Shown: positions 1-64,000 of the stretch, piece by piece
Position numbering within the stretch: the stretch's first letter is position 1
Layout of the letters: each line of letters opens with the position of its first letter
DNA from: Endomicrobiales bacterium
Lineage (GTDB): Bacteria > Elusimicrobiota > Endomicrobiia > Endomicrobiales > JALOBY01
Direction of reading: 5' to 3'
NCBI GenBank assembly: GCA_963796955.1
Contig: CAWCNJ010000008.1
Coordinates: 288,001-352,000, forward strand
Length of the DNA stretch: 64,000 nucleotides
Translations under genes and position numbers: made by a program
The notes under the pieces: model-generated
Told to the model about the DNA's origin: nothing
The model's input: the letters and a program-made list of their open reading frames with translations, nothing else
The model's database searches: none

Positions 1-3
1 TAC

Positions 4-780
4 ATGGGTTTCAATCAGCAAAACCCCCTTTATAAGAACCGGGATTTCAGGCTGGCCATTGCTTCGGCACTGGATAAAACACAGATAATCGACGGTGTAT
101 TACTGCGCATGGGCACTGCCGCTACCGGCCCCTTTGTACCGCAATCGTGGGCCTACGATCCAGCGGTAAAAGATTTTCCGTTTGATCCCGCGAAAGCACG
201 GACGCTTTTAAAAGAACTCGGCTTTGCCGACACGAACAACGACGGTTTTCTGGAATATAAAGGCGCTCCCTGGAGCCTGACGATCATGACGAACCAGGGC
301 AACAAAATGCGCCAGTTGACGTGTGAGATCATCCAATCCCAATTAAAAGCGGTCGGCCTGAAGGTCAATATCCGCGTGGTTGAGTGGAGCGCCTTCATAC
401 ATCAGTTCATAGACAAAAAGAATTTCGACTGCGTGGTGCTCGGCTGGTCTCTCGGCCGGGACCCGGACCAGTATTCCATCTGGAACAGCAAACAAACGAA
501 CGAAGGCCAGTATAACTTCATATCATACGCGAACCCAAAAGTAGATGCACTGTTGGAACGCGGCCGGCGCACCTTTAACCAAACTGAGCGCCAAAAGATC
601 TACCGTGCCCTGCACCGTGAGCTCCATGACGATATCGCCTATATTTACCTTTATTACCCGCTGTCTCTTCCGGCAGTCAACAAAAGGTTCATAGGGCCTG
701 AAGTAACCGCCGCTGGCCTCGGCTGGAACTTCCATAAATGGTGGGTACCTAAAGACAGACAGAAGTACTCAGTTCAATAA
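4..780 (+). CDS. Peptide ABC transporter substrate-binding protein, SBP family 5 (C-terminal part; gene begins upstream of the window)
   Basis: [48 protein letters not shown] motifs; directly upstream of permeases. Confidence 0.9.
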
Positions 781-781
781 C

Positions 782-1753
782 ATGAAAAGCTATATAACCA
801 AACGATTGATAATGATACTGCCGATGTTACTGGGCATCACACTGATGACCTTCGGTGTTATGCATCTTGCTCCCGGAAAACCGACCGATGTTATGACAGA
901 TATGAACGCGAAGGTATCTTCATCATCACGCGCTCAACTCGTAAAATTATACGGCTTGGACAAGCCCTGGTATGTGCAATACGGCAACTGGCTTAAACGT
1001 TTCGTGCGGCTGGACTTCGGCAATTCATTCAGGGACAGCAGGCCCGCCATCAGCAAGATAGCTGAACGCCTGCCGGCCTCCATATTATTGAACCTCCTTT
1101 CTCTCGGCTTTATACTCGCGATAGCTATACCCATCGGAGTATATTCAGCGTTACATCGCAACACACTTTTCGACAGGGCGACCACCGTTTTCGTCTTTAT
1201 CGGGTTTTCAGTACCCGCCTTCTGGGTGGCCCTTCTGCTGATGATATTGTTCGGCCTGAAGCTCGGCTGGCTGCCTGCATCAGGTTTGCACTCCATAAAC
1301 TACAGTGATCTGACGTTTTTCGGCAAGCTCGTCGATACTGGACGCCACCTGATTTTGCCAGTCATCGTTTCCGCCTTCACAGGCCTTGCCGGCCTTTCTC
1401 GTTACACCCGCTCCAGTATGCTGGATACGCTTAGCCAAAATTATATCCGCACCGCCTACGCCTCGGGTCTGAGCGAACGACGTGTAATATTCGGCCACGC
1501 CTTACGCAACGCCCTTGTACCGATAGTCACTATTTTAGGCCTTTCCCTGCCGGCCCTTATCGGAGGAGGATTCATATTCGAAACCATATTCGCCTACCCT
1601 GGAATGGGCCGGCTTGGTTACGAAGCCATTATGGCGCGCGATTACCCGGTAGTAATGGCCACAGGAACAATTGCAGCTTTACTAACTTTACTGGGAAATC
1701 TATTGGCGGATATAACATACGGATTGGTTGATCCACGGATAAGGTATAAGTAA
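782..1753 (+). CDS. oppB: Oligopeptide/dipeptide ABC permease, OppB/DppB type
   Basis: YITKRL N-terminus, [35 protein letters not shown]-terminal DPRIR. Confidence 0.9.
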
Positions 1754-1860
1754 TTACGGGAACAACATTGTTCTTTTAGTGCTCTGGAGCGTTGGGCAGT
1801 GTCATATAAGTTTTTCTCGGACTCGAACGAGAATAGTTGTAACAGAGGCAGTTTTAAATA

Positions 1861-2697
1861 ATGTTCACAGAATTCTTAAAACAATTTAGTAAAAACAAAC
1901 TTGCTGTAACAGGAGCTGCTATAATCCTGCTGCTGGCGATTATTGCTATTTTTGCCCCTGTGATATCATCCTTTGATCCTGCTGGACAAAATTTGATAGA
2001 ACGGCTTAGTGGACCAACGCACAAACACCTTCTTGGTACGGACGACCTTGGGCGGGATGTATTTTCGAGAATGTTGTACGGTGTTCGGATTTCATTAACA
2101 GTAGGCTTTGTGGCTGTCAGCATATCTGTTATAGTGGGGACTATATTGGGGTTGATCGCCGGCTACTTTGGCGGGTGGGTGGACACGGTTATCATGCGGA
2201 CGGTGGATATTATGCTGTGCTTTCCATCGTTCTTTTTGATCTTGCTGGTCGTGGCGTTTTTGGAACCCAGTATTTATAATGTGATGGCTGTTATCGGGCT
2301 TACCTCCTGGCCCGGGCTTACACGACTGGTGCGTGCGGAAACGCTTTCCATGCGAGAGCGGCAATTCGTGCAGGCGGCAAAACTACTGGGCACGGGCAAT
2401 ATCCGCATACTTTTCATGCATATTTTGCCTAACGTCATTTCGCCGATAATCGTTTCGGCAACACTCGGGGTTGGGGACGCCATTCTGACCGAATCAGGCC
2501 TTTCTTTTCTGGGCCTCGGTGTTCAACCGCCCGCAGCCTCATGGGGTCAAATGCTGACGATAGGCAAAGATTATATATATTTTGCCTGGTGGTTGTCGGT
2601 GTTCCCGGGCCTTGCCATACTTTGCACGGTGCTGTCATTCAATCTTTTGGGCGAAGGGTTACGTGATGTCCTGGATCCGAGGAGCGGAAAGCGTTGA
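1861..2697 (+). CDS. oppC: Oligopeptide/dipeptide ABC permease, OppC/DppC type
   Basis: HLLGTDDLGRDVFSR, HILPN, ESGLSFLGLG..ASWG, FNLLGEGLRDVLDPR. Confidence 0.9.
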   Translation: MFTEFLKQFSKNKLAVTGAAIILLLAIIAIFAPVISSFDPAGQNLIERLSGPTHKHLLGTDDLGRDVFSRMLYGVRISLTVGFVAVSISVIVGTILGLIAGYFGGWVDTVIMRTVDIMLCFPSFFLILLVVAFLEPSIYNVMAVIGLTSWPGLTRLVRAETLSMRERQFVQAAKLLGTGNIRILFMHILPNVISPIIVSATLGVGDAILTESGLSFLGLGVQPPAASWGQMLTIGKDYIYFAWWLSVFPGLAILCTVLSFNLLGEGLRDVLDPRSGKR

Positions 2698-3500
2698 GTA
2701 TCCTGCTCGATATAAAAAACCTTTCTGTTGAATATTATCGCGATGATGCCGTTATCAACGCGGTCAACGACTTTTCACTGCCTGTCTATGCAGGTGAAAC
2801 GGTCGGCATAGTGGGGGAATCGGGTTGCGGCAAAAGCACGATGGCGCTTGCCGTTATGGGTTTGATCAGCCCCCGGGAAGGACGGGTCACCGGCGGAGAA
2901 ATAGTTTTTGAAGGATCGCCGTTATTAGCCAGATCACCCGGACAATGGCAGGCCTTGCGCAGCAGGCATATCTCCATGATATTCCAGGACCCCTATACGA
3001 CATTTAACCCGGTGCTCAAGATCGGGGCGCAGATCGTAGAGTGTGTTAAGGCGCATCAAATGAACCTTACTCAGAATGAAACTGCAACGCTGGTGCACGA
3101 AGCGCTGATTGATGCGCGCCTGACGGACACTAAACGTATTTTCTCATCGTATCCTCACCAACTATCCGGCGGGCAGCTGCAACGATGCGCCATAGCCATG
3201 GCCTTGTGCAACAAACCGCAGTTACTGATAGCGGATGAGCCGACGACCGCGCTGGACGTTACTATCCAGCGGGAGATCATGGACCTGCTCGATACATTGA
3301 AAGCGGAACACAACCTGACCATACTCTTTATCACTCATAACCTGCCGCTGGCTCATGAACGCTGCCAGAAGATAGCGGTGATGTATGGCGGCACGCTGGT
3401 GGAATATTCGGATAAGGAAAGCATATTCACCGCGCCGCAGGATCCCTACACGCGTACGCTTATAAATTCCGTGCCGAAATTCGTCTCTTCAAAAACATGA
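2694..3500 (+). CDS. oppD: Peptide ABC ATP-binding protein, OppD/DppD type
   Basis: GESGCGKST, IFQDP, YPHQLSGGQ, ADEPTTALDV; TTG start overlaps the previous stop. Confidence 0.9.
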   Translation: MSILLDIKNLSVEYYRDDAVINAVNDFSLPVYAGETVGIVGESGCGKSTMALAVMGLISPREGRVTGGEIVFEGSPLLARSPGQWQALRSRHISMIFQDPYTTFNPVLKIGAQIVECVKAHQMNLTQNETATLVHEALIDARLTDTKRIFSSYPHQLSGGQLQRCAIAMALCNKPQLLIADEPTTALDVTIQREIMDLLDTLKAEHNLTILFITHNLPLAHERCQKIAVMYGGTLVEYSDKESIFTAPQDPYTRTLINSVPKFVSSKT

Positions 3501-4258
3501 ACACACTTTTGATCAACAACCTATCGAAGACGTTCAGGACCGGCAGCGGTTTGTTCGCGGGAGGTGAACACACCGTTCAGGCTTTGAACAATGCTTCACT
3601 TTCAATTGACGAGGGCTGCATACTGGGCCTTGTGGGAGAGTCGGGTTCCGGTAAAAGCACCTTAGGCAAGATCGTATGTAAATACTTTGAACCGGACTCC
3701 GGATCGGTTTTACTTTCTGGGAAACCGCTTCAAAGCTATTCACGACAGGAACTATCGCGCACCGTTCAAATGATCTTTCAGGACCCGTATTCCTCGCTTA
3801 ACCCGCGGCTGAACATTTCATCCGTACTTGCAGAGGCTATCCCGGGTTTCAAAGGCCGGGAAAGAATTGAAAAACTTACTTCGGTGCTCATATCCGTAGG
3901 ACTGGACAGCAGCGCCCTGAAATTATACCCGCACCAGTTCTCAGGCGGGCAGCGCCAGAGGATCGCGATCGCGCGCGCGTTGCTGAAGGAACCGAAGCTG
4001 CTTATCGCCGATGAGCCTCTCTCATCGCTCGACGTAACGATACAGGATCAGATCCTCGGGTTATTCAAAGAGCTGCGGTCTCACTATAACGTGTCGATAC
4101 TTTTCATTAGCCATGATATCGCCACAACGGCCGCCTTATGTGATACTATTACCGTATTGAAAGACGGGTCCGTCGTTGAAAACGGCCTGACAAATGATAT
4201 AATAAAAAACCCGAAAAATGATTATACAAGGAAATTGATCCTGGCGGTACCAACCTGA
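3497..4258 (+). CDS. oppF: Peptide ABC ATP-binding protein, OppF/DppF type
   Basis: GESGSGKST, FQDPYSSLNPR, YPHQFSGGQRQR, ADEP. Confidence 0.9.
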   Translation: MNTLLINNLSKTFRTGSGLFAGGEHTVQALNNASLSIDEGCILGLVGESGSGKSTLGKIVCKYFEPDSGSVLLSGKPLQSYSRQELSRTVQMIFQDPYSSLNPRLNISSVLAEAIPGFKGRERIEKLTSVLISVGLDSSALKLYPHQFSGGQRQRIAIARALLKEPKLLIADEPLSSLDVTIQDQILGLFKELRSHYNVSILFISHDIATTAALCDTITVLKDGSVVENGLTNDIIKNPKNDYTRKLILAVPT

Positions 4259-5679
4259 TGAAAAACATCGTTTCAACTAAAGCTATTATCAATACCGTTA
4301 CCAGGCTTGCCGGGCCGGACGCACACGTATATATCGTAGGCGGCTGGCTGCGTGATGAGCTGATGGGCAGAAAGACCTGCGACATGGACCTGGCATTGCC
4401 GGGTGACCCCGCAAAACTAGCCGCGGCTATCGCCAGGGAACTGAAAGGCAAGTGTATCCTGCTTGACGAAAAAAATTGCGTTTACCGGGTCATTTTATTC
4501 GATTCCGAGATATGCTGCCTTGACCTCTCAAAGTTCAAAGGCCCCACGATCGAGAAGGATCTGTACTTGCGGGATTTCACTATAAACGCGCTGGCACGGC
4601 CGCTTAACGGGACACAGCTGCTGGACCCGCTGGACGCGGCTCAGGATATATCGAAAAAGGTTGTGCGCTTATGCTCCGCCGACGCCTTCAAGCAGGATCC
4701 TCTCAGGATGCTGCGCGCCTTCAGGTTCAGCGCGGAACTTGGCTTTGACATCACAACGGACACTATACGGGCTATAAAAAAATATTATTCCTTGATAACT
4801 AAGCCGGCCGGAGAGCGGGTTCGCGACGAATTTTTCCGCATATTGGCCGTACCCCACGCCGCGCCGATGCTCATTCAAATGGATTCTCTGGGCGTTCTAC
4901 CGGAACTTTTTCCTGAAATAGCAGAAATGAAAAAGCACTCAAAGAAGTATTATTTTCATGAAGGCGGTCTCTGGGAACACGTCTTGAAAACACTGGAGGC
5001 CGTGGAAGAAGTACTGTCGCACATGGAACTTTTTCTGCCTGCCAGCCACGAACAGGCCGCGGCCCATTTTGCCAAGGCATACTCCGGCGGAATAACCCGC
5101 CCGGCCCTGCTTAAGCTTACCGCGCTTTTTCACGATCTTGCCAAACCCGCCTGCTATAAAAAAATAGAAGGCCGCGTTCGTTTTCTTGGCCATGACAGCG
5201 AAGGCGCGAAAATGTTCGAAAAACTCCTGCGCCGTCTTAAACTGAGCAGATCAGAGATCGATGCGGGCAGCCTGCTGGTGGAAAACCACATGCGCCCCAT
5301 AACCCTGACCCAGGCCCCGAAATTGACTCAGCGGGCGATGTTGCGGCTGTTCTCCATAACCGGCGACTATACGCCCGAGCTAATGGTGCTCTCTTTAGCG
5401 GACTGCCTTTCTTACCGGAACGTAAAAAAACAAATGAAGCTGACCCTGCCGTTCGCCCAGCAGGCCGCGCTCTTCGACAAGATCCTCAGCCGGTATTTTC
5501 AAAAGGAAGCACAGCCGCCCATGCCCAGGATCATTGACGGAAAGATACTGATGAAAAAATTGAAGCTTAAGCCGGGGCCGGAGATCGGCAGGCTGCTTAA
5601 GCTTGTTTCAGAGGCGCAGGCGCTGGGGAAGATCAGCACGACCGGCCAGGCACTTGCGCTCGCGAAGAAAAACCTGTAG
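4258..5679 (+). CDS. Class II tRNA nucleotidyltransferase with HD domain (possibly CC-adding type)
   Basis: VGGWLRD..DMD, RDFTINA, DPLRMLRAFRF, ERVRDEF, LFHDLAKP..FLGHD, PGPEIG. Confidence 0.85.
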   Translation: MKNIVSTKAIINTVTRLAGPDAHVYIVGGWLRDELMGRKTCDMDLALPGDPAKLAAAIARELKGKCILLDEKNCVYRVILFDSEICCLDLSKFKGPTIEKDLYLRDFTINALARPLNGTQLLDPLDAAQDISKKVVRLCSADAFKQDPLRMLRAFRFSAELGFDITTDTIRAIKKYYSLITKPAGERVRDEFFRILAVPHAAPMLIQMDSLGVLPELFPEIAEMKKHSKKYYFHEGGLWEHVLKTLEAVEEVLSHMELFLPASHEQAAAHFAKAYSGGITRPALLKLTALFHDLAKPACYKKIEGRVRFLGHDSEGAKMFEKLLRRLKLSRSEIDAGSLLVENHMRPITLTQAPKLTQRAMLRLFSITGDYTPELMVLSLADCLSYRNVKKQMKLTLPFAQQAALFDKILSRYFQKEAQPPMPRIIDGKILMKKLKLKPGPEIGRLLKLVSEAQALGKISTTGQALALAKKNL

Positions 5680-5694
5680 AATACAGGCTGCCGC

Positions 5695-6672
5695 ATGTAT
5701 TATGTGAAATTTGGGGGAAAGATGTCAGTGTACTCGATCCACATGCTCTACACCGTTGTATATATAATCACCGTGTGTTTTGTCGCCGTAGGCGTGTGGT
5801 TCGGTTTTCGCGCCTGGCGCCACAGAATAATCCGCAGTATCGAAGAATCCACCTCTCATTTGCAACGACGACTTAAGGAATCTGAAGAACGCGCAAGCGT
5901 GCTGAACGGTTTTGCAATGGACATAATCCATTCAGTCGATACTACCGGCCATATACTATCAGCGAACAACTATACCTGCAAGCTGCTCGGCTACGAGCAA
6001 AAAGAACTGCTGGACCGTCCGATGCAGCAGCTCTACGGCAGAGCCACCTGGCGGGCGCTGTTTTCCAATTTCAAAAAACTCAAGGTCGAAGGCGTACTGG
6101 TGCTGCCGAACGCCCATATGGTCCGAAAAGACGGCACGGTACTGGATGTGGATATCCACGCTATCTCTATTTATGACGAACGCGGGAACTTTGTAAAAGT
6201 GCGCTGTATCATACGGGATGTTACGGACCGGCGACGCTCAGAGAACATGCTGCGGCTGCTGGAAGCAAAATACCGTACGCTGGTTGAAACCGTGCCCGGT
6301 ATCATCAGCAATATCTCAACCGACGGAAAGATATTATTCATCAACGATTTTTCCACCGAGACCCTTGGCTACAGGCCCTCGGAACTGGAAGGACAGAACT
6401 GGTGGGAAACCTTTTACCCCGATACCCTGAATGAACAAGTGCCCGCCTTCCTGAGCGCGCTCAACGAGCATGGTGAACTGCGGGATTTCCGCATGACCCT
6501 GGTCAACAAACACGGAGCCCTGCGCACTTTTTCCTGGAATGCCCGCGCCATCCGTAACGCCGTATCGTACGATCTTGACGAAATACTTTTGATAGGCACG
6601 GATGTGGCGGAACGCAAGCGTCTTGAAGACTCTCTTTACGCGCAGAAGATTTCCTCTGCCTCCAATATTTAG
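5695..6672 (+). CDS. Membrane-anchored protein with two PAS domains and no output domain
   Basis: N-terminal hydrophobic helix; LLGY..ELL..RKDG..IRDVTDRRRSE and TLGY..ELEG..GTDVAERKRLE; exact start uncertain. Confidence 0.75.
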   Translation: MYYVKFGGKMSVYSIHMLYTVVYIITVCFVAVGVWFGFRAWRHRIIRSIEESTSHLQRRLKESEERASVLNGFAMDIIHSVDTTGHILSANNYTCKLLGYEQKELLDRPMQQLYGRATWRALFSNFKKLKVEGVLVLPNAHMVRKDGTVLDVDIHAISIYDERGNFVKVRCIIRDVTDRRRSENMLRLLEAKYRTLVETVPGIISNISTDGKILFINDFSTETLGYRPSELEGQNWWETFYPDTLNEQVPAFLSALNEHGELRDFRMTLVNKHGALRTFSWNARAIRNAVSYDLDEILLIGTDVAERKRLEDSLYAQKISSASNI

Positions 6673-6684
6673 TAATATGTACGC

Positions 6685-9600
6685 ATGAACGGGATCAAAA
6701 ACTACTCAAATATCGTTGGCGGCGGCAAAGCGCTTTTTGCTTTACAGCTGTTGAAAGAACATCCGCTGGTGCTTGTTTCCGTCGCTGAAGAATACCTGCC
6801 GGTACTGCAGAACAACCTTACGGCCCTTATCGCGGTGTACCCCTTTACGGACGCTATTCCGCTGCACTTTTTGCCTCCTGCCCAGCAAAAAGGCCATGCG
6901 GGGGCGCTGGCTGAAATAGCCATCTCCAAAAGAGGTCTGGTATTGACCGATACTAGAACCATCGGCGAGAATACGATCTCCGCTCAGCTGCTTAATGAAA
7001 AATCCCTCACACTGAACACCGGCACGGCATATAAATACGAAGAGCTGCTGGCACGGCTTACGGAACTCGGTTTCGAGCGTGCCGAATTTGTAGAAGACGC
7101 CGGGCAGTTCAGCAGAAGAGGCGAAATATTGGACGTCTGGGCGCCGGGCAAGGAAATGCCCTGGCGGGTAGTGTTCGGCTTTAACACCGTAGAATCCATC
7201 CGTGAATTCGATGCCGCGACCCAGCTTTCCGGCAATTTCCATAAACAATTATCTCTTTATCCGCTACACATTGCGGCGGAATCCGGGCTTGAAGCCTATG
7301 TGCCGGCCGGCTCTGCGATATACATAGATTCTGCCGTTAATGAAAGTATCGCCGAAAGATTCTCAAAGTTCCCGATATATGCCAACAACCCGCTTACCGG
7401 TGACGCTATCGACGCGGGTTTTCGCCCGTGCACCCGCTGGGAAGGGAAATTCGCGCTTTTCGCCCAGGACCTTGCCAGAGCCCACCGTGAAGGGATGCAG
7501 GGCGTTATCTGCTGTGCCAACGAAGGCGAACGGGAACGGCTGGAGGACCTTTTAGCGACCGCCGGTGTAGAAGAAGGCGCGGCAAAATTATCGGTCGCCC
7601 CTTTAGATGAAAGTTTTTACGCACCCGCCCTGAAGAGGGCGTATTTCAGCGCGCAGGAAATACTGTATAAAAGAAAACCCGTCAGCTTCCCGAAATTCAA
7701 AAGCGGCCGCCGACTTGAGACGCTGTGGGAGATATCAGCCGGTGATTTTGTGGTGCATGAGAAATACGGCATCGGCAGGTATCAGGGATTGAAACGCATC
7801 GCCCGGGGGGACCAGGAAAAAGAATATCTGATGATCGAGTATAAACACGGCGACCGTATCTACGTGCCCCCGGAAGATTTCCGCGTGGTTCAAAAATACG
7901 TCGGTACGGAAGGGCACCGGCCGCGACTCTACTCGATAGATACCTCCGCATGGGAAAAAGCCAAGACCCGGGCGAAAGCCGGGGCGGAGAAAATGGCCAA
8001 CGAACTGTTAAAACTATACGCGGGCAGACAGACCGTTTCAGCCCCCTCATTTTCGACGACAGCCTGGGAACGTGAGCTTGCCGACTCGTTCAGATATGAC
8101 GAGACCGAAGACCAGGTGCGGGCCATTGAGGAAGTTAACCGGGACCTGGAAAGCCCAAAGCCGATGGAGCGGCTGATCTGCGGCGATGTGGGTTTCGGCA
8201 AAACCGAGGTAGCTATCCGCGCGGCATTTAAGGTAGCTACCAACAGCGCGCAGGTGGCGATCCTTGTGCCGACGACCGTGCTCGCGGAGCAACATTACAA
8301 TACCTTTTCAGACCGCATGGCATCTTTCCCCGTCAAGGTGGCCTTTTTAAGCCGCTTTCAAGGTAAGGATGAACAGGCCGCTATTATCGCCGGCATCAAG
8401 GACGGCAGCGTCGATATCGTTATCGGCACGCACCGGCTGCTTTCAAAAGATATCTCGTTCAAAAACCTGGGGCTCTTGATAATCGACGAAGAACACCGGT
8501 TCGGCGTAAAGCAGAAAGAAAAGATAAAGGCCTTAAAGCAGAACGTGCATATTTTGTTACTTTCCGCCACGCCGATCCCGCGCACGCTCTCTTTCGCCAT
8601 GGCGAACCTCAGGGACCTCTCGCTGATAGAAACACCGCCGTACGGCAGGCTTCCCATAGAAACACATATGAGCGTTTACGACGAAAAAGTCGTTAAGAAC
8701 GTGATCGAAGCGGAGCTGTCCCGCGGCGGGCAGGTCTACTATGTGCACAACCGCGTGCAAACCATAATCGAGTCCGCCGCCGGCATCAAAAAAATGGTGC
8801 CGCACGCGCGGGTTGGCGTTGTGCACGGCCAGCTTTCGGCAACCCAGATAGAAGAGGCGATGTACCGCTTTATGCATAACGACCTGGATGTGCTGGTGGC
8901 CTCTACGATAATCGAATCCGGTCTCGATATCCCTTCTGCCAACACCATGATCATAGAAGAAGCCGAGGATTTCGGCCTCGCCCAGCTTTATCAGCTGCGC
9001 GGCAGGATCGGGCGGGAAAAACAAAAAGCGTATTGTTACCTCTTCTTTTCAAAGGGCGCACTCAGCGAGAATGCCAGCAAAAGGCTGCAGGCTCTCTACG
9101 AATTTTCCGAGCTGGGTTCAGGTTTTCGCCTGGCGCTGCGCGATACCGAGATCAGGGGAGCCGGCAACATTCTTGGCGCCGAACAGCACGGATTCGTTAA
9201 AGAGGTCGGTTTTGAACTTTTCAGCCGCCTGCTCGCCGAAGCAAGCCCCAAAATACGCGCGGCGGGTTCTGCTAAAGGCACGCCTGAAGATGAATTCACG
9301 CCGGAACTTTCCTTTCAGGCACCGGCCCTGCTGCCGGCCGATTATATAGAAGGCGACGACATACGTATCAGCTTTTATCGCAGGCTGGCGACCGTACGAA
9401 CACCCGAAGACCTGGCCAAAATACGCTATGAGCTTACCGACCGTTTTGGTACGCTGCCGCAACCCGCCGAGAACCTGCTCACGATCTCGGATATACGGAT
9501 AATCGCCAGGAACAACCGTATCGCGGCGATTACCGAATCAGATGAAGCGCTGACCGTTTATTTATCTAATTTTATCACCCTGGATCCGGAAAACATAGTG

Positions 9601-9753
9601 AAGCTGGGCCGCGATTATTCCCGTTGTATTGAGTACCTGCGGGGCGATAAAGCAGGCGTACGATTCAAGAAAGATGCCCTGGGGGCGCCGTTGTTCCAAT
9701 TTATGAAAGAATTCTTGTTAAAAATATCCAAGTATGCTATAATTTCGCAATAA
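6685..9753 (+). CDS. mfd: Transcription-repair coupling factor
   Basis: GQFSRRGEILD, GDFVVHEKYGIGRY, CGDVGFGKTEVA, DEEHRFGV, SATPIPRTL, GLAQLYQLRGRIGR, RDTEIRGAGNILG, C-terminal TRCF domain (ELTDRFG). Confidence 0.97.
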   Translation: MNGIKNYSNIVGGGKALFALQLLKEHPLVLVSVAEEYLPVLQNNLTALIAVYPFTDAIPLHFLPPAQQKGHAGALAEIAISKRGLVLTDTRTIGENTISAQLLNEKSLTLNTGTAYKYEELLARLTELGFERAEFVEDAGQFSRRGEILDVWAPGKEMPWRVVFGFNTVESIREFDAATQLSGNFHKQLSLYPLHIAAESGLEAYVPAGSAIYIDSAVNESIAERFSKFPIYANNPLTGDAIDAGFRPCTRWEGKFALFAQDLARAHREGMQGVICCANEGERERLEDLLATAGVEEGAAKLSVAPLDESFYAPALKRAYFSAQEILYKRKPVSFPKFKSGRRLETLWEISAGDFVVHEKYGIGRYQGLKRIARGDQEKEYLMIEYKHGDRIYVPPEDFRVVQKYVGTEGHRPRLYSIDTSAWEKAKTRAKAGAEKMANELLKLYAGRQTVSAPSFSTTAWERELADSFRYDETEDQVRAIEEVNRDLESPKPMERLICGDVGFGKTEVAIRAAFKVATNSAQVAILVPTTVLAEQHYNTFSDRMASFPVKVAFLSRFQGKDEQAAIIAGIKDGSVDIVIGTHRLLSKDISFKNLGLLIIDEEHRFGVKQKEKIKALKQNVHILLLSATPIPRTLSFAMANLRDLSLIETPPYGRLPIETHMSVYDEKVVKNVIEAELSRGGQVYYVHNRVQTIIESAAGIKKMVPHARVGVVHGQLSATQIEEAMYRFMHNDLDVLVASTIIESGLDIPSANTMIIEEAEDFGLAQLYQLRGRIGREKQKAYCYLFFSKGALSENASKRLQALYEFSELGSGFRLALRDTEIRGAGNILGAEQHGFVKEVGFELFSRLLAEASPKIRAAGSAKGTPEDEFTPELSFQAPALLPADYIEGDDIRISFYRRLATVRTPEDLAKIRYELTDRFGTLPQPAENLLTISDIRIIARNNRIAAITESDEALTVYLSNFITLDPENIVKLGRDYSRCIEYLRGDKAGVRFKKDALGAPLFQFMKEFLLKISKYAIISQ
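9715..9743 (+). promoter_or_regulatory. Putative sigma70 promoter inside the 3' end of mfd, serving the PPIase genes
   Basis: TTGTTA-17 bp-TATAAT with extended -10 TG (TGcTATAAT). Confidence 0.6.
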
Positions 9754-9779
9754 TTCGCAGTATGGAGGAACAAAAGAAC

Positions 9780-10730
9780 ATGAAGAGATTTCTAGCGCTT
9801 GTTTGTTTGTCGGCAGTTGCAGTCATGGGTTGTTCCAAAGGCAAGACCATTGCGACGATAGGCTCACAGTCAATCACCGCTGAAACAGTGCAGAAACGCA
9901 TCAATGAAACACCGCCCGTCTACCGCAATTTCCTTTCCACGCCGGCCGGGAAAAAACAGTTCATCGATCTGCTGGTGCGCGAACGCGCGGTCATAGAAGC
10001 AGCGAAGAAATCGGGCTTTGAGAACCGCAAGGAATACAAAGACTCCATTACTCAATTCCAACAGGATCAGCAGCGTAAATTGAAGGAATATAAAGAAAGC
10101 CTTTTGATGGAAACCTACCTGCAGGATCTGCGTAACAGCGATCTTAAGGTCACAGGCGCGGAAATAGATAAATTTTATAACGAGCACGCGGCGGATTACC
10201 AGCACCCGGAAGAAGTCGTCGCCCGGCATATCCTGGTACCCACTAAAGAAGAGGCTGAAAAAGCCCTTGCCCGTGTGACAGCCGGAGAAGATTTCGGCAA
10301 GGTAGCGGCTGAGATGTCCACGGACTCTGTTTCAGCGAAACGCGGCGGAGAGATCGGGCCGTTCCGTAAAGGCGATCTTTTGCCTGAATTCGAAGCAGCG
10401 GTCTTTCCTCTTAAGATCGGTCAGATCTCCGGTGTAGTAAAAACACAGTTCGGTTATCATGTTATAAAGAAAGTCTCTGAGAAAGTATTGCCCGCCGTAA
10501 GCGCTGAACAGGCGAAAGACGGCATCGGCCGCCTGCTTGAAAAAGAGAAATTCGACAAATGGCTGGAAGCGACAAAAAGCAAATACGGCGTTCGCGTTGA
10601 CTATGACGCTATGAACGCGGTTCCGGTCGCACAGGAATCGGCAATGCCGGCGACACCGGACAACATGCCGCAACAGGCGCAGCCTCAGCAACAGCAGACA
10701 CCGCCCGCTAAGACGAAGAAAGCAAAGTAA
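9780..10730 (+). CDS. Parvulin/PpiC-type peptidylprolyl isomerase lipoprotein (PrsA-like)
   Basis: GGAGGA at 9764-9769 favours ATG 9780; signal MKRFLALVCLSAVAVMGC with lipobox; ARHILV, GEDF, GGEIG, FEAAVF, TQFGYHVI. Confidence 0.88.
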   Translation: MKRFLALVCLSAVAVMGCSKGKTIATIGSQSITAETVQKRINETPPVYRNFLSTPAGKKQFIDLLVRERAVIEAAKKSGFENRKEYKDSITQFQQDQQRKLKEYKESLLMETYLQDLRNSDLKVTGAEIDKFYNEHAADYQHPEEVVARHILVPTKEEAEKALARVTAGEDFGKVAAEMSTDSVSAKRGGEIGPFRKGDLLPEFEAAVFPLKIGQISGVVKTQFGYHVIKKVSEKVLPAVSAEQAKDGIGRLLEKEKFDKWLEATKSKYGVRVDYDAMNAVPVAQESAMPATPDNMPQQAQPQQQQTPPAKTKKAK

Positions 10731-10748
10731 CAATCACAGGAGAAAACA

Positions 10749-11819
10749 ATGTTCCGTTTGTCACGCTATACCTCAATAATGGCAGTATTAATGCTGCTCT
10801 CAGGCATTTCTTTCGCCGCCGACAAGATGGTTGATAAAACTCTCGCGGTCGTTAACGGCGACGCCATAATGCAATCTGAATTCGATAAAACAGCGGCTCC
10901 GATCATGGAGCAATACACTCAGTCTGTGCCGCCCGCTTCTCAATCAGCCGATAAACTGGCTGAAATTAAGAAGAAACTTCTGGACCAGATGATCGATGAG
11001 CGCCTGTTAAAACAGGAAGCAAAAAAAGCCAAGATCAAGGTGACGAAACGCGATATAGAAGACGGCATGAAGACCGTCAAGAAACGGTTTGACAGCGAAG
11101 AAGATTTTCAGAAAGAACTGCGCCGTGAAGACATAAGCCAGCCGGCCTTTGAAAAACGCATAGAAGACCAGCTGATGGTGATGAAACTTATTGAATCCGA
11201 AGTAAAAGCAAAGACGAGCCGCCCCTCAGACCAGGATGTTAAAGCCCTGTTTGACAAGATCAACGAGCGCGTGGCGAAAGGCGTTGTAGCGTCGACCGCT
11301 CCCGCCGCGAACAAGGACGATGAAGAACTGAACGCGATGACCCGTCTTTTCACCCGCGTAGGCAATGAGCAGGTGCACGCCCGCCATATTCTGGTACAGG
11401 TAGACAAAAATGCACCCATGGCCGATAAAAGCGCTGCACTGAAAAAGATCAAAGACATCAAGTCCCAGCTGAACAAGGGAGCCGATTTTGCCGAGCTTGC
11501 CTCTAAATACTCTGACGATCCCGGCTCTAAACAGAAGGGCGGAGACCTGGGATACTTCACCAAAGGCGACATGGTCCCCGAATTTGAAAAAGCCGCCTTC
11601 GCCCTTAACGTCGGACAGGTTTCAGAACCCGTCCAGACGGATTTCGGCTGGCACATAATCAAAGTAGAAGAAAAACGCGCCGGCAAGAAAGTCTCTTTCG
11701 ACGACGCCAAGAACGACCTGACAGAGTTCCTGTTCCAGAAAGCCGCGGAAAAGAGATACGAATCCTGGCTCGCCGACATACACACAAAAGCCAGCATAAA
11801 AATAAACACAGCAGAATAA
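10749..11819 (+). CDS. SurA-like chaperone / PpiC-type peptidylprolyl isomerase
   Basis: Signal peptide, LAVVNGDAI SurA-like N-domain, HARHILV, GADFAELA..YSDD, GGDLGYF, TDFGWHII; AGGAG RBS. Confidence 0.88.
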   Translation: MFRLSRYTSIMAVLMLLSGISFAADKMVDKTLAVVNGDAIMQSEFDKTAAPIMEQYTQSVPPASQSADKLAEIKKKLLDQMIDERLLKQEAKKAKIKVTKRDIEDGMKTVKKRFDSEEDFQKELRREDISQPAFEKRIEDQLMVMKLIESEVKAKTSRPSDQDVKALFDKINERVAKGVVASTAPAANKDDEELNAMTRLFTRVGNEQVHARHILVQVDKNAPMADKSAALKKIKDIKSQLNKGADFAELASKYSDDPGSKQKGGDLGYFTKGDMVPEFEKAAFALNVGQVSEPVQTDFGWHIIKVEEKRAGKKVSFDDAKNDLTEFLFQKAAEKRYESWLADIHTKASIKINTAE

Positions 11820-11826
11820 ACACCCT

Positions 11827-11897
11827 GCGGGCGTAGTCTAGTGGCAAAACCCTTGCTTCCCAAGCAAGAGATGTGGGTTCGATTCCCATCGCCCGCT
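11827..11897 (+). tRNA. tRNA-Gly (anticodon CCC); CCA end not encoded
   Basis: GCGGGCG/CGCCCGC acceptor stem, TAGTCTAGTGG D arm, CTTGC-TTCCCAA-GCAAG anticodon arm, GGTTCGATTCC T arm, discriminator T followed by CCC. Confidence 0.95.
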
Positions 11898-11906
11898 CCC
11901 ATGTTT

Positions 11907-12088
11907 GCGATGGGAATCGAAGCTGACCGAAGCGCCGCCGCGTAGGCGGAAAAGGTCGCCTGATAAGGCGACAGTCAGCGAGGCAGCCGGCTTCGAAGGA
12001 GCCCGACAGGGCGGGTGAGAAGGATTCCCGTTTTGCGCCCGGAATATCGATGTAGTAGTAGGTCCCGGCCAGCGAAGCAAAGCCGGGC
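11907..12088 (+). other. Highly structured non-coding element immediately 3' of tRNA-Gly, starting with an inverted copy of the tRNA T-arm
   Basis: GCGATGGGAATCGAA (11907-11921) is the exact reverse complement of 11878-11892; further stems GCTGAC/GTCAGC, CCGCC/GGCGG, GTCGCC/GGCGAC, GCCC/GGGC, CCCGGC/GCCGGG. Confidence 0.6.
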
Positions 12089-12090
12089 TG

Positions 12091-12148
12091 CCGTAAAGGA
12101 AGTTCCATAAAAGAAGTTCCGTAAAGGAAGTTCCCGTAAAGAAAAAGT
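12091..12148. repeat. About 4 copies of a 14-bp tandem repeat, CCRTAAARGAAGTT
   Basis: ccgtaaaggaagtt / ccataaaagaagtt / ccgtaaaggaagtt / c / ccgtaaagaaaaagt. Confidence 0.8.
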
Positions 12149-12177
12149 CTCAAGAATCGCCGCACCCATTAAACAAC

Positions 12178-13296
12178 ATGCGTCTATCAGACATCCTTAA
12201 AAACACCGGTGGCAATCAAAAACCGGCCGTCCCACAGGCGGCGCCCGCGCCCGTCTCACCCTCAGCACAACAACCCGATTTCAGACCAACCCTGTCGCAA
12301 ATGCCCAAAGCAGAAGCCCCCAGTGTTACCTCCCAGGATAACATCCTTGCCGCCTCAAATGTGTATACTAAAGCCATCAGCGAAGCAAAAACCCTTATCA
12401 ACTCAATAAGTAACGACAGCACCACCACCGACCCGATCACCTGCACTGAGCAGATCGTAAAACTTCTTGAAAACTCGAATGATGACCTGGTGATCCTTGC
12501 CGACCGCGCAACGCCCGATGTTTATCTCTACGGCCATAGCGTGAATGTGTGCATCTATTCCACCATGATGGGCAAAGGCATGGGGATGGACCATGACAAA
12601 TTAGTGCGTCTGGCGAATGCCGCCTTTTTCCATGATGTATGCCTTTCAAAACATTTGATGCTTATAATGAAGAACGGAAAGCTTGCCCAGGAAGAGGTAA
12701 ACTCTGTCCATGCCATATCGCCGCAGTGCTCTAAACTTATAGAGACGGCTATTTCAACGTTCACGCCGCTGGTGAAAACAGCGATCCTTCAAGTAATGTA
12801 CTCAATGAACGAGCGCAAATACGGCAGCCGGGAGATACCCGCCGAGCTCAACGAGGAAAACACCGAGTTCGTAAAGCTCATAACCATTACCGATATTTAT
12901 GAAGCGCTGACGCATCCGAGGCCGTACCGCGACCGCTTTCTGCCGCACGACGCGATAAAAACGATGATCAGCACGGCAGAGAACAACTTTGATCCGGTGC
13001 TGTTGAAATCCTTTATCGAAATTATTTCCTTATATCCGCTGGGCAGCTACGTCCGCCTTAACACCGACGAGATAGCCCGCGTGACCGGCGTGAACCGGGG
13101 ACTGCCCACGCGCCCGAAGATCCTTATTATCACCGACCCGTCCGGTGCGCGCCAGCCGCAAGCCAAGTTCGCGGACCTTGCCGCCTCACCAATGCTGTTC
13201 GTCAAAGAGGCCCTCGACGAAACAAAGCTTAAGCTTGCCGATAAAAAACTCATGCTGGAGCTGAAAGCCATCCGCTGGTGGGTAAAATCACTCTAA
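12178..13296 (+). CDS. HD-GYP-like protein with degenerate active-site motifs
   Basis: GHSVNV, FFHDV, DIYEALTHPRPYR, FDP..YPLGSYVRLNT..RP; HHExxDGSGYP is replaced by MNERKYGSREIP. Confidence 0.75.
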   Translation: MRLSDILKNTGGNQKPAVPQAAPAPVSPSAQQPDFRPTLSQMPKAEAPSVTSQDNILAASNVYTKAISEAKTLINSISNDSTTTDPITCTEQIVKLLENSNDDLVILADRATPDVYLYGHSVNVCIYSTMMGKGMGMDHDKLVRLANAAFFHDVCLSKHLMLIMKNGKLAQEEVNSVHAISPQCSKLIETAISTFTPLVKTAILQVMYSMNERKYGSREIPAELNEENTEFVKLITITDIYEALTHPRPYRDRFLPHDAIKTMISTAENNFDPVLLKSFIEIISLYPLGSYVRLNTDEIARVTGVNRGLPTRPKILIITDPSGARQPQAKFADLAASPMLFVKEALDETKLKLADKKLMLELKAIRWWVKSL

Positions 13297-14105
13297 TGCC
13301 GCGCATTGTCCTGAAGATCGGACCGATAGCAGTATCCATCCACACGAACGAACCCGCCTGGCACCCGCTGCTTAAAGAACGTTACAAAAGTTTTTTAATT
13401 AAAAAACCATTAAAGGCCATTGCCAGCATAGAGCTGAAGACAGCTGAAGAGCGTACCGGCAAACGACAGCTCACGGTAAAGAGTACCCTCGACGGTCACG
13501 AAATATCCCGAAACGATTTCCACTCAACCTCTGATATGTACTTCAAAAGAACAAGCCTTTCATGCCTTCCAAATGTTTACTCCTTTGATTCGTGGCTGAG
13601 GGTATTCATAACTGCCGCGTATAGCACCAGGGGTATGGTATTGGTGCACGGGGCCTCTACCGGTTTTCGCCGTAAGGCCTATCTGTTCGCGGGCGTATCG
13701 GGGCGGGGCAAATCGACCATCACACGGAAGCTCGGCATTGATGCCGCTTTGAGCGATGAACTGACCCTTTTGTCGACAAAGGGGAAGAAAGTTTTCGCCC
13801 ACAGCACACCCTTCTGGGGTGAATTAGCCCGGCCGGAAACTGCAGGGCCTGTCTCATTGCCGCTGGGCCGCATATACTATTTAAAACACGGTCCCAAACT
13901 CAGCGACCGGAGTTTAACGCCGGCAGGATCATTTGCATATTTTATGACGACCATACTATTTTTTTCGACCGATGCGGGATCCGTTAACGGCATGCTGGAT
14001 ACGGCAGTCAATATAATAAAACATACCGGGGCCGCCACCCTTGCTTTTTCACTCAAGACCGGGCGCGAACAGATATGCAGATTATTGGAGGAACGTCTCT
14101 CATGA
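13296..14105 (+). CDS. HPr-kinase-related P-loop protein (RiPP-associated kinase-like)
   Basis: LVHGA, LFAGVSGRGKST, LSDE, TPFWGE motifs; ATG overlaps upstream TAA (TAATG), so a start at 13296 is preferred to 13278. Confidence 0.75.
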   Translation: MPRIVLKIGPIAVSIHTNEPAWHPLLKERYKSFLIKKPLKAIASIELKTAEERTGKRQLTVKSTLDGHEISRNDFHSTSDMYFKRTSLSCLPNVYSFDSWLRVFITAAYSTRGMVLVHGASTGFRRKAYLFAGVSGRGKSTITRKLGIDAALSDELTLLSTKGKKVFAHSTPFWGELARPETAGPVSLPLGRIYYLKHGPKLSDRSLTPAGSFAYFMTTILFFSTDAGSVNGMLDTAVNIIKHTGAATLAFSLKTGREQICRLLEERLS

Positions 14106-14368
14106 CGAAAGAACACATGTACCGGATAAAACCGGGCCTTGCCTGGCGCGTGATAGGGGAAACGGCCTTCGTCTTCGACCCGGCGAGATCGGAACTCCAT
14201 GAATTAAGCGAGTCAGCCACCGTGATCTGGCAGAGCCTTGATAAAAACGGTTCCGCCAACACAGCCGCGAAACGAATTTCCGACGAGTTCGACGTAACTG
14301 TCGAACGGGCGCTCCGCGATACGGGAACGCTGTTGACGGATCTTCAGGCACTGGGATTGATAGAATAA
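14102..14368 (+). CDS. PqqD-family RiPP recognition element (RRE)
   Basis: 88 aa; WRVIGETAFV..LHELSESATVIWQSLD..ISDEFDV..DTGTLLTDLQALGLIE; GGAGG RBS and ATGA overlap. Confidence 0.85.
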   Translation: MTKEHMYRIKPGLAWRVIGETAFVFDPARSELHELSESATVIWQSLDKNGSANTAAKRISDEFDVTVERALRDTGTLLTDLQALGLIE

Positions 14369-14369
14369 T

Positions 14370-15404
14370 ATGCCAAATGTCATGGACAAGCTGTTTGCGT
14401 ATACGCAGAGACAACGCATCCCGCTGATGTGCACCTTTGAACTGACCAAAAACTGTAACCTGCATTGCCGCCACTGCTATATCCCGCACAGAGAACGCAC
14501 GCAAAAAACGCTTTCCACCGCTCAGATCATGACTGCGCTCGACCAGCTGGCACGCATGGGAACGCTGTACCTGGTTTTCACCGGGGGCGAGATCTTTCTC
14601 AGGAAAGATCTGCCGGCTCTGTGCAGACATGCCCGGAAGCTGCATTTTGATATCCGCCTTTTTACGAACGGGACCCTGTTGACGCCTGCCATGGCGAAAC
14701 AACTTGCCCGGGTCGGCGTAAGCGCGGTAGAAATTAGCATATACGGAAAACCGGACACACACGATGCTATTACCGGTCACACAGGCTCTTGGAAAAGATC
14801 GATGGATTCGATCAAAACTCTGCAAAAGCACGGCCTTAAAGCGGTCATTAAAATGCCGCTGATGACTGAAAATTATGAAGATAAAAAATACATTGAAGCG
14901 CTTTCAAAAAAACTTAATGTTAAACTTCAACTAGACGCTGTTATAACAACAATGTCGGATGGAAACAAAACACCATTATCAATGCGGCTGTCTGGAAAAA
15001 CCCTTCAAAAAATATTTAGATCCCACGACAACGGAACAGCCCCGGATGCCGGCGAAACAGACCTGATATGTTCAGCAGGAAGGAATATGCTGGCAATAGC
15101 GGCGAATGGTGATCTGTTGCCATGTATTCAACTGCCGTTTAAGCTAGGAAATATAACAAAAAGAACGATCCCTGGTTTATGGAATAATAATAAGCTCCTC
15201 GTTAAAAAATTGTTATCTATCAAGGCCTCCGATATTGCCGAGTGCAAGGAATGCGCGATGGTCTCACAGTGCCAACGGTGTCCGGGAATGGCACTGGTTG
15301 AAGACGGCTCTCTGTCCGGGCCATCGACCGCGGCCTGTTTATTGACCAGGGCAAGATATGGCAGCAAAACACCAACTAATCTAAATATTAGATCACATTC
15401 ATGA
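14370..15404 (+). CDS. Radical SAM/SPASM peptide maturase
   Basis: CNLHCRHC, FTGGE, TNG, HDAITG..GSW; SPASM Cys set CSAG..GDLLPC..CKEC..C..CP..C. Confidence 0.92.
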   Translation: MPNVMDKLFAYTQRQRIPLMCTFELTKNCNLHCRHCYIPHRERTQKTLSTAQIMTALDQLARMGTLYLVFTGGEIFLRKDLPALCRHARKLHFDIRLFTNGTLLTPAMAKQLARVGVSAVEISIYGKPDTHDAITGHTGSWKRSMDSIKTLQKHGLKAVIKMPLMTENYEDKKYIEALSKKLNVKLQLDAVITTMSDGNKTPLSMRLSGKTLQKIFRSHDNGTAPDAGETDLICSAGRNMLAIAANGDLLPCIQLPFKLGNITKRTIPGLWNNNKLLVKKLLSIKASDIAECKECAMVSQCQRCPGMALVEDGSLSGPSTAACLLTRARYGSKTPTNLNIRSHS

Positions 15405-15491
15405 TCCACCGACGATAACGGCGCCGCGACGAGAAGTGTAATCATTACACTTATGTACACACACCACAAGACCTATTCAACAACAAATTCA

Positions 15492-15520
15492 TTGATTATT
15501 CTTGAATATTTGACTATACT
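15492..15520 (+). promoter_or_regulatory. Putative sigma70 promoter for the precursor and giant gene
   Basis: TTGATT-17 bp-TATACT in an AT-rich spacer, 50 bp upstream of the precursor ATG. Confidence 0.55.
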
Positions 15521-15570
15521 TATAGCGGAACAAGGCGAAACGTAGCTTTTGTATTTTTGAGGAGTTGTTC

Positions 15571-15720
15571 ATGACACTTAGAAAGAAGCGAAAACCTTAC
15601 CTCCCACCCAAAATTTCATCACAAAAAGTAATTGAGACCGCGGCTCTTGCCTGCGGTAAATGTATAGGCGGAAATCCAATATATCAGGCGGCTTGTAGAA
15701 GTTTTTCTAAGATGTCCTAA
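15571..15720 (+). CDS. Putative RiPP precursor peptide, 49 aa: MTLRKKRKPYLPPKISSQKVIETAALACGKCIGGNPIYQAACRSFSKMS
   Basis: Translated by hand (below the ORF-track cutoff); GAGGAG RBS 6 nt before ATG; basic N-terminus plus YxxP RRE-binding-type motif; Cys-containing core; next to RRE, rSAM and peptidase genes. Confidence 0.85.
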   Translation: MTLRKKRKPYLPPKISSQKVIETAALACGKCIGGNPIYQAACRSFSKMS

Positions 15721-15743
15721 AAACGCAGTCCGGTACATCCTGC

Positions 15744-18700
15744 ATGAGCGACACGAAAGTATTCTTAGCGACCGGCGGATCCATGCGGCCCCTGTTTTCT
15801 TCGGGTGAGCCGGTCTGGGCTGTTCCTATATCGAATAGTGAGGCGCTGCGTCCAGGTGATATTGTTATATATACGCGCGCGCGCGCAAAGTTTATGCACC
15901 GCGTTCTGTCCGTATCCGGTGACACATGCACAGTATTCAGCGACTCAGCCGTCTGCCAGCCACACACCATATCGGTCAATTCTATAATCGCAAAACCAAT
16001 TAGCCGCATGCAGGGAACACACGGCCTCCTCTGGGGCCTGGCCTGTAACGCGTTCTATCAGGTCTCCCGTTTTCTTAAACACCGCGCCTCCAGAATTTTA
16101 TCGGTTGCCGCCGTCTTAACTATTGCCTACTGCCTATTGCCTCTTACTTCACAAGCATATACCCGCGTTAAAACCGTTGAATTCAATTTCGGCGGCTATT
16201 ACTCGGCCACAAACGTTGCCAGCTGGACGCCGCCCTACGTTACCATAAACCTGCCGGATGCTATCGCTTCATCTCCCATCAAGGACGCGGTGCTTGATAT
16301 TCAATACCAATCGATCCCTGCCGTCACAAACAAGGACAGTCCAACTACTGCTATCGACGTACTATTCTCAACAGGCAATGCCGCCGGTGGAGCAGCTATA
16401 GACGGCATTGGTACGGGCGTTACTATGCCCACAAGTTCCAGAAAGAACGACATTATGTGCCTGCGTTTTGATGCAACATCAAAAATGACGGCCTGGAGCA
16501 ATACGCCGTATAGCATGAAAATAACCCTTACGGGCAGTAACGGTATTTTGTACAACTTGTATTCAGCCAAGCTGTTCATCACTTACTACTATGATGATAC
16601 GGCAACAACACAGGTAAAAACCGTACACTTTCCGCTTTTTTCGACGTCCGCAGACGGCAAGTCCGGCGTGGCATCCTACCTTGCCCAAAGAGGCAACACA
16701 ACAAGCGCGCTTTATTACGATGCTGAAATACCGGAAATATCCTTCACGCGCAAGCAGGCATGGTTCGAGGTGCGCGGATATCGCCAATCCGGCGGTTCCG
16801 CGACTGACGGCACGATATACGCCAAGATCGGCGCAAATGCCAAACAGGGAACAACGACGCTTGACGGTTCTATGACTGGCTCCTACTGGATCAGGTACCT
16901 CACATCTACCGGAACACCTGCGGGTTTCGCTGAAAACACATACCAGACGCTTAACGTGGTAACCGCTACCAATGCCACCATGAATGTTCTTGGCGGTGAA
17001 CTGGTGGAGACCTACGAGTATAACGCCACAACATTCCCGCAGGAAAAAACTCTTAACTACTTCTTGTGCCAGTCTACCGGCGGCGCCAGCGACCCGGCGA
17101 ACTTCACGGTACCGCTGTATATTAACGAATCCACCGTCACAATAAAACGCATTTACGCCCTGATGTATGGTTCTTATAACAACACCGGCGCTGCCCTGAA
17201 CCTTACCGTGAACTCTAAGATCAAGGGCCAGGCCCTTACAGCGCGGACCTATTCGCTGGCAACAACGGTAACACAGGCGTCAGGCTTTGTGCTTTATCAC
17301 GACCTTACGCAGGGGGCAACCTGGTGGGTGAACGGCTCCTCAGTAACGTTGTCATGGAACGCTAACGCCAACCTTGGCGGTATCGGCGCTGAACTGATAG
17401 TAACTTACACCTACAACAACGACGACTCCTTTACAGACTCTTACAGGATCTGGGGCGGGGAAACCACTAACCAGGTCACGAACGGCACTTATTACAACTC
17501 GAATTTAAACCTGTACTTCCCTGATCCTGAAGTGCCAACCGGCAAGAAAACACTCAGGTCGGCATTTTTCAGATATAATTTTATTCAGGGCGATTCCGCG
17601 GTCACAGCCAACCCGCAAACGACGATCGGCGTCAACGGCTCTGTTCCCGACAGGCAGGTGGTTCAGCACTACGGCACCACAGAAAACTTCCACGCTGTCG
17701 CATTATATGATTTTACCAAAAACATAACACCTGCCAGCACAACTGTTGCCGGAAATTTTACTTTGTCGAACGATCCATTCAATACAGCGGGCATAGCGTC
17801 AGTCATTTACGAGTACAAGCCGGTGCCGGTCGCGCCTTCGGCTTTGACCCAATACCAAAATGATGACGTTACGATAATGCCCCTGGGCGATTGGGAAAAC
17901 CTGCAGGGAAAACATTTAAGATTTACATTTTCAAGTAAAATAACGGGCGATTCCTTATACCCTGTTGTAGAAGTTAAGCCGGCTGCCGGTTCCTTCGACG
18001 GCATTACGAACCTTTCGACCGGAACGGTTCAAACCTATAACGGCTCTTCTCTATCGGCTGATATTTTCATAAGCACGGGCCAGGGTGCGTATCAATGGCG
18101 CGCATCGGTTGTTGGGAGCGCCGGCCGCTCGGCATGGACAAATTTCGGAGCGCCCGGCACTACACACTTCGGCATAGACCTTTCTACACCGGCCATTCCA
18201 GTCCTCGCGACGCCATCAAGCGGAACCGCGACATCAGATCAAACACCAACGCTTACATGGAACGCCTTGACAGATACCGGCGGGTCAGGACTAAGCGGTT
18301 ACCTGCTTCAAATAGCTACTTCGACAAATTTTAACCCGGTGTTTTATAGCTCTATTACTGCAAACACCTCATTCACCTCTACCTTTACCTGGACGCAAGC
18401 ACCCTATTATTGGAGAACACGGTCCCAGGACGCGGCAGGCAACTTCAGCGCGTATTCAGACACTTGGACGATAATTATCGACTCGACGCCGCCGCTGCAG
18501 GTTACAACCTACTTGGCGCCAGCTAATCAGGCATTCAGCTCATCAACGATCCAGACATTCAGCTGGGCTTCCTCCACCGACACGCCGGCTGGGGTCCAAA
18601 ACTACATACTGCAACTTTCTACGGCCGCTGATTTTTCCGCTATTGCTTACTCGTCGGTAACAGTCTCGACCGGCGCAGTAATGAACATTACGCAATCATC

Positions 18701-21700
18701 ATATACGTGGCGCGTTAACGTGCAGGATTGGGCGAACAACTACACAACATCAACACTGAAATACAGCGTGGTGATAGATTCCTCGCCACCGCCTCCGGTA
18801 ACAACGATATCAACTCCGTCTGACGACTCTGCCTCCAATGTGCAGCTCCAAACTTTCAACTGGACAGGTGTTGTCTCATTACCCGCCCCAACCAAGGCGT
18901 ATTTTCTGCAGGTTTCAACGGCGCCGGATTTCTCGGTCATCAACTATTCATCAGCTACTGCAACAAATAGCGCGCAGTTGACACTTAATCAGTCATCCTA
19001 TACCTGGCGCGTGAATGTGCAGGATTACGCGTTGAATTACACGACGAGCCCGGCAGTCTTTCATGTGATCGTCGATACTACGCAACCGGCACAGGTGACA
19101 AATTATATTGCTCCGGGCAACCAGGTGTTCAGTTCAACTACATCCACTACGTTTTCCTGGTCGGCCTCCACCGACACGCCTGCCGGCATTAAAAATTACA
19201 TCCTTCAGCTGTCGACGGCACCGGATTTCAGCGGCACGATCATATCTTCAACGACGCCGGCCTTAAGCGCCCAGATGTCTCTGAGCCAGTCGTCTTATAC
19301 CTGGCGCGTAAACGCCCAGGACTGGGCTAACAACTACACAACCTCGACCTTAAAATACAGCGTCGTTATCGACTCATCACCTCCGCCGCAGATAACTACG
19401 TTATCTACGCCGTCGAACGGCCTGGCGACAAACACCCAGACACAGACCTTCAGCTGGGTGGGTGTGGCATCTTTCCCTGCGCCGATACAAAACTATATAC
19501 TGCAGCTGTCAACTGCGGCTAATTTTACGGGTACGATAATCTCATCTGTTACCGCTGCGACAAGCGCCGTGCTCACGCTTAACCAGTCGTCTTACACCTG
19601 GCGAGTTAACGTGCAGGACTACGCCCTGAATTACACTACCAGCGCAGCGACCTTCAACCTTGTTATCGACACAACACCGCCGCCGGCGGTTTCTACATTA
19701 CTGGGTCCTTCGCCGGACGGCCTTGCCTCAGCCACTACTACGCAGGTGTTCTCCTGGACGGGAGTGACGGATACGCCTGCGCTGGTTAAAAACTATATCG
19801 TTCAAGTTTCGACCGCGGGGGATTTCTCTAAGATCGCATATTCCTCAGTAACCGCGAACACCAGTGCCACGATCGCGCTTATCCAGTCTTCGTACACCTG
19901 GCGTGTGAATGTTCAGGATTATGCCTTGAATTACACAACCTCACCCTCCGTTTATCATATCGTTATAGATACGACGCCGCCACCGGCCGTATCCACGCTC
20001 AATGGCCCTGCTAACAATGTTCCAGTTAACAACCTTAACCAAACATTCTCCTGGACCGGCGTAACAGATCTTCCGTCGATGTTGAAGAATTACATAGTGC
20101 AGCTTTCGACTGCGTCTGATTTCTCCAAGATAGCCTACTCATCCGTAACCGCGCTCAACAACGCGACTATCAGCCTGAACCAATCCTCCTACACCTGGCG
20201 CGTAAATGTGCAGGACTATGCCCTGAACTACACCACTTCATCCGCCGTATTCTTTGTGCTGGTTGATACCACCCTGCCCGTTATTACGAATTTGCAGGCA
20301 GGGGACGCAACGTGGCGAAGCGCTCCTGGCAACACCTACAACGTCCAATTTGGCGACCAGGGCTTCGCTCAGTCAAAGCTTAATTCCATCCAGTACGAAG
20401 TTATCACCGCTACCGGCTTTACGGCTATCCCCTGGACTGACATAGCCGCGCCGCCCATCAACCAGCCGACATATGTAACGCCGTGGCAAGTGAACTTTAA
20501 CGCCCTGGTAGAGGCGGTTACTAATTTCGTCTCCATTCGCGCGACGGATTTGGCGGGCAATACGTCAACGTATACCAACGCCTTCTACGTGCTGAAAGAT
20601 GTGTCCGTGCCGAGTATCGTGGACAATCAATTCGGTGATACCATCTGGCGCAACGCCGCGGGCGCCACATATGACCTGGATTTCTTTGATAACGGCGGAT
20701 CGGGCATCGACCATGTAAATTACAGCGACACATACTATGTGAACAATACTCCCGGCGCCTCAGTCTTTACGAATCGCACACTCATATCGCAGGCAACCCT
20801 GAACGCGACCACTTCGTACATCACCACATGGCAGATACCCGATTTCAATCTGCTGTTGGAAGGGAAAAACTTTATCGGCGTTACCGTCTATGACCGTGCG
20901 GGCTTAAGCCAGACGCTGTCAAGCTATCCGGAACCTTTCTACATTTTAAAAGATACAACGGCGCCGACGATAATAAACGGGCAGGCCGGCGACAACACAT
21001 GGCGGCCAGCCAACACAGGTCAGTACAATGTTGACTTTCAGGATGCCTCAAGCGGTTCGGGCGTTGCGGGCTTTGATATGCTGGCTTCCACCGTCGCGGG
21101 AGGCACGCAATCCCTGTTAATACCCTGGACGCAGGTGCTCTCAACCAACACCTACCTCTATACACAGTCGTGGCCCATTCCAGACGCGGTATTTACCGCG
21201 CTTCGCTCAGGCCACGAGCCGAACCGCATATCGCTGCGCACCTACGATTTTGCAGCTAACACCTCTGCGGTAACAACAGATGCCTTTTATATCCTGAAAG
21301 ACACGATCCCACCGACCATGTCTAACAACCAGGCAGGAGATAACACCTGGCGGACACTGGGCGGCACAACGTACAACGTCGGCTTTGCCGATGCTGAATC
21401 GTGGGCTGCTGGAGCGCGCTACACCGTGCGCAACGGGCCGACGACCGGAGACACGGAATGGGCGCCCAGCTGGCAGCCGATCTTCTCTTCGACCGGAACA
21501 CCGTCCTATAACACGAACTGGCAGCTAGACTTTAATAGCTTATGGGGAGCCACTAACTATGTATTCGTTCAATACTGGGATGTGGCCGGAACAACAATAA
21601 CACCGACAACGCCTGTCTTCTATATTAAAAAAGACAATGTCGCTCCGACGGTACAGAACAATCAATCCGGAGATAACACGTGGCGCAATGCGCCGGGAAC

Positions 21701-24700
21701 CGCCTACGACGTAGACTTCCAGGACTCCATATCAGGCGTTTCTCAGGCAGACTATATGGTGAAAGACGCTGTCGGCAACACCGTGATCCCCTGGACAAAT
21801 ATATTTACAAACCCGGCAGGGCAAGCGTCATACACCACCAACTGGGCCTTATCCGTCGCCACCTTTACCGCGCTGCTTGATGGCGCATCGAACTTTGTGT
21901 ATGTGCGGGACTACGACGTCGCCGGAAACCTTACGGCGCCCGTCAATCCGCAATTTTATATCCTTAAAGATACAGACCTGCCGACGGTGCAACTTGGCGC
22001 CCAACGATACTTCATGTCCTCACACGATCTTGGCCTGCAAAACTATCCTGATTTCTTCGATCCAAAAAACAGCCGAACACCGGGGGCGTCCGGCCTTGCC
22101 TCTATACAGTATTACATATCTACCGGTACCGCGATGACCGGCACTGCGGTTGAGAACTGGACATCTATAGCGGGACTTACCCCCGGGACCACCTGGTTTA
22201 CCAACCAGTGGTCGGTCAACTTCGCCCCTCTGCCCGGAGCGACGACATGCTACGTTTCTGTTCAGGCTACCGATCTTGCCGGGAACACAACGATCTTTAT
22301 GGATGCCTTCAGGGTTTTCAAATCAACGATCCCGGCCCCTGTGATCACCGACAACCAGACCGGGGATTATACCTGGTATACCTCTTCAAATTCATTCACT
22401 ACCAAGCAATATGATGTCGATTTTCGATCCTTCGATAACGATAACATTTCATCTGTCACCGTTCAGTCTTGGAGCGGACTGGCACAGACTGGCTCTAAGT
22501 ACGTTGACTGGACCGCCGTTGTTTCCACCGGTACGGTATTGTCCTACACCCAGAACTGGACATTGACACCCGCACCCTTCACCGGCTTTGCACCGGAATA
22601 TATCTGGAACCTGCTGCATGAAGGCACCAACTACATCACTGTCCAAGCATACGATATGGCCTTGGACTCCAGCACTAAGCAAGATGCCTTCTTTGTCCTG
22701 AAAGACACCAACGGCCCAACGATCACCAACAACCAGTCAGGCGATCTTACTTGGCGCAACGCGGTCGGTACTACCTATAACGTCGATTTCCAGGATTTGA
22801 TATCGGGCACGACCGAGGCGGATTATCTTATTAAAGATGGTTCAGGCAACCAGCTCCTCGGCTGGACCCCGGTATTCACTAATTCGGGCGGTGTGGGAAG
22901 CTACACCACGGACTGGCCGATATCGGCCGGGGCCTTCACTGCACTGCCCGACGGTTCCACCGGGTACGTTTACCTGCGCTCGTTCGATAAGGCCGGCAAT
23001 GCAACCACGAATCTCACACCGTCCTTCTACATCCTGAAAGACACAGACACACCGTTCATCAACGTAGCCGCCCAGAAGTACTACATGTCTTCGCACGACT
23101 TCAGCCTCAAGAACTATGCCGGCTTCTTTGACCCTAAGAACAGCTATACGCCCGGCGCTTCAGGATTGAACACGATCCAGTATTTTATTTCTACCGGCAC
23201 AGCCATGACCGGAACACCGGTTAAGAACTGGACGACTATCCCCGGCTTAACGGTGGGGACAACGTGGTTCACTAATAACTGGCAGATCGATTTCGCCTCC
23301 CTGCCAGGCGCGGTGACCTGCTACGTTTCGCTTTCCGCCGCTGACCTTGCAGGCAACACCTCAACTTTTGTTGACGCCTTCAGGGTCTTTAAGTCCACTA
23401 TAGCCGCACCGGTGATTACCGATAACCAGACCGGCGATTACACCTGGTATACCTCTTCAAATTCATTTACCGCCAAGCAATATGACGTCGATTTCCAATC
23501 CTTCGATAACGACTACATTTCATCCGTTACCGTTCAAGCTTGGAGCGGCCTTGCACAAAGCGGCTCTAAATATGTTGACTGGACCGCCGTTGTTTCTACC
23601 GGCACCGTATTGTCTTATACCCAGAACTGGGCGTTGTCGCCCGCACCCTTCACCGGCCTTGCGCCTGAATACCTCTGGAACCTGCTGCATGAAGGCACCA
23701 ATTACATCACCGTCCAGGCATACGATATGGCCTTGGATTCCACCACGAAACAAGATGCCTTCTTCGTCTTGAAAGACACCAACGGCCCAACGATCACCAA
23801 CAACCAGTCAGGCGACAACACCTGGCGCAATACGGTCGGCACTACCTATAACGTTGATTTCCAGGACTTGATATCAGGTACCACTGAAGCTGATTACATG
23901 ATCAAAGACGGCTCCAATAATCAACTCCTCGGCTGGACCCCGGTATTCACTAATGCCGGCGGTGTGGGAAGCTACACCACGGACTGGCCGATATCGGCCG
24001 GCGCCTTCACCGCACTACCGGACGGTTCGACCGGCTACGTTTACCTGCGCTCGTTCGATAAGGCCGGCAATGCAACCACGAATCTCACACCGTCCTTCTA
24101 CATCCTGAAAGACACAGACACACCGTTCATCAACGTAGCCGCCCAGAAGTACTACATGTCCTCGCACGACTTCAGCCTTAAGAACTATGCTACCTTCTTT
24201 GACCCTAAGAATAGCTTTACACCCGGCGCTTCCGGTTTGAACGCTATCCAATACTTTATCTCCACCGGCACCGCCATGACAGGCACACCGGTGAAGAACT
24301 GGACAACCATACCAGGCCTAACGGTGGGAACAACATGGTTTACAAATAACTGGCAAATAGACTTCGCTGCCCTGCCGGGCGCTGTTACCTGCTACGTATC
24401 TGTCTCAGCCGCCGATCTTGCCGGCAACACCTCAACCTTCGTTGATGCCTTCAGGGTCTTTAAGTCCACTATAGCCGCACCGGTGATCACCGACAACCAA
24501 TCTGGCGATTACACATGGTACACCTCTTCAAATTCATTCACCGCCAAGCAATACGATGTCGATTTCCAATCCTTCGACAACGACTACATTTCATCCGTTA
24601 CCGTCCAAGCCTGGAGCGGCCTTGCACAAAGCGGCTCTAAATATGTTGACTGGACCGCCGTTGTTTCTACCGGCACCGTATTGTCTTATACCCAGAACTG

Positions 24701-27700
24701 GGCGTTGTCGCCCGCACCCTTCACCGGCCTTGCGCCTGAATACCTCTGGAACCTGCTGCATGAAGGCACCAACTACATCACTGTCCAAGCATACGATATG
24801 GCCTTGGATTCCAGCACTAAGCAGGATGCCTTCTTCGTCCTGAAGGACACCAACGGCCCAACGATCACCAACAACCAGTCAGGCGACAACACCTGGCGCA
24901 ATACGGTCGGTACTACCTATAACGTTGATTTCCAGGACTTGATATCAGGTACCACTGAAGCTGATTACATGATCAAAGACGGCTCCAATAATCAACTCCT
25001 CGGCTGGACCCCGGTTTTCACTAATTCGGGCGGGGTGGGAAGCTACACCACGGACTGGCCGATATCGGCCGGGGCCTTCACTGCACTGCCCGACGGTTCC
25101 ACCGGGTACGTTTACCTGCGCTCGTTCGATAAGGCCGGCAATGCAACCACGAATCTCACACCGTCCTTCTACATCCTGAAAGACACAGACACGCCGTTCA
25201 TCAACGTAGCCGCCCAGAAGTACTACATGTCCTCGCACGACTTCAGCCTTAAGAACTATGCTACCTTCTTTGACCCTAAGAATAGCTTTACACCCGGCGC
25301 TTCCGGTTTGAACGCTATCCAATACTTTATCTCCACCGGCACCGCCATGACAGGCACACCGGTGAAGAACTGGACAACCATACCAGGCCTAACGGTGGGA
25401 ACAACATGGTTTACAAATAACTGGCAAATAGACTTCGCTGCCCTGCCGGGCGCTGTTACCTGCTACGTATCTGTCTCAGCCGCCGATCTTGCCGGCAACA
25501 CCTCAACCTTCGTTGATGCCTTCAGGGTCTTTAAGTCCACTATAGCCGCACCGGTGATTACCGATAACCAGACCGGCGATTACACCTGGTATACCTCTTC
25601 AAATTCATTTACCGCCAAGCAATATGACGTCGATTTCCAATCCTTCGATAACGACTACATTTCATCCGTTACCGTTCAAGCTTGGAGCGGCCTTGCACAA
25701 AGCGGCTCTAAATATGTTGACTGGACCGCCGTTGTTTCTACCGGCACCGTATTGTCTTATACCCAGAACTGGGCGTTGTCGCCCGCACCCTTCACCGGCC
25801 TTGCGCCTGAATACCTCTGGAACCTGCTGCATGAAGGCACCAATTACATCACCGTCCAGGCATACGATATGGCCTTGGATTCCACCACGAAACAAGATGC
25901 CTTCTTCGTCTTGAAAGATACCAACGGCCCAACGATCACCAACAACCAGTCAGGCGACAACACCTGGCGCAACGCGGTCGGCACTGTTTACAACGTCGAT
26001 TTCCAAGACCTGATATCGGGCACGACCGAGGCTGATTATCTTATTAAAGACGGTTCAGGCAACCAGCTCTTCGGCTGGACACCGGTATTCACTAATGCCG
26101 GCGGTGTGGGAAGCTACACCACGGACTGGCCGATATCGGCCGGCGCCTTCGCCGCCCTGCCTGACGGCTCGACAGGATATGTGTACCTGCGCTCGTTCGA
26201 TAAGGCCGGCAATGTTACCACCAACGCCTTGCCTTCCTTCTACATACTTAAGGACACTGATGTACCGACCGTTCAAGTAAATGGTCAAACATTTTTCCAG
26301 GGCGCCTACCAATTCGGCGCAATACACGACGTGGATTTCTTTGACCCGAAAAACAGCAACACACCGGGGGCATCTGGCCTTAGTTCTATCCAATACTTCA
26401 TTTCCACCGGGCCTGCCATGACAGGAACGGTCATGAAGAATTGGACGTCTATCCCTGGCTTAGTAACAGGCAGCACGTTTTACACAACAAACTGGGCAAT
26501 AGATTACACCGCTCTAACGCAGCTGGTCACCGGATACGTATCGGTACAAGCGGTCGACCAGGCAGGCAATACTACAACGTACCTGGACGCCTTCCGGGTA
26601 TTAAAAACCACCGCGACCGCACCCTTGATATCCAATAACCAGACAGGGGATTTCAAATGGTATGGCTCATCAACAGCCATGCTTTCATCAACCTACAATA
26701 TGAGCTTCCAGTCGATAGCGGGCCCCGCTGTATATATCTCGTCGGTTTCTGTTCAGATATACAGCAAACCCGGAAGTTCAGGCACAAAACTGGTGGATTG
26801 GACAACCGTTGTTTCCACAGGCAATGTATTAACATATTCTGTCCCGTGGCAGTTGAAACCGTCAACATGGACAACCCAGCCCGATTATTTCTGGAATTTG
26901 ATGCAAGAAGGTACAAACTATATTTCTGTACAGGTGCTGGACATCAATGCGGATTCTGCAACGGCAACAGATGCATTTTTTATTCGAAAAGACACAACAA
27001 CTCCCGGCATTATAAACAATCAAACAGGCGACAACGTCTGGCGCAACACAGCTGCGGCGGTATACGACGTCGATATAAATGACCTTACGTCAGGAACCAC
27101 TGAGGCTGATTACAAAATAATGGACGCTTCCAAAGTCACTACATTGGTTGACTGGACCCCGTTCTTAACCAACCCCACAGGCGTTAAATCGCAAACCGCG
27201 AATTGGGGAATAAACCCTGCTGATTTTGCCCAGCTACCAAGCGGCGCCACAAGCTATGTTTATGTTCGGGCCTTCGACCTGGCAGGCAATACCACGCAGC
27301 CTATCAACGCACAGTTTTATATTCTGAAGGACACAAATGTACCGACAGTGTCGGTAAACGCTTCAAACTACTACCTCTCGTCGCGTGACTTTGGAACTCA
27401 GAACTATGCCGGTTTCTATGACCCGCTGGTACAGGGCAGAACACCTGGCGCGTCAGGGTTGAACGCTATCCAATACTTTATCTCTACCGGCACCGCGATG
27501 ACCGGCACGCCGGTTAAGAACTGGACGGCAATACCCGGCTTAACGGTGGGGACAACGTGGTTCACTAATAACTGGCAGATCGATTTCGCCTCCCTGCCAG
27601 GCGCGGTGACCTGCTACGTTTCGCTTTCCGCCGCTGACCTTGCAGGCAACACCTCAACTTTTGTTGACGCCTTCAGGGTCTTTAAGTCCACTATAGCCGC

Positions 27701-29606
27701 ACCGGTGATCACCGACAACCAATCTGGCGATTACACCTGGTACACCTCTTCAAATTCATTTACCGCCAAGCAATATGACGTCGATTTCCAATCCTTCGAC
27801 AACGACTACATTTCATCCGTTACCGTCCAAGCCTGGAGCGGCCTTGCACAAAGCGGCTCTAAATATGTTGACTGGACCGCCGTTGTTTCTACCGGCACCG
27901 TATTATCTTACACCCAGAACTGGGCGTTGTCGCCCGCGCCCTTCACCGGCCTTGCGCCGGAATATATCTGGAACCTGCTGCATGAAGGCACCAACTACAT
28001 CACTGTCCAAGCATACGATATGGCCTTGGATTCCAGCACTAAGCAGGATGCCTTCTTTGTCCTGAAAGACACCAACGGCCCAACGATCACCAACAACCAG
28101 TCAGGCGACAATACCTGGCGCAACGTCGTCGGCACTGTGTATAACGTCGATTTCCAGGACTTGATATCGGGCACGACCGAGGCGGATTATCTTATTAAAG
28201 ACGGTTCAGGCAACCAGCTCTTCGGCTGGACCCCGGTATTCACTAATGCCGGCGGTGTGGGAAGCTACACCACGGACTGGCCGATATCGGCCGGGGCCTT
28301 CACTGCACTGCCCGACGGTTCCACCGGGTACGTCTACCTGCGCTCGTTCGATAAGGCCGGCAATGCTACCACGAATCTCACACCATCCTTCTACATCCTG
28401 AAAGACACAGACACGCCGTTCATCAACGTAGCCGCCCAGAAGTACTACATGTCCTCGCACGACTTCAGCCTTAAGAACTATGCTACCTTCTTTGACCCGA
28501 AGAATAGCTTTACACCCGGCGTTTCCGGTTTGAACGCTATCCAATACTTTATCTCTACCGGCACCGCGATGACCGGCACGCCGGTTAAGAACTGGACGGC
28601 TATCCCCGGCTTAACGGTGGGGACAACATGGTTCACTAATAACTGGCAGATCGATTTCGCCTCCCTGCCGGGCGCAGTGACCTGCTACGTTTCGCTTTCC
28701 GCAGCTGACCTTGCAGGCAACACCTCAACTTTTGTTGACGCCTTCAGGGTCTTTAAGTCCACTATAGCCGCACCGGTGATTACCGATAACCAGACCGGCG
28801 ATTACACCTGGTACACCTCTTCAAATTCATTTACCGCCAAGCAATATGACGTTGATCTCCAGTCCTTCGATAACGACTACATTTCATCCGTTACCGTCCA
28901 AGCCTGGAGCGGCCTTGCCCAAAGCGGCTCTAAATATGTTGACTGGACCGCCGTTGTTTCTACCGGCACCGTATTATCTTACACCCAGAACTGGGCGTTG
29001 TCGCCCGCACCCTTCACCGGCCTTGCGCCTGAATACATCTGGAACCTGCTGCATGAAGGCACCAACTACATCACTGTCCAAGCATACGATATGGCCCTGG
29101 ATTCCAGCACTAAACAGGATGCCTTCTTTGTCCTGAAAGACACCAACGGCCCAACGATCACCAACAACCAGTCAGGCGACAACACCTGGCGCAATACGTT
29201 CGGCACAACCTACAATGTTGATTTCCAAGACTTAATATCGGGCACGACCGAGGCGGATTATCTTATTAAAGACGGTTCAGGCAACCAGCTCTTCGGCTGG
29301 ACCCCGGTATTCACTAATTCGGGCGGCGTGGGAAGCTACACCACAGACTGGCCGATATCGGCTGGCGCCTTCGCCGCCCTGCCCGACGGTTCCACCGGGT
29401 ACGTCTACCTGCGCTCGTTCGACAAGGCCGGCAATGCTACCACAAATCTCACACCATCATTCTTTATCTTGAAAGATACCGATGCACCAACGGTAACGGT
29501 CGCGGCGCTAAATACTACATGTCATCGCATGATCTGGGACTTAAGAACTACACGAACTTCTATGATCCGCTGGTCGCCGGAAGGTCCCCGGGTGCTTCCG
29601 GCCTGA
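15744..29606 (+). CDS. Fragment 1 of the giant gene: S24/S26 peptidase, internal signal peptide and repeat domains
   Basis: GGSMRP..GDIVIY..HRV; KHRASRILSVAAVLTIAYCLLPLTSQA; reading leaves the repeat consensus after ~29509. Confidence 0.8.
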   Translation: MSDTKVFLATGGSMRPLFSSGEPVWAVPISNSEALRPGDIVIYTRARAKFMHRVLSVSGDTCTVFSDSAVCQPHTISVNSIIAKPISRMQGTHGLLWGLACNAFYQVSRFLKHRASRILSVAAVLTIAYCLLPLTSQAYTRVKTVEFNFGGYYSATNVASWTPPYVTINLPDAIASSPIKDAVLDIQYQSIPAVTNKDSPTTAIDVLFSTGNAAGGAAIDGIGTGVTMPTSSRKNDIMCLRFDATSKMTAWSNTPYSMKITLTGSNGILYNLYSAKLFITYYYDDTATTQVKTVHFPLFSTSADGKSGVASYLAQRGNTTSALYYDAEIPEISFTRKQAWFEVRGYRQSGGSATDGTIYAKIGANAKQGTTTLDGSMTGSYWIRYLTSTGTPAGFAENTYQTLNVVTATNATMNVLGGELVETYEYNATTFPQEKTLNYFLCQSTGGASDPANFTVPLYINESTVTIKRIYALMYGSYNNTGAALNLTVNSKIKGQALTARTYSLATTVTQASGFVLYHDLTQGATWWVNGSSVTLSWNANANLGGIGAELIVTYTYNNDDSFTDSYRIWGGETTNQVTNGTYYNSNLNLYFPDPEVPTGKKTLRSAFFRYNFIQGDSAVTANPQTTIGVNGSVPDRQVVQHYGTTENFHAVALYDFTKNITPASTTVAGNFTLSNDPFNTAGIASVIYEYKPVPVAPSALTQYQNDDVTIMPLGDWENLQGKHLRFTFSSKITGDSLYPVVEVKPAAGSFDGITNLSTGTVQTYNGSSLSADIFISTGQGAYQWRASVVGSAGRSAWTNFGAPGTTHFGIDLSTPAIPVLATPSSGTATSDQTPTLTWNALTDTGGSGLSGYLLQIATSTNFNPVFYSSITANTSFTSTFTWTQAPYYWRTRSQDAAGNFSAYSDTWTIIIDSTPPLQVTTYLAPANQAFSSSTIQTFSWASSTDTPAGVQNYILQLSTAADFSAIAYSSVTVSTGAVMNITQSSYTWRVNVQDWANNYTTSTLKYSVVIDSSPPPPVTTISTPSDDSASNVQLQTFNWTGVVSLPAPTKAYFLQVSTAPDFSVINYSSATATNSAQLTLNQSSYTWRVNVQDYALNYTTSPAVFHVIVDTTQPAQVTNYIAPGNQVFSSTTSTTFSWSASTDTPAGIKNYILQLSTAPDFSGTIISSTTPALSAQMSLSQSSYTWRVNAQDWANNYTTSTLKYSVVIDSSPPPQITTLSTPSNGLATNTQTQTFSWVGVASFPAPIQNYILQLSTAANFTGTIISSVTAATSAVLTLNQSSYTWRVNVQDYALNYTTSAATFNLVIDTTPPPAVSTLLGPSPDGLASATTTQVFSWTGVTDTPALVKNYIVQVSTAGDFSKIAYSSVTANTSATIALIQSSYTWRVNVQDYALNYTTSPSVYHIVIDTTPPPAVSTLNGPANNVPVNNLNQTFSWTGVTDLPSMLKNYIVQLSTASDFSKIAYSSVTALNNATISLNQSSYTWRVNVQDYALNYTTSSAVFFVLVDTTLPVITNLQAGDATWRSAPGNTYNVQFGDQGFAQSKLNSIQYEVITATGFTAIPWTDIAAPPINQPTYVTPWQVNFNALVEAVTNFVSIRATDLAGNTSTYTNAFYVLKDVSVPSIVDNQFGDTIWRNAAGATYDLDFFDNGGSGIDHVNYSDTYYVNNTPGASVFTNRTLISQATLNATTSYITTWQIPDFNLLLEGKNFIGVTVYDRAGLSQTLSSYPEPFYILKDTTAPTIINGQAGDNTWRPANTGQYNVDFQDASSGSGVAGFDMLASTVAGGTQSLLIPWTQVLSTNTYLYTQSWPIPDAVFTALRSGHEPNRISLRTYDFAANTSAVTTDAFYILKDTIPPTMSNNQAGDNTWRTLGGTTYNVGFADAESWAAGARYTVRNGPTTGDTEWAPSWQPIFSSTGTPSYNTNWQLDFNSLWGATNYVFVQYWDVAGTTITPTTPVFYIKKDNVAPTVQNNQSGDNTWRNAPGTAYDVDFQDSISGVSQADYMVKDAVGNTVIPWTNIFTNPAGQASYTTNWALSVATFTALLDGASNFVYVRDYDVAGNLTAPVNPQFYILKDTDLPTVQLGAQRYFMSSHDLGLQNYPDFFDPKNSRTPGASGLASIQYYISTGTAMTGTAVENWTSIAGLTPGTTWFTNQWSVNFAPLPGATTCYVSVQATDLAGNTTIFMDAFRVFKSTIPAPVITDNQTGDYTWYTSSNSFTTKQYDVDFRSFDNDNISSVTVQSWSGLAQTGSKYVDWTAVVSTGTVLSYTQNWTLTPAPFTGFAPEYIWNLLHEGTNYITVQAYDMALDSSTKQDAFFVLKDTNGPTITNNQSGDLTWRNAVGTTYNVDFQDLISGTTEADYLIKDGSGNQLLGWTPVFTNSGGVGSYTTDWPISAGAFTALPDGSTGYVYLRSFDKAGNATTNLTPSFYILKDTDTPFINVAAQKYYMSSHDFSLKNYAGFFDPKNSYTPGASGLNTIQYFISTGTAMTGTPVKNWTTIPGLTVGTTWFTNNWQIDFASLPGAVTCYVSLSAADLAGNTSTFVDAFRVFKSTIAAPVITDNQTGDYTWYTSSNSFTAKQYDVDFQSFDNDYISSVTVQAWSGLAQSGSKYVDWTAVVSTGTVLSYTQNWALSPAPFTGLAPEYLWNLLHEGTNYITVQAYDMALDSTTKQDAFFVLKDTNGPTITNNQSGDNTWRNTVGTTYNVDFQDLISGTTEADYMIKDGSNNQLLGWTPVFTNAGGVGSYTTDWPISAGAFTALPDGSTGYVYLRSFDKAGNATTNLTPSFYILKDTDTPFINVAAQKYYMSSHDFSLKNYATFFDPKNSFTPGASGLNAIQYFISTGTAMTGTPVKNWTTIPGLTVGTTWFTNNWQIDFAALPGAVTCYVSVSAADLAGNTSTFVDAFRVFKSTIAAPVITDNQSGDYTWYTSSNSFTAKQYDVDFQSFDNDYISSVTVQAWSGLAQSGSKYVDWTAVVSTGTVLSYTQNWALSPAPFTGLAPEYLWNLLHEGTNYITVQAYDMALDSSTKQDAFFVLKDTNGPTITNNQSGDNTWRNTVGTTYNVDFQDLISGTTEADYMIKDGSNNQLLGWTPVFTNSGGVGSYTTDWPISAGAFTALPDGSTGYVYLRSFDKAGNATTNLTPSFYILKDTDTPFINVAAQKYYMSSHDFSLKNYATFFDPKNSFTPGASGLNAIQYFISTGTAMTGTPVKNWTTIPGLTVGTTWFTNNWQIDFAALPGAVTCYVSVSAADLAGNTSTFVDAFRVFKSTIAAPVITDNQTGDYTWYTSSNSFTAKQYDVDFQSFDNDYISSVTVQAWSGLAQSGSKYVDWTAVVSTGTVLSYTQNWALSPAPFTGLAPEYLWNLLHEGTNYITVQAYDMALDSTTKQDAFFVLKDTNGPTITNNQSGDNTWRNAVGTVYNVDFQDLISGTTEADYLIKDGSGNQLFGWTPVFTNAGGVGSYTTDWPISAGAFAALPDGSTGYVYLRSFDKAGNVTTNALPSFYILKDTDVPTVQVNGQTFFQGAYQFGAIHDVDFFDPKNSNTPGASGLSSIQYFISTGPAMTGTVMKNWTSIPGLVTGSTFYTTNWAIDYTALTQLVTGYVSVQAVDQAGNTTTYLDAFRVLKTTATAPLISNNQTGDFKWYGSSTAMLSSTYNMSFQSIAGPAVYISSVSVQIYSKPGSSGTKLVDWTTVVSTGNVLTYSVPWQLKPSTWTTQPDYFWNLMQEGTNYISVQVLDINADSATATDAFFIRKDTTTPGIINNQTGDNVWRNTAAAVYDVDINDLTSGTTEADYKIMDASKVTTLVDWTPFLTNPTGVKSQTANWGINPADFAQLPSGATSYVYVRAFDLAGNTTQPINAQFYILKDTNVPTVSVNASNYYLSSRDFGTQNYAGFYDPLVQGRTPGASGLNAIQYFISTGTAMTGTPVKNWTAIPGLTVGTTWFTNNWQIDFASLPGAVTCYVSLSAADLAGNTSTFVDAFRVFKSTIAAPVITDNQSGDYTWYTSSNSFTAKQYDVDFQSFDNDYISSVTVQAWSGLAQSGSKYVDWTAVVSTGTVLSYTQNWALSPAPFTGLAPEYIWNLLHEGTNYITVQAYDMALDSSTKQDAFFVLKDTNGPTITNNQSGDNTWRNVVGTVYNVDFQDLISGTTEADYLIKDGSGNQLFGWTPVFTNAGGVGSYTTDWPISAGAFTALPDGSTGYVYLRSFDKAGNATTNLTPSFYILKDTDTPFINVAAQKYYMSSHDFSLKNYATFFDPKNSFTPGVSGLNAIQYFISTGTAMTGTPVKNWTAIPGLTVGTTWFTNNWQIDFASLPGAVTCYVSLSAADLAGNTSTFVDAFRVFKSTIAAPVITDNQTGDYTWYTSSNSFTAKQYDVDLQSFDNDYISSVTVQAWSGLAQSGSKYVDWTAVVSTGTVLSYTQNWALSPAPFTGLAPEYIWNLLHEGTNYITVQAYDMALDSSTKQDAFFVLKDTNGPTITNNQSGDNTWRNTFGTTYNVDFQDLISGTTEADYLIKDGSGNQLFGWTPVFTNSGGVGSYTTDWPISAGAFAALPDGSTGYVYLRSFDKAGNATTNLTPSFFILKDTDAPTVTVAALNTTCHRMIWDLRTTRTSMIRWSPEGPRVLPA

Positions 29607-32600
29607 ACTCTATCCAGTACTACATTTCCACCGCGACCGCGATGTCCGGTTCTATCCCTGTCAAAAATTGGACAGCTATCCCCGGCTTAACGCTGGGAAC
29701 AACGTGGTACACCTCCAACTGGCAAATTGATTTCGCTTCACTGCCCGGTGCGGTAACGTGTTATGTTTCAGTTCAGGCTGCCGACCTTGCCGGAAACACT
29801 TCAACCTACGTTGACGCCTTCAGGGTTTTCAAATCCACAATTGCCGCACCAGCAATAACCAACAACCAGACCGGCGATTATACGTGGTATATTTCTTCGA
29901 ACGTATTCACAACCAAACAATATGATGTTGATTTCCAATCCCTTGATAATGACTATATCTCCTCTGTAACCGTTCAAGCCTGGAGCGGTCTCGCGCAGTC
30001 TGGTTCTAAATATGTGACTGGACCGCTGTTGTTTCTACCGGCACAGTATTGTCTTATACCCAGAACTGGGCGTTGACGCCCGCACCCTTCACCGGCCTTG
30101 CGCCGGAATATATCTGGAACCTGCTGCATGAAGGCACCAACTACATCACCGTTCAGTCCTTTGATATGGCCCTGGATTCCAGCACTAAACAGGATGCCTT
30201 CTTTGTCCTGAAAGACACCAACGGCCCAACGATCACCAGCAACCAGTCAGGCGACAACACCTGGCGCAACGCGGTCGGCACTGTTTACAACGTCGATTTT
30301 CAGGACTTGATATCGGGCACGACCGAGGCGGATTATCTTATTAAAGACGGTTCAGGCAACCAGCTCTTCGGCTGGACCCCGGTATTCACTAATGCCGGCG
30401 GTGTGGGAAGCTACACCACGGACTGGCCGATATCGGGCGGCGCCTTTAACGCACTGCCTGATGGTTCCACCGGGTACGTTTACCTGCGCTCGTTCGATAA
30501 AGCCGGCAATGTTACCATGAACCTCACACCATCCTTCTTTATCTTAAAAGATACTGACACCCCTACGGTAACGGTCGCGGCGCAGAAATACTACATGTCA
30601 TCGCGCGACTTTGGCGCACGGAACTATACGAATTTCTATGACCCGCTGGTACCGGGACAATCACCCGGCGCTTCCGGCTTGAACGCTATCCAGTACTACA
30701 TTTCCACCGCGACCGCGATGTCCGGTTCTATTCCTGTCAAAAACTGGACGGCTATCCCCGGTTTGGCGGTTGGAACAACGTGGTTTACTTCCAACTGGCA
30801 AATTGATTTCGCTTCACTACCGGGAGCAGTTACCTGCTACGTCTCTGTCTCTGCTGCCGACCTTGCAGGTAACACTTCTACGTATGTTGATGCTTTCAGG
30901 ATCTTTAGATCGACCGTTCTTGCGCCGGCCATTGTGATCAATGAAGCAGCAGATTACAACTGGTACGGGGCCTCTACACCATTTGTTTCAAGGCTCCACG
31001 ACATCGATTTTGATTCCTTTGATAACGATTTTATTTCAACGGTTACCGCGAGCGCCTACAGTCTGCCGTCGCTTGGCGGCACGCAGCGCTTTGCCGACAC
31101 CATCATAATCGCCACCGGCACCGTCTATGCCTATACGGCGAACTGGCCGCTGACGCCGGTGGTAAGCGCGGCACCGGAATATCTGTGGAACCTGCTGGCC
31201 GAAGGGACTAATTACATTTCTCTGCAGGCGTATGATATCATGAATGATTCAACACCTGCTGTCGACGCCTTCAGGGTGTTTAAAGACACGACACCGCCGG
31301 TGATCTCAAACCTGATGGCCGGCGGCGACAACACCTGGCGCAACAGCAACAGCGCGACCTACAACGTCGGTTTAAGGGACATCCTCTCAGGCCTTGGCAG
31401 TGCGGACTATATCATACATGCCAATTCCTACACAGGAACGCTGCTACAGGATTGGAGTTCGATAAACACCATAACCATCGGATCAACATTATACAATGGC
31501 GCGCCATGGAGCATTTCAGCGGCCGCATGGAACGCGATACCTGAAGGAACGACGGCGTACGTATCAGTAAGGGTTTTTGACCGCGCGAGTGTCGGCGCAA
31601 GCCAGGATTGTTTCTATATTTTGAAAGATACCACCCCGCCGACCGTGCCGGTGACGACGGCGCCAGCAACAAATGCGATCCTTGCCTCCGCCAATGTGAA
31701 CTTCTCATGGAACGGATCGACCGACACCGTAAGCCATGTTGATCATTACGATATCGTTGCCGCTACATCCAGCGACTTTGGAAATATCCGCTACAGCGCC
31801 ACCGTACCTGCTAACGCAGCATCGGCTCTCTTAAGCGAAAGTACCTGGTATTGGAAGGTGCGCTCAGCGGACACCGCCGGCAATGCTTCCGCTTACTCAA
31901 CCGCGGTTTCGTTCACCGTCAGCACCAGCGCGCCTTCAGGGCCACTGCTCAGCGCGCCGCTCAACGGCGCAACGACCAACGTCATGCTGATCAATTACCG
32001 CTGGCAGCCGGTAACGGCAGGTCCCGCGGGTCTTGCAGGTTATGAAATATATCTATCGACCGCCTCTGATTTTTCAGTATTTACGACCTCGGGCTTCACG
32101 ACCAACACCAACATAAACCGCACACTGCCGAGCGCCGCCTACTACTGGCAGGTCTACGCGCGGGATAACGCCGGCCTGCGCTCGCCGTCGCTAACCTACA
32201 CCGTTGTGATCGACACCATACCGCCCGTCATCGTTAACAACCAATCGGGCGACGACACATGGCGCAATAGCGGCGGCACCAGTTACAACGTCGATTTCTT
32301 TGACAGCGGATCCGGGTTGAAGAATATTCAGTACGCGGTCTGGACGTCATCGGATCAAACCAGCGGCCAGCGCCTCGCATGGGCGGACATAGACGCTGTC
32401 TCCGGGCAAGCCGCCTACACGCTTAATTGGCAGCTGAACTTTGCGGCGTTGGCGGAGAACGCGACGAACTATGTCTCGGTACGCGCGATCGACCAGCTGC
32501 AGCAATACACCACCTACTGGAACGCCTTCTACGTTAAGAAGGACCAGACGATACCGACCGTCACCAACAACGAAGCCGGCGGTGACGCAACATGGCGGAT

Positions 32601-35600
32601 GGACAACAGCCACGCCTATAACGTTACGTTCGCTGACGGCGGCGGATCGCTGCTCGGCAGCTTTGAGGTACGTATCACGACCGGTGCAAATGCAACGGGA
32701 ACGCTGATACAGGATTGGACGGCTTTGCAAACCGGCATTAATGCGGCCAATTATTCTGCGCCCTGGCAGATACCTTCCGGCATATTCAACGCTATGCAAC
32801 AGGGCCAAAACTACGTCAGCGTCCGTGTGACCGACACGGCGAGCAATTCAAGAACGATCACCGACGCATTCTATGTCTTGAAAGACACCACGCCGCCCAC
32901 ATTTACCAACAACCAGGCCGGTGACACCATCTGGCGCAACAACAGCGCCGGGCTGTACGATGTTGATATGCATGATGTGGGCGCCGGTCTCAGCGGTTTC
33001 GAAGTGCGTGCTTCTTCGGTCACCGATGGCTCAGCCTATCTGACACCGTGGACCGTAGCGGTAACAAGCGCGACGGCGGATTATACAATGAACTGGCCAT
33101 TGCCTGCATTAGTGTGGAACGCGCTTACCACTTCGGTGACGGGATATATTTCGATACGTTCAAGCGATACCGCAGGCAACTACGCACTATTGAATAACGC
33201 TTTCTTCGTTTTGAAAGATACTGTTGTGCCCACGATCAGTAACAACCAGTCGGGGGACAACGTCTGGCGCCGCATCCCGGACGGCTCATACAACATGGAC
33301 TTTGCGGATCTTGGGGGAAGCAGGCTGCAGAAGTTCCAGATCCGTTCTTCAACGGTCGGCTATGGCGCGGTCCCCCTGACATTTGACTGGACGGACGGCG
33401 GCACGAACATTACAGGGTTGTCGGCCTTTTCGACTTTTTACATCCAGCAAACACAATTTGACCTGTTAGCGCCCGGCACGAACTATATTTCAGTAAGGGT
33501 GTATGACATCGCAGGCTCAACGGCTGAAGCGGTGAATGCGTTCTATGTTTTAAAAGACACTCAGGCGCCGACCGGCATCGCGACCGGACCCGCCTTCTAT
33601 AACACGCACACTGTGCCGGTGACCTTAAGCGCCTTTGACAACGGACCTTCCGGCATCAAGTATGTAAAACTTTTCTGGACAACCGATACTGGCTCGCCCT
33701 ATACCTGGAACCAGTTCGGCTCCACCTTTACGTCAATCCCCATTAATTTCACCGTCGCTGCTGACGGGACCTACGGCTTCAGGGTCGTCGCGTTTGACAA
33801 CGCCATGAACAGCGATGAAACCGACCCGCCGCCGGTTACTCTTGCGCCTGAAACCGGCACACTGGTCTCATCACAGGGGCCGACGATAGTAAAGAACGTA
33901 AGCGGCGACTCGACGTGGCGAAGCGCGAGCGGAACACTGTACAATATCGACTTCGTAGACCCTGTCTCACTGATAGACACGGCGCAGTATGTTGTCTGGA
34001 CCGGCCCCGCCAACACCGGCACGAAGGTAAAAGATTGGACGAACATAACCGCCTCAACCCGCGTTGCCTCCTATGTTCAGGATTGGCCGGTCGATTTTAC
34101 CGCGCTGATAAGCTCGGTCAACTACGTTTCCGTTCGGGCCTGGAATATGGCCGGCACTACCACAACAGTGGTTGATGCTTTCTACATCTTAAAAGACACC
34201 ACACCGCCATCCGTCTCGGGCCTGCCATCCGGCGACTCAAAATGGCGCAGCGCCCAGGTAAGTTACCCGCTTACCCTTGCGGATAACGGCTCGTTGCTAT
34301 CCAACGCTCAGTATGCCGTCTTCAGCCTGCCGGTGTTCGGCGGCAGCTCGATCATCCCCTGGACTGCATTCGCCTCCGGCATTTCGTCATCCTCCTACAG
34401 CACGCCGCTCAGCCTGGATTTCGCCTCACTGCCTCAGGCCGCCACGAACTATGTTTCGTTAAAGGTAACAGATATCGCCGGTAACATTACGATCGTTACA
34501 GACGCCTTCTATGTGTTAAAGGACACGACGCCTCCTTCAGTGGTCAACAACCAGGCAGGCGATAACACCTGGCGCAATACGTCCGGCACGCTCTACGATG
34601 TTGATTTCTTTGATAACGGCGGCTCAAAGATTGACACCCTGCAATACACCGTTTGGACGGCCACCGGCGGGGCAGGTATCCAGACCATACCCTGGACCGC
34701 AATAGCGCTGGGTGTAAATACCACCAGCTACACGAACAACTGGCCCGTTAATTTCAGCGCACTTGCCGACGGCACATCGAACTATGTATCCGTACGTGCC
34801 TGGGACACGGCCGGTTCAACATTTACCGCTTTGGATGTCTTCCACATCTACAAAGATGTCACAGGGCCATCGATCATAAATAACCAATCGGGAGACAATA
34901 CCTGGCGTTCCATCAGTAACGGTTTCTACGACGTGGACTTCCAGGACACCATCGACGGCGTTTCTTCGTTCCAGGTCCGGGTCTGGTCCGGGCCGGGACA
35001 GACGGGTGCCATGAACTCTGATTGGACGACGGTTGCTCAGAACATAAACAGCTTTGTGTATTCAGCCAACTGGCAACTGCCGTCCGCCGTTTTCAACGCA
35101 ATGGCAACCGGCAAGAACTATGTATCGCTGCGCGCCTTTGATAATTCTTCTAATGAATCCGATCTCATCGACGCTTTTTATGTGTATAAGGACACACTGG
35201 CGCCGACCATAACAGACAATCAGTCCGGCGATTTCACCTGGCGCAATTCAGGCGGTACACTATATAATGTAGACTTCAATGATCCGGACTCGCTGCTGTT
35301 ATCTGCTCAATACTCCGCCTGGAGCGCACCGGGACAAACCGGCACACAAAGCCTTGCCTGGAGCGATATAGCCTCCGGAATTTACGCCGGTACGTATAAT
35401 GCTGACTGGCCGGTGAATTTCGACCTGCTTTCAAGCGGCACGAACTACATCTCTGTACAGGTACGCGACAGCGCCGGGAATGTGACGGTCAGCACCAACG
35501 TTTTCGTTATTTATAAAGACACCGTTGTTCCGGCTGCTATAACAGACTTGGTCCTTTCCGGCGGGGCAGGAACACCTCAGGGGCAGATACGATTGACCTG

Positions 35601-38600
35601 GACAGCGCCGGGCGATGACGGAAAAACCGCCGGACCTGCCGTATCCTACGCGGTGCGCTTCGCCACGTTCACTATCAATAACGAAAATGATTACACTGCC
35701 GCGACTGTGTTCGCAAATTCCTGGCTGCCGGGGAACCCGAATGCCATTGAGAACACCCACTCTGTCACGGGCCTTGATACCACCAAAACATACGCGGTCA
35801 GCGTTCGCGCAATAGACAAAGCAGGCAGCCAGGGCTCCTTGTCGAATGCAGGGTCGCTGACAGCACCCGGGCCGGATACCACGCCGCCGGGAATAATTAC
35901 AAACCTTAGCGCAACAGCCGGCGGCTTTGGCGGCCAGATACGCCTTACTTGGACGGCGCCGGGTAATGACAACTATACCGGTACGGCCGCGTACTATACC
36001 TTGAAATGGTCGCTGACCCCGATACTGTCGATCTCAGACTGGAATGACCTGACGAACACGACAACATATATTCAATCCTGGGTGCCTCAGGCTGGCGGAG
36101 CAACGGAAGATGTGACACTCACAGATACGCAGTGCGGCGGATTCATGGCCGGCACAACCTACTACTTCGCGATCTGCGCTTTTGACGGTGTTAACAACAT
36201 CATTAACGTTTCAAACTCCGCAAGCAGCGCCCCGCAAAACACCGCGGCCAGAAGCGGCATGTACGCCTGGGGCATGGGTGCTAACGCGGCCCCGGACTAT
36301 CGGTTCTGGCAGCCGCCGGCCTGGGGCGCGACAAACGCGGGTGTTGCAGCCATAGCTACGATACGCTGGTCAAAACTCGTCTCGTGCCCACTGGTAAAGA
36401 ACGAGAAACTGCTTGGCCTGGAAACCTACGACGGTACTGGCGAACCGGCGGCTAATTTTTATTTACAACGCTGGGACGGCAGCACGAACCAGTGGTCCGG
36501 CACCGCGCCGTTCGGTAAACAAAACTCGGGCACCGGCAACCTATACTCAACCCGCCGATGCTTTGATATCGCGTATGAACAAAACTCGGGCCGCGCGCTT
36601 ATCGCCTGGTGGGATGCAACAGCAAGCCAGATCCGCTATGAGGTCTGGAGCTCAACCGCACAGGCGATGATCGGCGGTGGCACATTGAATATTCAATCCG
36701 GCGCTTCGGGAACCATTTACTTTATTCGGCTTGAACCACAACCTGAAACCGACCGTATCATGCTTGCGACACTTGACAGCAACTCACGCATTTTTGCCTC
36801 TGTATGGAACGGTCCATTAAATGGGAACACTGGCTGGGACACCACGGTCAGCACTAGAACAGTAACCACTACCGCTTCCGTTAATACCCGTCAGTGTTAT
36901 GATATCGCCTGGGAGGCAGATAGCGGACGGTGTATGGTCTTTTGGGGTCAAGGCACGGCGCTACAGTATGACCTGTGGTCATCAACAATGAGCGAGGCAT
37001 TCCCTACAAAGAACGCCTGGCTAACCCCGGCGGGAGGTAACACAGGGCCCACAGGCGCTTCCCTGCCGGCAACCTTTAACTGGCTAAAGCTTGCCGCCAA
37101 CCCGAATACTACGACCAGCCCCGATGATTCTCGCAATTATATCGCTATGACCAGCGCCGACGGCTCGAACGACTGGAACGTCGCGATCTGGAACGGATCC
37201 ACCTGGAGCGGCGTGCCCGCGGAAGATCCGACCATGGCATCCAGCGCGACAAGATGGACGGATCTTGCGTGGGAAAAAGACACGAACCGCTGCATGTTCG
37301 TAGCCGCCCACACCGCGAGCACCACGATGAGTTATCTGGCATACAGCCAGGCCCAGGGTTGGCATAACCCCGTTAACAATGCAGCCGCAACACCGTTGTC
37401 AGCGCCGAGAGACACCTATGCTTTCAGCGGCGCTATAGCCATTCTGAAAACTGGCCAGCGACCCTGATACCGACCGATTGGTGCTTACGGGCGCGGACGC
37501 GAACTCACAAGTGCATACACGCATCTGGGACGGGCGCAGTGGAGCACCGGCACCGTGCTTGAAACAACTTCCTCCGGCGGCGCCGCCTATGAATCTTTCG
37601 CCTATGATTTTGACAAACAGGATATTATACCGCCGACAATAACCGACCATCAGACTGGCGATAACAAATGGCTGGCAAGCAATACGCATACGTATAACGT
37701 CGATTTTGCCGATGCCGGCGATTCACATTTGAGCTATTATCAAATAAAGATCACGACAGGGCCCGCCCAGACAGGAGCGCTTATTCTCGACTGGACAACG
37801 CAGGCGAATCTCTACCCATCCGACAGTTACACTGCCGACTGGTCAATAGCTAACAGCACCTTCACGGCGATGAGGGAAGGGAAAAACTATGTTTCGGTGC
37901 GTGTCTATGACAACGCGAAGAACCTCGCCTCTCTGAGCGACGCATTCTACGTGCTGAAAGATACGACGCCACCAACGACAACCGTTCTTTTCTCACCGCC
38001 GGATACGACATTCACGAGCAACCAAAACATTACCTTCCAGTGGAACGGCGCGACGGATACGGCATCCGGCATACAAGGCTACGAATTCAATATTTCCACT
38101 GCGCAGAATTTCTCCGTGATCTATTCGTCATCGTATGTTACCGCGAGGGCGGACGCTCTTACGCTCCCATCGCAGGCATATTACTGGCGCGTGCGCGCCC
38201 AGGACAACGCCGACCAATTCGGCGCATTCTCATCCACCTTCTCGGTAACGGTAAGCACGGCCGGGCCTTCAATAATGAACAACCTGACGGGTGGCGATAC
38301 CACATGGCGCAACGCCCCTGTTACTTACAACGTCGATTTCAATGCCTCGCCTTCGAAGCTCGATACAGCGCAGTATACCGTCTGGAGCTCAACCGGACGC
38401 ACCGGGACTCAGCTGATAAATTGGACAACTATTTTTATCAATCTCGGCGCCGCATCATATACCACCGACTGGCCGGTCAATTTCAACCTGCTGCCGAACG
38501 GCACCAGCTATGTATCCGTGCGTGTGTGGGATACCGCCGGCAGCACCAGCTCACTGAATGACGCCTTCTTTATACGAAAGGATAACCAGCCGCCCTCGAT

Positions 38601-41600
38601 AGCCAACAATCAGGAAGGGGACCCTGTTTGGCGCGTTGCCGGCGGCACCAGCTACAATGTCGACTTCTTTGATATCGGAGGCTCGCTGCTGGATAAGGCC
38701 CAGTACGCGGTTTACCGTTCAACCGGCATGCAGGGCGCAGCCGTGATCGGGTGGACCGATATCGCCGCCTCGATCTCTTCAGCCGCGTATACCACTGATT
38801 GGCAGGTTAATTTCCCTGCACTGGCATCCGGAATAAACAACGTTTCAGTGCGGGGCATCGACGTTGCCGGCTCATCCACGACGGTTCAGGACGCATTCTA
38901 TATATTAAAGGACACCCAGGCGCCCACCGCCGTTAACAATATACCCGGCGGCCTCGCCTGGAAGGCGGCGAACACGGGCACCTATGACTTTGAGCTCGCC
39001 GATGCCGGTGGTTCTCTATTGGCCCATTTCGAGGTCAGCGCCTGCACAGCCGCCGCGCTGGGCTCGCCGTCATTGTCCGGATGGGTGCCGGTAGCCACCA
39101 ACATCTCGTCAGATTCATTCAAAACACCCTGGCCTCTGCCCCAGGCCGTGTGGGATACGCTTGCACAGACGACAACCAACTATATATCGGTCAGTGCAAC
39201 GGACCTGGCAGGCAACACCACGATATTCGTTGACGCCTTCCAGGTGCTTAAAGATACGATCGCGCCCGTGATAGTTAACAATCAGTCGGGCGATACAACC
39301 TGGCGCGGGAACAGCGGCACACAATACTCCGTCAACTTCTTCGACCTGGGCGGCGCCGGCCTTGACCATATCCAATACGCGGTGTGGGCTTCCAGCAGCC
39401 AGCAGGGTTCGCAAATAATACCGTGGACGGACATAGCGGCTTTGCCTGTCGGCGCGACCAGCTATACAACGCCGTGGCAGCTTAACTTCAGCCTGCTCGG
39501 CAGCGCCACGAATTTCGTTTCTGTTCGCGCCTTTGACCACGCGGGAACCGCCGCAATGCTTACCGACGCATTCTACGTGCTAAAGGATGCCCTGGCGCCG
39601 ACGATCAATAACAATCAGACGGGTGATACTGCCTGGCGCGCCGCCGGCGGCTCTACCTATAATGTTTATTTCAACGACGCGGGCGGTTCGCTGCTTTCAA
39701 CCTTCCAGGTCCGCATCGGCACCACACCGGCGCAGGCGGCGCCATACACGCTTGACTGGACAACGGTCATTTCGAACATGAACACACCGTCATACAGCAC
39801 CCCCTGGCAGCTGCCGGCAGGCGCATTCGATACGCTGCTCAGCGGCGTCACGAATTTCGTATCTGTGCGCACTTGGGATAATGCCGGCAGCACCACAACG
39901 CTTTCTGACGCCTTCTACATTCTAAAAGACACCATAGCGCCGTCCATAAGCATCAATGAGGTCCAGGACGACACCTGGTATGCCAATGATCCCGGAACAC
40001 TGCACGCCGTTTCATTTAGCGACCAGGGCGGCTCAAAGCTTAAGAACCTGCTCTACACGGCGCGCTCATCAACGGGCGGTATCGTCATAGACCTTACCGC
40101 GATCGCCTTGAGCGTGAACGCCACCGGCTATCAAACCCCCTGGAACGTAAATTTCAGCCGTATGGCGCCGGGCTATAACTACATTTCTCTTCAGGCCGAT
40201 GACCTGGCGGGGAATACGACGTATTACGCGAACGCTTTCTATGTGAAAAAAGATACCGCCGCTCCGTCGATAATCGTTGACCCGGCGCTTGCCAACGGTG
40301 ATCTGTCGTGGCAGAACAGCGGCGGCAAAGTTTATAACGTCGATTTCTTTGCGCAGGGAGTATCTAACCTTGACACGATACAATACGCCGTGTACGCCGC
40401 GCCGAACCGCGGCGGCGCGCCGCTGATAAACTGGACCACCATAGGCATTGCGCCGCTCAACACGCTCTCCTACACCACAGACTGGGCGGTCGCCTTCTCG
40501 CAGCTGGCGGAAGGCGCCACCAACTATGTCTCCGTGCGCTGCTGGAACATAACAGGAACGACAACAACGGTGAACGATGCCTTCAGGATATTCAAGGACG
40601 TTACGAATCCCTCGATAATAGACCCCGTGCCCGGTGACGACACCGTATGGCGCAGCGCCAACAACGGCCTGTACAATATCGACTTTTACGACGCACCGCA
40701 GTTCGGCTCAAAGCTATCCAATATGCAAACGCTTATAAGCACCGCCGCTTACCAGAGCGGTACTGTTCTTCAGGATTGGTATACCCAGAGCCTGAGACTA
40801 AACACAACCTCGTACGCGGCCGACTGGCCACTGGACCAGGTTTCGTTCAACGCAATGCGTGAAGGCGCTAATTATGTATCGGTACGCGCTTTTGACAACG
40901 CGGGCAACTCATATGAGCTCACCGACGCATTCTTTGTGCTTAAAGACACTGAAGCGCCTGTTGTAACCAATGCTCAAAGCGGCGACAATACGTGGCGCAG
41001 CGCCAACGCCGGGACCTACGCCGTATCGTTCTACGACCTTCCGGAACATAATGGCTCACAACTTTCACGCTTCCAGGTCCGGGCCTCTACCGTTGCTTTT
41101 GGCGCAGCGCCGCTTGTCTTCGACTGGTCCGACAACACGCTTGCGATAAACAGCACGTACTATGTAACGCCCTGGCAGCTCAACAGCACGCTGTGGAACC
41201 TGCTGCCGAGCGGGACCTCGTATATCTCTGTGCGGGCGCAGGACAACGCATTACAGTACTCAACGCCGGTAAACGCTTTCTATATAATGAAAGATACTAT
41301 CGCCCCGACGATTACGGACAACCAGAGCGGCGATTATACCTGGCGCGTCACAAGCGCCACCGTGTACGACGTAGATTTCCAAGACCTGCATTCGCAGCTG
41401 GCGGCAGCCCAGTGGACTTCCTATACATCCGCAGGCCTTGGCGGCACACAGAGCGCGCCGTGGAGTGATATTTCCATTGGCGGGCCAACGCCGTCATTTA
41501 CCGCGAACTGGGCACTCGGTTCCGCAGGCTGGAACCTGCTCGCCGCCGGCACCAACTACATCTCGGTTCGCGCCTGGGACGTAGCCGGCACGACCGCGAC

Positions 41601-44600
41601 TAGGACAGATGCCTTTGTAGTCCTTAAAGACACTTCGGGACCCGACATAATCAACAGCCAGACCGGCTACGACAGCTGGCTTAACGCAAATCCAGGCGCA
41701 TTGTGGAATGTTAATTTCCGCGACACCCTGAGCATGCTCTCAACAGCACAATACCGGATAAGCGCTTCGACCATGCTCAGCAGCCCGCTCACCGGTTGGA
41801 CAACGATCTACACCTATACTCCGGGGCAGGCGGTCTACAACTCGGCCTGGGCTATCACCCAGGCGGACTGGGCGCTGATGCCGCAGGGGACCAGCTATGT
41901 GACGGTACGCGCCTTTGATAACCTAAGCAATGCAACGACCGGCTACGACGTTTTCTATGTACGAAAAGACACAACCGCCCCCAATGTGGTGGATGCGCAG
42001 CCCGCTATCACGGCGCTTACCCCGGCAGACCTCAGCGCCTTGAATGTCAGCGTCTACGACTCGGGCTTCTCGGGTTTTGCCGGCATCCAATACACCGTTC
42101 GCCCCTCAAGCGGTCTGCCCGGAAGCTATATCATTAATTGGACCACGCTGCCCTCGGTAACCGTGGGCGCCACCTGGTACGCCGCTCCCTGGACCATAGA
42201 AACGCAATTCTCAACTTTGCCGAACGGCGCTTCGTCGTATTTGTCGCTGCGCGCGACCGACCTTGCCGGCAACACAACGACGTTCGCAGACGCCGTCGTG
42301 ATCTATAAGAACGCGACCGGCCCGTCAATAATAAGTAACCAGCCCGGTGACAACACCTGGAGGGACAGCGTGGCGGGCGTAACCTACAACGTCGATTTCC
42401 AGTCCAACTCCGGCAACAACCTGAGCTACTTTGAAGTGCGTATCTGTACCGGCACCGGCCAGGCGTCAGACAAGATCGTCGCGGATTGGTTCACGATCAC
42501 TCAGAATATCAACAACGTGCTCTATACCGCCGATTGGGCTATCCCGGTATCGACATTCAATGTTCTGCCGCAGGGGAAGAATTATATTTCAATACGCGTT
42601 CACGACACCGGCGGCGCGGTAACAACGATGTTGGACGTCTTCTATATTAAGAAGGACACGGCGGCGCCTGTTATTACGGACCTGCAGGCGGCACCGACAA
42701 GCTACTACACTTCCGGCCAGTTGTTCGACGTTGACTTTAACGACCAGGGCGCTGGCCTGAGCAGCGCGCAGTACCTGATATCGACCTCATCAACGAACAT
42801 AGCGGGAACCGCCATCGGCGGGTGGACAAACATATTCTCGGGAGCTCCCGTCGCTTCCTTCACCACGAATTGGCCGATCTCCAATGACCTCCTGTTGCAG
42901 GAATGGACGACCAACTATATTTCAGTGAGAGCTTTTGACGCCCTTAACCATTGCACGACAACCTACGCGGCCTTCGCGGTGTGGAAAGATACAACCGCGC
43001 CGAGCGTGCCGGTGCTGTCTGCGCCGCTCGACAACCTCACGACAAGCTACGCTAACCAAAGCTTTGGCTGGTCGGCATCCTCCGACCTGCGCTCCGGCTT
43101 AGCCGGCTATGAATTCATTATTTCAACGGACCCCGCTTTCGCCGTCTACACAGCCTCCTCTACACTGTCCGCGACGACGTTCGGCCTGACACTGAATTCC
43201 GGACAGTATTATTGGAAAGTTCGCGCCTATGACGTTGCCGGTAACCGCTCGCTATATAGTCCGTCCAATTCATTGCTTATCGCGACGGCTCTGCCGGTGA
43301 TCACCAATAACCAGACGGGCAGCACCACGTGGTACGGCGCCGATCCGGGTGCTATCTGGAACATAACGTTCGCCGACCTTGGGTCCGGGCTGACAACCGC
43401 GCAGTACCGCATTTGGTCGGGCCCCGGCCACACCGGCACCATGCTGGCCGACTGGCAGAATATTTTTACATCGACCGGCACACCCGGCTACAATACTGTC
43501 TGGCCGATCCAATTCGGACTGTGTGCTGAGGGGACGAACTATATTTCTGTGCAATGCTTCAACCGCGTCGGACTTTCTGCAACGCTGGATGACGCCTTCT
43601 ATGTCCGCAAGGACACCTCCGCGCCGGTGACAGCGAACAACGAAGCCGGCGGCGACCCGGTCTGGCGTTCCGCTCCCAAAGCGGCGGGCTACGACGTTGA
43701 CTTCAGGGACAATTATTCCGGCCTGAACACCGCTGAATATGCCGCCAACACCCTGCCCGCGATGAACGGCACAACGGTCATTAACTGGACGCCGATATTC
43801 CAGAACATCGGACAGGCAAGCTACACCAATAACTGGCAGGTTGCCTTCGCCTCGCTGCACGAAGGCGGAACGAATTATATCTCTGTCCGGGTCAGCGACA
43901 ACCTGCAACACCTGACGACCTATTACGATGTTTTCTTTGTGCTGAAAGATATCACCAAGCCGCAGATCGCGAACAATATGGCGCCCGGATCGGACGGCAT
44001 CTGGCACGCGACGGACCCAGGCGCGCATTACGACGTTGATTTCTTCGACCTTCCGCAGAACGGCGCCGTGTTAAGCAAATTCCAGACGAAAGCGATGTCG
44101 GGCTCTTTGCAAAGCGGCGCGACGATCTGGGATTGGACGGACCATACGGCAGAGAACGGCACGACCATCAATGCCACCTATTATGTTCAGCCCTGGTCCG
44201 TTAACTTTTCAGCCGCGGTGGAAGGGAAGAACTATATCAGTGTCAGGGCATACGACTACGCGGGCAACATGGATACGCTCTCCGATGCCTTCTTTGTCTT
44301 AAAGGATACCACGCCCCCCACCGTAGTTTATAATCAGGCGGGAGATGCCACGTGGCGCGCCAATAACGACACCGCCTACAACGTGGATTTCCTTGACGCC
44401 CCCGGCGGCTCCGGCATTGATCATTTTGAGGTGGCGACGGCTACGATGCCCGGTGTAACGGGAACTAACTGGACGACCGTTATAACCTCAGCCACGTTCG
44501 CCTATACTGCCGACTGGCAGCTACCGACATCCATTTGGAACGGCATGATGAACGCGACTACCAATTACGTGTGGGCAAGGGTCTTCGACACCGCGGGCAA

Positions 44601-47600
44601 CCTGACGGTATCTACCAGCGCGGTCTTCTTTGTGCAGAAAGACACCTCCGCCGTAACGATCACCAACAACGAAACAACCGGGCACTACTCCGCCTGGGTG
44701 AACGCCTCATCTTCGTATGATGTTGATATGCTTTCATCGGGAGCCTCCCTGCTCAGCGGCGCGCAATATTGCGCGTACACCGGCACGAACCGCACCGGCT
44801 CGCAGAGATTCGACTGGACGCCGCTGCCCGGTTTCACGGGCGGTACATCTTCGTTCACCACGAATTGGCAGCTGGCCCCCGCAGACTTCGCCCTGCTGTC
44901 GGACGGCACGGCCAACTGGATCTCGGTGCGCTGCTGGAATGTGGCACACGCGACGGCTACCGCCCTTGATGTGTTCTATGTAAGGAAAGACACGACACCG
45001 TCGACGGCGCCGGGGCTTGTAACTCCCACGGACGGCACAGCTTTGAATAACAACACCGTTTCATTTAGCTGGGGAACCGGCAGCGATACGGCATCGGGGA
45101 TAGCCGGTTATGAACTCTATGTCTCGACGACCGCATCATTTGCGGTCTTTACGACGTCGGCCCAGGCCGCCTCTACAATTAAAACGGTCCAGGTGCCCTC
45201 AGGCAGCTACTTCTGGTACGCGCGGGCTGTCGACGCGGCCGGCAACCGCTCACTCCTCGGCAGCTATTATTCATTGATCGTAGATACGATCGCCCCGACA
45301 GCGGTTCCCGCGCTGACGACACCTGCGAACAACATCAGCACCAATACCACAACGGTATCATTTAGCTGGCAGCAGGCCGCCGACACCATTTCAGGGGTCA
45401 AACAATATACTCTGCAGCTATCGACAGCGCCAGACTTCAGTGTTATCAATTTCAGTTCCGCCACTGCGACAAACGGCGCCTCGCTTTCCGTGGTGCAATC
45501 ATCCTACTCATGGCGCGTATTAGCTCAGGACGGCGCCGGCAATATCTCCGCGCCCAGCCAGGTATACAGCATTATTGTTGACTCGACCGCGCCGTCGGTC
45601 CCCATGCTCGTATCGCCCTTGACCGGCGGGGCCACGAACCAGCTTGCGGTACATTTCGACTGGAACGCGGTAAACGATACGCCCTCAGGCGTTGCGGACT
45701 ACGAACTCACGGCATCAACGGCGGCCGACTTCAGCGTCTTTACCGCCTCGATCGCCGTTGCGGGAATCGGCGACTTCCATGGCACTTCCGTCCAGGGTTT
45801 ACTTCTGGCACGTGCGGGCCATCGATAACGCAAGGAACCAGTCGGCATACTCAACCGCCTTCTCTTTGACCGTCGACAGCATCGCTCCGAACACCCCGGT
45901 GTTGTTGCAGCCGCTGGCCGCCAGCGCGACAAACTACGAGCCCATCGGGTTCAGCTGGTCACCTTCCGCCGACGCGCTGTCAGGCCTCAGCGCCTATGTG
46001 CTGCAGCTGGCTACCAGCACGGATTTCGCTTTGATCGCCTTCAGCTCGGTTACCGTCGCGACCAATGCTTCGCTTTCTCCGGTACAGTCATCCTATACCT
46101 GGCGTGTCATCGCCTATGATCAGGCCGGCAACGTAGCGGTCAGCACGCAGTCGTTCAGCGTTGTTTTCGACACAACCCCGCCCGCTGCGGTTGCCTTGCT
46201 GACAAGCCCGTCTAACCCGACCGTCTCCGGCAACACGCTCGTGCCGTTCAGCTGGACTGCAGCCCTAGACGATACTGCCGGTATCGCGAATTATACGATC
46301 GAACTCTCAACGGCACCGGATTTTTCACGCATCGCGATCTCATCGGTCACCGCCGCCACTGCGGCCACCATCACTGTCGTTGAATCATCTTACAGCTGGC
46401 GCGTGCGTTCGACCGACCGCGCGGGCAACACCAATACCGGTTCGCCGGTATACTCTCTGGTGATCGATACCGACGCGCCATCGATCGTCATAAACGAAGG
46501 CGCGCCGCTATGGACAAATTCGGGCAGGCCTTACGATGTTGATTTCTTTGATTATCTCTCGGGAGTGAATGTCGCATCATACACCGCAAGGACTGCACCG
46601 GGCCTCGGCGGAGCGCAATTGATCGCCTGGACAACGGTTTTCTTGAACCTGAATGCCCAGGCTTACACCACTGACTGGCCGGTTAATTTCAGCCTGCTTG
46701 CCCCGGGAACAAATTATATATCTGTCAGGGCCGCGGATATGCTGGGCAACACGTCGTCTTATACTGATGCGTTCAAAATTCTTAAGGATACCATCGCGCC
46801 TGCGAACATCACAAACCTTGCAGGCTTCACCGGTACCAACGCGGGCGAGATCAACCTGTCATGGACCGCTCCGGCGGATGACGCCCTGACCGATCCCGGC
46901 AACCGTCAAGTGAGCGCCTACATTATCAAATATAGTGCGGTTAATTTCACTGACATTAATAACTTCCTTACGAGCGGTACAACAGCGTACTCCTCTTTGA
47001 GCGCCCACACGGTTTCGTATAGCGAAACAACCACGATCACTACATTATCCGAAGGTTCTACATTCTATATAGGAATAATAGCCGTTGATAAAGCCGGCAA
47101 TTATTCTGCCGGCGTAAGCACCAGCGTCGCGGCATCAAAACGCGTTCCGCCCGGCGCGGTAACGACCCTTACCGCCGTTACCGGCGGGTTGCCCGGTGAG
47201 ATCGATATTTCCTGGCTTGCGCCCGCAGACAACGGCTATACCGGCGCGCCGGCGGCTGGCTATCTTATCAAATTCTCCACAACCCAGATAAACAGCGAGG
47301 CGACATTTATTTCTGCGACAACCTCAACCCTTTCGGGCACTTTCACGCCCGCCTCGCCGGGCTCGCCCGAATTGCGCACCATTCAGGGATTGATCACCAG
47401 CGCCACATACTATATCGCCCTGAAAGCGTATGATGCGGCCGGGAATTACAGCCTGCTTTCCACGACTGCTTCAGCGGCCGCCGCCCCCTCGGGGCCCGCG
47501 GAGGGTATGGCCGCCTTCGGCGAAGGATCGAATGCCGCGCCGCAATTCGCCTCGTGGACAGGGTCCTCATGGAACGCGTCCCAGGACGCTCTTTCCGGCG

Positions 47601-50600
47601 CCCCCAATACCAGATATCTGCGTTTGAAATCCTGTAACGTTCTGCGCGATCAGAAGATAATGGGCGCCTTAACCTACGACGGCACGACAGCGCCGGACGG
47701 TGACCTCTACGTTCAGGTATGGAACGGCCAGCTGGGTTCGTGGATAAATCCGACGACGGGGATCAGCGGGAGCGCGTACCGGATGAACGCAAACCAGGGC
47801 ACGCTATATAGCGCCTACCGCGGCTTTGATATCGCCTACGAACAGCTTTCAGGCAGGGCGCTGATCGTGTACAGCGACGGCGTTTCAGGCCAGGTTTCCT
47901 ACCGGGTTTGGAGCTCAACACAAAATGCCTGGTCAACCGGCGTTAAGACCCTCACCATGAGCGGTGCGACCGGCGATGCCTACTGGATAAAAACAAAGTC
48001 GCGCCCCGGGACCGACGACATATTGCTCGGTGTGCTTACCTCCAACAGCAATGTCTTTACCGCCGTGTGGCACGGCACCGGTGAATTCCTGAGCGTCAGC
48101 ACCCGCACCTGCTCTACCACGGCCTCGATCGCGACAAAAGAGGCCTTTGACGTCGATTGGGAAGCGCAGGATGGCAGGGGCATGATCGTCTGGGGTCAGG
48201 GTGCGGTAACGCCGTGGAACCGTTATGACCTGTGGTCGTCATCCAACAGCGCCTGGCTGTCGGGCTCCGCGATACCGACCGGCTACACCGGCCCGATAAC
48301 CGGCGCGACCGTCAACTGGCTTTCAATAGCCGCCGATCCCAACTCGAACCGCATAGCGCTCTCAAGCGAGGACAGCGCTAACGACTGGAACGTAACCGTC
48401 TGGAGCGGCTCAGCGTGGGCAACTTCAACGGAACTGACCGCAAATGATTCCTCCATTACCTCGCGCTGCGGCGATATCGCCTGGGAAAAGAGCTCCGGTT
48501 ATGCCATGGTCTGCGGCGTTCAGGCGAGCTCCGGCACATTTAACTGGTCGCGCTATAACGGCACCAGTTGGACGACCTTATCAGGCGCCAGTGTGGACAC
48601 CTATAAATGGTCGGACATTCTTGGGTACATAGAGCTGTACCCGGATCCCAACACTAACAACATAGTTCTGCTTGGCCTTGACCGCGCCGGCACGCTACGC
48701 ACGCGCACATGGAACGGCACCGCCTGGACAGGCGGTTCAGTGTTGTCAACTCTTGTTTCAGGATGGACGGTAGGCACGATCGCCGCTTATCAGCCGGCCG
48801 AACTCGCCCTGGACTTGCAGGACTCAATAGCCCCGACCATTGCCAACAACCAGACGGGCGATACCGCATGGCGCAACGCCTCGGGCCTCTACCGTGTCTC
48901 CTTTACCGATTCGGGAGGATCGCATCTTTCACAGGTACGCACCTCTGTCTATACCGGTCCCGCGTCAGGCCAGAGAGGTAACCAGCTGAAGGATTATTCC
49001 AACGGAGGGCCTGATATCAGCGGTATCAACAGCGACACGTACAACACCAACTGGCCGCTTACACAAAACACCTGGAGCCTTTTACAAAACGGCACAAACT
49101 ATATTTCGATAATGGTTTACGATAACGCGGCCAATCAGACTGAGCTGCTGGATGCCTTCTATGTGCTTAAAGACACCATCGCGCCGGTAATAACCAACAA
49201 TGAAAGCCAAACGCCGGTGTGGGAAAATACCGGCCGTCCTTACAACATCTCTTTTGCCGATCAGGCTAACCTGTCTAAGCTGGATACCGTGCAGTACACC
49301 GCTTACAGCGCGCCGGCCCAGGGCGGAACACAAATTATGCCATGGACGTCGATCGCTAACGTCAATAATACCGTGTCGCTCAGCGCCTTGAACCTGAACT
49401 ATAACCTGCTGTCCGCCAACACGAACTACATATCGATACGGGCATGGGATATCGCGGGCACGACCACCGCAGTAATAGACGCATTCATCCTGCTGAAGGA
49501 TACTCAGCCGCCGGCGAATACGACCACCCTTGCGGCTGTGCAGGGGCCTTATCGCGGCACGATCGACGTTTCCTGGATAGCGCCCGGCGACGACGGTACG
49601 ACCGTATTTAACGGTAACGGCCTCTATGACCTGCGCGTAGCTTCTTACCCTATCAGCTCGCAGCCGCTGTTTGACTCAGCAACGGTCTATGCCCTCTTGA
49701 AACCCGTCGCGCAGCCTGGCGCCATAGAATCGCTTACGGTCACCGGCCTGTCGGTGGGGACTACTTATTACTTCGCGCTGCGCACCAGGGATAAGGTCCC
49801 TAACTATTCCGCGATATCCAACACCGCCGGTGCCTTCCCGCGGGGCGAAAGCGTCTACATAAATGAAGTATTCGCTGCAGGCAACGGCAGCTGGGTAGAG
49901 CTCTATAACAATCTGGCTTCCAGCGTTTCGCTTTCCGGATGGACGCTGCAATACAACGGCGGGACCATCGATGCGCCGGCGACATACAACACCGTCTGGA
50001 CGGCGGTAGCAGGAAGCTCTATACCCGTCGGCGGTATATATGTTATCAGCGGCCTTAACCTGTCGGGGTCCAACAGCTATCATGTCAGGCTTTTAGACAA
50101 CAACGCAGCGCCCCGCATAGTTGATATAGTCCAGTGGCCGGTGCTGCCGGCCGGCTCGAGTTTCGCGCGTATTACCGACGGCAATCCCGCTTTACTCGAG
50201 ATAGACCCTACGCCGACGCCCGGGCTGCTTAATTATTCAACCAGCACAGCGGTCTTCATAAATGAAATAGACTACGCCTCAAACGCTCAGTTCGTGGAAC
50301 TGTACAGCACTTCCGCATCTGTGATAACGATGTCCAGCTACACGATCCGCAACATGAACAGGAATCCGTTCACGTTCACGCGCAAGATCTATCCCTCGGC
50401 CTTTACCGTGATCGACAACTCGTCTGTTGATACCTACGCCAGGACCTGGGCAACGTGCATGGGCGGCGCTTTATCATCATCGTGCGATAACATCACACTT
50501 GAAAACGCATCAGGCCAGGTTCAGGACCGCGTTGTCTGGTGCAATGGCACACCCAGCTACTACAATTATAAAGCAGCGTTGGTACCGTATGATACGCCGG

Positions 50601-52780
50601 CCAACGCGAACCTCTCCGCACCGCGTACGATCGGGCGCGTTCAGGATGGCGTGTCGTCGGGTAACAACGCCGCAGACCTGACATCATTTACGTCCAACAG
50701 CTACGGTATGCGCAACTACAATCCTACGCCGGCAACGGCGAATACATTCACCTACCCTGCCACCGGCGGCGTGCTGCCGCGCACCTTTAAGATGACGTTC
50801 GCGCTTGGCGCCAACTCCAGCGCGGGCGCAAATAACACGGTCGTATTTACCAGGACCGGCGGCAGCCCCGATCAGCATTCGCCACACATTTACAGAATGT
50901 TGGATGCAGGCGTTAACACCGGCATAACCTCTTCCCAGAATGTTGTGCAGACCGGCGTATCCTTTAACGATCAGGACGGCGCCTCGCTCGTCGACGGCGC
51001 TGTCTATACTATTGCGCTGCTGACCTCCAATGCAGCTGGTGCAGCTCCGGCCGTAACTCATACGTCCGTTACCTACGACGCCACGGTGCATTTGGCGCAG
51101 CTGTCTGACAACACGCCGGTGCGCGGCAATGTAGGCTGCGTGACCCCGGTAATGAAGCTGACTCTGACGAACCGTTCAGCGGCCGGCGCGAACGCGATAA
51201 AGTTCTCCAGCATGACGGTAGCCTTTACTCAGGCCGACGGCGTAACACCATTGAGCGGGGCTCAGGAAGCAGCCCTTTTCTCGTCAATAAGTGTCTTCGC
51301 CGATAACATAACCAACGGCACTCAGGGCACGTATCAAAGGGATATCGACACGGACGAATGGGGAAAACTCACTTCTCTCAATACCTCATCCGGCCGCCAG
51401 ACTATTGTGGCGGAAAATCCGGGCGCCGCTATCAGTTCGGTCGCGCCAAACAGCTCGAAGACCTATTTTGTCACGGTAACGCTTACGGCCAATGCAAACG
51501 TGAACGGAAGCTACAGAGCACTGCTTGCTCCGGCTACGGATGTTGCATGGCTTGACGCCGCTACGGATGTCCCGCAGGTCTCCAGCGGCACTACGGTACT
51601 GACGGTCGTCTCAAGCGCGACCGTGCCTGCTCAGGCACCTGCCGGATCGTCCTATCCCTCAGCCATTTCAACGCCCGGCATCCAGCTGAACAGCTTCATG
51701 TCGGTAGGCTTAACCGGCACCGCCCCCGCCTCCATGGATGACGCCTCCGTAATGGCCGCCGGTTCCGACGGTTTCGTTCACGCCCTCGACGCGGACGGCA
51801 ACGCCAAATGGCAGTTCAACGCGGGCAGCCCGATAACCGCCACCTACGAAACCAGCTATCTGGGCGATGAGGGCAACGACACGAACGGCAACCCGCTCAG
51901 GTACCTTTACGTCGCGACCCAGGGCGGCCAGCTTTACAAGATACAGGATAATGATTCATCGATGTCCAACGTCTGGGGCGGCGCGCAGGAACTGGGTTCG
52001 CCGGTTACCAGCGAGATAGCGGAATACGGCATGGACGTGACCCACGTCTTCCTGGGTACCGCCGACGGGAAGATCCATAAGATCAACACCGATGGCAGCG
52101 CCGTGCCGGGCTGGAGCATGGCATCGGGCATCAGCGGATCGCCGCTGGGCGTGCCGGCGATAGACGAGTTCAGCAGCGGCGTCAACGCCCTGTGGTTCGG
52201 CACCGGGAACGGACAGATATACCGCATAAACAATGTCGATGGGTCCATCACATCATCGTCGGCGACCGCCACCGCTATCAGGACGTCACCCTATATATTC
52301 GCCGGTTTCGGTGACACATCAAGAAATTCCCATAATATTTATTTCGGCGATGACGATGGTAATTTCAAGTGCCGCACCTCCAGCAATTTAAAGACAAAGC
52401 CCGCCCAGTGGAATGATGTACACGTCAGTTCGCCGGTACGCGGCTCCCCGGTCTATGCTCTTGACAACCAGTCCATGATCTTCGGCTGCGACGATGGCAG
52501 GATCTACAAAGTTGACATAAACAACGGATCCATTTATTGGAGTTTCCAGACTCGAGGCCCGGTGCGCACCATGCCTTTGTGCACCGGCGATGCGGTATAC
52601 TTCGGCTCTGATGACGGCAACTTTTACGGATTGGATATGAACGGGAATCTACTGCCGAAATTCCCGATAAGCACGGGCGCCGAGATCCGTACCAACGCCA
52701 TTTATGACAACAGGACCGGCCATGCGAACCACATATATTTCGGATCGAACAACGGAAAGATCTACTGCATAGAACCGTAG
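15744..52780 (+). CDS. Giant secreted repeat protein (~12,345 aa after repairing five 1-nt indels) with an N-terminal S24/S26 peptidase domain, Ig/FN3-like repeats, two WNG/WDG propeller-like modules, lamin-tail-like domains and a C-terminal PQQ-type propeller
   Basis: Five consecutive + strand ORFs carry the same repeat families and join mid-domain; indels at ~29509, ~30015, ~37447-37450, ~37532-37534 and ~45762-45764 identified by comparison with sister repeats. Confidence 0.8.
18180..20270 (+). repeat. Seven diverged ~99-100-aa Ig/FN3-like coding repeats
   Basis: Units spaced 297-300 bp, each with FSW, YILQ(L/V)ST..F and mostly QSSYTWRVNVQD(Y/W)A.NYTTS. Confidence 0.85.
21650..31290 (+). 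repeat. Near-identical ~1071-bp (357-aa) intragenic tandem repeats, about 9 units
   Basis: Homologous anchor codons at 22347, 23418, 24489, 25560, 26631, 27711, 28782 and 29858; long stretches identical at DNA level. Confidence 0.92.
29519..30076 (+). CDS. Fragment 2 of the giant gene (between two 1-nt deletions)
   Basis: Translation matches the 357-aa repeat; no independent start signal seen. Confidence 0.6.
   Translation: MSSHDLGLKNYTNFYDPLVAGRSPGASGLNSIQYYISTATAMSGSIPVKNWTAIPGLTLGTTWYTSNWQIDFASLPGAVTCYVSVQAADLAGNTSTYVDAFRVFKSTIAAPAITNNQTGDYTWYISSNVFTTKQYDVDFQSLDNDYISSVTVQAWSGLAQSGSKYVTGPLLFLPAQYCLIPRTGR
30049..37467 (+). CDS. Fragment 3 of the giant gene
   Basis: Begins mid-repeat (SYTQNWALTPAP); NQxGDxxWR repeats, TWTAPGDDG FN3-like domains, first propeller-like module. 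Confidence 0.7.
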   Translation: MSYTQNWALTPAPFTGLAPEYIWNLLHEGTNYITVQSFDMALDSSTKQDAFFVLKDTNGPTITSNQSGDNTWRNAVGTVYNVDFQDLISGTTEADYLIKDGSGNQLFGWTPVFTNAGGVGSYTTDWPISGGAFNALPDGSTGYVYLRSFDKAGNVTMNLTPSFFILKDTDTPTVTVAAQKYYMSSRDFGARNYTNFYDPLVPGQSPGASGLNAIQYYISTATAMSGSIPVKNWTAIPGLAVGTTWFTSNWQIDFASLPGAVTCYVSVSAADLAGNTSTYVDAFRIFRSTVLAPAIVINEAADYNWYGASTPFVSRLHDIDFDSFDNDFISTVTASAYSLPSLGGTQRFADTIIIATGTVYAYTANWPLTPVVSAAPEYLWNLLAEGTNYISLQAYDIMNDSTPAVDAFRVFKDTTPPVISNLMAGGDNTWRNSNSATYNVGLRDILSGLGSADYIIHANSYTGTLLQDWSSINTITIGSTLYNGAPWSISAAAWNAIPEGTTAYVSVRVFDRASVGASQDCFYILKDTTPPTVPVTTAPATNAILASANVNFSWNGSTDTVSHVDHYDIVAATSSDFGNIRYSATVPANAASALLSESTWYWKVRSADTAGNASAYSTAVSFTVSTSAPSGPLLSAPLNGATTNVMLINYRWQPVTAGPAGLAGYEIYLSTASDFSVFTTSGFTTNTNINRTLPSAAYYWQVYARDNAGLRSPSLTYTVVIDTIPPVIVNNQSGDDTWRNSGGTSYNVDFFDSGSGLKNIQYAVWTSSDQTSGQRLAWADIDAVSGQAAYTLNWQLNFAALAENATNYVSVRAIDQLQQYTTYWNAFYVKKDQTIPTVTNNEAGGDATWRMDNSHAYNVTFADGGGSLLGSFEVRITTGANATGTLIQDWTALQTGINAANYSAPWQIPSGIFNAMQQGQNYVSVRVTDTASNSRTITDAFYVLKDTTPPTFTNNQAGDTIWRNNSAGLYDVDMHDVGAGLSGFEVRASSVTDGSAYLTPWTVAVTSATADYTMNWPLPALVWNALTTSVTGYISIRSSDTAGNYALLNNAFFVLKDTVVPTISNNQSGDNVWRRIPDGSYNMDFADLGGSRLQKFQIRSSTVGYGAVPLTFDWTDGGTNITGLSAFSTFYIQQTQFDLLAPGTNYISVRVYDIAGSTAEAVNAFYVLKDTQAPTGIATGPAFYNTHTVPVTLSAFDNGPSGIKYVKLFWTTDTGSPYTWNQFGSTFTSIPINFTVAADGTYGFRVVAFDNAMNSDETDPPPVTLAPETGTLVSSQGPTIVKNVSGDSTWRSASGTLYNIDFVDPVSLIDTAQYVVWTGPANTGTKVKDWTNITASTRVASYVQDWPVDFTALISSVNYVSVRAWNMAGTTTTVVDAFYILKDTTPPSVSGLPSGDSKWRSAQVSYPLTLADNGSLLSNAQYAVFSLPVFGGSSIIPWTAFASGISSSSYSTPLSLDFASLPQAATNYVSLKVTDIAGNITIVTDAFYVLKDTTPPSVVNNQAGDNTWRNTSGTLYDVDFFDNGGSKIDTLQYTVWTATGGAGIQTIPWTAIALGVNTTSYTNNWPVNFSALADGTSNYVSVRAWDTAGSTFTALDVFHIYKDVTGPSIINNQSGDNTWRSISNGFYDVDFQDTIDGVSSFQVRVWSGPGQTGAMNSDWTTVAQNINSFVYSANWQLPSAVFNAMATGKNYVSLRAFDNSSNESDLIDAFYVYKDTLAPTITDNQSGDFTWRNSGGTLYNVDFNDPDSLLLSAQYSAWSAPGQTGTQSLAWSDIASGIYAGTYNADWPVNFDLLSSGTNYISVQVRDSAGNVTVSTNVFVIYKDTVVPAAITDLVLSGGAGTPQGQIRLTWTAPGDDGKTAGPAVSYAVRFATFTINNENDYTAATVFANSWLPGNPNAIENTHSVTGLDTTKTYAVSVRAIDKAGSQGSLSNAGSLTAPGPDTTPPGIITNLSATAGGFGGQIRLTWTAPGNDNYTGTAAYYTLKWSLTPILSISDWNDLTNTTTYIQSWVPQAGGATEDVTLTDTQCGGFMAGTTYYFAICAFDGVNNIINVSNSASSAPQNTAARSGMYAWGMGANAAPDYRFWQPPAWGATNAGVAAIATIRWSKLVSCPLVKNEKLLGLETYDGTGEPAANFYLQRWDGSTNQWSGTAPFGKQNSGTGNLYSTRRCFDIAYEQNSGRALIAWWDATASQIRYEVWSSTAQAMIGGGTLNIQSGASGTIYFIRLEPQPETDRIMLATLDSNSRIFASVWNGPLNGNTGWDTTVSTRTVTTTASVNTRQCYDIAWEADSGRCMVFWGQGTALQYDLWSSTMSEAFPTKNAWLTPAGGNTGPTGASLPATFNWLKLAANPNTTTSPDDSRNYIAMTSADGSNDWNVAIWNGSTWSGVPAEDPTMASSATRWTDLAWEKDTNRCMFVAAHTASTTMSYLAYSQAQGWHNPVNNAAATPLSAPRDTYAFSGAIAILKTGQRP
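37555..45828 (+). CDS. Fragment 4 of the giant gene
   Basis: Continues the NQxGDxxWR..TNY(I/V)SVRAxD..DAFY(V/I)LKD repeats; no signal peptide. Confidence 0.7.
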   Translation: MLETTSSGGAAYESFAYDFDKQDIIPPTITDHQTGDNKWLASNTHTYNVDFADAGDSHLSYYQIKITTGPAQTGALILDWTTQANLYPSDSYTADWSIANSTFTAMREGKNYVSVRVYDNAKNLASLSDAFYVLKDTTPPTTTVLFSPPDTTFTSNQNITFQWNGATDTASGIQGYEFNISTAQNFSVIYSSSYVTARADALTLPSQAYYWRVRAQDNADQFGAFSSTFSVTVSTAGPSIMNNLTGGDTTWRNAPVTYNVDFNASPSKLDTAQYTVWSSTGRTGTQLINWTTIFINLGAASYTTDWPVNFNLLPNGTSYVSVRVWDTAGSTSSLNDAFFIRKDNQPPSIANNQEGDPVWRVAGGTSYNVDFFDIGGSLLDKAQYAVYRSTGMQGAAVIGWTDIAASISSAAYTTDWQVNFPALASGINNVSVRGIDVAGSSTTVQDAFYILKDTQAPTAVNNIPGGLAWKAANTGTYDFELADAGGSLLAHFEVSACTAAALGSPSLSGWVPVATNISSDSFKTPWPLPQAVWDTLAQTTTNYISVSATDLAGNTTIFVDAFQVLKDTIAPVIVNNQSGDTTWRGNSGTQYSVNFFDLGGAGLDHIQYAVWASSSQQGSQIIPWTDIAALPVGATSYTTPWQLNFSLLGSATNFVSVRAFDHAGTAAMLTDAFYVLKDALAPTINNNQTGDTAWRAAGGSTYNVYFNDAGGSLLSTFQVRIGTTPAQAAPYTLDWTTVISNMNTPSYSTPWQLPAGAFDTLLSGVTNFVSVRTWDNAGSTTTLSDAFYILKDTIAPSISINEVQDDTWYANDPGTLHAVSFSDQGGSKLKNLLYTARSSTGGIVIDLTAIALSVNATGYQTPWNVNFSRMAPGYNYISLQADDLAGNTTYYANAFYVKKDTAAPSIIVDPALANGDLSWQNSGGKVYNVDFFAQGVSNLDTIQYAVYAAPNRGGAPLINWTTIGIAPLNTLSYTTDWAVAFSQLAEGATNYVSVRCWNITGTTTTVNDAFRIFKDVTNPSIIDPVPGDDTVWRSANNGLYNIDFYDAPQFGSKLSNMQTLISTAAYQSGTVLQDWYTQSLRLNTTSYAADWPLDQVSFNAMREGANYVSVRAFDNAGNSYELTDAFFVLKDTEAPVVTNAQSGDNTWRSANAGTYAVSFYDLPEHNGSQLSRFQVRASTVAFGAAPLVFDWSDNTLAINSTYYVTPWQLNSTLWNLLPSGTSYISVRAQDNALQYSTPVNAFYIMKDTIAPTITDNQSGDYTWRVTSATVYDVDFQDLHSQLAAAQWTSYTSAGLGGTQSAPWSDISIGGPTPSFTANWALGSAGWNLLAAGTNYISVRAWDVAGTTATRTDAFVVLKDTSGPDIINSQTGYDSWLNANPGALWNVNFRDTLSMLSTAQYRISASTMLSSPLTGWTTIYTYTPGQAVYNSAWAITQADWALMPQGTSYVTVRAFDNLSNATTGYDVFYVRKDTTAPNVVDAQPAITALTPADLSALNVSVYDSGFSGFAGIQYTVRPSSGLPGSYIINWTTLPSVTVGATWYAAPWTIETQFSTLPNGASSYLSLRATDLAGNTTTFADAVVIYKNATGPSIISNQPGDNTWRDSVAGVTYNVDFQSNSGNNLSYFEVRICTGTGQASDKIVADWFTITQNINNVLYTADWAIPVSTFNVLPQGKNYISIRVHDTGGAVTTMLDVFYIKKDTAAPVITDLQAAPTSYYTSGQLFDVDFNDQGAGLSSAQYLISTSSTNIAGTAIGGWTNIFSGAPVASFTTNWPISNDLLLQEWTTNYISVRAFDALNHCTTTYAAFAVWKDTTAPSVPVLSAPLDNLTTSYANQSFGWSASSDLRSGLAGYEFIISTDPAFAVYTASSTLSATTFGLTLNSGQYYWKVRAYDVAGNRSLYSPSNSLLIATALPVITNNQTGSTTWYGADPGAIWNITFADLGSGLTTAQYRIWSGPGHTGTMLADWQNIFTSTGTPGYNTVWPIQFGLCAEGTNYISVQCFNRVGLSATLDDAFYVRKDTSAPVTANNEAGGDPVWRSAPKAAGYDVDFRDNYSGLNTAEYAANTLPAMNGTTVINWTPIFQNIGQASYTNNWQVAFASLHEGGTNYISVRVSDNLQHLTTYYDVFFVLKDITKPQIANNMAPGSDGIWHATDPGAHYDVDFFDLPQNGAVLSKFQTKAMSGSLQSGATIWDWTDHTAENGTTINATYYVQPWSVNFSAAVEGKNYISVRAYDYAGNMDTLSDAFFVLKDTTPPTVVYNQAGDATWRANNDTAYNVDFLDAPGGSGIDHFEVATATMPGVTGTNWTTVITSATFAYTADWQLPTSIWNGMMNATTNYVWARVFDTAGNLTVSTSAVFFVQKDTSAVTITNNETTGHYSAWVNASSSYDVDMLSSGASLLSGAQYCAYTGTNRTGSQRFDWTPLPGFTGGTSSFTTNWQLAPADFALLSDGTANWISVRCWNVAHATATALDVFYVRKDTTPSTAPGLVTPTDGTALNNNTVSFSWGTGSDTASGIAGYELYVSTTASFAVFTTSAQAASTIKTVQVPSGSYFWYARAVDAAGNRSLLGSYYSLIVDTIAPTAVPALTTPANNISTNTTTVSFSWQQAADTISGVKQYTLQLSTAPDFSVINFSSATATNGASLSVVQSSYSWRVLAQDGAGNISAPSQVYSIIVDSTAPSVPMLVSPLTGGATNQLAVHFDWNAVNDTPSGVADYELTASTAADFSVFTASIAVAGIGDFHGTSVQGLLLARAGHR
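45692..52780 (+). CDS. Fragment 5 (C-terminus) of the giant gene
   Basis: Ig/FN3 repeats, second propeller-like module, lamin-tail-like VYINEV..WVELYN and VFINEI..FVELY, PQQ-type repeats (VYFGSDDGNFYGLD, IYFGSNNGKIYC). Confidence 0.7.
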   Translation: MRTTNSRHQRRPTSASLPPRSPLRESATSMALPSRVYFWHVRAIDNARNQSAYSTAFSLTVDSIAPNTPVLLQPLAASATNYEPIGFSWSPSADALSGLSAYVLQLATSTDFALIAFSSVTVATNASLSPVQSSYTWRVIAYDQAGNVAVSTQSFSVVFDTTPPAAVALLTSPSNPTVSGNTLVPFSWTAALDDTAGIANYTIELSTAPDFSRIAISSVTAATAATITVVESSYSWRVRSTDRAGNTNTGSPVYSLVIDTDAPSIVINEGAPLWTNSGRPYDVDFFDYLSGVNVASYTARTAPGLGGAQLIAWTTVFLNLNAQAYTTDWPVNFSLLAPGTNYISVRAADMLGNTSSYTDAFKILKDTIAPANITNLAGFTGTNAGEINLSWTAPADDALTDPGNRQVSAYIIKYSAVNFTDINNFLTSGTTAYSSLSAHTVSYSETTTITTLSEGSTFYIGIIAVDKAGNYSAGVSTSVAASKRVPPGAVTTLTAVTGGLPGEIDISWLAPADNGYTGAPAAGYLIKFSTTQINSEATFISATTSTLSGTFTPASPGSPELRTIQGLITSATYYIALKAYDAAGNYSLLSTTASAAAAPSGPAEGMAAFGEGSNAAPQFASWTGSSWNASQDALSGAPNTRYLRLKSCNVLRDQKIMGALTYDGTTAPDGDLYVQVWNGQLGSWINPTTGISGSAYRMNANQGTLYSAYRGFDIAYEQLSGRALIVYSDGVSGQVSYRVWSSTQNAWSTGVKTLTMSGATGDAYWIKTKSRPGTDDILLGVLTSNSNVFTAVWHGTGEFLSVSTRTCSTTASIATKEAFDVDWEAQDGRGMIVWGQGAVTPWNRYDLWSSSNSAWLSGSAIPTGYTGPITGATVNWLSIAADPNSNRIALSSEDSANDWNVTVWSGSAWATSTELTANDSSITSRCGDIAWEKSSGYAMVCGVQASSGTFNWSRYNGTSWTTLSGASVDTYKWSDILGYIELYPDPNTNNIVLLGLDRAGTLRTRTWNGTAWTGGSVLSTLVSGWTVGTIAAYQPAELALDLQDSIAPTIANNQTGDTAWRNASGLYRVSFTDSGGSHLSQVRTSVYTGPASGQRGNQLKDYSNGGPDISGINSDTYNTNWPLTQNTWSLLQNGTNYISIMVYDNAANQTELLDAFYVLKDTIAPVITNNESQTPVWENTGRPYNISFADQANLSKLDTVQYTAYSAPAQGGTQIMPWTSIANVNNTVSLSALNLNYNLLSANTNYISIRAWDIAGTTTAVIDAFILLKDTQPPANTTTLAAVQGPYRGTIDVSWIAPGDDGTTVFNGNGLYDLRVASYPISSQPLFDSATVYALLKPVAQPGAIESLTVTGLSVGTTYYFALRTRDKVPNYSAISNTAGAFPRGESVYINEVFAAGNGSWVELYNNLASSVSLSGWTLQYNGGTIDAPATYNTVWTAVAGSSIPVGGIYVISGLNLSGSNSYHVRLLDNNAAPRIVDIVQWPVLPAGSSFARITDGNPALLEIDPTPTPGLLNYSTSTAVFINEIDYASNAQFVELYSTSASVITMSSYTIRNMNRNPFTFTRKIYPSAFTVIDNSSVDTYARTWATCMGGALSSSCDNITLENASGQVQDRVVWCNGTPSYYNYKAALVPYDTPANANLSAPRTIGRVQDGVSSGNNAADLTSFTSNSYGMRNYNPTPATANTFTYPATGGVLPRTFKMTFALGANSSAGANNTVVFTRTGGSPDQHSPHIYRMLDAGVNTGITSSQNVVQTGVSFNDQDGASLVDGAVYTIALLTSNAAGAAPAVTHTSVTYDATVHLAQLSDNTPVRGNVGCVTPVMKLTLTNRSAAGANAIKFSSMTVAFTQADGVTPLSGAQEAALFSSISVFADNITNGTQGTYQRDIDTDEWGKLTSLNTSSGRQTIVAENPGAAISSVAPNSSKTYFVTVTLTANANVNGSYRALLAPATDVAWLDAATDVPQVSSGTTVLTVVSSATVPAQAPAGSSYPSAISTPGIQLNSFMSVGLTGTAPASMDDASVMAAGSDGFVHALDADGNAKWQFNAGSPITATYETSYLGDEGNDTNGNPLRYLYVATQGGQLYKIQDNDSSMSNVWGGAQELGSPVTSEIAEYGMDVTHVFLGTADGKIHKINTDGSAVPGWSMASGISGSPLGVPAIDEFSSGVNALWFGTGNGQIYRINNVDGSITSSSATATAIRTSPYIFAGFGDTSRNSHNIYFGDDDGNFKCRTSSNLKTKPAQWNDVHVSSPVRGSPVYALDNQSMIFGCDDGRIYKVDINNGSIYWSFQTRGPVRTMPLCTGDAVYFGSDDGNFYGLDMNGNLLPKFPISTGAEIRTNAIYDNRTGHANHIYFGSNNGKIYCIEP

Positions 52781-52795
52781 GGATAGGAGCGGCTT

Positions 52796-55339
52796 ATGAA
52801 GCGTTATGTACTCACTATACTTATTTTATGCGCTCCAATAATTGCCTGGAGCGCCAGCTGGCCTATGTTCCGCGGCACGCCGCAGCGCACCGGCGCCGCG
52901 CGTGAACAGGCAGAGCCGACGCTGACCCCGTTGTGGCAGTTCCAGACACAGACCAACATAGTTTCTTCGCCCGTCGTCTATAAGGGCAGCGTTTACTTTG
53001 GAACGCGTGACAATTCTATCTGGTCCCTGAACGCGCGTACGGGAGCCCAGGAATGGAATTTTTCGACCGGAGGCTGGGTGGACGCAACGCCCTGCGTCAG
53101 TTCCGATACGGTTTACTGCCCCAGCCGCGATCAGAACCTCTATGCCATAAACCGCCTCACCGGCGAACTGAAATGGAAAACACCGACCGGTTCAACAGAC
53201 GTCTCATCGCCGTTGCTTGACGGCAACAAATTATATTTTGTCAGCGGATCGCCGGCCTCCGCTCTTTACGAGATCAACGCATTGAACGGTAATATCATAC
53301 GGAGCTATCCGTTGGGCAGCTTCGGGTTTTCTTCGCCTGCGATCAGCAATGGGGTACTGTACTTCGGCACGAACGACGGGACACTGCACGCCCTGGATAT
53401 TTCGTCGGGGGCCATGAAATGGGAGCTATCAACGAAAAGCAACATCGGCTTCGGCTGCATGGTCGTTAACGCTGCGGCCGTCTATGCCATAGCGGGAGGG
53501 GACGAGCAAACCTTGTTCGCGATCAATCCCCAGACGGGCGCGATCCTGTGGCAGTCCGTCCAGCTGGACACTGAAACCGCCGTGGTCTCTTCCATAGCCG
53601 CGACCGATGACGCCGTTTACGCCATCTGTTCTAAAACTCTTACCATCGACGGCAACCCGCCGGTGAGCGATTGCCGTCTCATCCTGTATTCTTTCCCGTT
53701 GACCGGCGCGACCCCGCAATCGGCGCGCTGGAGCGCGGACGTCGGCGCGGCTAACCAGATAGGTATCGTCGCCTCGCCCTGCATAGCAGGGGACATAATT
53801 TACACAGCCTCGGGTGACGGTACGCTCTACGCCCTGCAGGCCTCGAACGGCAATTATATCTCGCCCTGGACAGGTCTGCCGCAATCAGTTTCCACGGGCA
53901 CCTATTTAAGCTATTCGGGTATCGATACCTCCACGGGCATAGTCGCATCCCCGACGGTATCTAACGGCGTAGTTTATGTGAACACGTATGACGGTTCAGT
54001 GTGGGCCCTGCAGGCCGGCAACGCCGCCGCTCTATCCTCACCCGACAATGCGGATACCGTAACGAACCAAACATTTATTTACGGCACCGCGCTCAACAGA
54101 ACGTTGACCGGCTATACTATCGATTATGCACCGGGAACTAACCCGGCCCCATCGCAATGGGCCACCATAACAACGGCCACCAGCCCGGTGAACAATGCTG
54201 CCTTAGGTGCATGGAATACACGGAGCCTGGCTGATGGAACGTACACCATACGTCTGACGGTAAACAACAATTCACTGGCGCCGGCGGCAAACACCTTCGT
54301 TATAGATAACTCACCAAAAGAACCCGAACATATCAAGGCGGCAGACACACCCCTTGACGGCGGAGGATCTCTTACGATAACCTGGGGCCTTTCGGCCGAC
54401 GACGGGGCCGGCAATAACGACGTGCGCTCCTATCAGCTCTACAAAAGCACCTGGTCGGGCGGTTTCGCTCCGCTCGTAAAACTTAACGCGGGCGTAACGA
54501 CCTACATAGACACCAATTGTCCGGTATACACGACATACTATTACATCGTCACCGCGCTGGACAACTCAAGTGAATCCGGATCTTTGGGTACAGCATCGGC
54601 ATTCTCGATCGCGGACGGTGTGATGATAGATCCGAACCTCGGTTATAATGTGCCTTTAACGATCAATGGGCTGACGACCTATCTGGTGATCGAGCCTCAC
54701 ACGTTCTCAAACACCGTGTATGCAGGCATCAGCGTTCCCGAAAGCGTGACGGCCACCGGGGTGGGAAGATCTCACGCGACAGCGATCGAAAGAGAATTCA
54801 GCGTGAGCCCCGCTAACACGAAATTCCTTAAACCGGTCACTATAAAGGTGCCATACACTCCGTCGGATGCTGCCGGCATAAACAGGGAGAATCTCCGCCT
54901 CTACTGGTGGGACGCCGCGAGTAACGAATGGCGCGTTATCAATACCTCAGACCCTTCCAGCGAAGATGGGAGCGTTTGGGCCGTGATACCGAATTTTTAT
55001 ACCAATGGCCGGCTCACGTGCCGCATAATGGGCTATGTGCCGGGTTCCGAAGAACTGTTGCAGGAGGACAAGGTCTACACCTATCCAAACCCCGCCAAAG
55101 GCGAGAAACTCTCATTTAAATATTATCTCGGCAGCAAAGCCGACATAAAGATCGACGTATATAACGTCGCGGGCCAGCCGATAGCGCACCTGGAAAAAGA
55201 CAACAACCCCGCCGGCATAGCATCAGAGCTGGAGTGGAACATGAACGATATCGCCAGCGGTGTCTACATCTGGCGAATAGAAGCAAGATCAGACAGCGAG
55301 ACAAAAGCTATCAAGAAAAAACTGGCTATCATCCATTAA
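52796..55339 (+). CDS. Secreted PQQ-type (BamB-like) beta-propeller protein with FN3-like domain and T9SS-like C-terminal sorting domain
   Basis: Signal peptide, WPMFRGTPQRTG, SSPVV..VYFGT..W repeats, C-terminal YTYPNP..IDVYNVAG..WN..ASGVYIWRI..KKLAIIH; AGGAG RBS. Confidence 0.85.
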   Translation: MKRYVLTILILCAPIIAWSASWPMFRGTPQRTGAAREQAEPTLTPLWQFQTQTNIVSSPVVYKGSVYFGTRDNSIWSLNARTGAQEWNFSTGGWVDATPCVSSDTVYCPSRDQNLYAINRLTGELKWKTPTGSTDVSSPLLDGNKLYFVSGSPASALYEINALNGNIIRSYPLGSFGFSSPAISNGVLYFGTNDGTLHALDISSGAMKWELSTKSNIGFGCMVVNAAAVYAIAGGDEQTLFAINPQTGAILWQSVQLDTETAVVSSIAATDDAVYAICSKTLTIDGNPPVSDCRLILYSFPLTGATPQSARWSADVGAANQIGIVASPCIAGDIIYTASGDGTLYALQASNGNYISPWTGLPQSVSTGTYLSYSGIDTSTGIVASPTVSNGVVYVNTYDGSVWALQAGNAAALSSPDNADTVTNQTFIYGTALNRTLTGYTIDYAPGTNPAPSQWATITTATSPVNNAALGAWNTRSLADGTYTIRLTVNNNSLAPAANTFVIDNSPKEPEHIKAADTPLDGGGSLTITWGLSADDGAGNNDVRSYQLYKSTWSGGFAPLVKLNAGVTTYIDTNCPVYTTYYYIVTALDNSSESGSLGTASAFSIADGVMIDPNLGYNVPLTINGLTTYLVIEPHTFSNTVYAGISVPESVTATGVGRSHATAIEREFSVSPANTKFLKPVTIKVPYTPSDAAGINRENLRLYWWDAASNEWRVINTSDPSSEDGSVWAVIPNFYTNGRLTCRIMGYVPGSEELLQEDKVYTYPNPAKGEKLSFKYYLGSKADIKIDVYNVAGQPIAHLEKDNNPAGIASELEWNMNDIASGVYIWRIEARSDSETKAIKKKLAIIH

Positions 55340-55351
55340 TCGAGGCCTCGC

Positions 55352-56872
55352 ATGAAACATTTTACGCTGTTTTTCTTAACATTGACATTGATCTCAACCC
55401 CGGCTTTTTCTGTTGAGATACACCCCAAAGCCGGCACTACCGCCGCTACTTTCTTAACGCTCGGGGCGGGAAGCAGGGCTGCCGCCATGGGCGGTGCCTT
55501 CGCGGGATTGGCCGACGACGTGACTGCGCTTTACTGGAACCCGGCCGGTCTTGCGCGTCTGGCGAATACGGAAGTCCATCTGACGCACAATGAACAGTTC
55601 GAAGGTATCAGGCAGGATTTTGCCGGCTACGCGACGCCGTTCGGCAAGGGTGTTATCGGCGGTGCGCTGTACGGTCTTTACACGCCGGTAGACATTGAAC
55701 GGCGTTCCGGCAACAGCGAGAACGATCCGTTCATGCCGCTCTCCAATTCTGAAGGGTTATTCGGCGCTTACGACACAGCCGCCCAGCTCTCTTACGCGCG
55801 TGTCATTAACGGACGTCTTTCAGCCGGGGCGAGCCTGCTGGCCATTTCGCAGACTATTGACAATTACACCGCCTACGGCGCAGCCATGGATCTTGGCCTG
55901 CAGTACGGATTGAAGGACAAGCCGGTAAGCCTGGGACTCGCCCTGCAGCATATCGGCACGCCGATAAAATTTATTTCGAAAAGCTACGACCTGCCCTTTA
56001 ACGTTAAGGCCGGCGGCGCCTGGTTCCCGAAACCAAATTTGAAGGTGACCTGTGACTTGAACCAACCGATAGACAACTGGCTTTCCGCCTCACTAGGCTC
56101 GGAATACTGTCCCAATAGATACCTTGCCCTCCGGGCGGGATACAATTATCTTTTGTACGGCCAGCCGCTTGGTGATGCCGCCGGCATCGCGGCCGGCGTC
56201 GGTTTTATCATACCGTGGCAAAAATACATAATAACGGTCGATTATGCCTTTCAACCCTACGGCGTGCTTGGCAACTCGAACCGTATTTCCGTCGGCATAG
56301 AATTTCCCGGCCGCGCGCCCGTGCGCCCGGCGCCGATATCCGCGCCGTCTAACACAACCGCGCCGGTAAAGGTTTCTACAACCTCCGCTGTTACCATTCA
56401 GGCGCCACCGCTTCCCTCGATCTCTCCGATCTCGCAGGCCGGCGCCACAGGTGCGGATTTCACCGTTCATGCAACTTCGACGACAGTAGAGCTTCGGCAG
56501 ATAGCCGGAAGGACCGTTATTTACTCGATCAAAGCTGAAGCAGCAACGGGTGACATCCGCCGTCTTACCGCAATGGCACGCTCTCAGGCTCTGCTGAGAG
56601 AGGTATCGATCAAGTTTTCCCAGGAACGAACGTCTTCCGACGGTAAAGCCGGAACGTACCGGCGCTATATGATCGAAAAGAATTGCCCCGCGCAGTTCTC
56701 TAACATCACTATTGAAATGAGCCTGCCGGTATCCCTGCACGAGCCTTTCATCAGGTCAAAGGAAGCCGGCTCGCCCATACTGCCGCGCGTGATCTCCAAA
56801 GAAAATGATTCGGCTACGTACCAATTCACCTTGCCGTCGTTAGAGCCGTTCTCAGTGGAGACCCATGAGTGA
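55352..56872 (+). CDS. PorV/PorQ-like (UPF0164) outer-membrane beta-barrel with a C-terminal extension
   Basis: FLTLGAGSRAAAMGGAFAGLADDVTALYWNPAGLA, DLGLQY, LALRAGY, VDYAF..LGNSNRISV, then a Pro/Thr linker and an extra domain. Confidence 0.82.
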   Translation: MKHFTLFFLTLTLISTPAFSVEIHPKAGTTAATFLTLGAGSRAAAMGGAFAGLADDVTALYWNPAGLARLANTEVHLTHNEQFEGIRQDFAGYATPFGKGVIGGALYGLYTPVDIERRSGNSENDPFMPLSNSEGLFGAYDTAAQLSYARVINGRLSAGASLLAISQTIDNYTAYGAAMDLGLQYGLKDKPVSLGLALQHIGTPIKFISKSYDLPFNVKAGGAWFPKPNLKVTCDLNQPIDNWLSASLGSEYCPNRYLALRAGYNYLLYGQPLGDAAGIAAGVGFIIPWQKYIITVDYAFQPYGVLGNSNRISVGIEFPGRAPVRPAPISAPSNTTAPVKVSTTSAVTIQAPPLPSISPISQAGATGADFTVHATSTTVELRQIAGRTVIYSIKAEAATGDIRRLTAMARSQALLREVSIKFSQERTSSDGKAGTYRRYMIEKNCPAQFSNITIEMSLPVSLHEPFIRSKEAGSPILPRVISKENDSATYQFTLPSLEPFSVETHE

Positions 56873-57755
56873 TCTGATCACCGCAGTCCTTCCCAGAACA
56901 CTGCTGATCCACCGGCAGTACGGCGAGCTCGCGAAAGCCTTCACCTCGGCGCGCATACCTTTCATGCTCCTGAAGGGCGTAGCCTTTATCGAATGTTTTC
57001 CGGATCTTATGCGCAGCCGGAACATGGAAGATATGGATATTATGGTGCCGCCCGCAAAATACGAGTCGGCGCGAAAAGTGCTTGCGAACCTCGGCTATTG
57101 GCCTGCCCCGCAGGATCCCGCCGCTCACATACATATAAGCCAGCCTGTCGCGGTAGATTTTTGCGACAACCTCTGGTACCTGGACCAGGCCGAGAACGAG
57201 GCATTATGGTCTTCCGGCTCGACCCCCTTGGGCGACGGAAGCAGGGTATTAAATCCCGTAGATTTTTATGTGCATATCTTCGCGCATGGAGCGATACATC
57301 ATGCGAACGCAAGTTCCAGATGGAAGCAGGACCTTGCCGTGCTCAACGACCGCTGGCATGTGGCGGGTCTGCCGGCGCTGACTGAGCGGCTGAGGATGCT
57401 TGGGTGGGAAGAACTGCATGATTTTCTGTTGAAAGGCAGAACACCGCACAAATTTCACACCCGGATAATGCTGCGTTTATCGGCCCCGAAAGCCGGGCAC
57501 ATCGCGCGGGTTCTTATGCTGAGGCGGAAAATGCTTGGGAAGTTTTTACTGGAGATATTTTTTCCCGACTCTCATTTTATCAGAGGAAGGTATGATGCTC
57601 AAACAGATGCTCAGGTACTGCTGTGGAAAGCTATGCGGCCTTTCTTACTGCTGAAGGACGTTTTAATAACTGCCTACCGACATGTTTTTCCTGGCGCCGT
57701 TAAAGCATCTGCCGAACACATACCAACCGCACCCGAAAAGAACGACCGCCCATAA
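56865..57755 (+). CDS. Uncharacterised nucleotidyltransferase family protein (NTP_transf_5-like, RiPP-associated type)
   Basis: IPFMLLKG..RNMEDMDIMV..LANLGY, H..H..H segment. Confidence 0.78.
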   Translation: MSDLITAVLPRTLLIHRQYGELAKAFTSARIPFMLLKGVAFIECFPDLMRSRNMEDMDIMVPPAKYESARKVLANLGYWPAPQDPAAHIHISQPVAVDFCDNLWYLDQAENEALWSSGSTPLGDGSRVLNPVDFYVHIFAHGAIHHANASSRWKQDLAVLNDRWHVAGLPALTERLRMLGWEELHDFLLKGRTPHKFHTRIMLRLSAPKAGHIARVLMLRRKMLGKFLLEIFFPDSHFIRGRYDAQTDAQVLLWKAMRPFLLLKDVLITAYRHVFPGAVKASAEHIPTAPEKNDRP

Positions 57756-58445
57756 GCATTGCGAAACCACTGAAACGGCCGGCGGGAATGACCCATCGAA
57801 CATTATCATGCGCCAGCTGTTAAGCGCCGCCGTTGTCGGCAATTGCGCTGCGATCGATGCGAAAGGCTTCGGCAATGCTCCTACCGGGAAATAGACGCCG
57901 CTTGCCAGGTCCACCAGTATCCCCAGCAGCCAGCCCGCAGGGTCGCCCCTTTTGTAAAGCATAATAAAACCAGCCGAGACCAAACCAATACCCGTGAACA
58001 TAGCGGCATGTACCAAAGCCAGAGGTATTACTAAAACCGCGAACCGGTTCAGCTGCACCCCGAACACTAAAACACCGACCAGCGCCATCACCGCGAATTC
58101 GCCGCAGGCAAGCAATAATTTAGAAGCGACACCTGAGATCACTATCGCGGCGGGTTCCACCGGAGAAAGGAAGAGATTTTCCGCGGTGCCCCAATACTGC
58201 TCGTTACGCACCAGTTCTGAACCGGCGCCCACGCAGATGGCGAAAAATCTGCTGAAAATAAGACCGGCAAAAACAAAGGGGAAATAACCCGCGGAAAACA
58301 GTATCGTGCCGCTGGGAATAAGAGCCCCGACAAAATAAAAGATCGTCATGTAAAACAGCGAGTTCAAAATTTTGACCGCAAGATTGAAGCGGTAACGCAG
58401 TTCCATCGCTATATCACGCAGAAAAAAGGCGCGCACGCTATTCAT
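57663..58445 (-). CDS. ABC-2 type exporter permease
   Basis: AFFLRD..LRYRF, EQYWGTAENLFLSP, SGVYFPV..LP..LPTT; about six hydrophobic helices. Confidence 0.88.
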   Translation of the reverse strand: MNSVRAFFLRDIAMELRYRFNLAVKILNSLFYMTIFYFVGALIPSGTILFSAGYFPFVFAGLIFSRFFAICVGAGSELVRNEQYWGTAENLFLSPVEPAAIVISGVASKLLLACGEFAVMALVGVLVFGVQLNRFAVLVIPLALVHAAMFTGIGLVSAGFIMLYKRGDPAGWLLGILVDLASGVYFPVGALPKPFASIAAQLPTTAALNSWRMIMFDGSFPPAVSVVSQCLWAVVLFGCGWYVFGRCFNGARKNMSVGSY

Positions 58446-59067
58446 TGCGTTTTACCTGCCCGTTGTCCATCCGGTATGTTACGGCGCCGAGCCTTTCCTG
58501 GTCAAGCGGGTCGTGGCTTACCGCCAGACAGCTGCAACCGCGCGCGGTCTCTTCACGCAAAAAGGCGCACACAGATTCGCGTGATGTTTCATCCAGACTG
58601 GCGCTGAATTCATCGATAATATAGGTGCGGGGTGTTGCAAGAGCGGCGCGTACGAAGGCCGCTTTTCGCTTTATACCGCTGGAGCAATGGGAGAGCGGTT
58701 CATTAAGCCACGGTGAAATACCGAAACGCCCGCACAAAGCAATGATACGTTCCTTAAGAGCGACCTCGGTGATGCGCCGCATCCTGCCGGGAAAAAACAG
58801 ATTATCCTTTAACGACAAAGCCTCATAGAAACCGCCTTCACCGCTGCCTATAAAAGAAATATCCTTGCGCGCGCCGTCAACTTTTCCTTTATCCGGCAGC
58901 GCCAACGTAGAAACAATTTTTAACAGGGTCGTTTTGCCGCACCCGTTCGGTCCGATGAGACAGGCTATCGTACCATCCGGTACAAAAATAGACGCGCCCG
59001 TAAGGACTTTTTTAGTGCCTCCGGGTACCGAAAAGGATTTATAGATCTCATGTGCTGAAATGCTCAT
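58438..59067 (-). CDS. ABC exporter ATP-binding protein
   Basis: GPNGCGKTT, signature variant CSSGIKRK, IIDE, VSHD. Confidence 0.85.
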   Translation of the reverse strand: MSISAHEIYKSFSVPGGTKKVLTGASIFVPDGTIACLIGPNGCGKTTLLKIVSTLALPDKGKVDGARKDISFIGSGEGGFYEALSLKDNLFFPGRMRRITEVALKERIIALCGRFGISPWLNEPLSHCSSGIKRKAAFVRAALATPRTYIIDEFSASLDETSRESVCAFLREETARGCSCLAVSHDPLDQERLGAVTYRMDNGQVKRNE

Positions 59068-59142
59068 TAATGAAAATTGTACCTAATTATTTCTAATTTT
59101 GCCAACTATTGTATGTCAGGAAGCAAAATTATGCGAAAAGCA

Positions 59143-59171
59143 TTGACTGTTCAATTTTATTTTATTAAACT
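59143..59171 (+). promoter_or_regulatory. Putative sigma70 promoter of the polysaccharide-export operon
   Basis: TTGACT-17 bp-TAAACT in an AT-rich divergent intergenic region. Confidence 0.55.
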
Positions 59172-59208
59172 TTGAATGTAAATTACTCATACTAAAAGTG
59201 AGGATGAG

Positions 59209-59640
59209 ATGCCAAAAATCAGCCCCCAAGTCTTTACGGATCCTATCATCCTCATTGCCGTGTTCATCTCGATAGCCGCGATCGGTATAATCGTGTGGGC
59301 TGCCATGAACTGGAAAAAGCTCACCATGAGCCATTCGGAAGCGGATGAGCTTGCTGCCTACGAAGACGACGCGAACGAACCCCAGCAGCCGACCGCCCGC
59401 AACATGGAATCAGCCGGCGTTTTTGAAGCCCAGCTGCAAGAAATAACCTGCCAATTGACCAACATAGGCACACGCCTTGAAACAATGGAAAAAGCACCGC
59501 AGACAGCTGCCGACCCGGAAAGAACAATGAGCTTTACGGTTCCGCCGGATATTGAACTGAAGCTGCGCAATATCGAGACAAAACTGGACGGCATCCACAA
59601 GCTTTTAATAATCCTGACCGACAGCGGGGATTCAAAATAG
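59209..59640 (+). CDS. Hypothetical single-pass membrane protein with coiled-coil tail
   Basis: One hydrophobic helix, then acidic and heptad-like segments; next ORF starts 2 bp later. Confidence 0.65.
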   Translation: MPKISPQVFTDPIILIAVFISIAAIGIIVWAAMNWKKLTMSHSEADELAAYEDDANEPQQPTARNMESAGVFEAQLQEITCQLTNIGTRLETMEKAPQTAADPERTMSFTVPPDIELKLRNIETKLDGIHKLLIILTDSGDSK

Positions 59641-59641
59641 C

Positions 59642-60226
59642 ATGAACGGCTCAAACAAAAATCTTGTCGCCCTGCTGATACTGGATCTGATCATCCTGAT
59701 CATAGCGGTAGGTGTTGCAGGCTTCAGGTACATGACCCTTACCGGTTCCGCAGTAAATCTTGAATTAAGCAAACCGCTTTCCACGCTTAAGCAACTTTCC
59801 GCAGGATCCTCACAGCTGACAAAAAAACCGCCGAATGATGCGGACTATGGCTCCGAAAATAATCTTTCCGATCTGCCTGGCGTCAACGAGGTCCCTGAAG
59901 AACCTGCGAAGGCGGCGCCGCCCCAGCCCGCGGCAAAACCAAATACCGGCAGTAAAGAAGTGCGCCGCATCGGCTTTACCTTCTTCAATTCTAAAAGCAA
60001 GCGGGTCGAGGTTATCGGAGACTTTAATAATTGGACACCGACACCCATGCAAAAGATAAATGCCAAACAATGGACGCTGGCGGTACCCATCGCACCCGGA
60101 GAATACGCTTACAATTTTATCGTCGATGGACGTCCCATCACTGATCCTAACAACAACAAAGTTTGCGATGTTGGCAGAGGATTTACTAATTCGCTATTAC
60201 GAGTGAAGCCACTACAGGAGCGGTAA
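59642..60226 (+). CDS. Membrane-anchored protein with glycogen-binding CBM48/AMPK-CBM-like domain
   Basis: N-terminal TM; VEVIGDFNNW..M..W..PGEYAYNFIVDG..DPNN. Confidence 0.8.
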   Translation: MNGSNKNLVALLILDLIILIIAVGVAGFRYMTLTGSAVNLELSKPLSTLKQLSAGSSQLTKKPPNDADYGSENNLSDLPGVNEVPEEPAKAAPPQPAAKPNTGSKEVRRIGFTFFNSKSKRVEVIGDFNNWTPTPMQKINAKQWTLAVPIAPGEYAYNFIVDGRPITDPNNNKVCDVGRGFTNSLLRVKPLQER

Positions 60227-60243
60227 GCTACGATATTCAACTC

Positions 60244-61974
60244 ATGAAAATAACCTTCAGACCGATCATGTTGCTCGCTATCATAGGTACCATTTTCACC
60301 GGCGCCTGGGCGGCCGCGCTGTCAGAAGGCTCTCTCCAATCCGATATTAACTTCTATCGCAACACCGCTGCCAAAGAAAACCTAAACTCAAATGACCGCG
60401 CCTATATCCTCAATCGCATTAAAGCGAAATACGCCGGAAATCCTGTCGACCTTTCACCGCTGAACGATGAGCTTAAAAATATCTCAGCCCCGGTCGCCGC
60501 TTCAAAACCGCAAGCAAAACACGGCGCACTCCACGTGTCACGTCAGCAACCGTCCGCGGCTCACAGTGTGCAAAAACTGCTTTTAAGTGAAAAACCTGAA
60601 GGCTCCGTCATCACTATTACAGCTTCCGGCGTTGAACGCTCAAATTATTTCCTGCTTAAAGACCCGGACCCTGCCGTTCAGCCTAAAATAGTTTTAGACC
60701 TCTACGGCGTTACCGATGCGCTCTCAAAAGCCGCTCGTGACATACATCCGAAGAAAGGTTTGTTCTCACGGGTACATTCCGGACTGTTCTCGAAAGAACC
60801 CAAAATAGTAAGGGTAGTGGCCGACCTGCGTCGTGACTGCCCCTATACGGTGCAAAATACCGGGAATCACTGGTTGATAGAAGCAAAGAACAACAACGCT
60901 TCGTCACCCACAGCAGACACAACGGCCAAGCCTATGCCGGCCACGACTGATACGACCGCGCCTGTTGCAACCCCGGCAGCGGTCCCGACCGCGGTTGCTG
61001 TCATCCCGGCACAGCCGTCGACGATGGTGCCCGCGCTTTCCAACAATTCAGACACAAATCAGTCACCCCCAGCTGCACCCGACGACACCATTCAGACGCC
61101 TTCGATAAATCTGAAAGACTATAAGATAGAAGCCGGCGATCTGCTTTCAATTTCCGTGATACCGGCGGAAGAATTGACCAGGGAAGTGCTGGTGCAGCCG
61201 GACGGCAAAATACCCTTCCCTCTTATTGGTTCCATTCAGGCGCGCGGCCTCACGGCCCATGCCCTTGAGGAATCACTACAAAAGAATCTCGGACGTTTTG
61301 TATCAAACCCACGCATAACCGTCGCGGTCCGGCAGTTCAGCCGCCGACAGGTGTTCATAACCGGAGAAGTTCACAGCGTAGGCTCCTACAGCTTTAAAGA
61401 TAACATGCGTCTGATGGAGTTTATTTCATCAGTAGGCGGTTTCACAGAAAGCGCCGACCGGGCGCACGTAAAAGTTTACCGGGGTCCGGCGACTAAAAGA
61501 CAAACTCATATCGTTGATCTCGATGTTATCATTAAATCAGGAGATTTCTCGAAAGACTTCCTGCTGGAGCCGGGCGACATTATAGAAGTGCCTAAGGGCC
61601 AGGCCCGTATCGCGGTGCTTGGAGAGGTACGCACACCGGGCTATTATGATTACAAAGAGAACATGAAACTTGTGGAACTTATATCCCTTGCAGGAGGATA
61701 CACCGACAGCGCCAAAATTTCCAACGTAAGCGTTATCATATCAGATTCAGGAGTGTCTTCCTCATCCTCAACCTTAACCTCAACCTCGCAAAAAGTCGTC
61801 AAGGTCAACCTGGACAAAATACTTTCCGGCGGCCAGCGCGATGTCAGTGTAGCGAGCGGTGACACTATTTACATACCCAAAAAAGGCCTGGCAAGCGCCG
61901 GCTGGTTCGTCAACAATATTCTGCCCTGGCTCAGCATAGTAGCGTTAGCCTTTGCAATAGGACCGAGGCTCTAA
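60244..61974 (+). CDS. Polysaccharide export protein (Wza/OPX family) with AMIN-like N-domain and SLBB repeats
   Basis: PKIVLDL..VRVVADL (AMIN-like); YKIEAGDLLSI..VQPDGKIPFPLIG..ARGLT; V.ITGEV..GGFT; LGEVRTPG..AGGYT. Confidence 0.85.
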   Translation: MKITFRPIMLLAIIGTIFTGAWAAALSEGSLQSDINFYRNTAAKENLNSNDRAYILNRIKAKYAGNPVDLSPLNDELKNISAPVAASKPQAKHGALHVSRQQPSAAHSVQKLLLSEKPEGSVITITASGVERSNYFLLKDPDPAVQPKIVLDLYGVTDALSKAARDIHPKKGLFSRVHSGLFSKEPKIVRVVADLRRDCPYTVQNTGNHWLIEAKNNNASSPTADTTAKPMPATTDTTAPVATPAAVPTAVAVIPAQPSTMVPALSNNSDTNQSPPAAPDDTIQTPSINLKDYKIEAGDLLSISVIPAEELTREVLVQPDGKIPFPLIGSIQARGLTAHALEESLQKNLGRFVSNPRITVAVRQFSRRQVFITGEVHSVGSYSFKDNMRLMEFISSVGGFTESADRAHVKVYRGPATKRQTHIVDLDVIIKSGDFSKDFLLEPGDIIEVPKGQARIAVLGEVRTPGYYDYKENMKLVELISLAGGYTDSAKISNVSVIISDSGVSSSSSTLTSTSQKVVKVNLDKILSGGQRDVSVASGDTIYIPKKGLASAGWFVNNILPWLSIVALAFAIGPRL

Positions 61975-63866
61975 TGGCCCAATACGAACTAAACTTTCAT
62001 GACTATTGGCGGATAATCGCCAAGCGCAAGCTGATAATCGCGCTTACCTCTATTTCCGTCCTCGGTTCCGCGATAGTTTTCACAAACCTGCAAACCCCCG
62101 TATATCAGGCCTCAGCGACCGTTAAAGTTGAACCTCAGCTGGTCATCGAAGGTGTTTCCACACCAGACCAATCCGGCTGGGATTCCATGACTGCGCTTAA
62201 TACTGAAGTAAAAATAATTAAGAGCACACTTATGGCAACGAGAACCGCCGTTAAACTGGGATTAATAGAACAGAATACTACCGAGGAGCAGAAGTCGGCT
62301 TACATCAGCGCTATTCAGTCCAAAGTAAGTGCTGACCGGATCGGTGATACCAACCTGATAACGATATCCGCAGAGTCGTCAGAGGCCGCTGAAACCTCAA
62401 AACTGGCGAACGCCACAGCCCAGGTGTATATTGAAAAAGGCATAGAAGATCGCAACCGCCGGGCAAGTGATATGCGAAAATTCGTTGAAAGTCAGCTTAA
62501 CGATGCCGAGAAAAAGCTTAAAAAATCCGAAGACGCGATGCGCGAATATACAGAACGAAGCGGAGCCAAAGGTATAGGCGGATATCTCACACAACATTTA
62601 ATGGAACTGGAAACCAGAAAAAGCGAACTTCAGAAAAAATTCACCGATCAACACCCGGAAGTGCTTAAACTTAAAGAGCAGATAAGCGCTACAGAAGGCC
62701 AGATGCGCGAGTTACCGGCGGAAGAATTGGAATATGCGCGCCTTTCCCGTGAAGTAAAGATCAATGAAGAGCTCTACACCTTGTTAGCGAAGCGCTTCAA
62801 GGAAGCTCAGATCACTGAAGCCGACCGGGTTCAATCAGCATTCATCGTTACGCCTGCTGTAGAACCACGAGCACCGGTAAAACCGAACCGCTCCGCGAAC
62901 ATTGCCGTCGGTGCATTTATCGGTGTCTTCCTGGGCTTCGTTCTTGCCCTTGTGATAGAGAATCTTGACACCTCAATAGGCACCATTGAAGACATGGAGA
63001 AATACCTTAACCTTCCCGTGCTTGGCGTTATTCCTCACGTCGACCTGGATGCAAAACAGAAAGCCTGGCTGGCAAAATCAAACGCGCGAGAACAACGGCT
63101 TAACCTTCTGCGCTCAAAACTCATAGTGTTTCATCCTTCCAAATCACCATTTTCTGAGGCATATAACACACTGCGCACGAACATGAAGTTCACCGCGCTT
63201 AAAGAAGGGAAAAAGATATTGTCATTTACCAGCGCCGGCATCTCTGAAGGCAAAACGATCACCACAGCGAATTTCGCTATCACCGCAGCCCAGAGCGGCA
63301 TGAAAACATTGCTGGTAGAAACCGACCTGCGCAGGCCTTCTCTGCACATGATATTCGGCCTGAACCGGGAGCCGGGCTTCTCCGACGCCATCATGGGCAC
63401 CAAGAAATGGTACGACGTGGTGCGCCGTACCACGGACTTTCTTCTTTCGGACCTTGGTGCCGAAAAGATCCTTTCCTACCCGGGCATCGAGAATCTGAAC
63501 CTGATGACATCCGGCCCAATGGTATCAAACCCCATGGACCTGCTGAACTCCGCAGAATTCGGAAAACTGTTGAAAGAATTCTCAGCCAACTATGACCTGG
63601 TGGTGCTGGACTGCCCTCCCATACTTATGTTCGCTGACGCCATGATAACCGGTACCCATACTGATGGAACAATAATCGTTTATCAGGTTGGACGCATGGC
63701 AAGGTATGCACTTAAGCGTGCTAAAGACCAGCTGCTGAATGTTAAAGTGCCGGTTCAGGGCGTCATACTTAACAATGTACGCTCTGCAGAGATCAGCAGC
63801 GATTACGGCTATGGGTATAACTATTCGTACAAATATTACGCCAAGGACAATGATATTCCCAAATAG
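61974..63866 (+). CDS. wzc: Polysaccharide co-polymerase / BY-kinase (Wzc family)
   Basis: Two TM helices, PVYQASAT, PVKPN, LPVLGVIP, EAYNTLRTN, SEGKT, DLRRP, LDCPP, C-terminal Tyr cluster DYGYGYNYSYKYY. Confidence 0.9.
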   Translation: MAQYELNFHDYWRIIAKRKLIIALTSISVLGSAIVFTNLQTPVYQASATVKVEPQLVIEGVSTPDQSGWDSMTALNTEVKIIKSTLMATRTAVKLGLIEQNTTEEQKSAYISAIQSKVSADRIGDTNLITISAESSEAAETSKLANATAQVYIEKGIEDRNRRASDMRKFVESQLNDAEKKLKKSEDAMREYTERSGAKGIGGYLTQHLMELETRKSELQKKFTDQHPEVLKLKEQISATEGQMRELPAEELEYARLSREVKINEELYTLLAKRFKEAQITEADRVQSAFIVTPAVEPRAPVKPNRSANIAVGAFIGVFLGFVLALVIENLDTSIGTIEDMEKYLNLPVLGVIPHVDLDAKQKAWLAKSNAREQRLNLLRSKLIVFHPSKSPFSEAYNTLRTNMKFTALKEGKKILSFTSAGISEGKTITTANFAITAAQSGMKTLLVETDLRRPSLHMIFGLNREPGFSDAIMGTKKWYDVVRRTTDFLLSDLGAEKILSYPGIENLNLMTSGPMVSNPMDLLNSAEFGKLLKEFSANYDLVVLDCPPILMFADAMITGTHTDGTIIVYQVGRMARYALKRAKDQLLNVKVPVQGVILNNVRSAEISSDYGYGYNYSYKYYAKDNDIPK

Positions 63867-63880
63867 CCTGACAACAAACT

Positions 63881-64000
63881 ATGAGACAGTTTGCCTGGCC
63901 CACCCTGATCGCAGTGCCTCTCATTATATTTATGGCCTACTTCATAGGCCGTTCTATTACGACATCTCCCTTCATAATAATAACGATCATATCAGCTATT
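63881..64000 (+). CDS. Start of a hydrophobic membrane protein, truncated by the window edge
   Basis: MRQFAWPTLIAVPLIIFMAYFIGRS.. open to the window end; follows wzc closely. Confidence 0.5.
   Translation, partial: MRQFAWPTLIAVPLIIFMAYFIGRSITTSPFIIITIISAI

What the first reader, a model, noticed from the sequence alone, without database searches (positions are those of the whole stretch)
13296..59067. Candidate undescribed system: an RRE/radical-SAM RiPP pathway wrapped around a 37-kb surface-protein gene
Seen: kinase-like, PqqD, rSAM/SPASM, precursor and S24/S26 peptidase genes lie on the left; a nucleotidyltransferase and an ABC exporter lie about 41 kb away on the right. Between them, same-strand and tightly spaced (gaps of 23, 15 and 12 bp, then an overlap), are the giant protein, a sorting-domain protein and a PorV-like barrel. 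Known: this enzyme set resembles the SynChlorMet-type cassette and kinase/nucleotidyltransferase-bearing lasso clusters. No lasso cyclase is present here. Inference: peptide maturation and giant-protein display form one functional unit, with the modified peptide perhaps decorating, anchoring or signalling for the surface structure rather than acting as an antibiotic.
Basis: partly seen in the sequence, partly recalled or inferred. Interest (0 to 1): 0.92.

Follow-up and report, generated by a model that had tools for sequence, protein, structure and literature searches.

The report
Peptide pathway paired with giant protein
An unnamed peptide-modification pathway is kept and lost together with a giant secreted protein that ends in a propeller-shaped domain, and the same peptide family sits beside related secreted propellers in other bacteria, so the finished peptide likely binds these proteins, possibly fastening them to the cell surface, rather than acting as an antibiotic.

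Summary
Confirmed and extended. All genes are present. The 37-kb gene (about 12,300 codons) is split by five frameshifts, probably assembly errors: relatives have open frames up to 10,482 aa. The S24/S26 peptidase is fused in frame to the giant's N-terminus here and in 6 of 8 relatives. Three relatives carry both halves on one contig, so this is no misassembly. In 401 Elusimicrobiota genomes the 49-aa precursor (65) and the giant's C-terminal PQQ/BamB-type propeller (60) coincide in 56; PorV, the control, is in 377. The precursor family has no NCBIfam model, a leader ending Ala-Leu-Ala before Cys, and a near-invariant C-terminal Ser, the residue that HprK-like kinases modify in lasso clusters, with a nucleotidyltransferase acting afterwards. 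Outside Elusimicrobiota, 33 of 81 metagenomic precursors lie within 1.5 kb of an unannotated secreted propeller family (likely Acidobacteriota), often without enzymes; a third clade also has a propeller protein in the cassette. Best reading: a cross-linked, Ser-phosphorylated, further modified peptide is exported as a dedicated partner of the propeller, likely as a surface tether. Binding is untested, and a co-variation test gave no support. SynChlorMet and lasso membership tests failed.

The parts
13278..14105 (+). HprK-related kinase-like protein; predicted to phosphorylate the precursor's C-terminal Ser
   Evidence: weak ScmC/HprK_rel_A/B hits below cut-off; Walker A motif in 39 of 53 and the acidic metal motif in 47 of 53 family members
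14075..14368 (+). PqqD-type RiPP recognition element
   Evidence: PF05402 E 4.8e-12
14370..15404 (+). Radical SAM/SPASM maturase
   Evidence: PF04055 and PF13186; CxxxCxxC in 63 of 64, full SPASM cysteine set; 31-41% identical to the metagenomic clades' enzymes
15492..15520 (+). Sigma-70-like promoter in front of the precursor
   Evidence: 9/12 match, not above chance for the region as a whole; near-consensus sites at the same place in several relatives, seen by eye
15571..15720 (+). 49-aa precursor: YxxP leader, Ala-Leu-Ala then Cys, predicted 22-residue core with three Cys and a Lys, C-terminal Ser
   Evidence: Y10 P13 E22 L26 C28 K30 C31 C42 S49 invariant in 68 sequences; no NCBIfam family; single copy in this genome
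15744..16079 (+). S24/S26-type peptidase domain with an amphipathic tail, fused in frame to the giant; predicted cytoplasmic leader peptidase
   Evidence: PF00717 in 7 of 9 aligned members at E<=0.1; Ser/His motifs; the nucleophile position is Ser or Cys across 56 homologs; fused in 6 of 8 relatives, separate in G004 and G012
16080..52780 (+). Giant secreted protein, about 12,300 codons with five frameshifts: signal peptide, Ig/Fn3-like repeats with a ~357-aa tandem unit, lamin-tail domains; no sorting domain detected at its end
   Evidence: relatives' open frames to 10,482 aa
51638..52777 (+). C-terminal 8-bladed PQQ/BamB-type propeller of the giant: the domain that tracks the precursor
   Evidence: model pLDDT 89.9, Z 37.3 to YxaL and Bagel8; in 60 of 401 genomes, 56 shared with the precursor
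52796..55339 (+). Second PQQ-type propeller protein with a C-terminal type-A sorting domain; predicted adaptor for the giant
   Evidence: PF13360, PF18962, TIGR04183 above cut-off; 27 of 30 loci gave a following ORF that aligned as this family, 3 have a small intervening ORF
55352..56872 (+). PorV/PorQ-family outer-membrane barrel with a C-terminal extension
   Evidence: NF033709 154 bits, cut-off 90; generic in the phylum
56865..57755 (+). NTP_transf_5 nucleotidyltransferase; predicted to act on the phosphorylated Ser
   Evidence: PF14907 E 1.8e-22; DxD motif; family in 61 of 65 precursor-bearing genomes; directly after S26 in L091 and L099
57663..59067 (-). ABC-2 exporter, permease 57663-58445 and ATPase 58438-59067
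   Evidence: PF01061, PF00005; lies inside the cassette on the same strand in L085, L095, L104, L157, L158, L181

Best explanation
The locus encodes one system, in which the enzymes likely convert the 49-residue precursor into an exported, modified peptide that would bind the 8-bladed propeller at the end of the giant protein as its dedicated partner, most likely tethering it at the cell surface. Shown: gene content, the S26-giant fusion, joint presence and loss of precursor and propeller, and pairing of the precursor family with related secreted propellers in two other clades. Inferred steps: the RRE holds the YxxP leader; the radical SAM enzyme cross-links core cysteines (bond type unknown); the kinase phosphorylates the C-terminal Ser; the nucleotidyltransferase adds a sugar or nucleotide to that phosphate, as PsmN is required for hexose addition in pseudomycoidin; the membrane-associated S26 domain cuts after Ala-Leu-Ala and frees an N-terminal Cys; the ABC-2 pair exports the product. 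The giant goes through Sec, loses S26 and its signal peptide, and, lacking a sorting domain, would reach the surface with the propeller-plus-sorting-domain adaptor through the PorV/SprA-like route. The cyclic end of the peptide would dock in the propeller, and its phosphoserine end would link to a surface glycan or lipid. The tether role is the weakest step.
For: Phylum profile: precursor 65 of 401, giant-terminal propeller 60 of 401, both 56, precursor only 9, propeller only 4. In family f24: 28 both, 3 and 1 single, 15 neither. Rare families agree genome by genome (f29 2 of 48, f27 1 of 10, f19 1 of 11, f25 2 of 9). Control PorV 377 of 401. Of 15 loci with no giant within 3.5 kb, 13 genomes still hold the propeller. 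Linkage survives reordering of the cassette and replacement of the giant's N-terminus. Precursor, S26-giant, adaptor, PorV and NTase are tightly spaced behind one promoter-like site. Other lineages: 33 of 81 metagenomic precursors are within 1.5 kb of the DW family; of 34 with both flanks of 1.5 kb or more, 19 within 1.5 kb, 9 of them with no enzyme nearby. L145 has two precursor-DW pairs. DW folds as an 8-bladed PQQ/BamB propeller and its profile is closer to the giant's propeller (95%, E 2e-8, 196 columns) than to the adaptor's (70%, E 4e-5). A GC-rich clade has a propeller-ended secreted protein in the cassette (L125, L176, L178, L182). Passengers vary while the propeller stays. C-terminal Ser in 68 of 68, 141 of 148 and 80 of 80. 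Small residues at -3 and -1. PsmK/PsmN chemistry: PMC6993621, passages.
Against: No binding, expression or chemistry was observed. Kin are not independent, so the phylum profile may reflect few events of joint loss. Peptide similarity did not track DW similarity over 19 pairs (rho 0.15; 642 of 5000 permutations as high). 11 of 34 well-flanked metagenomic precursors have no DW gene in the locus, and the sample was selected on the precursor, so the reverse rate is unknown. The giant-DW profile match may reflect generic blade repeats. 15 of 44 informative Elusimicrobiota loci have no adjacent giant; G043 and G178 lack the propeller with this query. One peptide for a 1-MDa protein is a slight tether, and no conserved link to polysaccharide genes was tested. 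The NTase family also occurs in 46 of 336 genomes without the precursor. The window's own giant may be a pseudogene.
Confidence: 0.5

Rival explanations
1. The product is a PQQ-like prosthetic group that sits in the otherwise empty quinoprotein-type propeller and gives the tip of the surface protein a chemical activity.
For: PQQ is itself made from a peptide by PqqD and a radical SAM/SPASM enzyme (PMC8326336, passages) and binds 8-bladed propellers (recalled). Both partner domains have this fold. Precursor-to-propeller pairing suits a stoichiometric cofactor.
Against: The best structural matches are non-enzymatic propellers (YxaL, BamB; Z 37 against 25-27 for dehydrogenases). The core varies outside Cys, Lys and Ser. 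No oxidase or further protease lies in the cassette. The propeller has no conserved cysteines.
Confidence: 0.15
2. The peptide is an exported signal or an independent surface decoration, co-regulated with the surface protein but not bound to it.
For: HD-GYP or HD-domain genes border many cassettes, a polysaccharide export locus follows in this window, G004, G006 and G042, and the mirror test gave no support for specific pairing.
Against: Enzyme-free precursor copies sit beside individual DW genes (9 of 34). No sensor kinase or regulator recurred in the cassettes examined (not searched for systematically).
Confidence: 0.15
3. The enzymes serve the giant protein itself: S26 is a dedicated signal peptidase, as SipW is for TasA (recalled), and the kinase and NTase modify the Ser/Thr-rich giant.
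For: S26 is fused to the giant in 6 of 8 relatives and, independently, to another secreted protein in L102. Weak TIGR02228 hit. The giant is 22.6% Ser plus Thr. QhpD cross-links a protein subunit (PMC8326336, passage).
Against: S26 lies before the basic region of the signal peptide, so on the cytoplasmic side, while the signal cleavage site faces out (inference). The precursor carries a matching Ala-x-Ala site and the invariant Ser. An RRE is always present.
Confidence: 0.1
4. No functional link: a giant-protein operon was inserted into an ordinary RiPP cassette in an ancestor and the two have been inherited and lost as one block.
For: Giant genes and PorV paralogs are common in this genome (29 stop-free frames of 1500 aa or more, 22 PorV hits). 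Neighbours such as HD-GYP are also syntenic in the class. L091 and L099 show a closed cassette with S26 next to the NTase.
Against: Co-retention persists after separation (13 of 15, with the caveat that some of these may be contig breaks), and related propellers pair with the precursor in two other clades.
Confidence: 0.1

Closest known systems
Paeninodin/pseudomycoidin lasso clusters (PadeK/PsmK kinase, PsmN nucleotidyltransferase)
   Same: RRE, HprK-family kinase, uncharacterised NTP transferase, ABC exporter, precursor ending in Ser (PMC6993621, passages).
   Different: No lasso cyclase or B2 protease in the locus; a radical SAM/SPASM enzyme and an S24/S26 peptidase instead; Cys-rich core; paired secreted propeller.
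SynChlorMet, HPr-rel-A/B and GeoRSP cassettes (TIGRFAM)
   Same: Kinase-like protein, stand-alone PqqD and radical SAM/SPASM enzyme; weak hits to ScmC, ScmD, ScmE/F, HprK_rel_A/B, PqqD_rel_X, GeoRSP_rSAM.
   Different: Every model scores below cut-off, the precursor matches no NCBIfam family, and there is one radical SAM enzyme, not two. The defining paper could not be opened; its content is recalled only.
Ranthipeptides/sactipeptides, and QhpD acting in quinohemoprotein amine dehydrogenase
   Same: SPASM enzyme with a Cys-containing substrate; QhpD makes thioethers in a part of a periplasmic enzyme (PMC8326336, passage). That this part is a small exported subunit beside a propeller subunit is recalled.
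   Different: Bond type untested; PapB, AlbA, SkfB and SCIFF models far below cut-off; kinase, NTase and S26 present; the partner carries structural repeats and no heme domain was detected.
PQQ biosynthesis and quinoproteins
   Same: Stand-alone PqqD with a SPASM enzyme; partner fold is the PQQ-type 8-bladed propeller.
   Different: The window's predicted core has no Glu for the Glu-Tyr link; PqqE model 94 bits against a cut-off of 381; no PqqB/C hit among the locus proteins.
Type IX secretion (PorV, type-A sorting domain, SprA)
   Same: PorV family above cut-off, type-A sorting domain on the adaptor, SprA-like gene elsewhere in the genome.
   Different: SprA below cut-off; the giant has no sorting domain; DW propellers had no Pfam hit, so none detected there either.
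Giant proteins of Omnitrophota and related phyla
   Same: Proteins over 10,000 aa are reported in Elusimicrobiota; assembly errors split such genes; some carry N-terminal peptidases, C39 or S8 (10.1101/2023.11.21.568195, passages).
   Different: That preprint's main text has no mention of RiPP, PqqD, PorV or type IX secretion; here the N-terminal peptidase is S24/S26 and belongs to a peptide cassette.

Membership tests
SynChlorMet cassette | ScmC kinase-like protein (TIGR04249) | tested here: not met
   23.6 bits, cut-off 125
SynChlorMet cassette | ScmD PqqD-like protein (TIGR04248) | tested here: not met
   17.9 bits, cut-off 100
SynChlorMet cassette | Two radical SAM enzymes, ScmE and ScmF | tested here: not met
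   one enzyme; 112.9 and 71 bits, cut-offs 400
HPr-rel-A system | HprK_rel_A kinase and PqqD_rel_X chaperone | tested here: not met
   19.4 bits against 200; 32.4 against 35, a near miss
GeoRSP system | GeoRSP radical SAM/SPASM (TIGR04303) | tested here: not met
   110.6 bits, cut-off 400
Lasso peptides | Lasso cyclase and B2 protease in the cluster | tested here: not met
   no such hit among the 19 locus proteins or pieces scanned; the rest of the genome was not searched
Paeninodin/pseudomycoidin-type tailoring (works-like) | Precursor ends in Ser, with HprK-like kinase and NTP transferase in the cluster | tested here: met
   Ser in 68 of 68, 141 of 148, 80 of 80; PF14907; kinase motifs
Paeninodin/pseudomycoidin-type tailoring (works-like) | Phosphorylation and hexose addition on the terminal Ser | not testable with these tools
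   needs co-expression and MS
Radical SAM RiPP (general) | RRE, SPASM enzyme and a short conserved precursor in one cassette | tested here: met
Ranthipeptide/sactipeptide | Cys-to-carbon thioether made by the enzyme | not testable with these tools
   two or three conserved Cys; family models below cut-off
PQQ biosynthesis | PqqA Glu/Tyr core with PqqB, C, E | tested here: not met
   PqqE 93.6 bits against 381; no PqqB/C hit among locus proteins; no Glu in the predicted core
Type IX secretion cargo | C-terminal sorting domain | tested here: met
   met for the adaptor 52796-55339 (TIGR04183, 38.8 bits against 23); none detected on the giant
Type IX secretion system | SprA/Sov translocon | tested here: inconclusive
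   four colinear pieces in a 1,828-aa ORF, best E 9e-16, below cut-off
Type IX secretion system | GldK/L/M/N motor and ring | not tested
   not searched
PQQ/BamB-type 8-bladed propeller | Fold of the giant's last 380 residues and of the DW family | tested here: met
   Z 37.3, rmsd 1.8, 315 aligned to 7eq5; Z 27.9, rmsd 2.5, 338 aligned

The most novel reading that the evidence does not exclude
A widespread, unnamed RiPP class whose product is a structural part of the cell envelope: a radical-SAM-stapled peptide with a sugar- or nucleotide-capped phosphoserine that docks in the PQQ-type propeller of secreted proteins, from 600-residue Acidobacteriota proteins to 1-MDa Elusimicrobiota giants, and fastens them to the surface. 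It would be a protein display system alongside sortase, lipoprotein and type IX anchoring.
Probability: 0.3. Interest if true: 0.95.

Novelty: categorically new. Interest (0 to 1): 0.86.

Why it matters
Radical-SAM RiPPs are mostly sought as antibiotics, signals or small cofactors. Here the genetic partner of the peptide is a secreted propeller domain in at least three clades. That supplies a testable function for a large orphan precursor family (2,064 proteins; 568 representatives at 50% identity), for kinase-plus-NTase tailoring, for an unannotated family of at least 1,244 secreted proteins, and for how giant proteins without a sorting domain are displayed. The small Acidobacteriota-type pairs (a 60-aa precursor, a 600-aa propeller, five enzymes) can be rebuilt in E. 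coli, which the 37-kb gene cannot easily be. Even if the tether idea fails, the chemistry of a new radical SAM subfamily and of a Ser/Cys-exchanging S26 leader peptidase is open.

Tried and rejected
Complex prediction of propeller with peptide: tool not available, so no verdict. Sequencing runs: none was listed, so frameshifts and co-transcription are unchecked. Reverse test of DW genes on five long metagenome records: records not held. Mirror test of DW against precursor similarity: no support. Misassembly: rejected. Another genetic code for the breaks: rejected, since the stops are mixed and the frames shift. PorV as the specific partner: rejected. Lipobox reading of the precursor: considered and dropped, Leu is at -2, not -3. 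DW HMM against the window's proteins: no significant hit; only G004's giant end scored, E 3.6e-5, so the relation rests on profile and fold comparison. No solved relative of the kinase or NTase by sequence. Rfam: only a tRNA. Promoter and terminator counts were at chance level on the left side. ESM Atlas: unnamed clusters for the precursor, S24/S26 for the peptidase. Literature: searches returned no paper; one returned two unrelated listings; term look-ups in PMC7470986 and PMC9062424 found nothing. Subscription papers and supplements were not seen, and genome-mining supplements may list this family unnamed. Earlier scan findings were not open.
Full report
OBSERVATION. The window lies in an 81%-complete, 2.1-Mb genome. 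Its closest precursor-bearing relatives are titled Endomicrobiales or Elusimicrobiota, so I place it there by inference. The S24/S26 peptidase is the first ~112 residues of the giant ORF, followed by an amphipathic stretch and an ordinary signal peptide, with no internal ATG. The giant spans 15744-52780 in five ORFs. Two breaks are 2-nt and 1-nt losses against the gene's own repeat copies; three more are read from frame changes. Of 40 loci matched by relatives' proteins, three were flagged as split; two are adjacent ABC paralogs and one is a real frameshift. Of 59 relatives' frames holding the same terminal domain, 14 are open for 8,000 aa or more, to 10,482 aa. Assembly error is more likely than decay, but no reads were listed.

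THE LAYOUT IS CONSERVED. Nine of 40 relatives have the radical SAM ortholog. In eight the giant's N-terminus follows S26 directly; the ninth contig ends. G004, G006 and G012 carry both halves on one contig, with giants of 10,468, 4,161 and 10,482 aa. S26 is fused in six and separate in two. In L102 it is fused to an unrelated secreted protein with a BNR propeller and a FlgD-Ig domain. Of 56 loci outside the order (55 genomes), 29 have a giant within 3.5 kb downstream, 15 do not and 12 end too soon; the baseline in this genome is 1.7%. In family f24 the radical SAM gene has moved behind S26 and the giant still follows; 12 of the 29 giants have a different N-terminus. The two halves are one cassette: S26 abuts the NTase in L091 and L099, and the ABC genes lie between S26 and the giant in L085, L095 and L104.

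THE CONSTANT PARTNER IS THE TERMINAL PROPELLER. The giant's last 380 residues fold as an 8-bladed PQQ/BamB-type propeller (pLDDT 89.9; Z 37.3 to YxaL and Bagel8). In the same 401 genomes the precursor is in 65 and this propeller, single copy, in 60; 56 have both, 9 only the precursor, 4 only the propeller. Within f24 the split is 28 both, 3, 1 and 15 neither, and sparse families agree genome by genome. PorV is in 377 of 401, so it is no specific partner. NTP_transf_5 is in 61 of the 65 but also in 46 others. Thirteen of the 15 genomes without an adjacent giant keep the propeller; for several (G069, G264, G339, G380) a contig break may hide linkage, while in others unrelated genes follow the cassette. 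Kin are not independent and many genomes are incomplete, so these are counts, not a probability. Neither precursor nor propeller was found in f10 (0 of 89) or f20 (0 of 118).

THE PAIRING RECURS ELSEWHERE. The precursor family is large and has no NCBIfam model. All 80 complete matches end in Ser. Thirty-three lie within 1.5 kb of one unannotated secreted family, which I call DW after its N-terminal motif. Among 34 matches with both flanks of 1.5 kb or more, 23 have a DW gene in the locus, 19 within 1.5 kb, 9 of these with no enzyme gene nearby; 11 have none. L145 holds two precursor-DW pairs. DW has at least 1,244 homologs and no Pfam hit; the only two named members seen are Terriglobales, so the taxon is thinly supported. 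DW folds as the same propeller type (pLDDT 81.9; Z 27.9), carries variable inserts, and is nearer by profile to the giant's propeller (95%) than to the adaptor's (70%). A third, GC-rich clade has a propeller-ended secreted protein in the cassette (L125, L176, L182, and L178). The radical SAM enzymes of these clades are 31-41% identical to the window's. Against a tight lock-and-key fit, peptide similarity did not track DW similarity, and the reverse rate could not be measured.

THE PEPTIDE. The leader has YxxP. Before the first Cys, position -3 is Ala in 63 of 68 and -1 is Ala, Ser or Gly in 68 of 68, the signal-peptidase rule (recalled); the predicted core is 21-24 residues with three Cys and a Lys at +3. 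The S26 nucleophile position is Ser or Cys with a conserved His, which suggests an active enzyme. It precedes the signal peptide's basic region and so is likely cytoplasmic: a leader peptidase, not the giant's signal peptidase. In pseudomycoidin the HprK-family PsmK phosphorylates the C-terminal Ser and the NTP transferase PsmN is required for one or two hexoses on that phosphate (PMC6993621, passages). The near-invariant Ser here predicts the same order of events.

MECHANISM. I put a functional link between peptide and propeller protein at about 0.8 and direct binding at about 0.65. I commit to binding as a tether-like partner (0.5): the propeller is constant, its passengers vary from short inserts to 12,000 residues of Ig/Fn3-like repeats, and the peptide has two distinct ends. 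The giant has no detected sorting domain, while the next gene, a second propeller with a type-A sorting domain, follows it in at least 27 of 30 loci; with PorV and a divergent SprA-like gene this gives a plausible export route. Rivals are a PQQ-like cofactor (0.15), a co-regulated signal or decoration (0.15), enzymes acting on the giant (0.1) and mere inheritance as a block (0.1).

KNOWN SYSTEMS AND NOVELTY. It works like a radical-SAM RiPP with paeninodin/pseudomycoidin-type tailoring, but fails membership of SynChlorMet, HPr-rel-A, GeoRSP, lasso and PQQ systems. QhpD is the nearest precedent for cross-linking a part of an exported protein complex (PMC8326336, passage; subunit details recalled). 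The giant-gene preprint notes Elusimicrobiota giants but no RiPP link (passages). Type IX papers were seen as listings only. Searches found no description; subscription papers, supplements and the original TIGRFAM paper were not seen. The parts are of known types. A peptide pathway paired with secreted propeller proteins across clades is, in what I could search, undescribed. The rating 'categorically new' depends on that link being functional.

Noticed in passing
L157:2367-4082 (-) and 22 further members, e.g. L109, L115, L119, L145, L149: Unannotated secreted 8-bladed propeller family (DW) of 570-1,320 aa, at least 1,244 homologs, no Pfam hit, with a short N-terminal segment ahead of the propeller, conserved cysteines and variable inserts; worth study in its own right.
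   Followed up: yes
L102:6075-8786: Independent fusion of the S26 domain to a ~900-aa BNR/Vps10 propeller protein with a FlgD-Ig domain, followed by two PorV genes.
   Followed up: partly
window 59209-64000: Polysaccharide export locus (CBM48 protein, Wza with an N-terminal extension, Wzc) starts right after the ABC pair; the same in G004 and G006, and wza/wzc-like genes follow the cassette in G042.
   Followed up: partly
window 11827-12177: tRNA gene at 11827-11897 (anticodon CCC by eye), then a G+C-rich stretch with inverted segments and three imperfect short repeats before the HD-GYP gene; no Rfam match.
   Followed up: no
window 12178-13296: HD-GYP-like protein overlapping the kinase start by 19 bp; precedes the cassette in most same-class genomes.
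   Followed up: partly
G000 C3, C4, C5, C6, C7, C9: The genome holds 29 stop-free frames of 1,500 aa or more, including a ~52-kb multi-piece giant on C4 (114211-166238) and frames of 6,495, 6,950 and 8,846 aa.
   Followed up: no
G000:C8:81419-86902: Divergent SprA-like protein of 1,828 aa, a candidate translocon for a minimal type IX-like system in Elusimicrobiota.
   Followed up: partly
L032, L039, L043, L044, L045 (family f11): An AAA ATPase resembling ExeA (label from recall of the sequence, not from a call) lies between S26 and the giant gene.
   Followed up: no
G398:C10:209744-210013; G326:C1:2592827-2593690: An NTP_transf_5-like match inside a 25,362-aa open frame and a PorV match inside a 5,774-aa open frame.
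   Followed up: no
L234, L235, L245 (after the giant's stop): Short ORFs resembling four-helix-bundle intervening-sequence proteins (label recalled) are inserted between the giant and the adaptor in three genomes.
   Followed up: no

Follow-up and report, generated by a model that had tools for sequence, protein, structure and literature searches.

LppS, a SipW-like and RRE-dependent leader peptidase, is encoded by Bacillota clusters for linear polyphosphorylated peptide, or LPP (Popov et al. 2026, PMC13381572). According to the accessible part of that report, LppS docks onto the RRE through an N-terminal helix and cuts the RRE-bound leader after F-3 E-2 T-1, a reaction that needs S29, H68, and D93. 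In SEC11A, which like SEC11C and SipW is an S26B enzyme, Asp122 completes the catalytic triad and Asp116 pairs with Arg97 (available portion of 10.1101/2020.11.11.378711). The terminal serine of another peptide, pseudomycoidin, is phosphorylated and hexosylated (accessible part of PMC6993621). Giant proteins of Omnitrophota, a related group, have peptidase domains of other families (C39 and S8) at the N-terminus, near their signal peptides, and these are proposed to cut the giant itself; the sections of that report available to us mention neither S24/S26 nor PqqD (10.1101/2023.11.21.568195). Here we describe a locus of Elusimicrobiota that bears likeness to all of these systems and in which an S26-type peptidase is fused in frame to a giant exported protein. 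An N-terminal fusion of this kind to an exported giant is not described in the literature that we searched; the kind of enzyme itself has been known since May 2026. The search found no description of the fusion or of the Elusimicrobiota cluster in open-licence literature, subscription papers being outside its scope.

The locus lies in a 64-kb window (the whole stretch of DNA that was analysed), where a forward-strand frame starting at 15744 is open to 29606, over 4620 codons; stop codons occur throughout 15744-16200 in both other forward frames. The sequence-only reading had placed an S24/S26 peptidase in frame ahead of the giant protein's signal peptide, and our analysis confirmed this arrangement: the GGSMRP motif gives Ser13 (15780-15782), the HRV motif gives His52 (15897-15899), the peptidase domain comprises residues 1-113, and a signal sequence follows directly with no stop codon between the two. 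The peptidase core (residues 1-90, 15744..16013, + strand), which has an S26/signal peptidase I fold with Ser13, His52, Arg53, and Asp67, is followed by an amphipathic helix (residues 91-112, 16014..16079, + strand; hydrophobicity 0.66, moment 0.51) that is helical in the AlphaFold model, forms the C-terminus of stand-alone peptidases too, and has a basic end that doubles as the n-region of the signal. The internal signal peptide (residues 112-138, 16077..16157, + strand) begins with KHRASR (112-117), continues with a hydrophobic stretch (118-134; Kyte-Doolittle 2.0 over 19 residues), and ends in S-Q-A at residue 138 (base 16157), with a predicted cut after Ala138 (S-Q-A/Y). By inspection and hydropathy it has the features of a Sec/signal peptidase I substrate, namely a basic n-region, a hydrophobic h-region, and a c-region with small -3 and -1 residues. 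A cut after residue 138, as the earlier reading had proposed, would fit the hydropathy, the small residues at -1 and -3, and the ordinary signal peptides that match in position in stand-alone orthologs. Mean identity across the internal signal segment is 21%, yet the segment is hydrophobic in 9/9 fused copies. A promoter and terminator scan of 15300-16300 returned chance-level results.

The fusion of the peptidase to the giant exported protein is real, a judgement based on the recurrence of the same fusion in relatives. The giant's first mature domain, used as the query over 301 Elusimicrobiota genomes, was present in 29 of them. Peptidase and giant are fused in seven of these (G000, G003, G005, G006, G007, G009, and G013), which represent six families of one order; the peptidase gene is separate but directly ahead of the giant in eight, giving 15/29 genomes with fused or adjacent genes and 22/29 in which the genes are kept apart (unfused). 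In the other 14 the peptidase lies elsewhere, on another contig in six cases. Scans of collections yielded 42 loci (14 genome, 28 metagenome), 11 of them fused, with L061 and L062 as the new sequences among these. A search for the same fusion beyond the window found it in six further genomes and two metagenome loci, an outcome opposite to the one (homologues never fused) that the earlier reading had named as refuting. The mature domain gave a tree of 29 rows, from which L062 and G063 were omitted as too short; in it the eight fused rows group as a single clade (support 96/88). One full-length fused protein of 4,161 aa (P0180) occurs on 13 contigs. These observations bear on the reading that an assembly error joined two genes, or that translation of the fused frame begins solely at an internal start, for instance the ATG at 16008. 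Contigs of the one DNA run found, with a share of 0.05, cover 15695-15856 but not the junction, four breaks lie further down the same gene, and an ATG is present at residue 89; set against these are the fused copies with the join at the same place in the other genomes and metagenome loci, the 13 contigs carrying one fused protein, and the lack of conservation of internal starts. We consider this reading hardly credible.

The giant's own start codon has largely disappeared from fused copies. An ATG in frame and 16-50 codons before the mature motif is found in 20/21 stand-alone giants versus 1/9 fused ones; the in-frame ATGs of the window genome (residue 89) and G003 (residue 94) lie just outside this range, and G006 has no ATG, GTG, or TTG anywhere from residue 60 on. 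The mature motif falls at residue 136-146 in 7/7 fused copies, a nearly fixed linker length. Judged from these comparisons, the fusion is old and has a stable linker length. It may have arisen when a stand-alone peptidase gene was joined to the next gene, the basic C-terminal helix of the peptidase becoming the n-region of the signal.

Whether the fusion benefits the cell is a separate question. Given that the fusion is real, we see an even chance that it is neutral, that is, a read-through accident tolerated as signal peptidase removes the extension; this would leave the role of the enzyme unchanged and is compatible with the explanation that we favour below. The 22/29 unfused genomes and the variety of passengers agree with neutrality, as do one-off, long-linker fusions (P0074 and P0049), one of which retains the old Met. 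The fusion has been kept in six families even as passenger identity fell to ~53%, which argues against neutrality, as does the nearly fixed linker; yet with the giant's ATG lost, reversal would be hard and the fusion would be locked in even without benefit. The earlier reading's idea of leader removal being hard-wired to export by the fusion, taken as something the system needs, is not supported in that form, given the unfused majority and the fact that other passengers are also fused.

These other passengers are diverse. In G089 (two identical assemblies), a peptidase of the same subfamily, located after the same precursor, is fused to a BNR/sortilin exoprotein, and in P0109 the peptidase precedes the leader of a type IV prepilin (this is a single record that could be an error). 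The subfamily's occurrence in these two contexts indicates that the passenger is exchangeable. At the prepilin leader of P0109, a cut would free the peptidase into the cytoplasm. P0169 is a more distant type fused to a Kelch exoprotein, and P0074 and P0049, the long-linker fusions to the giant, branch outside the main clade; all three are single records that could be errors. The long linker of P0049 (residues 110-230) resembles a translated intergenic repeat, suggesting either read-through in progress or an error; we take this repeat to be similar to REP-type elements. At L114:7791-10571 an independent fusion of the peptidase to a BNR/sortilin exoprotein is followed by two PorV-like genes, and the giant of G089 (L032:436-1500) has ~300 extra secreted-looking residues ahead of its usual first domain. 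A more distant S26 type occupies the N-terminus of frames of 735-777 aa with repeats, near rSAM genes (L129:4151-6484 and L131:4740-6947); the L129 frame also has a beta-helix domain. Among the best 150 representatives, 18 of the 143 new ones were at least 200 aa long, P0109, P0169, P0074, and P0049 being among these. This search overturned the result of a weak earlier test for longer homologues, in which a 17-sequence profile found 0 among 7,999 candidates of 213-2000 aa.

Searches with the single peptidase sequence scored below cut-off for Pfam S24 (PF00717; E 0.0055, 16.8 vs 23.3) and for TIGR02228, archaeal signal peptidase I (E 5e-6, 26.5 bits vs a cut-off of 51.85). A profile built from 44 sequences matches human SEC11C/A (E 8e-8). 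The AlphaFold model (pLDDT 95.8, pTM 0.87) resembles signal peptidase I and LexA folds, with a Foldseek match to SpsB (E 5.9e-4, TM 0.71, rmsd 1.7) and structural matches to SipA, LexA, and LepB at Z 8.8-9.8 (VIA LepB, Z 8.8, rmsd 1.6, 84 aligned). Residues 1-113, as modelled, have the S26/S24 signal-peptidase fold. Ser13 and His52 align with S56 and H96 of SEC11A, and the Ser and His are 39 residues apart here as in LppS, which is likewise a homolog of archaeal-type signal peptidases (accessible part of PMC13381572). Across the 44 sequences the nucleophile position is Ser in 32, Cys in 12, and nothing else, and the His is invariant. The Cys form (GGCMRP) occurs in L019:38-376, L021, L023, L024, L030, L034, L035, L037, and others; 7/12 Cys-type peptidases pair with Q or H in place of T in the F-E-x motif of the leader.

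The acidic residue is less straightforward. Position 73, which corresponds to the triad Asp (D122 of SEC11A, D93 of LppS, the latter mapped from the spacing of residues and with the help of a primer listed in supplement file 4 rather than by aligning LppS), is never Asp among the 44 and is Pro in 23, and an Asp occurs within 4-8 residues after Asp67 in only 6/44. Asp67 itself is invariant and by spacing sits at the place of SEC11A Asp116; one HMM alignment puts the DD motif on D121/D122 and another on D116, with spacing favouring D116. Position 66 is Asp or Asn in 34/34 unfused copies and Asp in 4/9 fused ones, and is Ser in the window copy. In the fold, the Ser/His pair, the His-Arg sequence, and an Arg-pairing Asp (Asp67 read as Asp116), the domain resembles SEC11A/C and SipW; it differs from these S26B enzymes, as described in the available portion of 10.1101/2020.11.11.378711, in having no N-terminal membrane anchor, a predicted cytoplasmic location, and no Asp122 equivalent. 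Some other acid, brought close in three dimensions, may substitute for the triad Asp. Only 12 residues precede the Ser in 9/9 fused copies, no stretch among these is hydrophobic enough for an N-terminal anchor, and none of these nine has a counterpart of the N-terminal helix with which LppS docks onto the RRE. Compared with LppS (accessible part of PMC13381572), the enzyme described here is fused to the signal peptide of an exoprotein, lacks counterparts of D93 and the docking helix, has Cys for Ser in 12/44 sequences, and comes from another phylum.

With the third catalytic residue and the docking helix of LppS lacking counterparts, catalytic activity, which the sequence-only reading had assumed, is a prediction: conservation of the Ser/Cys-His pair in 44/44 speaks for it, and the unconserved triad Asp of LppS and SEC11 speaks against it. 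Alternatively, the domain may act as a peptide-binding module with little or no catalytic activity, in the manner of SipA of streptococcal pili, keeping the precursor, or else a signal peptide, at the membrane while a different protease cuts the leader. The absent triad Asp, the loss of Asp66 in 5/9 fused copies, and the missing docking helix are in line with such a module, and SipA ranks first by Z among the structural matches (Z 9.8, with LexA and LepB tied to within 1). The nucleophile is nevertheless always Ser or Cys beside an invariant His, exchange between the two would point to a nucleophile that is used, and no other leader peptidase was seen in the cluster; we regard this alternative as unlikely. 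Decay of the fused domain was also considered and rejected: when rSAM identity is matched, the divergence of fused cores does not exceed that of unfused ones, which also speaks for activity (mean core identity 0.37, 0.42, and 0.54 fused vs 0.34, 0.47, and 0.55 unfused in three rSAM identity bins, the pairs being non-independent).

The topology of the fused protein bears on which substrate the peptidase could reach. Membrane-spanning hydrophobicity is limited to one segment (118-134) in 6/7 fused copies; that of helix 91-112 reaches 1.64 in G007. Two membrane passes with the domain outside were rejected, since helix 91-112 is amphipathic and not spanning in 6/7. With a single spanning segment, the peptidase domain is predicted to be cytoplasmic, the location given in the earlier reading, and the S-Q-A site periplasmic. 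Residues 118-134 would act as an internal signal-anchor with the N-terminus in, a LepB-type housekeeping signal peptidase I would cut after Ala138 to free the giant into the periplasm, and the 138-residue peptidase would be left cytoplasmic with a membrane stub, perhaps trimmed further. The genome encodes two separate PF10502 signal peptidases above cut-off, and either might make this cut. RsiV has a cytoplasmic N-terminal domain. In this membrane protein, whose function is cytoplasmic, signal peptidase cuts at an internal, signal-like site as a regulatory step (accessible part of PMC4183432), a cut similar to the one proposed here.

A dedicated signal peptidase for the giant, in the style of SipW and TasA, would instead cut at S-Q-A/Y in cis or in trans. 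Its archaeal/ER-type homology is consistent with such a role, as is its presence in 29/29 giant-bearing genomes, fused or adjacent in 15, and in G062 it stays with the giant rather than with the precursor. However, the domain is N-terminal to the sole clear membrane segment, which would place it on the opposite side from the cut, the stand-alone copies have neither signal nor anchor, 14/29 giants are not beside the peptidase (six being on other contigs), passengers differ, and a peptide precursor gene precedes the peptidase in nearly all genomes of the subfamily. We find this role quite improbable.

The genes upstream of the peptidase point to a peptide pathway. A gene for an HprK-related kinase-like protein (275 aa, 13278..14105, + strand; weak matches to TIGR04249/04355/04352, all below cut-off), which is predicted to phosphorylate the precursor and is kept upstream of PqqD in most loci, is followed by genes for a stand-alone RRE of the PqqD family (88 aa, 14102..14368, + strand; PF05402, E 3.7e-12) and a radical SAM/SPASM enzyme (344 aa, 14370..15404, + strand; PF04055, E 1.6e-28; PF13186, E 3.4e-9; CxxxCxxC at 29). 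The likely substrate is a 49-aa precursor peptide (15571..15720, + strand) with a YxxPxI leader, [FIL]-E-T, and then AALA-CGKC...C...S, whose gene ends 24 bases ahead of the peptidase start. Among 51 distinct precursor homologues, all have [FIL]-E (followed by T in 35, S in 2, and Q/K/H/E in 14), three Cys, and a terminal Ser; Y10, P13, E22, L26, C28, K30, C31, P36, C42, and S49 are invariant in the 44 that were aligned. A tRNA-Gly(CCC) lies at 11827-11899, just before the cluster, and an HD-GYP-like gene (12178-13296) heads the cluster in many loci, a hint of cyclic-dinucleotide control.

Further downstream of the giant are an NTP_transf_5 nucleotidyltransferase gene (56865..57755, + strand; PF14907, E 1.8e-22), an ABC pair, and Wza/Wzc-like genes (60244-63866). 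Judged by description, NTP_transf_5 is the family type of LppN/PsmN clusters, and its gene likely belongs to the same peptide pathway. The kinase, the nucleotidyltransferase, and the three-Cys, Ser-ending precursor together suggest a thioether-linked, phospho-sugar-capped peptide. The cluster shares with LPP clusters, as set out in the accessible part of PMC13381572, a stand-alone RRE, a kinase like HprK, an NTP transferase, a YxxP leader with an end that may correspond to F-E-T, and polysaccharide genes nearby, here the Wza/Wzc-like ones. It differs in having a radical SAM/SPASM enzyme and a core with three Cys and a C-terminal Ser, and in lacking the phosphorylated Ser+3 of LPP; LPP clusters in turn have a linear core, an MsbA-like exporter, and no cross-linking enzyme, and no MsbA-type exporter was seen here (PMC13381572, same part). 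With paeninodin and pseudomycoidin it shares the HprK-like kinase, the nucleotidyltransferase, and a precursor with a terminal Ser, but a radical SAM enzyme and an S26-type peptidase take the place of the lasso cyclase and B2 protease, neither of which is present (accessible part of PMC6993621).

Gene order links the peptidase to this precursor. Of 53 genomes with a profile match, 42 contain this subfamily and 11 contain more distant S26 types. The precursor gene lies directly upstream of the peptidase in 40/42 subfamily genomes; the exceptions are G145, at a contig edge, and G062, where the peptidase gene stands before the giant and the genes for the RRE, the radical SAM enzyme, and the precursor are ~45 kb away. 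No such precursor was present beside the peptidase in the 10 inspected of the 11 distant-type genomes. In 48/49 loci, chosen for having both genes, the peptidase starts -6 to 124 bases from the precursor stop. This gene order and the fusion of related domains to other exported proteins favour a peptide role, and the domain most likely serves the neighbouring peptide as a leader peptidase, a reading drawn from comparative analysis for which LppS offers an experimental precedent (accessible part of PMC13381572). The RRE would present the 49-residue precursor, and the cut would most likely fall after [FIL]-E-T (residue 23), as with LppS. This site is our best guess because [FIL]-E is found in 51/51 precursors, with T in 35, in the register of the LppS cut (F-3 E-2 T-1). 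Against it, Q, K, H, or E takes the -1 place in 14/51, and the distance from YxxP to the motif is two residues shorter than in LPP. A-L-A/C, with small -1 and -3 residues in 51/51, is the second candidate; it was rejected as the first choice since three nearby sites fit 50-51/51 under this loose rule and the LppS precedent favours F-E-T.

We put the probability of the mechanism as a whole at roughly 0.6: a peptidase located ahead of the giant's signal and left in the cytoplasm by the cut after Ala138 would trim the 49-residue peptide. The analysis shows an in-frame fusion conserved within a single clade, and also the fold, gene order, and loss of the giant's ATG; from these we infer the rest. 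As a consequence of the fusion, one peptidase chain would be made per giant chain. The presence of the peptidase in all 29 giant-bearing genomes, which are kin and thus non-independent, links the peptide cluster and the giant whether fused or not, and it fits a role for the giant too.

The mature giant exoprotein (16158..52780, + strand; ~12,200 codons if read through) contains Ig/FN3-like repeats, lamin-tail domains, and a C-terminal PQQ-type propeller. It is in pieces in this assembly, with breaks near 29.5, 30.0, 37.5, and 45.7 kb (29500-30100, 37467, and 45690-45830) that amount to three frame changes and one in-frame stop. These are probably assembly errors, as giants of relatives have open frames of 8,800-10,500 codons. 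Fragmentation also affects further giant genes of the genome (C4, C6), which suggests long-read errors. No Pfam match to a T9SS C-terminal sorting domain was found on the four giant pieces; the next gene (52796-55339) encodes a T9SS-type C-terminal domain, and a PorV-like barrel gene then follows. Within 52500-53600, PQQ-type propeller blades close the giant and another propeller of this type opens the next protein; the two proteins may pair.

A further-reaching reading treats the peptide pathway and the giant as parts of a single machine. The giant's signal peptide would bring the peptidase to the export channel, and for each giant a cross-linked peptide with a phospho-sugar cap would be released locally and would bind or decorate it, for example at the terminal propeller; the fusion, having recurred in separate lineages, would be a selected coupling, and the peptidases of the subfamily would work with a Ser/Cys-His dyad. 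We consider this rather unlikely.

In the fused protein, a single bacterial chain would have two functions, with a predicted cytoplasmic enzyme extending the signal peptide that belongs to a protein of >1 megadalton, and signal prediction restricted to the N-terminus would probably miscall such giants as cytoplasmic. The locus also yields a small soluble test enzyme; its cut site is predicted, and it occurs naturally in Ser and in Cys versions that lack the usual triad Asp. The fusion provides physical evidence, stronger than gene neighbourhood, tying RRE/kinase/S26 peptide clusters to surface proteins, a question left by the LPP report (accessible part of PMC13381572). If the explanation that we favour is true, peptide maturation in these bacteria would be tied to the production of a surface protein.
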